Positions 1-55,557 are shown, counted from the first letter of the stretch. The stretch: DNA of 55,557 nucleotides from Macrostomum lignano (GCA_002269645.1 NIVC01004202.1:1-55557); one strand, 5' to 3'. Numbers and translations are program-made. Notes: generated by a model not told the origin, from the letters alone.

Positions 1-1868
1 ACTCACACAGGAGTGTACAGTGGCCCTAACTTCATTTATCATTAGGCATGTACACTTCAATATGCCTTATGGATTGGCCCTCAAGGCTGTTAATTGCATG
101 AGCAGACTTAGAGCCAAGCTGAGATTCTAATTTAGCCCCAAATCATATGTCAGTGGCCTAATCTAATTTAGGCACTGACATATGCTGTGCTTTAGTTTCA
201 ATGGCTACTATAGACTATATAGTAGCATTTAAGTTGAAATTTCTCTTTTTGTACTATATTTATTTGTATTATATCAGACTAAAATAGAAACATAAAAATT
301 AAGTCTAAAATTGAACAGACAATATAAAATTTCTTAGAAGAAAAAACTGTCTAGATAAAAAAACTAAAACCAAGGGAAAGCCAAATAATAAGCACTTTTC
401 AGCACTATAAGGGGCATCCAAAAGTCTTAGGACTTATTCATGTTTCTTTTTAATAGACAGCTAGAGTAACAGCAACTAATTTGTATCATAGTTGCTTTAT
501 TTACAAATGACATAAGTGAAAGAATTTTGAAAATATTACCAACTTTTTAGAAGTTATGCCTCCTTAACTATAGTAGGATAACTACATCTGCTATATGGAT
601 TTGGTTCAAAGCTTAAGGCCTTAATCAAAAAGGAGTTTGAAGCTTAGTAAAATATAGAACTTTAGATTTTAATTTAGCAACTATTAAAAACTTTTCTAGA
701 GACACATTAGATTATGATCTTTAGAAAACCTATGGCCATTTTAAATTTAAATGCCCAATGTTAAGCAATTAGCCTATTTATATAAACCTATGGTGTATCT
801 ATCAACAAGCAATTAATAAGCTTTAGCAATCTATCAATTTATTTTTTTATAACAATTAGACTAGTAAAACTTTTATTAATATAGAAATCAATACATTTTC
901 ATTAAAAATCTCTATTGGAAATAAGCTATAACTACACACATGCATAACCCTTGAATTTACACTGGCCATGCAACTTACTTTTTGATCAAAAATGCAACTT
1001 ACCTGTAAAAGAAACCTTAGCAAAAATTAATGTAATTTTAGGTAAATGGCTGGAGTAACTATGACTATATTGTTGAGGCCAAATGCCAGATTGGCTAGCT
1101 TAGCTAGGTGTTGCATATGTATATATAACTAGCTAAGGGAAACTATCTGCTAGCATATAGAAACTTATTACTAAATGCTTATACATTGCATAGTCATGCA
1201 ATTTAAATCAAGTCTGGTGCTATATGCTTCCACATTGTATTTTAATTATCTTGCCAATAGGATACATATAGCTATGTATATCTTGTAGCAAATTATTTTA
1301 CCAATAAATTGGCTTTGACATAATCATTAAAATTGGTTGTGGAGTCTCTTTTTACATGCATGCATATATTGAATGAATCTGGCTTAGATGCAATTACATT
1401 AAAAAGCCTATCTAAAATAGTTTTATGAATAGTTAATCACTTTAGCAATGAGTTGGAGCTTATTAAAAATATGTATACCAATTCAAGCATATTTGTCATT
1501 TTTTCAATGAAGGAATAATGTCATTCTTTTATAAAAAAAACCATTTTTAAAAAGATATTGAAAATGTAAAAAAGTTCTTGCATGGAAATAATCTAGATCT
1601 ATACAAATTTTGGCATAGTTGGTTTAGGTTATATATGCCACTTTGAATGTTATATTCTAATTTGTTTTAATTAAGGATTTTAATGTTCAAGTATTATATT
1701 ATTATTTTAGGCTTTTTTAATTTCAGATATATAAATTATTTGGAATTATCCATTTTGTAAGAATATAAAAAGTTGTATATAGATAAGTATAGTTTGAATA
1801 AAGTGGTTTTATCATAGTTTGGTCATATCATTATATGCTTTAAACTTTTTGCATTGGGTAGACAAGAA
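1..1868. other. CpG-void, TpA-rich decayed-repeat domain
   Basis: No CG dinucleotide found by eye before 1869; CG is frequent immediately after. Starts with a C>T/G>A-altered copy of the repeat seen at 26995-27090. Confidence 0.8.
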
Positions 1869-2505
1869 CGAAAATTGCTTCCGTAGCTCATGCACGCTAA
1901 TGTACGCCAACGAACTTTTTATCGCATACAAAAATATGCCAAAATAGAAATTACAAACTACAACTAATATTAAAAGCTTGCACAATTTTAATATTTGATC
2001 AACCTATGAGTTAAAACTGAAAATCTTTTTACTAAACTGTAGAGAACTAGTTCATTTTAACTAATTTCGTTTTACTTTTACTTTCTTGGAAAGGTTAAGC
2101 CCGGTTTTTTAAATTTAGTTTTCCATTTTTTTCGTAAAGGGCCAGCCATTCTTTCTGATCAAAATTTAGCTACTGTAACTATGTACATGGAAACTATGCC
2201 AAATGCAAACTTAATCATTTTTGTATGCTAATTATGTAGATTGATTGTTGGGACTCGGAACTCTATACGCCAAGCTGTACGCCAAGAGGGCACGCCAGGC
2301 GCCTTTGTACGCCAAGTTGTACGCCAATGTGTAATCTAGGTCCCTCTGTACGCCGGAATTTTCCGGCGTACATGTATACCATCCGGAGTCTGGCTTCTGC
2401 CATTTATCCAAAATTGTGTTAGGGTTTCTTTCAGAGGTAAGTTGCATTTTTGGTCAAAAAGTAAGTTGTATAGCCAGTGTAAATCAGGGGGGTTGCGCAT
2501 GTATG
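935..2505. mobile_element. Non-autonomous DNA element with about 86-bp diverged terminal inverted repeats
   Basis: 935-1020 is the reverse complement of 2419-2505 (core CAACTTACTTTTTGA-CAAAAATGCAACTTACCT---AAAGAAACC). TACGCCAA mini-repeats at 2265-2330 lie just inside the right arm. No TSD seen. Confidence 0.6.
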
Positions 2506-5500
2506 ATTAAAAATTATGATAAAAAGGCTTTGCAACTTTTTGCCACTAGGCCTATATGCATTTTTTTATTATCAGACCAATTTTCAAAATATAAATGTGT
2601 ATAACTTTTATTCTAGAGTCTAGGCATCTAGCAAATGAGATTTGTCACATTAGACACTTATAAAAAAGAAAATATATACTTGACTTTTAAAATCTTAGAG
2701 CTCTCTTCTACCAACTATACTAGGCCTAGGCTACTAATACTGAGTAATACATTATACTTAGGCCTTAATAATTAGCTAAAAATTTCAATTTATACTAGAC
2801 GAAATAATTTGTACATAGACAGACATACAGAGTTTTCATTTTTATAGGTATAGATATTTTACCAAGTTCTAAAAAATCTCATCAGCAGGTATAGGCCTAA
2901 TTACCCAGTTTTAGTTTGTAGGCCCTATTTTGATTTTTTATAAATGCTAGGCCTAACCCTTTTGATCTTATATCTACAGTTTTTAGTTAAGCCTACTATT
3001 AAGGCTAGGCCTAAGCCTTATTTAACTTGAGTACAAATTTATATCCTAACTTCAACAAAATATAAATAGCAATATATGCCACTAGCTTAGACATAATACT
3101 GGATAGGCCGATAATGTACACACTAGGCTAGGCCATAGGCCTAAGATAAGAAGGGTGATGGTGTGCTTGTATTGTGTCAAAAACTCAATGATCTAAGATT
3201 TAGGTAATTTTATTTTTTTAAATCTTGATTATTGTTAATTCGAAACGATCTACAGAATACTTCAAAGACTTACAATACACAATACTTAGCTCTTTGCTAA
3301 AAATAGTCTGGTTTCTGGACTCTGGTCTCGAGGACCTCAATCCCCGTTTTTTATTCAAATTCAATGTTTTTTGCAATTAAGAATAGTTATAGTGTGAAAA
3401 AACAAATAAGCATTTATTTTATGCCTTTTATTCGCAAACAATTTTAAGACTTGCGATGAAAATAAAGCTACTGTGTTTGATTTGTTAATCACATTACTTA
3501 AAAGTTTATAAATAAAGCAGGTACCCGGGAATTTTATTTGCACATATAAAATACTTGCGATTACGTCCGACGCCGGGCAAGCAGTTTTTAGGCTAGATAG
3601 AGACCAAGATCGACTTGGCAGAGAACAGACGATCGTGGAAACTCTTCGATCTCTTCTTCTTTATCGCTAGCCGTCATGGCCGTGGGCGCACCCATTCAGG
3701 CACAAGCTCCGGCCACCACTGCAGGCCCTCTCCTTCGCTGCTCTTCTTAACTTCTCAATTGTTAAAATTCTCCATTACATCTGTCCTATATGACCAATTT
3801 CTGCTTCTTTGACCCTCTTTGTCTTTCGATGCTACCATATTCTACGCTTTTATAATCTCGCTAATGGACTCCTAAACGGTAAGTCGTATAGAAAGATGGG
3901 ACTTGGTCTAGACACGAATTTTTCCGGGGAGTGCCTCAGGCTAATAAAAAATGGAGGTCCTAACTAAAGAAATAGCTAAAAATGGCCCAAAAACATGTTT
4001 TTTACTATCTCAGTAATGTATTTTTGCTCGCAGGGACTAAAAGCTATGTCTATGGCCGATTTCCCTCTGGCTGAGGCTAAGAAATCGCATCTTAATCGCC
4101 TTGTAAAACTCGACCTCCTCGGGTTATCGATGTCGAGGAGGAAAACAGGACGCTAAAAGAAACGACTTACAGAAAAACAGACTGACGTTGAAAAACTGCA
4201 AGAGGAATTCGACAACAGCCTTCTAAATTCAGTAGACCTGAGCGGCATCGACAGCAATTAACAAAGACTTGAGCAGTGGCAGTGGCGAAGGAGTGGCGAG
4301 TCAGCACACAGAAGAAGCGGATGCGTCGGAGAAGCTAAGTCAGGATTCGGAAAGTAATTAACATGACTGCATAACACCCACCGATCGATATATACTGCTT
4401 TTTGTATTTGTTATGTCATTCGATTAAATAATTATTATTAAACCTAGAAATTAACCCATTGATAGTTAAAATGCTCATTCAAACTCTATCAGTAATAGAG
4501 TTTGTTCCGTTTGATAGTGATAGAGCCTATACTTGAAAAAACGGTATTAAATAAACATTCATAGCGTGCAATGTAAAAAATCCTATTTATCGCAACTTAA
4601 ACTCCGTTGTCTGTATGTATTTACGTATGTAAAAGTGTGTATTTACGTATGTCCTGCTACTTGCAAATTCTAACACGAAATGCACATTCTACTTATCCCT
4701 AACAATAATTTACTGCACTGCAAATTGTTTACACCTTTACCCTGCATCCTATTCCATGCAATTCCAATTCCAAAAAGAGAGGAGAGAGAATTGAGGAATA
4801 GGAGAGAAGAGAGAGGAGAGAAGAAGGAAAAGAGTAGAAAGGAGAGAGGAGTGATAGAAAAGTGGAGATGGATAAGAAGAGTGAGGAGAGGAGAGAAGTT
4901 TTAAAGGCCTCAAATCTTAATTTGATACACATTTACTCCAATTTTTGTTTACCTCCATCCCCACTACTTACAAGTGTTTTTTTGAGTATGACTTTAGATT
5001 TAAAAATGCATGCAAGAACAGTTCCGGGGATTGGAATTCAGCGGGTTCAAAATCCGCGGGTTTCAACAGCTCATTCTTCTAATAAATTGCACTCATGTGA
5101 ACCCTGGCCATGTACGAGAGTACATGTACACGACTATAATGGTCTGAATTGTCTTTTTTTAATATCGTACATGTACTAATGCCTGAACCCTGAAAACTTT
5201 CAATGCTCAGAAATCAAAGTCCAAGTAGCTCACATCTGTTTTTTTTTTGAGTTTTTTTACCGAAGTTTCTTATCGAGCGACAGCCAAGGAAGCAAAAACC
5301 AATTTAATATTGAACTGTTTCGTAAACAAGGTTATAACGCGCAACACAAAAAGACTTGCTTGCCGAATGAAAATTGCATGGTTAAGATGTTTTAAAAGCA
5401 CAGAAATAGTTGGAAAATATCGCTTAACGACACCAACAGAAGACGAATGAATAGGAGAAAGATAACTAAATTAATTTTCGACTAGATCAGGCAAACTATA

Positions 5501-6661
5501 TAGACGACACTAAGCATGCGGCAATTTTCACAAACAAAATCATATCCATAAAATTGATTTGACTCGGAATAAAATATCGAATGTTAAACGTACACTGTAA
5601 AAAGGTCATCTACTCGTTCTGTAAAGCCAATTTAATAATGCCATCTAAATTTGCTCATAATCAATCTGAAAAGCTATAATTTTCATAACTCTGTAAAGAA
5701 AAACAAGAATTCGACAAAAGCAGAAAATTTAAAATAAGTAATTCATAAAAGACAGACTAAACAGAACGCGCAACAGTTGCTTCTGTTCTCTAAAATACTA
5801 AAACGGCTTCTGAATAGACAAATCGAGCCACAGTGAAAATACCCAAATACCTTTGAAATATAGATATAGAGAAATATAAAATTAGTGAGATATTTTAGAG
5901 AATAAAGATTCCAATTCGAGAAAGTGAGAAGGAATATTGTTCGGTCTCGCATGATAATGCATCAAACATTGCTTTAAAGTACAACTATGCGAACACACGT
6001 CATTAGTATATTGAATAGAATCCCAACCACCAAAAACTCAGCGAGTGAGATTAAACTGAAAGTACAACAGAAAAATACAGCATACACTGTATTAAAATTA
6101 ACGGCACAGAATGCAAACTTCAATCAAGGACAGGTGTACCACCTTGCTATAGTTCAATTGCTTTCACGACTGCAAGTAGTATATATTGGCACATTGACAT
6201 AGACAGATTTATTATCTCAAACGATGGAGGTTCGAGACGGCGGCAACTGCAGCATCAGACCCAGTAGCAACCACACAATATTTTCCGATTTCCCCGAAAA
6301 CATGTAAAAGCAAAATTAGACTACATGGATACTAAATACTCGAGATCAAGGTTCGGCAAACTCCGCCCCTCGGGTCTGTGAAGCTTTACAATAGCAATCG
6401 CGCACTGGCCGTGGTCTAGGCGTTGCTGCACTAGCAAGCCGTGAGCCATCTCCCCACTGACAACTGCCGTGATGCCAAAAATTGAGCTACTAATTTCAAA
6501 CTTTTGCAAGTATGTGGCCCCAAAAATCAATTTATACATATGCAAATACTTGCAAATAAAACATTGGAATCCCTTTTTCCCCAACACAGCTATGACGAAG
6601 TGCACATCTAAGGGCCATCTATGCTCTGTTCTAGTAGCCCGTGGCCTATGAATCGATAGTT

Positions 6662-7081
6662 TCAAGCACTTTTGGGGTCTTCAGTCTTGCGCTGGGAGGC
6701 AACAAATTCCGAATAATCAATGTAGCCGTCCCCGTTGGCGTCCTCGTCCTTCAGCACCTCGTTGATGGCCTGCTCCAGTGCGGTGTCCGACATAACCTGC
6801 TTACCTTCGTCGTGGTCCAGCATCGACTTCATCAGCTCCAATCCGTCCAGTTTGTTGTTGTTATCAAAGTCGTGCATTTTGAAATAATAATATTCCTGCT
6901 CAGCCTCGCTGAGCTCTTTGCCATCCTTCGGCTTGATGCTCAGGTGCTCCATATGGGAGAACATGTGCGCCGAGTCGTGCACGTGCATTGGGTCGCCGCC
7001 ACTCGCTACCGCTGTTGGCAAAGCGTAGCTTGCCAGCGTAAGCAGTATTAGCGTCCATGGCAACGAAGTTAAATGAGACAT
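6662..7081 (-). CDS. MCFD2: Multiple coagulation factor deficiency protein 2 homolog (secretory-pathway EF-hand protein)
   Basis: Signal peptide, His-rich N-terminus, [19 protein letters not shown] and [17 protein letters not shown]-hands; single coding exon of 139 aa. Confidence 0.93.
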
Positions 7082-7122
7082 TGCTTTGTATTAGCATGCA
7101 TTGTTGCCAGTGAGAGTGAATT

Positions 7123-7202
<80 letters not shown>

Positions 7203-7230
7203 TCTATCTGTCTATATATCTATCTGTCTG

Positions 7231-7261
<31 letters not shown>

Positions 7262-7282
7262 GTCTATATATCTATCTGTCTG

Positions 7283-7321
<39 letters not shown>

Positions 7322-7350
7322 GTCTATATATCTATCTATCTATCTATCTA

Positions 7351-7397
<47 letters not shown>

Positions 7398-7413
7398 GTC
7401 TATCTATCTATCC

Positions 7414-7461
<48 letters not shown>

Positions 7462-7466
7462 GTCTG

Positions 7467-7557
<91 letters not shown>

Positions 7558-7564
7558 GTCTATA

Positions 7565-7625
<61 letters not shown>

Positions 7626-7658
7626 GTCTATCTATCTATCTGTCTGTCTATCTATCTG

Positions 7659-7721
<63 letters not shown>

Positions 7722-7726
7722 GTCTG

Positions 7727-7825
<99 letters not shown>

Positions 7826-7866
7826 GTCTATATATCTATCTATCTATCTATCTGTCTGACTGTCTG

Positions 7867-7925
<59 letters not shown>

Positions 7926-7957
7926 GTCTATCTATCTATCTATCTATCTATCTATCC

Positions 7958-7997
<40 letters not shown>

Positions 7998-8016
7998 GTC
8001 TATCTATCTATCTATC
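7123..8016. repeat. (TATC)n/(TGTC)n tetranucleotide microsatellite, about 890 bp
   Basis: Directly visible. Confidence 0.99.
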
Positions 8017-8448
8017 GTTTATGCAATAATTCATACTGTAAAGTTCAAGTGTAAAAACAGTACACTAAAAAACAAAAGAAACATTAAGACATTACTAATT
8101 TATTTTAAAAATCATTGCAGGTAAAATCTAATAGACCGGAAACGATTAATGTAGTTAAAATGCGCATTAGCATACTATAAATATAATTAATAGACCAGTT
8201 AAACAGAGGCCATTAAAACATACTAGCCACGTTTCAGAATCAAAGTTTCAATTTAATAAATCTGGTATTGAAAAGACGCAAGGGGATAAATCTCAACATT
8301 TAAACATAAATTTAATCTGTATATTGTACTAAATATGTATCGTAAAAGCATTTCAATTTCATTTAGAAAGAGCTGCATGCAGATTGAAAATAGGTTAAAA
8401 GTACATGTATTTAATTAGCTGATTGTGTTAGTCTTGATCAATAGCTAA

Positions 8449-9235
8449 GCAATGGTGACACTGTACATTCAGGCTATTCAGGCAATGGTGACACTGTACA
8501 TTCAGGCTATTCAGGCAATGGTGACACTGTACATTCAGGCTATTCAGGCAATGGTGACACTGTACATTCAGGCTATTCAGGCAATGGTGACACTGTACAT
8601 TCAGGCTATTCAAACAATGATGACACCATGCATTCAGGCTATTCAGGCAATGGTGACACTGTACATTCAGGCTATTCAGGCAACGGTGACACTGTACATT
8701 CAGGCTATTCAGGCAATGGTGACACTGTACATTCAGGCTATTCAGGCAATGGTGACACTGTACATTCAGGCTATTCAGGCAATGGTGACACTGTACATTC
8801 AGGCTATTCAGGCAATGGTGACACTGTACATTCAGGCTATTCTGGCAACGGTGACACTGTACATTCAGGCTATTCAGGCAATGGTGACACTGTACATTCA
8901 GGCTATTCAGGCAATGGTGACACTGTACATTCAGGCTATTCAGGCAATGGTGACACTGTACATTCAGGCTATTCAGGCAATGGTGATACTGTACATTCAG
9001 GCTATTCAGGCAATGGTGACACTGTACATTCAGGCTATTCAGGCAATGGTGACACTGTACATTCAGGCTATTCAGGCAATGGTGACACTGTACATTCAGG
9101 CTATTCAGGCAATGGTGACACTGTACATTCAGGCTATTCAGGCAATGGTGACACTGTACATTCAGGCTATTCAGGCAATGGTGACACTGTACATTCAGGC
9201 TATTCAGGCAATGGTGACACCATGAATTCAGGCTA
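8449..9235. repeat. 33-bp minisatellite, about 24 copies
   Basis: Unit GCAATGGTGACACTGTACATTCAGGCTATTCAG; 11-aa periodic ORFs in three frames. Confidence 0.98.
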
Positions 9236-9404
9236 GTTACCAACATGAACGGAAAGTATTGCATATTCCGACTTTAAATTGCATAGTAACTAACTAAAGC
9301 AACATTGATTATTGAGGCAAAATTAACAATTCATTTTTCTTTATTAAGTTGATAACCCGAGACTGCAGAGCTGCATAGTCAATAATTGGCAGTGAAAAAC
9401 CCTA

Positions 9405-11616
9405 TTATCCCAGAGTTTCAAACAGCAGTGCCCGGTAGGCATCCAGTGCGACTTTGGTCACAAACCTGGCTGACACGGTGGCCACTTTGCTGAGCCCGCG
9501 GTCCGCCTTGTCGAACCAATCAACCACCAGCTGACCTCTGGTGACGCCGCCGGCCAGTTCAATAGTGCAACGCTTCTCCAGTACGTCTGAGGCTACGCTG
9601 GGCAGCAGGCAGATGCTGGCCGCCAGCAGGTCGCAGCTGCGATAGGCCAACGGCTGGGCCAGGGTGAGCGCGAACGTCTGAAATCATAATAATCTGAATT
9701 CATAGGTGCCTACTCTTAGTAGATAGTACGTAGCTATCCTATACTGTGTGAAAGTGAGACCGGTACACATGCTGATTAGCCTAAATAACTTTAATACAGG
9801 AAGCACTGTCTGTTGTGACACACTAAAAGTGGGGATCGAACCTCGGCGCAGGCACGCAGGCAGACCAAGACCGGTTTCTGGATTGTTGGCCTTCGTCAGT
9901 CAGCCATGGCCACACGCCAACCACACCCAGTGTGCACAGACGGTTTCTTTTATATGCTGCCGTTTCTAATGGCGACATTTTCGGGCTAGGTGAGAGATTT
10001 TACGATTCAAGTCTTTATTCGTCTACTTTTCTCAGTAGTCTTAGTTGAAATCTCTCACCTTCAGGATGCTATAATCACAGTCATGATGCCAAACTCAGTC
10101 ATGCCAGAATCAAATTTATGATGCCAGAATCAAAGTTATGATGCCAGAATCAAAGTTATGATGCCAGAATCAAAGTTATGATGCCAGAATCAAATTTATG
10201 ATGCCAGAATCAAATTTATGATGCCAGAATCAAAGTTATGATGCCAGAATCAAAGTTATGATGCCAGAATCAAAGTTATGATGCCAGAATCAAAGTTATG
10301 ATGCCAGAATCAAAGTCAGGATGCCAGAATCAAAGTCTGGATGCCAGAATCAAAGTCTGGATGCCAGAATCAAATTCAGGATGCCAGAATCAAATTCAGG
10401 ATGCCAGAATCAAAGTCAGGATGCCAGAATCAAAGTCAGGATGCCAGAATCAAAGTCAGGATGCCAGAATCAAATTCAGGATGCCAGAATCAAAGTCAGG
10501 ATGCCAGAATCAAAGTCAGGATGCCAGAATCAAAGTCAGGATGCCAGAATCAAAGTTATGATGCCAGAATCAAAGTCAGGATGCCAGAATCAAAGTTATG
10601 ATGCCAGAATCAAAGTTATGATGCCAGAATCAAAGTCAGGATGCCAGAATCAAAGTTATGATGCCAGAATCAAAGTCAGGATGCCAGAATCAAAGTTATG
10701 ATGCCAGAATCAAAGTTATGATGCCAGAATCAAAGTCAGGATGTCAAAAACAAAGTCCTGATGCCAAAATCAAACTCAAGATGTCAAAAACCAAGGCTGA
10801 AACAGGTTAAAACAAAGAACAATCCTGAACACTGACCTGACCACGCTGCATCAGGCACTGGTGAGACACAATCAGCTCATGGAGACGACGCCACAAGGGC
10901 TTAGGCTCGTCAGCAGCGTTACCACCAGCGGCCCAGGTAATCGCCCAATCAAACGGCAGGCTGCTCTCCAAGCAGGCTTCGTAAGGGACGATCAGCCTGG
11001 GACAGGGCAGCATCTCGTGCAGCACAAGGCGCGCCGCCTCCGGATCGTGTACAAAGTTGAATTCGGCGCTAAGATGGCGCTCATTATTGCCCATAGACTG
11101 ATAGGCGCCGCCCATGACTACTAGGCTTCTCAACCAGGTGCCAAGGCGCGGCTCGAGGCGCAGCGCCAGCGCAATGTTGGTCAATGGAGCCAGGGCCAGC
11201 AGGGTGACCTCGCCTTTGTTCTGCGACACCAGCTCAATCAGGCCCAGGGCGGCGTGCATGGATTCCACTGGCACAGAGTTCACCGCGGCCTCCACTTCTG
11301 ACTTTGTTGAGTCGCTAGAGGTGAGCTTCTCCCAGGCGCCGGCAATGCCATCGCTGCCGTGATAATGCGTCGCTCGGATCTCTCCATCGCCGTCTGACAC
11401 CAGCGGCCGACTGCAGCCAGCAAACACGCGTGGCGCTGGCTGTCCGGGCCAGTTAGCAGCTGCCACCACTAGGCGGGTGTTGCGAACTACTAGGTCCAGA
11501 GGAACATTGCCGCCAATGCAGGTGACAGCCAGGACCTGGGCTTGGGGACTGCGGAGCGCCAGCAACAATGCCTGAGCATCGTCCATGCCTGTGTCTACAT
11601 CAATTATGAGCTTCAT
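9405..11616 (-). CDS. Inosine/uridine-preferring nucleoside hydrolase family protein; exons 11616-10837 and 9677-9405
   Basis: DVDTGMDDAQA Ca-binding motif, HGSDG, LAPLTNIA, AEFNFVHDPEAA. A phase-0 GTCAGT...TTTCAG intron joins QRGQ to TFALTLAQPLAYRSCDLLAA. Confidence 0.92.
10085..10795. repeat. 20-bp intronic minisatellite, about 32 regular copies plus decayed ends
   Basis: Unit ATGCCAGAATCAAAGT(TATG/CAGG), inside the nucleoside hydrolase intron. Confidence 0.98.
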
Positions 11617-11666
11617 GCTTGGCTGTAAGGTGGGATCAACTTTAACTTATGAAATATGCTTCTTTG

Positions 11667-11926
11667 GCAGCTCATGTCTTATGCGAGGCCAAGAAAGAAA
11701 AGTACCAATACAATTATTTTTAAAGGCATGAGAGCAATCAACTCCCAGTCTGTCTGGCTGGCTAAGTGCACCCCAAACCCCAAGCTAGGCTAGTGCAGCT
11801 CATGTCTTATGCGAGGCCAAGAAAGAAAAGTACCAATACAATTATTTTTAAAAGGCATGAGAGCAATCAACCCCCAGCCTGTCTGGCTGGCTAAGTGCAC
11901 CCCAAACCCCAAGCTAGGCTAGTGCA
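11667..11926. repeat. Tandem duplication of about 128 bp, two copies
   Basis: GCAGCTCATGTCTTATGCGAGG...GCTAGGCTAGTGCA starts at 11667 and 11795; copies differ by two C/T changes and one indel. Confidence 0.95.
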
Positions 11927-13019
11927 TTTGCATTGCTCAAATGAATGACTGGCAGGCTTATATTATTAAGAGCCTATTATAATAAAGAAAATATATTTCT
12001 TTTACCAAGAAATACAAAATAGTTTTCTTTTTTGCATAGGTTTAATAGGTTTATGGCTTATTATATTAAAATTATAGTTTGAACCTTTAGTAGAATAAAT
12101 AGGGGTCTTGATAAATAGTGTCTAATGCACTTTTGAAAAATTGAATATATGGCCCCATAAAAAGTGTGTATGCATTACACACAATGTATACTACACTCTA
12201 GATCATATAGTATGCCCAAAAATATAGGTATGCATTGGCCTTGCAAGCCAAAAGTTAGGCATGCATAATTGGCATGCATGACTCCTAAGAAAATAGTGTC
12301 TATATACCTAGTATGCACTTTATAAAACTATATGAAACCCTGCTGCATTGGAATAAATATTGAAAACTTATGGATGTGCACTTTAGAATAGAGTCAAATT
12401 ATTTTACTGCATTTTAGCATATTAGATGTTCTAAAAAAGCATTTTCTGTAACATATCAAATTGGCTAATTTTCTTAAATTAAAAATTAAATTTACCAAAA
12501 TCAAAATTTAGAAAAACAAAGTTTAGTATGACTAACATTCACTTTTTTTACTTTTTATTTACTATTTAAACAAAACAAAAAAATATACATTTATATGTAG
12601 CAGAAATTAGTTTTGCAGAAATTAGTTTATTTTTAGCCACTTTTTTCAACATTTCCAAAATTTTACCTTCAGAATTTTTTCAAAATTTTTAAAACAATAC
12701 GTAACATTATAAATGACACATGTATAGGCCCTTTCCACAGAGGCATCAGGCCCCCTTCTATATATATTTACAAGCTGTTGAAACCTGCAGATTTTGAACC
12801 CGGGGAACTCCATTCCCTAGAATTATTTTTGCATGTATTCTAAAATCTGAGGTCAAACTCAAACAAAAACTTGTTTATAGTTAGGACAGAGTTAAACATA
12901 AAATAGAGTACATTCGTTTAAAATTAGGATTTGAGGCAAACATTTATATTGTTGGCTGGGATGCAGCGCAGAATGTCAGGCAAACTCTGGCTACCATCTC
13001 TGCCTCTCCCTAAATCCCT

Positions 13020-14530
<1,511 letters not shown>

Positions 14531-15199
14531 TCATCTGGCCCGCAGCCATGAGCTTGATTCTTTATCTGGCCTTTGACATAAAAATCTGCCGATCCTTGCT
14601 TCGAAAGCCAGTTTGTGGGACATAGTACTATCATGGTTGTTATCATTTCTCACGCTTTAATAACGTCATCTTTCTGGCCAATTAGCAGCCCTGAGATGAA
14701 GTTGTGTAACTCCAGCTCTACCACAGTCTGCAGCAGTTTAACAACCAAGGAAATACGCATTTCTTAGGAGCCATTTAAATTTTAAAGTACCTTATGCTAA
14801 CATAATATTGAACTTTTCATGGTATGCGTAACTAATTTAGTAGGATTGCATTGTAATCAGTTATTAATTATTTTTTTGCTATTTTTACAAACCATCCATA
14901 TCGCCTTGATTTGCCAATTGCCATCAACTATTAAACTGCTGCAGACTATCTATACAGAGGACATTGGTTTGAATCTCTCGCTAAACTGTCTCTCCTCTCC
15001 ACACCCCTCCACTCGCAAGGTGCAGAGAAGGCTATTAAAGTGATTCCAAAACACTGTACATTCGCTATGTACATTGAGCCCTATTGCCTGACCCTTCGTC
15101 TGGGCTGGGGGAATGAGTGAGTGAGCGCCGCTGCGCCACAAACAACAGAAAAAGCAGACAAATTTCACATGCTTACAGTTTCTGTTCTGTTTGAGTTGA

Positions 15200-15772
15200 G
15201 TTACAGAGTTGAGACTTTACATTTAGACAGAGAATAAGTCAATGCAGAATTGTGTCAAGTTTGAAGTTAATCGCTTCCTATGGAGCAAACTTATGGCAGC
15301 TGAAAGTTAGTCAATTTTAAAACCCCTTTTACACATCTCTCCAGATAAGGGAAAGAGAGGCAGGCAGACAGAGGTTGGGGTGGCTGTCTCGCTGAAAAAA
15401 GCAGCCTAACTTTAAAAGTGCACAGTGCCATTTAGGATCAACTTTGAAACTGAAAATTTTACACGATTGTGTTAAAATAGTTGAAGATTACCTGTGTCAA
15501 ATTTGAAGAGAATCAGTAGAAGTGGAGCGCCGCTATGGAGGATTTAGTGAAAAAATCGCGCATTTTAAGCAGTTTTATGCACTTTAAGGTGGGAAGACTC
15601 AAATTTAGGAAATTTAAAAGTAGCCTAAGACATTCTCTGTAGCCATTTTAGGGTGGGTCTAAAATTTGGTGTCATTTGGTTGAGTGGTTTAGGAGTCTAT
15701 AGCGATCAAATTTGTACATAGATACACACACACATACACACAGACAGAGTTTTGATTTTTATAGGTAGAGAT
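15200..15772 (+). mobile_element. Possible Helentron/HINE (DINE-1-like) non-autonomous element; related end at about 2790-2860
   Basis: The end AATTTGTACATAGA-(CA/AC microsatellite)-CAGAGTTTT-ATTTTTATAGGTA(G/TA)GAT occurs at both sites. Family assignment is from recalled architecture only. Confidence 0.4.
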
Positions 15773-17608
15773 TTGCTGGAGCAGTAGCCAGTAGGAAAAG
15801 GCAGTACTATGCTTTAGAAAAAATTCAGAAGTGTGCCAAATGCCATCTGCAATTTTACAACTTTTTCTATGCAGGCAGAAAAAGATTGAAAAGTCATCTA
15901 TTTTTATAAGACTAGTCTAGATTTGAGAGTATAGATAGGCCTATGCATTCATTTTTTGGCATGTATTTGTAACTATTTGATTTTATTTGGGCATAGACCT
16001 AGTATAATCTAGACTATAAATGGAATGTACAATATAATATTCTAACTTAGGCCTAAATCTAATGACTAATTAATTACTTCTTTAGACTGTTAGGCATTGG
16101 CAAAATGTACCAACATTATTATTTTTATATAGCTATTATGTGATTTTTTAAGTATGAATATATACAAAAATAATCTTCTAAACTTTAACTTTCTAACATA
16201 AAACTTTTTATCCATGTCTAGCCTTCTTATAGTTAGGAAGTTGGCATAGGCCTAGTATGTGACAGAATATTTTTTGGAAATAAATCTATACTAGGCGCTA
16301 TCTACGTGCTAAATAATAATAGACCCTATGCCTAAGGCTATGGCTATAATTAGGGACTTTAGTGAGGGTTGCGCGAATGTCACGAGACGTAAAAAATGCT
16401 AAAAAGTGCCTAACTTTGCAGCCACAAAAGTAATAGAAAATGAAATAGTTGGAAAAAAACTTAATATACCCTAGAAAGATAAACATCACAGCTTCAAAAT
16501 GAAACCACTCGTTCACAGATACATAGCTTACAAGCCAAGTTGTGGACGGTTGAATAATGACTATATTTTGCACTTTTAGGAAAAGTGAAGCCGTTTCTAA
16601 AAAATACGGGTGTCAAGTAAAATTCAAATTTCTACGAAATGGGTCGTAATACTAACGACTTTAATACAAAATGAGAATGATGGAAGACTAAATTGTGGCT
16701 TTTTCGAAATATTTCGCATGTTTGCTTTTCGTGGCAATTGCACGAGGGTAAGAAAATGTTTGGATCTACTCTCTAAGCCTAATTTCAGAGTGCCACGTAC
16801 TGCCAGGGGCTAGAAAGACGCAGAATTTCATAAGGAAGACAATGGAAAAGTTTAACAACATTTCACTTTGGCGCAAGAGCGCGCCGCACATTTAAAGTAA
16901 CCCCCCCCCTTGAAATTTCAGCCACTTCAGTGACGCCAAATGTGCCTTCGTACGACATCACCTTTTGAGTCCTTACAATTGTGGCCTTTGTAAAACATCA
17001 TTTTAGAGCTATTCAGTGCTCTACCACTGGAACTGTTACATATCTATTCTAAAGTCCTATCCATGACTTGCCTGGCAATTGGTGTACAACTGACGGAATG
17101 TAAATGTTAAAATATACTCATGCATCAATCTATTTTAAGCAGTGACTTCTGCACTGATTGCGCAAAATTATTTTTTTTCAGTGGCAGGACTCACTGGACC
17201 GGGCAAAATAGATCTGTTATTGCTTTTTTTACTGAATTGCGATTGTAAATAACTCAATATATATTGCATATGAAATAAAAATGAAACGGTTTTACGTCGT
17301 GATCTTCCTTTGAAGGACTTGGAGAGTGCCCAGCATATTGCCCAGGGTCGCATATATATATGCATATTAGCATATACCGTCAGGCAGAGAAACTATAAAT
17401 TCATCAAATGCACAACAGTGAGCTGCAGAAATGTCCTACAGACTACAGAGAGTAAAATTAGCAATGTATCAACCAGCCATTTCAACACTCGCAATAGAAA
17501 AAATGTTTGCAGAATTAGGTAGTGTGTATGCACGGGTATGCATTGTGTGTATGCATTCATAATACAGCTACAAGCTACTGGAGTATACTGCATGTATACA
17601 TGTCATTG

Positions 17609-17842
17609 CAGTGTTGGGCACTAACTAGTTACATAGTAACGAAGTTACCAACTTTTGAGTAATTTTTAACGGAATTAAATTTTACAGTTACTTTTTTCGA
17701 AAAATCAAAGTTACTTGAAAAGCTTTCCGTTACCGTCGTAAAGTCAAAAAAGTTACTTTGTTTTTTTTGCTGGCATGCTTTTTGACCACTTGCGAAGGGT
17801 GCAACTGCCAGCAACAGCAATACTGTTCTAATCGCCCTTTTT

Positions 17843-17894
<52 letters not shown>

Positions 17895-18209
17895 AAATAT
17901 AAACAACACGAAATGACACATGCATGACCACGATTAACCACATAATTACGCAGCAACATGCAAAACCGAATACCAAGGGAATCCCCACTCTCACTCTCTC
18001 AGCCACGATTTCCGATGTAATCCAGTTGCACAATTTGGCACACATAGAGGTGTTTGAGTCAAGGATGGGTACCAGGGTACAACCTGATAGTTTTACTTTT
18101 TTCCTAAAATAACTTCATTTAATCTCTAAAAGTTGCTTTTTTCCCGAGGTAACGGCAACTTTTATACATCTCAGAAAGTTACATTTTCCAGTAACTTTGC
18201 CCAACACTG
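17609..18209. mobile_element. MITE-like element, possibly hAT-related, with internal (CT)n
   Basis: Termini CAGTGTTGGGCA ... TGCCCAACACTG with subterminal GTTAC/GTAAC motifs; no 8-bp TSD found. Confidence 0.65.
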
Positions 18210-18375
18210 CATTTATAGAGTTGCATCCCTTTATTGCCTTTTATGTTTGCCTAGAAATTTAGTATATAAGCGTGGCGCATACCCCATTTACATACATTCA
18301 TACAAACACTTAGAGTTTTAGTATATAAAAGATAGCCATGCTTCAATCCAATCCAGCACAGCAACCAAAACTTCC

Positions 18376-18965
18376 TTAATACTCTGAGAGTACATTCAAT
18401 GTTGACCCAAGGTAGTCCTTGTACAAGTCGACGGCATGGAGTTCCCCTGGGTAGTTATCAAATGCCACCTCGAATTTGCGATCGAGGATGTCCTGGCGGC
18501 GTGTGCTGGATGGGAGCTCCCGTTGCACCACGCCCTCCTCCCACTGCTCGCCGTCGGTGTACTCATAAAGTAGCTCGATGCGTTTGCCAACGATATCCGG
18601 CAGATTTGCCAGACTCTGGGGTGCAGGGTTGTTTGATGGGCCAGCTGCCTCCTGGTCCTGGCTTCCGGCTTCCCGGCGCTGTGGCCCCGCTTACGTCGCG
18701 ACACGGATACAGGGCGTGAGGCAGGAGCAGCCGGTTGCAACTTCTTGGCGATGAGCTTCTCCACAGCAGCACTACACTCTGCAGCTGGACGGACATGGCA
18801 TCCCATTGCAGCTGGCATGGGCAGCATACCAGCCGCTTCCTCGTCAGCTTTGGCCACGATGTCAATGACCTCCAGAAGCTGTTCTTGAAGCTGGGCCACT
18901 GTCCGCTTCACACCCTGCACGGAAAAACTGCAGCAGCACAGCCTTTCCGGCGGGTAAGGTGGTCT
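18376..18965 (-). pseudogene. Exon fragment ending in a spindlin/Tudor-like domain, frameshifted; possibly transposon-derived
   Basis: Acceptor at 18966-18968 leads to FSVQGVKRTVAQLQEQLLEVI. A different frame (18603-18376) reads LPDIVGKRIELLYEYTDGEQWEEGVVQ...FEVAFDNYPGELHAVDLYKDYLGSTLNVL*. Confidence 0.55.
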
Positions 18966-21530
18966 CTGTGGATTGTTTGTACAAAACGGAAATGTGAGTA
19001 GAAGTTAAATAAGTCATAACGTACAGAAAATCGACTACAAGTGAGCGTCTATCATTTAGGTCATGTTGCATTTTTATAATGTGGGTCCCTCTCTGAATGA
19101 CAATTAAAGTTAAGTAGGCCAAAATTATAATAAAATGTCAGAAGTTTTTACTCACCATAATTATACTGCTTATATTGCTTACTGCTTATATAGGACATTA
19201 CTGTACCTATCTATGCCTATACTGCTTATATAGGACATTACTGTACCTATCTATGCCTATGCCAACCAGGCTATGGCTATGAAGGAAGTAGTATAGTACA
19301 CTGCCAATATTCAATAATTTGCAGTGTCACAAAACAAGTGTCACTGTCAGTAGTCAAACTGTATCTAATCTAAATTCTATTTAATTCTAATCGAGTTCTA
19401 CCTCTATAATCTAGTCTTAACTTTTAGTATTTTACTCTTTTACTTTTTTTAGTTGACAAAAAGTTAAAACAGTAAGTAAAAAAACAGTAACTAGTGTTTT
19501 TCTTGACCCCCTAATCCTTATCCATTGAATAATAATACTATGTTATCATACCATCTAATAAATAGAAAAAAATGCAAAAAAATGACATATCATTCACCTA
19601 TTTTGGACAAGTTAGAGAAATTTGACATAGCCTTAAATAGTCATATATTGCATGTACATCTAAAAAAATGCAGGAAAAACCTAACTCACTAGTAAATTTT
19701 ATTTTTTTCACTATGCATACAGTAATGTCACTATTCTTTTCAAACAATAGACAAAAAATGCAAAAAAATGACATATCATGCATTAAATTTGAACCATTAA
19801 GAGAAAAGTAACAAAACTTTTTATTAAAAAAACCTGCTTTTTCGGGCAAAAATGATCACAGAGCCTTATGGGAAAAATACATTACGCACACTTGAAAAAA
19901 ATTGGTGACAAAAATTGTCATAACTTTTTTATTATTGGACCGATTTTCAAAACTAAGGTGTCAAAATGCTCATACACCCAAGATCTATCAGATAGGACAA
20001 GAAAAATATCAAATTTCCAAACTTTCAAAATCTCACTGGAGTCCCTACTATAATAAAAATTTATAAGGCATCCACAAATTTTAGGATATATGCTCTTGCC
20101 TCTATACAAGGGGGCCTATATGGCTTAAAACATATCTAACATACTAAAATGGTTTGGCTAGGTAGGTATTAAGGCCTAGTCCTCAATCTAGCCCTCAAGT
20201 CACTTTTTTGTTAGTTAGGCTAGCAAACGCGATATATATAAAAAATATATAGGCCTATAACGTTTTTTACAAATTCTTTGCTTTTTAAATTCAGTTCAAT
20301 TTAACACGCGGAAAATTAAACCTTACATTTAAACAAAAATGAAAGTAACTATCAAATTCAGTGTGACTCAATGATCAAACAGAGCACAAATTAAGTGACT
20401 GTTTTTTTTAATTGTGTGTTAAAATAATCCCAAAATAATAAAATTACGAAATTATACATCAGCTTGGTTGCAAATTCTGGCTGATTTAAATTTTAAACGC
20501 TTATTAAAGTACACGTGTACAAAGGACCAAGCTGCGTGTACACTGTAGACAAAGTCGAGGAAAAAAGGCAAAAATCTTAGGGACAAAACATTTAGGGCAT
20601 TCAGAAGTGCCAATATAGTTTTAATGTTGCCATATGTAGACAGTGAATTAAGTCAGATAATCACGATTATTCCTATTATTGATGACGTTGCAATCCAAAC
20701 CAAAAGAAGGACAAACCATATCCTGGAATTGCATGAATATGCCCGCACCAAAATATAGGAATTACGAAACATGTACATAATAGAAACAAATTCATAACAG
20801 CAGTCTTTTCATAATATTTCATAATGAGCAATTCATAATAGCAGTATCTATGTAGAAGGGACTATGCATGAAGTACATGTACATGCATGCATGCTTGTTA
20901 CTCTATCCTATATGGAAAATTGTTCATGTATTTGTGACATTAATGAAATTCTCTTGATCTGAAGCTCGTCTCTTCACAGTGTGTTTATCCTGCTAAGTCG
21001 CTGCGTTGGTACCGAGTAGTTTGTTATATAAAGTTATAAATTTGTATAGAAATTCGTCTGATGTTACACAGCTTCATTAGGTATATTTTTCAATGTAAAT
21101 ACGTGGGAAAAAGTAAATATGTAATAATAATAGCTCGTTTGGTGTCGAAAGCAAGCGAACAAATTTAATATAGGTTTACCACAGCATAAACACTATGCGA
21201 TATGATATGAAAGTGAAGTTCTAATAAAGTTAGAAGCAATTTACACAAGTGACGATGGTGAGAGACAGAACGATATGATAAAAATGAAAAAGTCCCCGTG
21301 ACAAACATTCCCGGTGGCTCCGTCAGAGCCAATTTTTTTGAAATTCTTTTACCAAAACTGACTTTAGAACAATCAAAATCTCCAGCTTTATTTCTAAGCT
21401 CAACAAAAAGCTCTGCACGAGGCCCAAGATTGGCATGTTGAGTCGTATTTTTCTATAGATCTTCTAGTTAAGAAGAACAGTCGAGTAGTACGTGTACCTT
21501 ATTGAAAGCAGTTCGAGCCCGATGAGGGTG

Positions 21531-24007
21531 TCACAACAAACCCCAGCTGGCCTCGATGAGACGGGCCAGGCGCATGGCATCTGCCATGATCTGTTTCTGC
21601 CTGTCCGCCGCGTCGCTTGGAGGCAAATTCGACGACTCGTCGACGACCTCCGAATTCGAGAAGTTGGTCTTCTGCAGTTGCGTCTGCGGCGACCGCGGCC
21701 TGGAGAAGCCGTCACCAGCAGCGCCTCTTGACACCACATTCTCTGGGCGTTGCTGACTGACGAAATGCGGCGGCTCAATACGTTTTGGCGCCTTGCCGGG
21801 TCCAACGAAGTCCCGGGTTTTGAAGCGCAACAGCTGGATAGTGGTCTTGCCTGGGACTCGGTCGCCGCTGCCACTGCCGCCGACGCCAACGCCAACGCCT
21901 TCGCTGCCCTCGCTGCCCTCGCTTCCGTAGATTCGCGCCCCTCCTGTGGTTGATGTCACGCGGGAAGTAGCTGTTGACGTGACAGCAGCAGCTCCAGCCG
22001 CAGTTGTAGCAGTGCCTGAACCAGACGTCCAAGGACGCGGCGTGCCTCCGGTTGAAGGAGTTCGCAGCATCGAACTGAGCTCCGACGTTCTCTGCAATGT
22101 CACGTCCCGCTGGCGACGCTCAGGAGCTGCTGCAGCTGCCGCGGTGGCGGCCTTTGTGACAGCGTCGGACAGTCGACTGGATCGGCGACGATGCTGCCTA
22201 TCCAACGCTGCAAAGGAGACGGTGGCATCAGCGCTATCCGTCGATTCCGGCTCCGACGACTGTGGCATCGGTGTCATGACAACCTCTTGAGAGCGAGCAG
22301 CCGGCGGCGGTGGTGGTGGCGGCGCTGGTGGCGGCGCTGGTGGCGGCTGTGGCGGCGGCGGTGGTGGAGGCTGCCATCGATACGGCAGCGCTGAGCTGGC
22401 TGTTCGAGACGCTAAGACTGCACAAGAATCAAGGGTTTCGAAACTGACAGCCCAATTCTAGACGCGCTCGAATTGCTAACTGAGATTGCGGACACTAACG
22501 CAACGCATACCATGGAAACTGAGGGTCTATTATAAACGTTTTTCATCCCATATAATTCACTATAGATATATCTTTCGACTACCACTCAATTAATTTTCCT
22601 CAGACCTTCCTGGACAATCCTGGAGACATTAAAATGTATTTTATTTGCGAATTAAGCTATTGAACGGTGCGCACGTGCATAATAGCTAGTTGATCCAGAA
22701 GACGTATAGCTCATATTTACTCACAACTGGCATCAGCTGGCTCTTCTCTTCGGCTTGAAGTAGCCAGTTGTCTACAATTGGGAAATGAAAAAAATATCGT
22801 TTTTGAATGTAGCACTGAAAGGCTGACCATTCTCAATTACGAGCTACAGCGTGTTCCTCAAATGATAAAATTTGCGAACGACCTGGCTTTACGGTTCCGT
22901 ATAAAACTATGATTCATGGCTGATGTTTTGTAAAAGCAAAACTGAAAAGTTATCCACTGATTTCTCTATGATTTTGACTCTTCAAATGTTCATGAAGTGT
23001 TTAAATGCAATTGACAATTGCTACGGCTATGTTTTTGAGCCAAGGAGCTCCTGCATCTCACGCATTTCTCACCCAGGAGTTCGCAGCGCATCCGAAGCGG
23101 GAATCGACATGCCGCCTCCGACTCCGCTTCCAGCCGCGCCAACACTCGTGACATCGCCAGCTACTTGACTACCGGAGCTTCTAGCATGTCTTTCGTTGCC
23201 ACCATTCGCGCCTCCGCCAGCCCCCGCCGATGCGCCGGCGCGGTGCCCGGCGGCCTCTTCAATATAGATTGCAGCCAGCCTAGAGTTGAATGATACCAGA
23301 ATTTTACTGGCGCCATCGATGCGCGGTAAATGCTGACTTGCCGACGCCCAGTCGGCTGTTGACGGTCCGGCGGGCAGCTGTTCTGGCGGCTCCCGGGTGC
23401 GGGTGAACTGCCGGTCCCACTGGCACACCGGACAATCAGCGTCCGAGATGGACACCTCGGCCAGCGGCTGTTCGGTCAGGCTGTACAAGTCGCACTCCCA
23501 CTGCCGATTGTACAGAGCTTTCAAGTCGGATTGACAAGTGGATTGATAGCTCTGGTGGCAGTTTGGTTGTTGTTGTTGTTGTTGTTGGCAGTTTGGCTGC
23601 TGGTAGATTAGTTCTTGACAGCTTTGCTGGCAGTTGGATTGTTGCCAGGTGTCCAGGTAGGAAAACTGATACTGAGGGTAGGCTAGCGGGTCACCGAGCT
23701 GGGCCGATCCAAGTTCGGTCGGCGGTCTCGTAGAGAACTCTTCCTGATACTGATAGATAGAGTCAGGCTGATAAATTGACTCTGGCTGATACGGCTGCTG
23801 CTGTTGCTGATGCCAAAGGCCGCTGGCAGATTCCTGCATAGTTTGGGAAAGCCAGCCGCCCGATCCGGACTGCATGATGTCTGCCTGATATGATTCTGAG
23901 CGGCGCGATGGGGTGAGGTCAATACCACCGCTCTGACCTCTAATGGCGATTCTGTTTGAGTACAAAGCAATAGATGGCGCCCGAGCGACCACAACCATAG
24001 ACACCAA
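21531..24007 (-). CDS. Orphan low-complexity (Gln/Pro/Ala/Ser-rich) protein of about 620 aa; exons 24007?-23073, 22771-22725, 22417-21531
   Basis: GTGAGA and GTGAGT donors and TAG/CAG acceptors. Phases 2 then 1 join three segments into one open frame through a 47-nt microexon. Start codon uncertain. Confidence 0.7.
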
Positions 24008-24085
24008 ACCAGTGATAGTAACGCTCTTTATAAGACGTTCTGTTTTTACGATATGCTTCCTTATTTCAACGACATATATACATTA

Positions 24086-24705
24086 AATTGTGCCCTGGAT
24101 CTCGCATCTCTATAAATTAAATTGTGTCCTGAATTTCCCGTCTCTACATCAAATTGTGTCCTGAATCTCCCGTCTCTACATCAAATTGTGTCCTGAATCT
24201 CCCGTCTCTACATCAATTTGTGTCCTGAATCTCCCAGTCTCTACATCAAATTGTGTCCTAAATCTCCCAGTCTCTACATCAATTTTTGTCCTGAATCTCC
24301 CAGTCTCTACATCAAATTGTGTCCTGAATCTCCCAGTCTCTACATCAAATTGTGTCCTGAATCTCCCAGTCTCTACATCAAATTGTGTCCTGAATCTCCC
24401 AGTCTCTACATCCAATTGTGTCCTGAATCTCCCAGTCTCTACATCAAATTGTGTCCTGAATCTCCTGTCTCTACATCTAATTGTGTCCTGAATCTCACTC
24501 TCTACATCAAATTGTGTCCTGAATCTCCCAGTCTCTACATAAATTTTTGTCCTGAATCTCCCAGTCTCTACATAAATTTGTGTCCTGAATCTCACAGTCT
24601 CTACATCTAATTGTGTCCTGAATCTCCCAGTCTCTACATCTAAGTGTGTCCTGAATCTCCCAGTCTCTACATCTAATTGTGTCCTGAATCTCACTCTCTA
24701 TCTCA
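24086..24705. repeat. 32-33-bp minisatellite
   Basis: Unit AAATTGTGTCCTGAATCTCCCAGTCTCTACATC. Confidence 0.97.
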
Positions 24706-24972
24706 AAGCTGTGTTGTAAATCTCCTAATTGTAGTTCTAATTCTAATTGTGCCAACATCTCAATTCCCGACACAAATTATGTCCAAAATCTCACTGTCTG
24801 TTGCCCTAAAGTCTCTCTCAGGTAAACAAAATAAACCAGTTGGATTGGCCACATGCATGCTGTGGATACGCAATTCAATATTAATGTATTTATTAATCAT
24901 AAACTAATGCACCAGATTTCATACTATATACTACGAGGCAACACAAAATTAGTAAAAAACCGCCATGGACAG

Positions 24973-25296
24973 TCAAAGATCCTCCCGCAGGTTAATCAAG
25001 TACAGCTCTCCCTTCTCCGCCTTGCTCTTCGCCGTCTCGCAGTGGACAGCCCATTCTAGCTCGTCCCGGAACCGGGCAGGACAGTGCATCATGGTGCAGG
25101 TGTCCAGGCCGCCGCCCTCCTCTGTGCACTGGCACGAGTTACAGCCGTCAGGCGAGAACTGGAAGCCAGCGTGCTTGGCGTCCTGGCAGAATTCTCTTGC
25201 GTCGAAACACGGGCCGTTGAAGTCCTCCGCTGACAGCAGAGTTGCCGTGAGAACCAACGACTGAAGCACAATGAGCAGACTACTCATCTTCGACAT
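24973..25296 (-). CDS. Small secreted Cys-rich protein with a pacifastin-like inhibitor motif (107 aa)
   Basis: Hydrophobic signal peptide MSKMSSLLIVLQSLVLTATLLSA; C...CNSCQC...GGG...CTMMHC matches the pacifastin C-CNxCxC-G-CTxxxC pattern. Confidence 0.72.
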   Translation of the reverse strand: MSKMSSLLIVLQSLVLTATLLSAEDFNGPCFDAREFCQDAKHAGFQFSPDGCNSCQCTEEGGGLDTCTMMHCPARFRDELEWAVHCETAKSKAEKGELYLINLREDL

Positions 25297-25741
25297 TTTT
25301 TCATTTGAAAACAGAATAAAGTTGAAGACTAGAATTTCAGTTATCATCGCGGCTTGTAAAGCAAAATTTAAGTAATCTACAGCTCAACGACGGTCGTGCC
25401 TTATCAACCAAAGCCAATTGGTTCATTTATTCTGGCTGAAAAAGTGACTGTATAAGCAAACGCCATAGCACTGACTCACTCAGCAATTGTCGCAATACGA
25501 GTACGAATTTTAATAAATGACTCGAGAGAGAGAGAGGAACAGCTTGGTAAATTCGCACCGGTGTTTTACATTGGATTGACCGCGGCTCTTGGAGTATTTT
25601 TGTCCCAGCTACGAGTATTTAAACTTGAATGCAAGCATAAAACTGCTAGTCAGAGGACTAAAATGTGTAACATTGTGAAACTACAGGCATATTTGAAGTC
25701 CAAATTTCATTTGAATTTAACTGTCGATCTTAAACGGCGTC

Positions 25742-26150
25742 CAGAATCTCACTCTCTACACATAGTTGTGTCCTGAATCTCACTCTCTACACATAGTTGT
25801 GTCCTGAATCTCACTCTCTACACATAGTTGTGTCCTGAATCTCACTCTCTACACATAGTTGTGTCCTGAATCTCACTCTCTACACATAGTTGTGTCCTGA
25901 ATCTCACTCTCTACACATAGTTGTGTCCTGAATCTCACTCTCTACACATAGTTGTGTCCTGAATCTCACTCTCTACACATAGTTGTGTCCTGAATCTCAC
26001 TCTCTACATGTACATCAAAAGTGCCCTGAATCTCACTCTCTACATGTACATCAAAAGTGCCCTGAATCTCACTCTCTACATGTACATCAAAAGTGTCCTG
26101 AATCTCACTCTCTACATGTACATCAAAAGTGTCCTGAAGCTCACTTCTAC
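25742..26150. repeat. 31-bp then 36-bp minisatellite, same family as 24086-24705
   Basis: Units GTCCTGAATCTCACTCTCTACACATAGTTGT and TGAATCTCACTCTCTACATGTACATCAAAAGTGCCC. Confidence 0.97.
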
Positions 26151-26654
26151 CTCTAGGTTGTATTGATAATAATAGCAAGGATGCGAACTCCCAATGTAGT
26201 TTGCAAAAATTATTTCATTTAAAAAATTGCTTCAATTTAATTAATTTATTGCCCCCATCTGCAATTAGCCACAGCAACAGCATTAGCGTGACAAAGCTCG
26301 ACACAAAATTTCATAGTTGCCTATTTGCCAACGCCAAATAATTGAGAATTGAAAATTTTGTCCGTTGCTAGGGGGGCAGAGAGAAGACAACCTTGTCCCG
26401 ATCGAAGACTGTTGGCATTTAGAAAATAAAAGCCTACAATCCGGCAGCAGCCGCACCATCTCTCATTGCGATAAATGCGACTGCAGAGTTTTCCAAGGCA
26501 TTCAACACAAAACACAGTGATGCTGTCTGACATCCTGCTGTGTGCGGTTGCTTTTCAACTTGTCGGTGAGTCGAAGCGATAACTCATGTATGTCTGGAGT
26601 AGCACCAGGGTTCCTGTGCCAAGTTGAGGCTTCAGGCTTCTTGATCCAAGATTG

Positions 26655-27095
26655 GCCATGGGCTTATTATGTAATTCAGGCCCAGGATCAGAGGGCCGAA
26701 CCTCAGGGCACAGCGTGTAGATTCGTAATGACGAGAAAGTCAGGGCCGCTGTACACCCAGTCTGCGTACTCAACCGAGTGTGTGCTCAGGGGTCAGTGGG
26801 ATAGGCATGACCTGCCTGTCTCCTTGCTGCCGACTTTCGCCTTGACTTGCGTTGAGAAAAAAACTGGCAAGAAAGTTGGGGGCACCCTGACGCAACGCCT
26901 TCGGCGACATCCGTCCCACAACCAACGCTGAGGCAATTCTGCCCATTCCGCTGACTCCTGAGCACATGCAAGCGCGCCAATACTGTACACACGCTCACAC
27001 AGGGTGTACAGCGGCCCTGACTCTCTAATCGTTAGGCATGTGCACTCTCTGTGCCTTGTGGGTTGGCCCTCATGGGTATGAGCCGAATGAATGTG
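26655..27095. mobile_element. MITE-like inverted pair of a dispersed repeat family (other copies at 1-130 and 34978-35040)
   Basis: GAGAAAGTCAGGGCCGCTGTACACCC (about 26728-26757) is the reverse complement of GGGTGTACAGCGGCCCTGACTCTC (about 27003-27027), with weaker flanking similarity. Confidence 0.6.
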
Positions 27096-27099
27096 GCCG

Positions 27100-27157
27100 C
27101 CCACGGAATCGAACCAGGGATCGTGGCGGGAGAGTCCGGTGCCTTTACCGTCGTTTA
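27100..27157 (-). mobile_element. tRNA-derived fragment (SINE head or tRNA pseudogene)
   Basis: Minus strand GGTAAAGGCACCGGACTCTCCCGCCACGATCCCTGGTTCGATTCC contains a B-box but no full acceptor stem. Confidence 0.45.
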
Positions 27158-27577
27158 TAGAACTACAATAAATAAAACACTTCTAATACCCATCAGCAGG
27201 TGCGACTGCGGCCCCACATGCAATCGGACGGCGGTACTCGGTGTGCACGGAGTTCGAGATCGAACTGCTTAATCTGACCATTAGCAAAAACGATTCCAGG
27301 ATCGTCTCGATGACTTTCAGCCTGCAGTTGGAGTGCCTGGCCGGCTGCGAGAAGGCGGACTGCACCGCGGTGGTCTTCGAGGCAGAGAGCGTGTGCCACG
27401 CCGTCTTGTTGCTACCAGCTGCCAGTCCGTACAACTCATCCGGCCAACAAGCCGTGGCCATCCTGTCCAAGGCCGGTAGGATTGCGTGGAGGCCGCTCGA
27501 CTGGGGCGTGTGGATTTCGCCTTTGCACTTCGAAAGTGAGCGTTTTTAACTAGAATGTTTTTCTACAATGTTTTTTT

Positions 27578-27848
27578 CATCTAATGGCCAGATGTGCAGC
27601 CGACAGCTCAGCCGCAGCTATTTCGCGGTTCATCTGAAGGCTGCGTACGGCTGTTCAGCCCCATGACTGGGGGTCGCCACTCACACCCTCAATTACCCCA
27701 GCTAATGCTGGCACCCATTTTACAGCAGGGTGAACTGAAGCACTGCAGATCAGTTAAGTGTCTTGCTCGAGGACACAAATTGTTCTAGTGGGATCGGGAA
27801 TCGAACCCCCGACCTTCAAGTCATGAGTCCGACGCTCTGACCACTAGG
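27578..27848 (-). mobile_element. tRNA-derived SINE with CORE-like central domain
   Basis: A box TAGTGGTCAGAGC, B box GGTTCGATTCCC, then GTGTCCTCGAGCAAGACACTT...CACCCTGCTGTAAAATGGG; homologous copy at 48172-48479. Confidence 0.8.
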
Positions 27849-29734
27849 CAAGAACAATATACCCCTCACAACAGAGTGAGAAAGATGGAGCCCATGACGA
27901 CAAAATTTGTCTCCTGTCATCAATTTTCAAGTATCTTCGCAAAAAATTCTATTGTCGACTTTAGATGAGCTTCTTGGGTGAAATCTAGAGGGAATTTGTT
28001 AGTTTTTATGTTACTTCGTTACCTTTTTTCTTATGAACGCTGCAGCAGAAAGTATGCGGATACTTCAAGTTGAAACCTCGAACAATGCCTTGCAGACAGC
28101 AGCGCCGGCAGGAACGGCTCACTTCAGCACGCTTGGATAGAGATGACCGGCTGCTACCTGATCGAGGCTGCCGGTGCCAGGGGCGGCCGAATCACCGGAT
28201 CGGGCACTCTGGGCGGCAAGGGTGCCCACGTGAGCGCCAGAGTGAACCTGACAGTTGGCACTCAGCTGACTATCGTTGTTGGTCAGATGGGCGGCTCCGG
28301 TAGGCAGCAATTCGAAGGCGGCGGCGGTGGCGGCGCCAGCTTCGTGTACCGGAGCTCCGACCAGATGCTGCTGCTGGCTGCCGGAGGAGGCGGAGGTTCT
28401 ACGTTTAATAGCCAAGGTATGATAAAAATTGCGGTACGCCTAACTGTTTTATGTCTACTACAGAAATACAGAATTTCTCAAATTTACATGTAGGTGTACT
28501 TTTAATTTCACAGATCCCAAGCCTCAATGACCTACTCAATGCACTCTCAAATCCTTCAATTTCGCTGCGAAATGCACCGGCGAGATGGAAAGTTTCCAGT
28601 TTTTCAGTACTGAATTCTCAATTTCTCACCTTCTGGACTTTCCAATCGCAAATTCAGCCAGCAGGTGTTTTGCCCTCAGAAGTTTATCAAGCTGTTTTTT
28701 CATGAACTGCTGCCGGAGATCGACAAATTCCAGCTGCTCCTGTCTCTGCAGTGTTTTTTTCACTAAACGGATTTGTCTATGGCAAATCCCCATTCAGCGC
28801 TGTGCAAAATGGCAAATCCTGCTACATGCTAAATGAAAGCCACCAAAATGTTTTTGATTAGGACGTCCCGGCGAACTCGGAGCAAACGGCTCAGACAGTA
28901 GAGGCTTCAACATAGACCCAAGCATCTATGGATTCGGGGGCGCTAACGGCCAGCCCGGATTCAACAATCCAACATACAGTCCACTGGGATCAAACCACGG
29001 CGGCTGCGGCGCCGGCTGGCTGGGCAAGGCGGTCAACCCCAGACGGAGCTCCTTGGATGGCGAGGGAGGCGGCGGCCTGGACGACGGCTGGGTCGGCGGC
29101 AGCGCCGGAAACGATAGCGTCGGCGATGGCGGCTTCGGCGGCGGCGGCGGGGCCGGCTGCTTGACCGAGACCGCCAAAGGCGCGCCTGGCGCTGGCGGCG
29201 GATTCAGCGGCGGCGGAGCCGGCCTCGGCTACGGTCAGGTCGGCGGCGGCGGCGGCTCCTTCTGCCTGGGCGGCTGCGCCTCCGGCCTGCTGTGGACTGG
29301 CGATCACGGCTTCGTGTCCATCCGATTGGATGGCGCTGCCGCCACCTGCACCTGAGCGACGCACCGCCTCGGCAAACCGAGCGAAAATGGACAAACCAAA
29401 CGGAAAAACGCTAAGAAACACGTGATCCCAATGCTGACTCTAAAAATAACAAAGAAACTTGAACTCACTAACAGCAAACTGAAGAAATTCCTCTGCAAAT
29501 CTACCACCGATGTGTGTTTACGTTTTGGTCCAACTGTTCAAACTGAAGAAAAGTCGAGACAAATGAAAAGCAAACTTTAGCAACTGAATGTAGATTTCTT
29601 TTTAAATGCTTTATCATAAGAAAAACAAATTGTATCAAACTGAAAACTCAAGCAGTCAAATAAATTTATCTCAAATAATAATCCTGAGACTTGCAAGCTC
29701 CGCTATTTTCAACTCTCGGTCAAGTGGTCGCTGG

Positions 29735-30550
29735 TCACAGGCTCATCGTGCACTGCAGGAAATCGTCGTACGTGAACTGGCAGGTGCCGGTTTCACTGCC
29801 ATTGTGCTGGTACTGATCGCGGGCCCGGAAGGACTCTGTGTAGGCGCGCAGACGCACCGACAGGTTTACGAAGTCGTCGAATGCTAGCAAGCAGCGACCG
29901 TCGTTCATGGCTCTCGAGTAGCGTTTGAGCAGCACCGTCATCGCCTGCGGCGACAACATGTAGTGAAAATGATTAGTGATGATATTGTGCAGCTCGTGAG
30001 CTTCAATATAGCCGCTACGGTTGCGATCGAAGTCCTGGAAGGTGCGGTGCCAGTAGACCAGACAGGTGAGCAGTTCGCTGAACTCGTCATACTGCATGAT
30101 GCCGTCGCGCGATCTGTCCATCATGGCCAGCATGACCCTGCACAGCTCCAGGGACCAGGTGATCCGGTAGTAGTTGCGGATGCTGGGGTGCTCGTTGAGG
30201 ATGCGGCACAGCTCGTGAGCCTGGATGCCGCCCAGTGACGGTGACGAGTAGTGATGGAACATGCTCATGAATTCGTTCTCGCTTCTAAACTGGAAACTCT
30301 GTGCTCACAGTAAGAAATATGGAAGGAAGAGTTGGATTGCTGTTTAAACGGTGCAACAATAGCAACTATGAGCTTCCAGATACGCTCGATTGCAGCTGCT
30401 CACCTGCCATGGGTTTATGCGACTGTAGACATTCTGCACCATGTGCTGTCCGTAGCTTCCATAGTACTGGCTATTCTGGTAGGAACCCATTCTCTGCTTG
30501 TAGGAGCCGTGAGCCTGGCTTGCCAGCGCGTGGAAAAGGAACTTCTTCAT
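29735..30550 (-). CDS. Sorcin/grancalcin-like penta-EF-hand protein, paralog B; exons 30550-30404 and 30298-29735
   Basis: Gly/Tyr/Gln-rich N-terminus; LELCRVMLAMMDRSRDG, FDRNRSGYIEAHEL, YDDFLQCTMSL; 105-nt phase-0 intron. Confidence 0.9.
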
Positions 30551-31132
30551 GATTTCGGTAACTTCTGGAAGGGTAGTTTTTCAATATTATAAAAATGCGA
30601 TGAGAGGGTTTAAGCTACGAATTCATGTATGGAATGCTTCAATTTTATATTGCTATAATCTCGCAAGCAGAGCCTCTATCGTCTAGATCAGTTCAAAAAG
30701 CTTACCTATTCTTAGAATGACACGCGTCCTCAGGAGCAGCGGCTGTGAAACTTTTGTATCAATTTCTGAACATTTTTAAACGTCAAAATTCGATAAACCT
30801 TTAAAGAATCGCCAAAGGAAACATAGGTTTGCCATAGACAGAGAGTTCTCTGAATTTCCTGGTGTTGTGTCCAATCGACAGATACTACTCGTAAATACAC
30901 TAGTTGTTTCACTCAACTACGAGTTTATATTTAGCAAAACTACTCTGTTCGGTAGTAGCGTAAAAAGCAACATTTATTTAGTCCATTAGCTTCACTAGTG
31001 TATTCTGATCCACAGCCAAGCTTGGCCCACAGATAATAAAACACTAGATATTTCACGCTGCATTGAGTTAAGCCATTTTTTGTGTTATAGTCTATGGCTC
31101 AACAAAGTGTCTACTCTTTGGGTGAGCGTCAA

Positions 31133-31207
31133 GGGGGGCCGTAGCCCAGCGGTAGCGCAGCTGCTCTGGTGTGCCAGCGACCCAGGCTCGATTCCAAGTG
31201 CAGTCAC
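31133..31207 (+). mobile_element. tRNA-derived fragment (SINE head or tRNA pseudogene)
   Basis: GGGGCCGTAGCCCAGCGGTAGCGC (A-box like) ... GGCTCGATTCC (B-box like); stems imperfect. Confidence 0.5.
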
Positions 31208-31471
31208 ATTTGACAATCAATTTTACAAATATGATTAATAATAATATCTATTTTGTCATGTCAAAAATAAAGCAAATATACGCGTGTGCCATTGGACAGA
31301 GAGTAGCAAGATATCAGCACCCATTTCAGTTTTGGCATTGAAGCCTCCATTTAAGCCAGGGCTTATCCCGAACTCTTACTCTCTCTTTGATGCTTGGCTC
31401 ACCAACAACTCCCAATTTACCTTTGGAATTTCAGCAACAACCATGAGACACAGCATTTCAGCGATTCAGCA

Positions 31472-31773
31472 GTTGTTACAGCACCGACTTTGGCGTTGTT
31501 ATTACAGCACCGACTCTATGGTTGTTACAGCACCGACTCTATGGTTGTTACAGCACCGACTCTATGGCTGTTACAGCACCGACTCTATGGTTGTTACAGC
31601 ACCGACTCTATGGCTGTTACAGCACCGACTCTATGGTTGTTACAGCACCGACTCTATGGTTGTTACAGCACCGACTCTATGGTTGTTACAGCACCGACTC
31701 TATGGTTGTTACAGCACCGACTCTACAATGGTTGTTACAGCACTGCCTCCAGAGTTGTTACAGCACCGACTCC
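31472..31773. repeat. 23-bp minisatellite, about 13 copies
   Basis: Unit GTTGTTACAGCACCGACTCTATG. Confidence 0.97.
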
Positions 31774-32236
31774 AGGGTTTTTTGAGGTAACAAAAGCAAA
31801 CAAAAGCAAAAGATCACAAGCCTAAATGAGATTGAGAAGCTAACATCAAAGTAAGCAAGGATTCTAAGATGATGCAAAAATTTAGTGGGCACCCATAAGT
31901 CAAAATGGACTGTTTAACAACTTGCTAATTTACTGAAACTTATAGAAAACTAAAAATATAACAGCCTTTTTCATTGCCTTCTTGATATATTTCAATAAAC
32001 AGGGTGCAAACCTGGTGCTGATGCGTTGTACAAGATAGCCAGGCCTCGCTCACAACTTAAAAAAGCTGTTATCATTGAAAGCTACTTAACCAGAGCAACG
32101 AACTCTACAAATAAGTAGCTCTTAGAATTCAAAGTAAGTTTGCTATTGCAAACCATGAGTCACATAGATCCTATCTCGTACGTAAAAGATAGACGTGTCA
32201 ACAATTCTTAGAAACTGTTAGTAGGCAGAACCAATT

Positions 32237-35200
32237 TCACAGGCTCATTGTGCACTGCAGAAAGTCGTCATAGGAGAACTGGCAGGTGCCGGTCTCGCCG
32301 TTGTGCTGCATCCGGTCGCGGGCTCTGAAAGCCTCCGTGTAGGTGCGCAGACGCACCGACAGGGTCACGAAGTCGTCGAAAGCAACCAAACAGCGCCCGT
32401 CGTCCATGGCCTTTGAGTAGCGCTTGAGCAGCATTGTCATGGATTTGGCCGACAGGCGGTACAGAAACCGACTGCTGATGATGTTGTGCAGCTCGTTAGC
32501 CTCGATGAAGCCGCTTCTATCGCGATCGTATTCCTGGAAGGTGCGGTGCCAGTAGAGCAGGCAGGTGAGCAGCTCTCTGAACTCGGCGTATTGCATGACG
32601 CCATCCCGCGATCTGTCCAACATGGCCAGCATGATTTTGCACAGCTCCAGCGACCAGGTGACTCGGTAGTAATTGCGGATGCTGGGGTGCTCGTTGAGGA
32701 TGCGGCACAGCTCTTCAGCCTGGATGCCGCCCAGACTCTGAGACGAGTAGTGCTGAAACATGCCGATGAACTCGTCCTCGCTGTTGAACTGGAAGCTCTG
32801 AAAGTGATAAATAAGATTATTTTGCATGCTAAAGTACAGTAAACTACAAGTACAGATGATAAAATTATTGGGGCTTGTAAAAGTGTTTGCCGGAAATTTG
32901 CTGTTGGTTAAGACCCATTTCGGACATGCAGAGATACTTTACTAACAGTAGTATGAACCGAACTTTAGAGCATATATAATGGTTGACTTTTTATTGGAAA
33001 TGAATGCTGTTCACCTACCGCTTAGGTGCGCGTACTTCTGCAGATTTAGGGGTGCACGTTCTATGATATTAGAGGTGCAAACTGTCTATAAATAAGAAGT
33101 GCTTTATTAACCTTCGCCTGATGGCAATAAATATCGAAATCACGCGTCACGCTGCCTACAACAGAGTCGCTTCTTATGTAAAATTGCTCAGTTCAGCGTG
33201 TTGATCAAGTACACGGTCTGGCCGGCTAATTTACAATCGGAAATATGGAATGGTCTTGCTAGGCTGCGCTATCTTATCCAATCACAGCAGCCAATCAAAA
33301 TGAGGCTACGCGATACTCTTCCCTCACCCCTTGGCCTGCATTAATAATTCTAGCCACCTTCTAACTCATCGGGTGTCAAGTCACTGCAGCTGAAAGAATA
33401 AGCTAGTGGAAGTTACTGAAGCGACTGTCACAATGGCCGACCAACCGCAGACTGTGCCGCTGTTCAAGCAGCACCAAGACGAGAGTCTGTGGCGGGCTGA
33501 CCAACTGCTGGCCGCTCTGCCTGACGAATATTTCCCATCTGGCGCTGCGAGCAGCAGCACACCGCAATGCCGCTGCCACCTTAGCAGACATTCCTCCCAG
33601 CCATTAGGGCTTCTACAGAACTACCCGCAGTCTCCGGGCAGCCTGAGCTTCAGCTGCAGCAGCTTGCTCAGCTTCTCCGATTCCACGGACGCCAGCAGCC
33701 GCAACGCAGACGAGAAACAGCTGGCCGAAGCGGCGCGCCAGTTCAGCCTCGCGCGACGCGAGGAGACGCAGCTGCGCGGCCAGCTGGCTGACCTGGACGA
33801 TCGGTTGGCGCGCCTCCGTGACCGAGCCGGCGGCGAGCGGGCTTGCATGCTTCTGACGCTCCGCCGCGTGTCTGTCGAACGGCTGCTGGCCGGCCTGGCC
33901 TCCAGGGCCGATGCCAAAGCCAAAGAAATTGCTGCTTTGAAGGAGCAGCGGAAACTAAAAGAAACTAATAGAAAAGGTAGCAATTGTGACGATAAAAACT
34001 TGAGCGACAGCGGCAGTGACAGCGAAACTTCGGATGACTTCTAGACCAATTAGAGTCAGGTAATAATTCAATCACCATTGAATCCGATTCGAATTCGCGC
34101 CAAAATGGACAGTGTGTTTGGTGTGTTTAAATGTTTTGTTTTGTTTAACCATGTCCATTGAATAGCATTATGGCGTTTATTTAAATTGAATTTCAGCCCA
34201 TACTTTCAATGTAAGTTTTGCCGTGTCAATTGTTGTCAACTCAATATTCGGTCTTTGTCTTTGTTTTGCCATACACGATAGCAACATGAAGGAATGTTCA
34301 ATTGTTTTTAAAACAGTTAAATTTTTGTTTTAATCCATGGTTTTATTCTGCTAATAAGCAGATTTTTAATTGTTTTGCTCGCTGGGTCAGGCTGAAATCT
34401 GCTTAAAAATCCTTTGATTTGTTTGACTATTTGACTAAATCAAGCCTGAGCTGTGGGCTGACTAAACGCTGTTCCCATGTAAATAAAAATTTGTTTTTGT
34501 TTTGCTAAGCCTGGTCACTGTTTTTACGTATTATGCATCCTGGCATATTTTATTGTCATATTGCTATGTTGCATTCTTTGTCTTCCAGAGGAGAGCTTCG
34601 CTTCCTCAGGTTGCTGTCGACAGTTTTATGCAATCCTAATACTCTTTCATTCTTTTTAATAGCTATCGTCATCGTACAGCTTCTCGAAGTTTGAGAATTG
34701 TACTAAAATGGAATTCGAATAAAACTACTTAGTTTGGATCCTTGGCTTCAGGTCTCTACCACCAAATGCAAAGTATAAGTGCGCAGCTGCTATTTATTGC
34801 CCCAATTGGTATAATTAGTATTTCGCATGGAGCTAAAAATAGAATTGCCAAATAATATAAACTGCCGCTGCAGCAGTACGGATTCAATTTAAGTTACCCC
34901 GCTTTTGTTTTATTGATTTCAATTTCAGCCAGCGAAGAGGCACGCTGACCCCTGAGCAGTTTCATGTAAGGCAAGCGGGCACACAGGATGTACATCGGCC
35001 CTGATTTTCTAATCAGGGGTTGGCCCTCGTGGGCGGGCCAATTTACGAGCACAAGCCTAAAATTTGAGGGTTCGAACCCGCGGACGCCCGTTAACTGCCC
35101 CAGCAGTATTTCTTTTTTCTTCAAAGAATTCATGTAAGCACTTGTAATTTTTCTCCTTTGATGGCTGCTGATGATGAATGTACCAGTCAGCATTAAGAGC

Positions 35201-35612
35201 AAAGTGTCCTGTTCCATCTCATGGACAGCTGAAGTAGAAGGACGTTACATTCAATTTTCTTAGAAATGAGCTGGAAGCTGGTAAGAAACGAATATACTTA
35301 CACCAGGGGTTGGTGCATTCTCGCGCCTTACTGTTCCTTAGCGCTCTCCAGCTCATTTCTAAGAAAAACGAGTGCAGTGTCTTTCTACTTCAGTTGTCCT
35401 TGTCCTATCCAGCTACAGCTACAAAAATGGGAATGAGATGACCTGGAGTACTATAGCAAGTAGCAACTCACCTGCCAAGGGTTGGCTTGGCCATGGACAT
35501 TCTGCGCCATGTTCTGTCCGTAGCTGCCGTAGTGCTGGCTATTGGGATTGGCGTGCTGCATCTGCTGCTGCTGCTGGTAGAACTGCGGATCCTGCTGCGG
35601 CCAACCCAGCAT
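32237..35612 (-). CDS. Sorcin/grancalcin-like penta-EF-hand protein, paralog A; exons 35612-35472 and 32797-32237
   Basis: Exon 1 MLGWPQQDPQFYQQQQQMQHANPNSQHYGSYGQNMAQNVHGQANPWQ|GTGAGT matches exon 1 of paralog B; same phase-0 intron position; PEF core highly similar to paralog B. Confidence 0.9.
33433..34044 (+). CDS. Nested antisense single-exon ORF encoding a coiled-coil protein of unknown function (about 203 aa)
   Basis: GC-rich ORF amid AT-rich intron; heptad-like E/Q/L/R/A segment; acidic Ser-rich tail. Confidence 0.6.
   Translation: MADQPQTVPLFKQHQDESLWRADQLLAALPDEYFPSGAASSSTPQCRCHLSRHSSQPLGLLQNYPQSPGSLSFSCSSLLSFSDSTDASSRNADEKQLAEAARQFSLARREETQLRGQLADLDDRLARLRDRAGGERACMLLTLRRVSVERLLAGLASRADAKAKEIAALKEQRKLKETNRKGSNCDDKNLSDSGSDSETSDDF
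35255..35367. repeat. 21-bp perfect inverted repeat with 71-bp spacer
   Basis: TTTTCTTAGAAATGAGCTGGA ... TCCAGCTCATTTCTAAGAAAA. Confidence 0.9.
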
Positions 35613-36604
35613 TCTTAAGTGTTTCTTGGAATGGCGAATTTGATTTTAAAATTTGACAAGTAGCTATATTAACTCCGATTCCGAGATAGGGCATTTAATA
35701 CAAGCTGGAACAGTATTTTAGAAACTTGTGCTCACCTGCCTCCCCGCCCCGCTCTCCACAATGCTTGGGTTGCCCATGGCAACGCGCGCGGTTGGGGCAG
35801 AAAATCTCTGAGCACAGGGAGAGAGGCTTGAGACGTACAATAGAATGTATGCTCATCGACTATAGTGTACATTTCTGTCCAAATGTACAGCTTAAAAGAG
35901 CATGGACGTTGGTACAATTGTTAAAACACACATAGACATTTCTCTTCATAATCTTTAACAGGCTTGTAGCTGGTATGAACAATTTTATCATGTCTCATAG
36001 AAATGGCTAGAGGTGTGCTTTTTAGTTATGGTTTTAGCTTTGGGAGCTTTGGGAGATGAGTTGATAAAGAAGTATAGGGAGTATAAACATGAGAAAGATG
36101 AAGGAGTAGAAACATGAATGCACTTTTGTCAAATTCGAAAAGCAAATGTGAGCTGTTTCTTAAAGACAATATTTTTCTGAAGAGTTGAGTTACTTTGCCC
36201 ATGCTGTCTGTACTCGTACAAGCGTACATGAAAAATTCAAGGCACAATCAGCTCAAGTTCAGGTTGAATTGAACCGACCACCTGCGGCGAAAATATTTTG
36301 AGTCAGCCAGTGCAGCAGTCATGTGTGTTGTAGATGGAGACAAAAAGAGACAAATAATTTGTAGCAGACAGCTTCTTCCTCCCACCATCCAAACAAAATG
36401 TGAGTGTAGGGGCCCGTAGATTGGCTCCTGTTTTAGTCGATATTGTAGAGTAAAAAAATCACCGTGAGGCCGTGCCTCACAATGCCCCTGCGCTCTCTGC
36501 CTCTCTTCTCCCTGACGCTGGTTCATTCTGGTCTGTCATAAGCTGCCATTCTATTTATTTTTCTCGTTTTCATTTTCATCATTAGCTGGCGTCTTTTTGT
36601 CTCT

Positions 36605-36817
36605 CTCTATCTCGTTAGGCACCTGATTGGCTAGAGTTCCCCCTTCTTTCTCTCTCGTTTGGGCTTGGGCCCGTCCAATCATGTCTCTCGCCGCGGAGGC
36701 ACCTGATTGGCTAGAGTTCCCCCTTTCTATCTCTCTCGTTTGAGCCAGTTCAATCACGTCGTCTCTCGCCGCGGAGGCACCTGATTGGCTAGAATTCCCC
36801 CTTTCTATCTCTCTCGC
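36605..36817. repeat. Three about 79-bp direct repeats, each with a reverse CCAAT box
   Basis: GGCACCTGATTGGCTAGA(G/A)TTCCCC at about 36618, 36698 and 36777. Confidence 0.85.
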
Positions 36818-37504
36818 GCAAGTCCCTCGCCCGGCTGTCGGCCTTCCTGCTCTGTCTACCCCCCCCCCCTAGCCCTACGCGTGTTTAAGTTAAAATGAAA
36901 CGTTCAACTGAAGTATAGAAGCAAAGTCAGCCCTTCATGAGCGGGTCAAGTGACCCGTCCCGGTAATACAGTGTTTACTTTTCATTTATTTATCCTATCT
37001 CCTAAACTCTTCCCTCCCATCGCGGTTCACTCGGCCGCGGGTCTGTGAAGTATCCGTACGCCTCCAGACCCGTGTCCACCTCTCTGGTGCTGCTGATTGG
37101 CTACCTGCTTTCAGCCTCATCATCCAAACCTCCCTCTTGCCCAGGGCATTCCAGCACCAGAACGCCGAACACCCCGACACTTATTACTGCTAAGATGTAT
37201 TCGAGATGACATCTCCGGAAGACTCCGATGAGAAGCAACCCGATTCAGTGGAGTGGAGCGGTGGATGTCGGTGCCGTTTGATTTAAAAACCAACTCAATA
37301 CTAGCCGAATGTCTCGAGGTCCCAACCCAAAAGCAACAATAATCAAACTTCCAAGTCAAAAGGCATACTCATTTTTGAATGCTTGAAGGTTGCTACAGAC
37401 AACTTAAGAGTTTTATTGATTGCTCGGGTTTCCATCACAGCCGTTCAGGCTCTAAAAATTACTGCTTTCAGTTCACTTTCATTCTGCAGTTGCCCCCAGC
37501 TCAG

Positions 37505-38293
37505 CTACAGCGTGTAAGCCTCGATCTCGCAAATGGTCAGGTATCTGCTGAACACGCTGACTCGAACTCGGCTGCCGATGGCGTTGCAACTGAAGCTGGC
37601 CACAGAGAACGACTCCGTCAGGTTCACTCGGTTGCACTCGACGCCGTCCACCAGCAGCGATAATTTGTTGAGTCGGCCAGCGCAGCAGTCCTGCCGGTTG
37701 TAGATGGTGACGTACGAGACAAGCGATGGAGCGGCCAGCTGCTCCTCCCACCATTCGATTGGATTGTTGTCGGTGTGGCTGCAGGACAAGTGCGTGTAGT
37801 TTTGGTTCCTGTTTCCGTCAATTGCTCGATCGCAAACGCTCGATTCGATCGTTGTGCTCTGCTTGCAGCTTCAAATTTTAGCCGAGTTTATTTCTGTGAG
37901 TCTGGAAATTATATGCGGTCAAAGTACTTTGTCCCGCTAGCTTGTCGGGCAAAATTAATGTACACAATAATTCGCACAGAGTGCATGACGTCTTACCGAC
38001 AATCTTGGTGTACACATCGCATGACTCCGAGACCTGCCAGCCATCCGTGCTGCTGAATGCCAGCCGGTCAAAGAATCGGCACAGACCCTGCAGCCAGCCG
38101 AAGCCGAAGCAGGCGCGGGCCTCAAAGCGCAGAGCGTAGCGCAGTTCATTGAATCTCTGCCAGGCAGAGACTCCATGGCAACTGGAGTCAAGGTGCTGCG
38201 CAGTTTGACCACCATGAATTGGATGTGAACGGTCATGGCAAATGAAACTTCCAATGTAGAGCATAGCAGCAGCGGCAGCAGAATTAACTTCAT
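37505..38293 (-). pseudogene. Secreted PAN-like + F-type lectin (fucolectin/FTP) gene; exons 38293-37997 and 37893-37505; one frameshift (about 38115) and one in-frame TGA (37871-37873)
   Basis: Signal peptide; exact fucose-binding motif H-X26-R-X-D-X4-R (SHT...NRQDCCAGR); KQSTT...RAIDGN; phase-1 intron. Confidence 0.8.
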
Positions 38294-39041
38294 TTTTAGT
38301 CAGCAGAAGCTTGTGCCAGTGTCATGTCCAACATAGGCGGAAGCAAACGGTTTGCTTTATAGAGTTGATGTTTTCACGTGACGATCATTTCTCTTCCAGG
38401 CTGCCCGTGGAAGCATGGCCGCGTGAGTTTGCTCAATAAGGATGCTACACAGCTACATGTATAGTGAGTGTGATTGGCGGGCAGTCTTGCTATGTAAACG
38501 AAAATCGCGTGAACAATAGCTTGAAGCTAGCTGCCTCTAATGGATGGGTACAAAGCTTTTAGGCCAAACAACCAATGTTTCAACTGTCAAATATTAGCTG
38601 TGACAGCCGTGTGCGAGCTTGTTGTCGCCATGACAACTCAAACTATACGAACACAACGAGAATTACAACAGAAGTAGATGGAGGATCGTGTAATGTATTC
38701 AGTAATTCGCTAAAATGTCTGCTGTAAGCAACAATGAATTAAACTGCATAAAAATTATAGAAATTAGAAGCCATCGTTGTTATCTGGCGGTACTAGTTGT
38801 TTCAAGAAACACCTACCTCTGTTTGGCCGCTGAAATACCGTTGACCTATCGGAATTAATGTGTAAGCCTCCGTATTTTGTAGGCACCAACCCTGACAAAG
38901 TGAGCTAAGTTAAACGGGCCACATTTGAATGCCATTGTTTAGCAATTTGACGATCATTATTCACATTTTTAATGCAGAACAATACATTACTACAAACAAT
39001 GCATTGTCTGTAGGATCGTCAAACAGAAAAACAATGCAAAG

Positions 39042-39136
39042 AATCAGCGGTCGCAGCACGTGACAACGATTTGTCTATGGCTCGCGCCTACCGGCGCTCG
39101 CCAGACAATCGTTGTCACGCACTGGGACCGCTGATT
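39042..39136. repeat. About 95-bp near-perfect palindrome/hairpin
   Basis: AATCAGCGGTCGCAGCACGTGACAACGATTTGTCT pairs with AGACAATCGTTGTCACGCACTGGGACCGCTGATT; inner GCGCC-TACC-GGCGC. Confidence 0.9.
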
Positions 39137-39402
39137 ATTTATCCATTGGCTAGCTAGTAAAAATAGAAATTACATGTGGGGTAATATTACAATAAAAATT
39201 ACAATGGGGTAATAGAAATTACCCCATATCAATGCCAGGTGGACCCAGTAGCTGACCAGACAATTTCAGACCACAGACTAAACTCATGCCGAACCGAAAT
39301 GAAAAATTGTTGCCGTCGTCTGATTATAATTGCAGTGTGAGTTCGCGACTTATATTGTTCTTACATTCCTTAAGAATAGCAGAATAAGTGCTAGAGATTT
39401 AG

Positions 39403-39675
39403 ATGGCAGAAAAGAACTCTGTAGTGGAGATCCGTGTCCTATTGGCCTCCAGCAACAAGCAACTGCTGACGATGAACGTGCCAACCAGCATGACCATCAT
39501 CGAGCTCAAGGAGGACATCAAGAAGCGTGTTAGCGGCAAGCTAGTCATCAACAATCTCATGTACAAGTCTGTCGTGCCAATGCTGGACATACGACAGATT
39601 AGCGACTATCTAAAGTACTCGCCCGGAACCAACTCCATCGATGTGACAGTGCATGGTCACCAGGAGACCGAGTAG
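39403..39675 (+). CDS. Small ubiquitin-like fold protein (90 aa)
   Basis: Beta-grasp pattern: VEIRVLL..., LTMNVPTSMTIIELKEDIKKR, LMYKSVVPMLDIRQISDY; no C-terminal GG. Confidence 0.55.
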   Translation: MAEKNSVVEIRVLLASSNKQLLTMNVPTSMTIIELKEDIKKRVSGKLVINNLMYKSVVPMLDIRQISDYLKYSPGTNSIDVTVHGHQETE

Positions 39676-40454
39676 ATCGTAAAAGTACATTTTGCCAATC
39701 CTTGTCTTTCATGCTTGTTCAAGTTCAAATATAAATCTGTTGCTGCAGGAACGACTCTAGATAATATAATTTGATGCGGATTATAAAGTTGATTCATAAG
39801 TTTGTTTAATTTTATTCTCTAAACTCTATACTTCTCTGTTGAAGTCTAATAAATTTTTCTAAAAAAATGATTGTTGCACTTTTATATTAGCGCCACATAC
39901 CCCCTTCGCTAAAGAACCATCCCTAATTCGCCCAGGCAAAACAACCACTGTTTAAATGTGACAAGTTAAACTACGAGGTAGGCTAGAAAAGTTAGTTGAA
40001 CAGTCGAGCAATCCAGAAGACCAATGACACAACCAATTTCACAACTGTGCAAGGAGTTATGGCTAGAATGTAAGCTCATTTGGACATCCCTGGCGTTTAC
40101 AGTTCCGGAAAGTTTTGCAACACCTTCTCATACATATAAATCGTGATCTCGATCTAACTCGTTGAACAGCTGATCAAAATCTGTACTTACTGATGCTTAA
40201 GTGTCTACCAACTGGCCCTTATCTGAAAATGACACACAATCCAGAGACTGAATCCAAACAGTTGTCTCCAATGCAGTAAGCGAGTTTAGCATTGACGCAA
40301 TTGTTCAACATAGCACTCTCGCGCAATTCCAATTTATTAGTTTTAGCAAGTTTTGTACGCACGCGACACGGCTTCGCATCAGAATCCAACAGAACTCACA
40401 CAAGGCTATTAAAGTCTCAACTGCGCGCAGATCCTCATCAAATACTTTCGCTAC

Positions 40455-40886
40455 TCAGCTCCTCGGTCGTTCCTTCTTGCCGCGGAACAGCGCCCACAGA
40501 GACACGTTGGCCACCTTGACAATCTTGAACCGGACGCCGGGAATGTCGCCGACGGCGTGTCCGGCTCGGCCGAATCCGGACACCAGTACCTCGTCGTTTT
40601 CCTCGATGAAGTTCAGACAGCCGTCGTTAGGCACGAAAGCGGTGATCTTCTTGCCGTTCTTGATCAGCTGGACTCTGACGCACTTCCTGATGGCGCTGTT
40701 GGGCTGCTTGGCCTCGACGCCGATCTTCTCAACCACGATGCCCTTGGCGTGGGACGCGCCGCCGAACGGGTTGGCCTTCCAACGGGTGCCCAGGTGAGAC
40801 TTTTTGTAGTCCTTGTCTGCCCAGCGCTGCTCGCGTCGGTTATTGCGTAGCTTGCGGGCGGTGCGAATACCGGCTGGCTTGCCCAT
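40455..40886 (-). CDS. RPS23: 40S ribosomal protein S23 (uS12), intronless CDS
   Basis: [13 protein letters not shown]...[25 protein letters not shown]...KERPRS, 143 aa. Confidence 0.99.
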
Positions 40887-42203
40887 GCTGTCCGGTCAGT
40901 GCGGCTGCAGCAGTGAATGGCATCGGATAGTGGCAGACTGATAATCAATTGATAATCAATAATCAATATGAAACAACTTTTGTGCGATTTTAGTCACTGA
41001 AGCGACGGTATAACAACTGTGGGCCGTAGTGTCGTATTTGAGGCGTGCTACCTATAGTCGCTGAGTCGTGTTTGAAGCACACTAACTAGCCTACTGAGTT
41101 AGTAGAAAGTTAAGCGCCAACACGATTCTTAGACGACTCTTTTACGATTCTTCAGTTTACCTGACGCGCTTGTGATGCGATGGTCACCTCTGTCAAATTA
41201 GTCGTTAAAGAGTCACAAAAGTCGTCCCAGAGTGGCGGCTAGAGTCACTTAAGTTGTTTGCAAAGACTTTTTAGCGATTTTTTGTCACAGTATCATTTTA
41301 AGGGCTGGCTACCTTGTAAAATATATTGGCTTCATCTACAAATAGCCACATAGATCCAGGGTACTTCAGCAACATTAAAACAAAGATCAAAAAGCTCAGT
41401 GGAAAAATTTTGGTGGGAAAAGGTTGCAGGCAATTATGATGGACCCATAACCTGAACCTAGGATTTTTCAATGTCATGACCCATTGACCCATCAAATTAT
41501 TTTTTTTACACTTTTGATGGATGCCAGCTTATACCTTAGTTTTCCATTTGGCATCCTGAAGTGAGACCAAGAATACAATGATTCTAATAATTAAAATCCA
41601 AATATAATTTTTTTTGTTTAACTGACATTAAAAAATATAAATTGTGATAGCCCTGATAGGGAATAATTTTGCCAAATAAGTATTTAGTTTCAAGTATATG
41701 TATCCTCATTAATTTTTACTTATAGTAGCAGTAATTGCATATGTTATATTGTCTAAACAGAAAACAGCTTTCTTTTGTTTAAGTTACTTTCTGTTTTAAT
41801 CCCTACTGTTTTATTTAAAAAAATCAATGGTAGCTAATAATAGCAAACTAAGCTTTTCCCAGTTTTTTACTATATATAATATAAAGCCTTAATCTAGAAG
41901 AGAAAAATGCAACTGCTAAAACTTTAATTTTTTCTTCTTGATATAATTATAAATAACTTTGCAGTGCAATTAGCATAGCCTATATAAAAAAGAAGCACTA
42001 AACAAATTATAAAAAAAGAAAAAAATTGAAAAAAAAGTTTCTTGACTTTTTTATAGAGAAATTTTTTATAAATTTGGCCATTCTTATCACTGGGATATAG
42101 ATATGCTAATACCAGGATCCGGTTTTGAAAAATACTGGTTTTGGGCCATTTTTTGATATGTGTATCCCAATATTAGTCCAGTATTGGTCTAAAACTGTCT
42201 ATA

Positions 42204-45200
42204 CACGCCTCCCCTGAAGAGAGAGTCCGGTCAATGAAATACACCCCAAAAAATATTGATTTCCCATGAATCTATGACCCAACAGAAGTCCAAAAAAGCA
42301 ATAGTTGAAATCCTATCGCATTGTCTGCATAGTGTACAGGTATGCTAATTAGTACAGTGATTTTTAGTACCAGGTAGGTACTACAAGAAGAACAAGAAGG
42401 TCTGAGAGAACATGGCAACCATCCTGCAGCAACGAAAATGCTAAAACAAGGTAGAATTTACGTTTCTGTTCATTCTCCGTCACTTATGGTTCATTAATAG
42501 TATTTCTATTACCTGTCCATACCTGTGTACACCTGAAAATTATGTTTTTGCATACTATATTGTGCTGAATTCACACCAGGGCGTGTATCTTCACACTTAT
42601 CATTGTACGAGCGTATTTACATGTATATGCTCGTGGCTCAAAATAAATTGAATTCAATATTCTGGCTGCAGACTTTTCTTTCTGTTTCAATAAGCTATTT
42701 GGCCCACAGACGTCTCCAGATGATGAGGCAGTCAGAACTAGGAGACAAGTTAATTCCAGTGTTTTCTTCAGAACAAAAAGAAATAGCAAGCAGCAGCTGC
42801 TACACTTTTACTAAACTTTTACTGAAATTAAAGTTACTGTAAGTGAGACAACTAGCTATGAAAATGAAAAGGGTATATTTGAGTGAGATACTCTAGGTCG
42901 ACATTTATAAGCTGAGTGAAAGCGTACAATACACGATTGAGTGTGATATGGGGTGGGGCGATCAATAATTTGGGGGAATGTACGTATGAGCTACATAAAT
43001 ATGCATGCAATATATTAGACTAATTGAGCGTGCAGGTAGAAATACAAGAAAGAATAAAAAAAAATACCGCGACACTGGCTGCTCCAGAACAATGCCAAAC
43101 AACAAGCGCTCACATGAAGAAAATCGAAGATGTGTGTGCATATTGTGCTTTCGGAAGGGAGACCGACCGCTGACAGCCACTCTTGAAGTGCTGATTGAAT
43201 GCCATGTGCTGCCAGGCTTCGCTGACCATCGTGGATTTCTGCCTTTAAGCATCTGCAACTCCTGCAGAATCAAGCTGATGTCACAAAGCAGCCCTGCACC
43301 AACACCTCTGCCGCCAAAAATGCCCTACGAGCAAGTTATTGCAGATCTGCGCTGTCTTCCGCCACTCACTCGCGAACGCCCCGATTGCAACTGCTGGGTG
43401 TGCCATGTGGGCTCCAGCAGAGCCAACAAGAATGTGGCTGTATATCACCCTTTCATGCCAGATGAGTCTGCTGCTGGTATTGCGACGCCACTTGGTCGAT
43501 TTATGGACTCTGGAGTGAAAAAGATCCTCATCCTGGCCCTTGTTGAGGATGTCAAAGAATGCTACCAGAACGTTAGTGTACTAATGTCAACCATCGACAT
43601 CAGCTCCATTAACTTCACGTTGGCCTGCGATTTTAAACTGGCAAACATAATCAGCAGGATCCAGAGCCATTCTTCATCGCATCCCTGCCTGTACTGTGAG
43701 GGCAGGCCTCCATGGGAAGTACCAGCACAAAGGAGGACGCTCGGCTCAATTCGACACCTGGCAAGTGAGTTTCAGGCAGCTGGTGGACACCAGCCTCTAG
43801 CCAAAAACTTTGCCAACTGCGTCCAGCCTCCACTGCTACCTGGGAGCGATTCTGCTGAACTGCTGGACGTGGTACCACCGCCAGAGCTGCACATGATGCT
43901 TGGCATTGTGAACCGATTGCTTGATGCTCTCAATGCAAGCTGGGGTGGCAACAAGGCCTACGAGTGGGCCTATGAAGCAGGCATCTGCAGGCAGCAGTAT
44001 CATGGAGGTTGCCTGGAGGGCCCAGCGTGCAAAAAGCTCCTTCTGAAGGCGAGTGAGCTGTGGAGCGTGCTGCCTCCACACCTGAAGCTCTACGCAACAG
44101 CACTTCAAGACTTCAATGCTGTGCGCGAAGCTTGCTTTGGCCAAAGTCTGGCAGCTGATTACAGTCTCTACATTGCTCGCTTCCAGACGACATGTAGGTA
44201 CCTCGAGCTTTCAGTTACGCCAAAGATGCACGCGCTTTTTGACCATGTGCCAGCGTTCTGCGGCAAGTATGGCAAGGGGCTTGGCAGCTTTAGTGAACAG
44301 GCTGTTGAATCAGCCCACAGTGACTTCAAAGCCACCTGGCAGCGCTATAAGCGCCCCCTAAATCATCCTCAGTATAGCACGTGTCTACTGCAATCCATCA
44401 TAAACTATAATTCATTTCACATCTGAGCCAAATATGTCATAACTTGTAACTTGCAAATTCCAATTTACTACTGCCAAGATAACTACAAGTAAACTGTTGA
44501 AAAAAGTAGTTAGTAGTTAGTACATTGGTTTTGCTGTTACATTCAATGCTTGTATTTTGACAACCCACTAAACTCGTATGTTTGTATTGGGTAAAGCAGA
44601 AAGTTGTCGCAGGTTTTAAGGCCTTCTATGAAATGAAGTGCTTGAAGTACATGTAATGGTACTGTATCACAGTAGCTGGAACTTGAATTCGGGTTTGCTC
44701 TACATCAGTCAATGCATGTCTTTTTTATTCTGCAGCACACAAGGCTTCCAGAAATTCTGTAGGCTTATCTTCGCAAATTGCAAGAACTTTCTGTTTTACT
44801 AAATATTGTACTAGCTTTAACAACTATTCTAGCTATTTTACTCTAGTTATCCTACCCGTGCCCTATTGCAGCGCATGGCTTAAGTACGCCAGACGCCTAC
44901 ACAACCTGCGCCACGCTGTGAAATGACTTACCTGTGAAAGAAACCCTAAAGCAAAATTAACCCAAAATTAACGTTTTGGGTAAACGGCAGGAGTAACTAT
45001 GACTGTCTTATCAAGCCTAAATGCCTCGGCATCTAATTAGTACCGCGCCGCGCCATACTAATCGCCGCTCCCCGTACTAATCGCCGCGCCGCGCCGTATT
45101 AGATCTGCGCCGGACGCCGTCCGCCAAAATGCCCATGCGCTGCAATCAGGTACCCGTGTAGTCATTTGCCGCCAAAATAAGCTTGTAATTCCCAATGACC

Positions 45201-45683
45201 TCTGCTTATGCTTTCTGTTTTTGCGAAACTTTTCTCTCTTCAATAGTTACTGGCTTTGTTTTGACTCTCAGTGCCAGTCTATCGCTGCACTGCTCCAAAA
45301 ACTTTAAAAAATTGAAAACGTTACTAGGAAAACACAAGCTCCATGTGTAAATTAATCTCAGTCAGGTATGGACAGGTAATAAAAATACTATTAATGAACC
45401 ATAAGTGACAGAGAATGAACAGAAACGTAAATTCTACCTTGTTTTAGCATTTTCGTTGCTGCAGGATGGTTGCCATGTTCTCTCAGACCTTCTTGTTCTT
45501 CTTGTAGTACCTACCTGGTACTAAAAATCACTGTACTAATTAGCATACCTGTACACTATGCAGACAATGCGATAGGATTTCAACTATTGCTTTTTTGGAC
45601 TTCTGTTGGGTCATAGATTCATGGGAAATCAATATTTTTAGGGTATATTTCATTGACCAAACTCTCTCTTCAGGGGAGGCGTG
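42204..45683 (+). mobile_element. Chapaev-type (CMC/Transib-related) DNA transposon, 3480 bp
   Basis: CAC...GTG termini; TIRs 42204-42525 and 45363-45683; 4-bp TSD TATA at 42200-42203 and 45684-45687. Confidence 0.9.
43092..44426 (+). CDS. Chapaev-like transposase, probably internally deleted
   Basis: Chapa-type zinc finger H-X7-C-X2-C...PLSICNSC, CNCWVC; RAG1/Transib-like motifs CDFKLANI...HPCLYCE, PPELHMMLG, PKMHALFDH, FSEQAVESAH. Confidence 0.85.
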   Translation: MPNNKRSHEENRRCVCILCFRKGDRPLTATLEVLIECHVLPGFADHRGFLPLSICNSCRIKLMSQSSPAPTPLPPKMPYEQVIADLRCLPPLTRERPDCNCWVCHVGSSRANKNVAVYHPFMPDESAAGIATPLGRFMDSGVKKILILALVEDVKECYQNVSVLMSTIDISSINFTLACDFKLANIISRIQSHSSSHPCLYCEGRPPWEVPAQRRTLGSIRHLASEFQAAGGHQPLAKNFANCVQPPLLPGSDSAELLDVVPPPELHMMLGIVNRLLDALNASWGGNKAYEWAYEAGICRQQYHGGCLEGPACKKLLLKASELWSVLPPHLKLYATALQDFNAVREACFGQSLAADYSLYIARFQTTCRYLELSVTPKMHALFDHVPAFCGKYGKGLGSFSEQAVESAHSDFKATWQRYKRPLNHPQYSTCLLQSIINYNSFHI

Positions 45684-47898
45684 TATATTTTTAAAAATTT
45701 GTGATTTTTTGTTTAAATTACATTTTCCTAGAAATTAAAATATGTTTTGCCTTAGCTTTTTAGCTTTGAATTTACTTGGGATTTGGGGATTTCTTAGAAT
45801 TGGGGAAATGTATGCTACTATAAAGAGTAAGCCTAGGGATATTCCTAGTGGCATAAATGTTAGAGTAGCAAGACAGTCTAATCAGTCTAAGGGAGAAAGA
45901 GGAAAAGGGCTACACAGTAGATTGGAGTTGCCTAGGAAACAGGTGTGCCAATGGGGAATTTCAATAGCTAATGGGGAATTCTAACAGTTAAATGGGGAAT
46001 GTTAGCATAGAGAGTAGGATATTTAATAGTGGACTAAAGAGGTAGGAAGGCAGAATGCCTAATGAATCAATGCTAAAGCCTAATAGCAATTGCTAGAATA
46101 GGGCAGTCAAGCACAAGTTGAAGTTCTTCTTCACCATATATTTGCTTGTATTTATAGTAATTTATAGTAATATTTATAGTAATTTATAGTAGACAATTAT
46201 TAACAAAATTTAAGCAATAATATATAGGCCTATATAATAAACATAAAAAAGCAAGGCAATATATTTAACTACTTAAAAATGAAAATAGAATTGAAACTAT
46301 GAGTAGAAGATACATGATTTTTTGTGATCTATTCAACAAACAATAGGCCTATAGCTGTATTAAGGCAAATATGATAAAGTAATCAATAAGACAATAAGGT
46401 AAGGCTAGTAAGAATGCTACTAAAATGATAACTACTATAACTACACAAACAATTACTACTACTTCACAAATTGATTGGATTTAAAAGTCAGGACAATTCA
46501 GTAAATGATTTATAATGCATTTAAAAGATAGGCAATAAAAAATAGGTAAAATGCAATAAAATTTGACTTTTTGAAATTTGGGAGCCAAAATATGAAAAAA
46601 GCTATTGAATAACAGTATTCAAAACTGGTATTGGCGAAATTCCAGTATTGAATACCAGGATCCCTGTTTTGGGCAAGTCTGGTATTTAGCATCCCTATAT
46701 CCCTAAACTACATCTTTTTAATGAAATAGGCATACCAGTTTAAATGGTCAGTTTAACATAAAATAGAAAGTCATTTAGAGGGGCCAAGTAATATTAATAA
46801 TTATATATTATATTTTCTATTTCCAAATAGAAAGCAGCTTTAAAGTGTTTAGGTCTGCAATTTTCAGTGATAATAGCTTCTGTGTAATATAGCTCCTGAC
46901 AGCTTCTATTTGGTAACTTCTTTGACATGCTTGAAATTAAGGAAAGTTATGAGTGATTTTTTTCACAGATAGACCAAGGTCCCAATGAGTTCAGACTCCG
47001 GGCTGAACCGCATTTTAACCCGCATTTTGACCCGCATTTTAAAACTAGGCCCAAAGGCCCAAATTAGCTTTTTAGATTTTAACCCGCATTTTAAAACTAG
47101 GCCCAAAATTAGCAATTTAGATATCACCACCGTCAGAGCTTCGGACACGAGTTAAATTTATTCAAAAATGTAGAAAGTAGAACAAAAAGTAAAAAACAGG
47201 TTTTTAATAAGAGCAACTAATTTTAAGTCAAAAGCCTAGTTTTTTATTTTTAATTTTAAAAAAGCTATATAGTGCCGCAATAAAATGAGGCAAAAAATAT
47301 TTCGGTGGGAATTGACTCCCTGTATTGATGCTATTTTAGACCCTGGCGCTGGCGAACGAAATATGTTTGGCTTTGGCACCCTGTCTGTGTCGCTACTTGC
47401 TAGTGACCACACATTCAAGCTAGAATAGCTAGACTAGAAAATTTTAGTTTAAACTGCTGTTGAGACTTTCGACTTACAACAACCAAAGGACCCAATGATC
47501 AATTCTTGGGTACTTGCATGTAAATGTAACATTCACACGCATGCTTTTATACATGTACTAGTACTTACAGTACTTGTTAGCATCATCTGTTCCTCATCAA
47601 CAGCGGCACCTTCCGATAGTGGGTTGAGTCGAATCTGGTGGTCCTTTATATGGTGGTTAGTCAAGCGTAAGCGCGAGTAACGAGCGTACATCATGTATTT
47701 TGACTTTGGGGACGCTGAAGTGCTTAACACGTACGAGCGTACATGTACACGTGTAGAAAAAAAAGAAAAAACCAGCAATTTTTATATAGTAAACGGAAGA
47801 TATATTTTCAAGCATTTACCAAATAATTGCACGCTGTCAACAAACGGTCACGCTACTAGCAACTGTTCTTGTAAAAAAGCTTGTAAAAATACTCGTAA

Positions 47899-50800
47899 TT
47901 AGGCAGCAGTAAGAGGCACGCACACCCAGCGGAAGCTTGGCCAGAAAGATAGATCATCAGCCACATCGTCCGAAGCAGCGCACAGCAGGTGCACGGCACC
48001 GTCGGCGTGGGTCAGGCATCGCGTCGGATAGCCCGGCGGCCACAACAATCTGTGGGGCCCTCCGGCCTCGCTGGAATGCTTAGTCAGGCCCACCTGCCAG
48101 GTTGCTTGCCAACGTTGAAATGCACGCCTGCAAACAAACAGATGGCAAGATGGCGTACAGAAGATACCATTTGTGTCCTTGAACAAGGCACTTGACTCTG
48201 CATTGGTTCAGCTCACCCAGCTGTTAAATGGCTACCAGAATTATCTGGAGTGATTAAGGGTGTGTGAGGACCAGGGCTGTAGGGAGGGGGATGGGGGATG
48301 TTTTTCTAGCATATTTCTCTTTTCCCTCCCTAGGGGCGGCCAATTCCTTCCGAAGAAAATTTTTGGCGGCGCGCCTGATGGCGAATCCCCAGTCCTTGGA
48401 CTGAGCAACCGTACGCAGACTTCAGATGCGCCGCGCAGTAGCTGCGGCTGAGCTGCCGGTTGCACATCTGCCCCATTAGGGCAGGCTTAATAAATTATTA
48501 TTAATCATTAATTCATTTGTAAGCCTAGGGTTAACTGGCCAATCGAATCCAGGGGCTCCACCGCTGCACTGCTTACCCAGAGCTCCAGTGTTAAGTAAAA
48601 ATAGATACAAAATCTGCATCTCAGTTAGCCCCTCACCTATCAGCCGGAGTCAAGTGTTTTCTCTGCTCTCTGAACTGGTCGTCGCTAATCATATAGCAGC
48701 CCGGCCAGCTGACCAGACTGGCGTACAGGGAGAACAGGTCATCACACTTGGACCGCTTGAACAGGTACATAGATACAGGCACCGGCGCCCGGCTGCAGTA
48801 CATTCGAAACTGTCGAAAGAACTCGTCAGTAAACAGATGCTTGGATTCGACCAGTTTGCCTACGAATACCAGGTGGCGGAGCGGCCTACCGGACAGCGGC
48901 AGCTGGCCTTCCAGGATGGAGAAGCAGGCTGAGTAGTCCGGCTTGATCTTCGCACGGCCTGAGCTGCCGCCGCTGCCCAGATGCAGCAGCAAGTTGTTCA
49001 AGTCCAGTACAGCGCCAGGCCGTCCGTTACGAGCGGTTTTATGGCGCAGCCACTGTCGGAAATCGGCGGCCTCGTCTGGATCGGTGCGCCACACCGGTTG
49101 CCCGCTGGCCTGCCGAAGCTCCAACAGGCGGCTGGCCAGGCCGGCCGCGTCCAGCTGGTCGCTGTCGGCCGCGCCAGTGCTGTACGCCTCGGACAGGGAG
49201 CGGCCGCAGGAGGCGCACCGGCGGTCCATGGTCTCCTCCAACGCGGTGGAAGGGGACAATGTCCTTGACTAAAAGTACAATTATAAAATTCCACTTTTAT
49301 AACAGACAAAAGTTTTAGAAATCACGTGTTTTAAAGCGAAAAACTTTCGATATCAGTCCTCATCGTACATCTGATCAGAAGATCTTAAACCTCGGTGCTC
49401 ACCCAGCCCGAAACCCTCCATCCCGAGTGCTCACCCAGCCCCCGCGAGTGCTCACCCAGCCCCCGAGTGCTCACCCAGCCCTGCGAGTGCTCACCCAGCC
49501 CGAAACCCTCCAACTCCAGTACTCACCCAGCCCCGAGTGCTCACCCAGCCCGAAACCCTCCATCCCCAGTGCTCACCCAGCCCGAAATCCTCCATCCCAA
49601 GTGCTCACCCAACCCGAAACCCTCCATTCCCAGTGTTCACCCAGCCCCCGAGTGCTCACCCAACCCGAAACCCTCCATTCCCAGTGTTCACTCAGCCCCC
49701 GAGTGCTCACCCAACCCGAAACCCTCCATTCCCAGTGTTCACCCAGCCCCCGAGTGCTCACCCAGCCCGAAACCCTCCATTCCCAGTGTTCACTCAGCCC
49801 CCGAGTGCTCACCCAACCCGAAACCCTCCATTCCCAGTGTTCACCCAGCCCCCGAGTGCTCACCCAACCCGAAACCCTCCATTCCCAGTGTTCACCCAGC
49901 CCCCGAGTGCTCACCCAGCCCGAAACCCTCCATCCCCAGTGCTCACCGGAGTCTTATCCAGCAGCAGTCGGGCCAGTCGCAGGGCAGCAGGCTGGCTGAA
50001 CAGCAGTCCGTGCCGACACGCCGGCTCCACCAGCAGCTGGCTGAGATCTCCCCAGTTGTCGGGCGCAGCGGCAACTTCGGCCACCAGACGTTCGTCAATA
50101 TCCCACGGTTGCCGAGGCGGCAGCAGCGGGTTGGCCGCATTGTCTCGGCGCTGCCTGCCAGCGGCTTCAAAGTACGCAAACAGCTGCTCGCTGCCTTCAA
50201 ACGACTCCGCCGGCACCTCTGACGTGTTAGCGCCGGATTCGTCCCAGACTGCGGTCAGTTCGGCAGCATCCGGCAGCTGACGAAGCAGCGACAGCATCCG
50301 GACAGTCAGCAAGGAGCGGACAGCAGGGTCAGCGCGCTTGGACAGAGCGGCCACACAGCGTCTGCTGCCAGCTGGGTCCTGGGGAAGACGCAATGTAAAC
50401 AAAAAAGTATTTTGCTAAACATTATTTCGGAAGGATGAAAGAATTTTGAAATCGGTGGCACAACACCATCCAATCATTTTCAAGCGGGTACATGTATCAC
50501 GTTAAAAATTCACGTGACAGACTTCCCGCATCCGTGAATGTTCGAGCGGTGACGGCTTGTCCAATGCTAAATCCTTGATGATTAATATTTAATAGCACTG
50601 TAACCTTGCGCCGATTGCTAACCTCATTGCAAAACTAAATACAGCAGGTTGTAATGTAAAGGAAGCGTATTTGATTTCGAGCTGAAAAAAAGCAGTATTT
50701 CAGGTGCATGAGCAGTCCCTGCTCATCTAAAAGCTAATTAGAGACTAATTCGATGTAATCCAGACCCAGAAAGCGCAAATGACCATTCGGGATTTTCGCG

Positions 50801-51430
50801 CCCTCTCAAGTGTCTTAACAGGTCTGCGGTTGCGACGTACTTGAGAAGTTTTTCGTATCGTAACTTTAAGGACTCGTAAACAGCGGTTTGATGAGCGTAA
50901 TGCAATAGGAAAGAAGGCAACTCAACTTGTCAAACAGAGACAAACTATTCGGCCGCAGGACTCACACCAAGCAGACGGAGCCGCGACTCTGCCATGCTGG
51001 CCAGCAGGCCGGGATTCTTCACCGCCAGCTCCTCCAGTCCGACCTGCCGCTCTAACTCCTCTAGCAGGGACGCCGTCAGCGGCCTGCCGGCTCGCTCCAG
51101 CAGCAGTCCTGGCCAGGCGTTGCCAAGGTGGCCCCAGCTGGCGACAGCTGCAGGCGAGTCGAACAGTCGGCGAAGCTCGGCAAAGTCGGCAGCACTGATC
51201 GGCGGTCGGTCGGTACTCTTCGGCACTCGCTGGAGATGGTCACCGCCGCCGCCGCATAGGTGACGCAGAGCGGAGTTGGCCGCGGCGACCGGACCTCCGC
51301 CGGATGCGCCGCGGCCGGAGTCGCGCAGCAGGCGACGCCGCAGTCCGTCCAAGAGCTGCTGCCAGTAGCCGCCGCTGCAGGAGTTGCCAGCAGTCTGAGA
51401 GGCGGCAAGCCGGCGAATGGCTGCCGACAT
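47899..51430 (-). CDS. PRORP: Protein-only (mitochondrial) RNase P catalytic subunit; exons 51430-50966, 50378-49947, 49268-48637, 48127-47899 (585 aa)
   Basis: Canonical splice sites, phases 0/0/2. NYN motifs AVLDLNN, KCDDLFSLYASL, ISDDQFREQ, AFQRWQ, C-terminal RWVC; zinc-site CASC; Arg/Ala-rich N-terminal targeting-like sequence. Confidence 0.85.
48172..48479 (+). mobile_element. Second copy of the CORE-like SINE, head lost, with an internal insertion, in the last PRORP intron
   Basis: GTGTCCTTGAACAAGGCACTT...CACCCAGCTGTTAAATGG; 3' part matches the reverse complement of 27578-27680. Confidence 0.75.
49395..49946. repeat. Intronic minisatellite with a 51-bp higher-order unit (32+19-bp subunits)
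   Basis: CCCGAAACCCTCCATTCCCAGTGTTCACCCAGCCCCCGAGTGCTCACCCAA; abuts the exon boundary at 49947. Confidence 0.97.
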
Positions 51431-51806
51431 CTGCTGCAACAACAATTCCGAGCCTAAGCTGTCAATCAATTGTCAATCAAAGAGACAATTTCCACCTAAG
51501 AACGGCGCATTCCTGGAAAATAAGAAAGTCAAACGAATGCCTAGTCTAATAGCTAAGTAATATGGTGAGTGTTAAAAGTCTGTATTAAAAAATTCAAATA
51601 AGTCAAAAGAAAACGTCAATCGGAAAAAATCTTTCAGAATATTAAGGCTCAAGAAGAGAAGGTTGGTGTTGGTGTATAAAAAATACAGCATCAGTACTTT
51701 GCTTGGCTAATCAATGTTAAAAAATTTATAGAAGGTATGTCAAAAAATATCTACCGGTATGCTACAGAACATAATAAAGTTGTTCATAATCAGTTAGAGA
51801 GGCTGC

Positions 51807-53397
51807 TCAGGCCTTACGTGGCAAAACGCGTACCTTAAAACGGCGCGGCAGTGCCGCAATCAAATTACTGTTCTCGCTAAACGGATCCACACCCTTGTCC
51901 TCGGGGCACTGTACAAACTCGAACGCCTGCACCAGCATCACAGTGATGAGGTATGTCCCCTTCTTGGCGATAGACTCGCCCAGGCACACTCGAGTGCCCG
52001 CACCAAACGATGGAAAGCCGCGCTTATGAGGCGCCAACTGACCTTCGTCTGTCAGAAAATGCTCAGGTTTGAACTGTATTGGCTCGGGAAACACTGCATG
52101 TAGGATCGTAGTGACAACGGTAGATTGACAGCATCACCTGGGTACCCTTCGGAAGCAGGTAATTGCCCAGCTGACAGTCCTCATAGCACTCGCGGGGAAT
52201 GAAGGACAGCAGCGCCCAGAATCGCATCACCTCGTGCAAGAAGGCGTCAGTGTACGGCAGCAGGTGCCGCTCCGACAGTCTAGAAGTTGAGTCACCGAAC
52301 ACTGACTGGATCTCTTCGTAGCAGCGAGCTTGCATCTCTGGATGGTCGCACAGCGCCAACACAACCCATTACAGAGTCGGACTGGTCGTGTCAGTGCCAG
52401 CGGTGAAGATGTCGAGCAGGGTCTGCCGAAGATGGACGCCTTAGAACAGGTGACTGTAGAGTAAAATGTGTAGCAAAGTGAATTTACGAGAAAGGAAAAA
52501 GACGAAATGAAGTATGTTGTGATGTCACGCACCCCTGTTTAGAATTTACAGCCTGTTTCTGCTCTTGTATCAGAAAGTCCAGAATTTCGTTCAGCTCGTT
52601 CGGATTAAAGCTTCTCTGACGCTCCTCAACCAGCTTCCTAGCCCAAGAAATCAGTTCGTCAACGCAGGACGTAAACTCACGAGTGCTTGGCAGTGGAAGA
52701 AACCTCAGTATTGGCAGATCAAACAAAGGACCCTTCTGGAAGCTTTGGTTCAAGTTCTCAATGTTTTTGCGTAGCATTAAAACTCCGGGTCAGTTGGAGT
52801 GTATTCCTTACTGAACGCCATGCGACACTGCAGATTGTACGTGAGCAGGTAGATGGTCTCATACAGATCCTTCGGCTCGGGACCCTGGTCGGCAAAGAAT
52901 TTTGTCACGCTGTCAAACGAATCTACAATAAACTGCTCCAGCCGATCGGCCTGGGCGAACACTCGAAAGGCTGAGAATGAAGACTTCCGGTGGTAGCGCA
53001 GTCGCTCGCTGTTCGGCGCCACAAAGATGTCATTATTATTTTCCGTAGCGTAAGTAAACGAATACACGACGGAACTCCAGTTGCTTAATTGTTTGCTTAG
53101 AAGGCCTCCAAGCACCAGTTCTGGCTTCATCACAAGCACCATCTCAGCTGGCCCTAGCTTTATTGTAACCATGTCGCCAAAACTCTCTGGCCAAACTGTC
53201 AGTGACAGTCTGGGCGGCCTCTCTGCCGGACTTACTGAACAGTTGCAGATTGCCCAGCAACGGGAGCCCCAGGGCCCGGGCGGAAATGGGTAGCAGGCCC
53301 AGCGGATCGCGCGTGGGACAAACCACAATGCAGCTGCGGACGCAACAACGACAGTCAGCGCCGCTGTCAGAATTCTCCCTTGACTATCCGGGATCAT
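51807..53397 (-). pseudogene. Cytochrome P450 (clan 2: CYP1/2/17-like), multiply disrupted; intron 52532-52454
   Basis: N-terminal anchor, PPGPWGLPLLGN, I-helix DIFTAGTDTTS, EVMR, KPEHF, FGAGTRVCLGE. Frameshifts near 53268, 53180, 52780 and 52095; TAA stops at 52441-52443 and 52369-52371. Confidence 0.9.
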
Positions 53398-54008
53398 TGA
53401 TAGCGGCCAAATTTCGAACGTCGACATTTGAAAAATTATTAGCGGAAACTGAAAAACGAGAGAGTTTAATGCGCGAATTCACAGCGACTCTTGCATACAA
53501 TTAAGCGCATTAACGTTGGTATAAAGCACCAACAGTCTAAGACTGTTCAATACATATTCTATGAGCGCATAAGTCATAAACTGCGAATGTCGCAAATGAT
53601 GCTTGTTTGGTTTTGAAACCAGCCACAGTTTAGATTAGCAAACCATAAATAGGCTTGCGAAACAGTGAGGACTGCGAGACCTTACGAGAATAGGACCTGC
53701 CCAAAGTGCCATGTGGGGTTAGAAAGTGAAGGTCACTTCCTGCTCAACATGATGTTGAAAAGGTCAGTTGAAAATTTAGACTTTTTGGGACGTACTTTAT
53801 ATTCTGTATCGTCTTGTCTCTAAGGCCTGAACTGCAGCCGAACTTTGGTACATAGTCTTCTCTAAGCAAAACAGTTTCTCTACTTTCAGTAGCAAAGAAG
53901 AATTCGTAAGCTGTTTTATGATAAGTTGGGCAATCAGACAACTAACATGCAATTTGTGCAGCCGTTATTGTAGATTGGCCACAGTGCTGCAAAGGGGGGG
54001 GAATAGAT

Positions 54009-54014
54009 AGAGAA

Positions 54015-54058
<44 letters not shown>

Positions 54059-54223
54059 GGCACCTCCAATCTCAGGCACTGACACAGTAACGGTAGAAAG
54101 GACTGAAGAAAGTCAGTTTAATTAAATTGCCGATATTCCGGAATTATTATATTCTTCGTCAGGGCAAGTGAAAAGATTGGCCACAGCGCCGCAAAGGGGA
54201 GGGAATAGATAAAAAGAGAAAGG

Positions 54224-54259
<36 letters not shown>

Positions 54260-54327
54260 AGAGAGAGAGAAAGAGAAAGAGAAAGAGAGAGAGAGAAAGA
54301 GAAAGAGAGAGAGAGAAAGAGAGATAA

Positions 54328-54360
<33 letters not shown>

Positions 54361-54390
54361 GAGAGAGAAAGAGAAAGAAAGAGAGAGAGA

Positions 54391-54460
<70 letters not shown>

Positions 54461-54508
54461 AAGAGAAAGAGAAAGAGAGAGAGAGAGAGAGAAAGAGAAG
54501 AGAGAGAA

Positions 54509-54539
<31 letters not shown>

Positions 54540-54617
54540 AGAGAGAGAGAGAGAGAAAGAGAAAGAGAGAGAGAGAGAAAGAGAAAGAGAAGAGAGAGAG
54601 AGAAAGAGAAAGAAAGA

Positions 54618-54676
<59 letters not shown>

Positions 54677-54724
54677 AAGAGAAAGAAGAGAGAGAGAGAG
54701 AAAGAGAAAGAAAGAGAGAGAGAA

Positions 54725-54780
<56 letters not shown>

Positions 54781-54815
54781 AAGAGAAAGAGAAAGAGAGG
54801 TAGAGAGAGAGAGAA
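54009..54815. repeat. (GA)n/(GAAAGA)n purine microsatellite, preceded by a short duplicated motif at about 53973 and 54175
   Basis: Directly visible. Confidence 0.98.
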
Positions 54816-55557
54816 GAGAGGTCACGGCGTGTTTAAAAAAAAAGACTTAATTAATTTAATATGGGCTACCGGTTTCGAGCCTCTGGCTCTTCGTCAGGCC
54901 AAAAAATCTGTGTGTCATGCAATTCAAGTTGGTCTTTTAAGTATTATTTTTCTTAGTCTGATAGAATTGATGAGTAGTTGTACATATGAGGGATGTACAT
55001 TTAAAACCCTGTTTTGCTTAGCTCTAACTTGTCCCAGAGGCTTTCCACCATTCATTTTAAACGACAGTATATTTGTTATAAAAATTGTTATTTCGAAGTA
55101 CTATACGATATGCGATACTATACGATTAGATGAAAATGCCGGTATTGGGGTAGGAGCATAAAAATCAATATTGAGCGTACAATTAAGCAGTTTGAATAAA
55201 ATAAAATAAAATAAATGACAGTGAATAAATATTGTACTTTAATAGGGTGAAAATAGCGCATTGGTTAAAATGATTAAATGTTTCCTGGCTGAGACTTGAA
55301 CTTATTGGGAGCCAGGAGGCTCTGTAAGTTACGTTGCCGTGTAAAAGCGGGCATTATGCGGAGCCTGGTTTATTTTGTAGCTTATCAAAGTTTTTAGCAA
55401 TCTCGTTGGCAAGCCAGACCGTAGATGGGTGAAAAGGAAGGACCATTGGGATGGGTCGGAGAAGATGATTGTCGACCCTGATGTTCGTGCCTGGCGGTTT
55501 TCAGTCCCTAGTTTTTTAATCCAGATTTTCTTCCCTTAGTTCGATTTTGTTGTTGTT

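Follow-up and report, generated by a model that had tools for sequence, protein, structure and literature searches.

Old intergenic spacers of the flatworm Macrostomum lignano have lost their CpGs by C-to-T decay, probably through regional germline methylation of non-transcribed DNA

Analysis of contig NIVC01004202.1 of the flatworm Macrostomum lignano (55,557 nucleotides, hereafter the window) established that its CpG-free DNA consists, simple tandem repeats and the interior of one transposon aside, of three old intergenic spacers, here called voids A, B and C, from which CpGs have been lost by C-to-T decay. Base composition, junctions, substitution spectra and their polarity were observed directly, mainly by comparison with a sister contig carrying the homeologous copy (95-98% identity to the window) and in a survey of 313 kb from 12 other loci; the cause that we infer from them, and consider probable, is methylation of CpGs in non-transcribed DNA, both spacer and transposon, which takes place regionally in the germ line and is followed by deamination. 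A sequence-only reading of the window had listed six CpG-void, TpA-rich domains and attributed them to a deamination system acting on repeats of an animal genome with a signature like that of fungal repeat-induced point mutation (RIP). The interpretation is partly supported: the sequence is indeed that of an animal, M. lignano, and the six domains are real blocks which collapse into the three spacers. Repeats are reported to form the major part of the M. lignano genome, of which 0.37 Mb was sampled here.

Seven AT-rich, non-repetitive blocks, 6917 bp when pooled, were confirmed to be void of CpG, with 3 CG observed against ~145 expected (observed/expected ratio, o/e, 0.02); the block at 2497-3108 was missing from the earlier list.

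1-1868: CG-free run, 0 CG, 37 expected, P ~9e-17
2497-3108: CG-poor run, 1 CG
11813-12699: CG-free run, 0 CG, 18 expected
15704-16295: CG-free run, 0 CG, 13 expected
19047-19842: CG-poor run, 1 CG
41276-42119: CG-free run, 0 CG, 17 expected
45681-46998: CG-poor run, 1 CG

The depletion is confined to CpG, as GpC, the internal control, has an o/e of 1.78 in the voids, and neither CpA (o/e 1.14) nor TpG (o/e 1.04) is depleted. In comparison with AT-rich CpG-normal DNA, the voids have a TpA o/e of 1.00 vs 0.83, a (CpA+TpG)/(ApC+GpT) index of 1.33 vs 1.15 and a TpA/ApT ratio of 1.07 vs 0.96, the last being a small rise such as decay in two steps, CpG>TpG>TpA, would also produce. Other long CG-free runs, at 7065-8015, 10021-10843, 13075-13836, 24204-24767, 25739-26183 and 54191-54824, are simple tandem repeats and were set aside.

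That six listed domains reduce to three spacers is due to young CpG-bearing elements lodged within the older void DNA, as is apparent from the order of features along the window (a strand is given where one applies).

1-1865: old AT-rich intergenic spacer forming the left part of void A, GC 0.28, 0 CG vs 37 expected, continuing past the left end of the window
2-86, plus strand: copy of a dispersed repeat of ~85 bp within void A; 2/2 consensus CpGs gone, one to TG and one to CA, with further G>A changes
968-1087, plus strand: old relic of a MITE family within void A; 6/6 CpGs of the young member gone, 5 to TG/CA and 1 to CT
1866-2496: transposon fragment with GTACGCC motifs in repetition and CpGs from 1869 to ~2400, dividing void A
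2497-3108: right part of void A with 1 CG and densely spaced TAGGCC/TAGGCT motifs
10807-11616, minus strand: inosine-uridine nucleoside hydrolase gene, first coding exon, with void B starting 197 bp upstream of the ATG
11813-12756: left part of void B, 0 CG in 11813-12699
12757-15703: old dispersed repeat including a CT-rich low-complexity core, embedded in void B in both gene copies, ~82% identity to two copies in one surveyed locus (L001)
15704-16350: middle part of void B, 0 CG in 15704-16295
16351-20053: hAT-like insertion, window only, terminal inverted repeat TAGGGACTnnAGTGAG, 7-8 bp target duplication CTATAAT
20054-20227: void B right end, adjoining 16350 directly in the sister contig
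40455-40886, minus strand: intronless ribosomal protein S23 (RPS23) gene, CpG o/e ~1.1; void C starts 390 bp upstream of the ATG
41276-42200: void C left part, 0 CG in 41276-42119
42201-45681, plus strand: young DNA transposon with terminal inverted repeats of ~320 bp (42206-42525 and 45363-45686), a truncated ORF (43005-44426) and 109 CpGs, dividing void C
45682-46998: right part of void C with 1 CG, joined at the far edge to the CpG-normal 3' flank of the next upstream gene

The CpG loss is sharply bounded and domain-restricted, as had been claimed, and the abrupt edges pointed out at 1869 and ~16296 are real; they look abrupt because young CpG-intact transposons have inserted into void DNA and because voids end at promoter or transcript boundaries. 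Comparison with the sister contig established that most abrupt edges are transposon junctions. The sister contig carries an extra 437 bp of the GTACGCC transposon fragment precisely at 1865, so that this edge of void A is a transposon/deletion junction, and the transposon at 42201-45681 is missing from the sister contig while being 99-99.75% identical to copies in loci L006 and L007. In the other direction, two CpG-rich MITEs occupy shared voids in the sister contig only; in void B of that contig a MITE-like insertion of 1092 bp with 24 CpGs lies at ~12190. The domain reported at 19090-19840 is CpG-poor and AT-rich, but it is no spacer, being the interior of the recently inserted hAT-like element, with a composition intrinsic to the transposon.

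The position of the voids is likewise consistent. Complex CG-free runs of at least 400 bp number 24 in the window and the 12 other loci (~23 kb in total), all 24 being intergenic, and for seven different genes the upstream distance from 5' end to void start is 31-531 bp; a tRNA-methyltransferase-type gene begins ~414 bp past the left end of void A in the sister contig. Windows with GC <0.30 are bimodal, with o/e <0.2 in 23/37 and o/e >=0.6 in 13/37. The voids are unique sequence, having no paralogues within the 313 kb except homeologous copies and no sequence family in common, although they share a void-only vocabulary in which TAGGCCTA is enriched ~26-fold and GGCC ~7-fold. Genic DNA keeps its CpGs (o/e 0.9-1.15 in GC-rich exon windows, 0.7-0.9 in introns and ~1 in housekeeping genes for RPS23, an eIF2B subunit and phosphatidylserine synthase), and no excess of CpG mutation was seen in exons and introns between window and sister contig, nor was there an excess of CpG transitions in AT-rich non-void DNA (10/190 dinucleotides vs a non-CpG rate of 2.5% per site). 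The low-CpG class is not made up of the bodies of broadly expressed genes, which is what an invertebrate mosaic of gene-body methylation would lead one to expect. Total divergence between gene copies is 1.64% in voids and 1.6-1.9% elsewhere, indicating a CpG-directed process and not general hypermutation; 4/7 void CpGs differ between copies, an excess biased by the way voids are defined.

The claim that CpGs were lost by C>T/G>A change was borne out by relics lying in voids, which had consensus CpGs that went mostly to TG/CA after arrival: lost CpGs of two such relics became TG/CA at 7/8 sites, and when void and non-void copies were pooled 42/63 CpG sites were now TG, CA or TA. The repeat at 2-86 is 81% identical to its relative at 26994-27075, and all four differences quoted between them are present; the polarity assumed for them holds for CTGAC>CTAAC and for both CpG losses, one giving TG and the other CA, but is wrong for GTGCAC>GTACAC, as GTACAC is found in four further copies of the family. 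Young or near-identical repeats have fared differently. In two transposon families whose copies share 99-99.97% identity, 109 and 139 CpGs are retained, and a tandem duplication of 97% identity retains its CpGs with few changes. In five copies of the very young family with 139 CpGs, CpG transitions make up 2/15 private changes; not every transposon is struck at once, which counts against the methylation reading.

Decay can be observed in progress within void B, in a patch which represents ongoing, copy-specific C>T hypermutation.

14395-15915: hypermutation patch, 1.5 kb, 47 transitions and 7 transversions between window and sister contig

The ratio of transitions to transversions is 47:7 in the patch as compared to 86:73 elsewhere (P = 8e-6), and CpGs differ by transition at 13/27 sites vs 44/929 elsewhere (P = 3e-10), transitions accounting for 13/14 of the CpG differences. 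The loss is one-sided, with 12/13 CpG losses in the sister copy (P = 0.003): the window copy of the old repeat (CpG o/e 0.45) has lost 1-2 CpGs and the sister copy (o/e 0.29) 12 of ~26 since the copies split, so that targeting must vary between copies. When polarised with two outgroup copies, 23/27 substitutions of the sister lineage in the patch were GC>AT, at rates of 9/50 for CpG, 6/187 for CpA, 5/212 for CpT and 3/114 for CpC, that is 18% for CpG and ~3% for each of the others; against a non-CpG rate of 2.7%, CpG is preferred ~6-fold. By 5' neighbour, C>T amounted to 4.5% for CC, 3.2% for AC, 2.2% for TC and 0.6% for GC (small numbers), and C in a GpC context was spared (1/167 vs 20/616; 12% vs 20%). 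Non-CpG C>T in the patch also looks raised, by ~2-3x, a rise which CpG-only methylation would not predict.

5-Methylcytosine deaminates to thymine, and CpG is thereby converted to TpG/CpA far faster than other changes occur. Under the reading we consider probable, spacers and the transposon relics absorbed into them would be, or until very recently would have been, densely CpG-methylated in the germ line via DNMT1/DNMT3, both of which are reported as kept in M. lignano alongside 5-methylcytosine at a low level (PMC11292947, PMC9246332, PMC10658182, citing Wasik 2015). Transcription units, comprising exons, introns, 3' flanks and ~30-530 bp of proximal promoter, would be exempt (CpG o/e 0.7-1.1), AT-biased drift sparing C in GpC would then bring GC to ~29%, and an embedded transposon would erode once the mark spreads onto it, which may differ between gene copies. 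The voids resemble methylated compartments such as vertebrate bulk DNA and the methylated transposons of plants, fungi and some invertebrates in their CpG-specific loss to TpG/CpA with GpC unaffected; there, as here, unmethylated islands keep their CpGs and young insertions are CpG-rich, although methylation is in this case read from the sequence. Unlike in vertebrate-type decay, gene bodies including introns are spared, the protected unit being the whole transcription unit and not the promoter island. Epialleles that form where heterochromatin methylation spreads to neighbouring transposons offer a parallel to the embedded repeat, of which one of two 96%-identical copies lost 12 CpGs and the other 1-2, but epialleles in plants and mammals are known from direct methylation maps and the present case from its mutational footprint alone. 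The void o/e of 0.02 is ~ten-fold deeper than that of mammals, the value for such methylated compartments being ~0.2.

A rough estimate from dinucleotide counts is that, at equilibrium, CpG decay would have to proceed at ~50-200x other rates, which exceeds the usual yield of ordinary 5-methylcytosine deamination with repair. The mosaic methylomes of invertebrates with gene-body methylation (oyster, Ciona, honeybee, annelids) share with M. lignano a bimodal, domain-wise CpG o/e and the reported DNMT1 and DNMT3, but the polarity is inverted, intergenic spacers being depleted and housekeeping genes standing at o/e ~1. It is conceivable, though unlikely, that the M. lignano germ line runs such an inverted mosaic as an active process, marking spacers that are not transcribed, along with the transposons they harbour, instead of gene bodies and converting C to T (CpG at ~50-200x background, other contexts at 2-3x, GpC spared) too fast for passive decay of 5-methylcytosine. 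If so, it would represent a mutagenic genome-defence system in an animal, able to strike one homeologous copy only.

Enzymatic or otherwise non-canonical C>T hypermutation of spacer and transposon chromatin, preferring CpG with some activity in all contexts, is unlikely; candidates would be deamination catalysed by a DNMT, a deaminase of the AID/APOBEC kind, or methylation where G:T mismatch repair is lacking. The extreme depletion, the nearly pure GC>AT spectrum of the patch, its burst-like decay in one copy only, the sparing of C in GpC and a non-CpG C>T rate of ~2.7% vs ~1.4% in the lineage of the other copy all point towards it. However, the non-CpG excess amounts to 14 vs 7 events, C>T/G>A events fall into 15 strand runs vs ~16 expected so that strand-coordinated clustering is not apparent in these small numbers, no TpC or WRC preference is clear, and outside the patch the voids match other AT-rich DNA in their non-CpG rates.

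It is quite unlikely that upstream spacers are held AT-rich and CpG-free because this serves, for example, to exclude nucleosomes or to bind factors, or that they derive from families with a CpG-less consensus. The regular placement of voids 30-530 bp upstream of gene 5' ends and their private vocabulary would suit such intrinsic composition, which is truly the case for 19047-19842. Against it, transitions account for most of the CpGs that the transposon relics in voids once carried and have since lost, insertions of kilobase size not shared by the two copies are freely tolerated, voids diverge at the same pace as other DNA, and no sequence family is common to them.

That voids are fossils of a non-genic methylation since stopped, with present CpG-bearing DNA arriving later, appears improbable. 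5-Methylcytosine in adult M. lignano is reported as low in accounts citing Wasik 2015 (PMC11292947, PMC10658182), and neither CpG-bearing AT-rich DNA since the copy split nor the youngest transposon family displays CpG hypermutability. However, the 12 CpGs gone from the old repeat in the sister contig were lost after that split, and by rough estimate the CpGs now in voids are about those that mutation creates in 1-3x the copy-split time, which argues that decay continued until very recently.

A RIP-like defence, in which repeat-sensing machinery deaminates cytosines of duplicated DNA, chiefly CpA to TpA, is largely refuted and very improbable. RIP acts on duplicated DNA and spares unique sequence, mutates CpA far above other contexts and depletes CpA+TpG relative to ApC+GpT. 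Relics of fungal RIP are likewise AT-rich blocks with sharp boundaries, produced by C>T and holding transposon relics, TpA/ApT is slightly up in the voids, several TpG>TpA changes occur in the repeat copy at 2-86 and at the void edge at 15833-15871, and among the non-CpG contexts of the patch CpA nominally has the highest mutation rate (11/187 vs 10/326, P = 0.16). The analogy is nevertheless unsupported and the pattern the reverse of RIP, as CpA and TpG are undepleted, the substrate index exceeds that of CpG-normal comparators, and the order of contexts is CpG >> CpA >= CpT, CpC, with CpG the target. Nor is there support for repeats as the target, since the voids are unique and the near-identical transposon copies and the tandem duplication keep their CpGs; void divergence, moreover, equals background. 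The sequence-only reading had itself named non-CpG rates equal to background as grounds for abandoning its non-CpG component, and such is the case away from the patch, where non-CpG G/C transitions between the gene copies stand at 3.0% in voids vs 2.5% in AT-rich non-void DNA. An artefact of assembly, polishing or contamination, for which no supporting point was found, has a negligible probability, as the voids recur in the independently assembled sister contig and in three further paralogous loci and are flanked by ordinary M. lignano genes.

CG dinucleotides are absent or almost absent from a set of AT-rich, non-repetitive blocks of the window (voids), as the sequence-only reading had noticed, and when these were pooled over 6917 bp just 3 CG were counted against about 145 expected. 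The blocks are as follows:

1-1868, CG-free void (0 CG, 37 expected; P about 1e-16)
11813-12699, CG-free void (0 CG)
15704-16295, CG-free void (0 CG)
41276-42119, CG-free void (0 CG)
19047-19842, near-CG-free void
45681-46998, near-CG-free void
2497-3108, near-CG-free void

The remaining long CG-free runs in the window are simple tandem arrays and were left out of the void count. Observed/expected ratios (o/e) of other dinucleotides in the pooled voids were 1.78 for GpC, 1.14 for CpA, 1.04 for TpG and 1.00 for TpA. A 313-kb sample made up of twelve other M. lignano loci and the window yielded 24 complex CG-free runs of at least 400 bp, establishing voids as a genome-wide feature on this multi-locus basis, and sequence windows with a GC content below 0.30 were bimodal in CpG o/e, 23 of 37 lying below 0.2 and 13 at 0.6 or above.

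The abrupt edges of the six domains originally proposed were resolved with the aid of a sister copy on contig NIVC01000352.1, positions 22066-74606 of which (L005, L014 and L013 among the comparison loci L001-L014) run parallel to window 1-47486 in the same order, with 95-98% identity; whether this copy is a homeologue or a haplotig has no bearing on the argument. Rather than six domains there are three spacers, each broken by CpG-bearing mobile elements:

1-3108, spacer A
11813-20227, spacer B
41276-46998, spacer C

The element at 42201-45681 (3481 bp, long terminal inverted repeats, 109 CpGs) matches copies at two other loci with 99-99.75% identity and is absent from the sister copy, so that 41276-42119 and 45681-46998 represent one spacer divided by a young transposon. 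Likewise absent from the sister copy is a hAT-like insertion at 16351-20053, which has terminal inverted repeats and has duplicated 7-8 bp of its target; the domain placed at 19090-19840 is indeed CpG-poor, but is the AT-rich interior of this insertion itself. An old dispersed repeat (12757-15703) lies between the void parts 11813-12756 and 15704-16350. The sister copy for its part carries within the voids an additional 293-bp MITE with 21 CpGs (window position about 800) and a 1092-bp MITE-like element with 24 CpGs (about 12190), as well as 437 bp more of a GTACGCC-motif element precisely at the 1865 edge.

All 24 voids are intergenic. On the void side facing the 5' end of the gene, the distances to the gene start were:

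asparaginase, 31 bp
nucleoside hydrolase, 197 bp
RPS23 paralogue, 200 bp
phosphatidylserine synthase, 0-275 bp
RPS23 of the window, 390 bp
tRNA-methyltransferase-type gene left of the window, about 414 bp
eIF2B-family gene, 531 bp

The opposite side of the void adjoins the CpG-normal 3' flank, 1.3-3.5 kb in length, of the upstream gene. Voids can be used to mark promoter-proximal boundaries. CpG o/e was 0.7-0.9 in AT-rich windows within gene spans and 0.9-1.15 in GC-rich exon windows. That voids are merely all old neutral DNA was rejected, as CpGs are kept in introns and 3' flanks. The exact RPS23 product of the ORF at 40455-40886 is encoded on contigs of assembly GCA_002269645.1, which several papers employ as the M. 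lignano Mlig_3_7 genome. On contig NIVC01004202.1 (55,557 bp), the whole of which makes up the window, a further gene was placed at precisely the coordinates of the following ORF:

24973-25347, ORF

Self-BLAST of void against void, and of voids against the 313 kb, returned short common fragments only, and the possibility that voids constitute one repeat family was rejected; since they have no sequence family in common, a CpG-free consensus is ruled out as the explanation. Loss of CpGs after arrival is seen in void A when two transposon relics are set beside relatives that carry CpGs. In the 85-bp repeat (2-86), TG and CA stand at positions at which five other copies have CG. A young member of the MITE family has six CpGs, none of which survives in the relic at 968-1087, five having been replaced by TG or CA. 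Among all alignable pairs of void and non-void copies, the void copy had TG, CA or TA at 42 of 63 CpG sites, the C>T frequency by 3' neighbour being 0.39 for CpG, 0.22 for CpA, 0.18 for CpC and 0.17 for CpT.

The simplest account of these observations would be that, region by region, CpGs in non-transcribed spacer and transposon chromatin are methylated in the germ line and are then lost as 5mC deaminates, with transcription units exempt; the mark would sometimes reach an element lodged in one copy while the other copy is spared. M. lignano is reported to retain DNMT1 and DNMT3 and to have low 5mC (PMC11292947, PMC9246332, PMC10658182), and low bulk 5mC could be explained if the target compartment is nearly devoid of CpGs, the footprint implying that the spacer and transposon compartment has already spent nearly all of them. 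Footprints of this kind are known, but their arrangement here is unusual, with spacers voided, gene bodies spared and depletion near-total. The predicted methylated compartment, intergenic spacer and embedded transposons, would invert the gene-body pattern usual among invertebrates. The methylation pattern of this species is said to be undescribed; the footprint offers a concrete prediction for the methylated compartment, and CpG content may serve to date transposon insertions in a hard-to-annotate genome.

The depth of the depletion strains a simple methylation account, as a rough equilibrium estimate from dinucleotide counts puts CpG decay at about 50-200 times other rates. A second strain comes from a patch (window 14395-15915) that covers the 3' portion of the old repeat and 200 bp of the void next to it, where non-CpG C>T changes appear to be raised 2-3 times. 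Transitions and transversions between window and sister copy numbered 47:7 in the patch as compared to 86:73 elsewhere (P = 8e-6), and 13 of 27 CpGs differed by transition as compared to 44 of 929 elsewhere (P = 3e-10), 12 of these 13 losses being in the sister copy (P = 0.003). Two L001 copies served to polarise the changes: the sister lineage had 27 substitutions, 23 of them GC>AT (C>T at 9/50 CpG, 6/187 CpA, 5/212 CpT and 3/114 CpC), and the window lineage 15, of which 9 were GC>AT; among non-CpG contexts CpA was nominally highest, albeit not significantly (P = 0.16). The patch is the product of a local, copy-specific C>T process preferring CpG. Gene conversion was rejected as its cause, as the changes are nearly all GC>AT transitions and the paralogues differ by many transversions. 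Deep depletion and the apparent rise in non-CpG C>T both leave room for more active deamination or a lack of G:T repair.

A general hypermutation of voids was rejected, as overall divergence from the sister copy is 1.64% in voids and 1.6-1.9% elsewhere; in AT-rich non-void DNA the per-site CpG difference was no greater than at other G/C positions. Outside the patch, transitions and transversions between window 1-47486 and NIVC01000352.1 were about equal (86:73), an unusually low ratio for animal nuclear DNA.

The earlier proposal of a process akin to fungal repeat-induced point mutation (RIP), with CpA targeting and repeats as trigger, was right in seeing domain-restricted, cytosine-directed decay and wrong as to RIP, as to CpA being targeted and as to repeats triggering it, the computed indices being negative apart from a small shift in TpA/ApT (1.07 in voids, 0.96 in AT-rich CpG-normal DNA). 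Neither CpA nor TpG is depleted, (CpA+TpG)/(ApC+GpT) being 1.33 in voids versus 1.15 in CpG-normal AT-rich DNA; the affected DNA is unique sequence; and the true repeats of the sample carry almost no mutations (the copies of two transposon families are 99-99.97% identical, those of a tandem duplication 97%). One of the four substitutions taken as diagnostic, GTGCAC>GTACAC, has the wrong polarity, since GTACAC is the family state.

C following G was spared from C>T in the patch region 14364-15772 (1/167 versus 20/616) and in void relics of void/non-void repeat pairs (12% versus 20%), a sparing that would explain the excess of GpC (1.78) and GGCC in voids as survivorship. Voids at many unrelated loci show a strong enrichment of the palindrome TAGGCCTA and its rotations (for example window 2497-3108, 15938, 16050 and 46227, and L006:4891-6556), with TAGGCC about 26-fold, AGGCCT 22-fold, CCTAGG 12-fold and GGCC 7-fold enriched and non-void DNA at expectation. 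No longer consensus surrounds TAGGCCTA in voids. Its possible origins are decay of a (TAGGCC)n repeat or the footprint of an excised transposon, and it may also be a binding site; as regards the footprint reading, the hAT-like element of the window ends TAGG...CCTA.

Two related DNA-transposon families with terminal inverted repeats (42201-45681; L006, L007, L008-L012) encode a protein of ~680 aa with homologues in beetles and many environmental assemblies, Pfam giving no domain in either ORF family. The copy at 42201-45681 is without about 700 bp found in the L006/L007 copies, leaving a truncated 473-aa ORF for which an exact-protein look-up gave no match; a protein recorded under the name M. 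lignano matches the window transposon ORF with 99% identity. Among the three copies of the young void-C transposon there were 13 differences (12 transitions, 1 transversion), and 7 of them lie at CpGs; a second, still younger family, used as a test of transposon-directed CpG decay, had no such bias.

Rfam and tRNA scans of the window gave no matches. Micro- and minisatellites are very dense, tandem arrays occupying about 12% of the contig, several in introns or adjoining genes:

7123-8016, tandem array
8449-9235, tandem array
10061-10783, tandem array
13044-14363, tandem array
24079-24692, tandem array
25739-26116, tandem array
31472-31779, tandem array
49424-49947, tandem array
54215-54820, tandem array

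A penta-EF-hand (sorcin-like) gene has an exon duplicated in tandem (29735-30268 and 32237-32827; 79% DNA identity), both copies being CpG-normal. RPS23 (window 40455-40886; L001-L005) encodes an identical 143-aa protein at no fewer than three distinct loci; introns are missing from the window copy and from those of L002-L005, with 94% nucleotide identity between the two locus types, and the L001 copy has introns, which suggests that the intronless copies are expressed retrocopies. A GC-rich minisatellite downstream of RPS23 (L004:10702-11341) is CG-free in L002 and L004 and has about 30 CpGs in L003, the L003-L004 comparison being set aside as tandem-array alignment is unreliable and the units are non-independent. 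Minisatellite units of the window are mostly without CG, and such arrays may have been homogenised after CpG loss.
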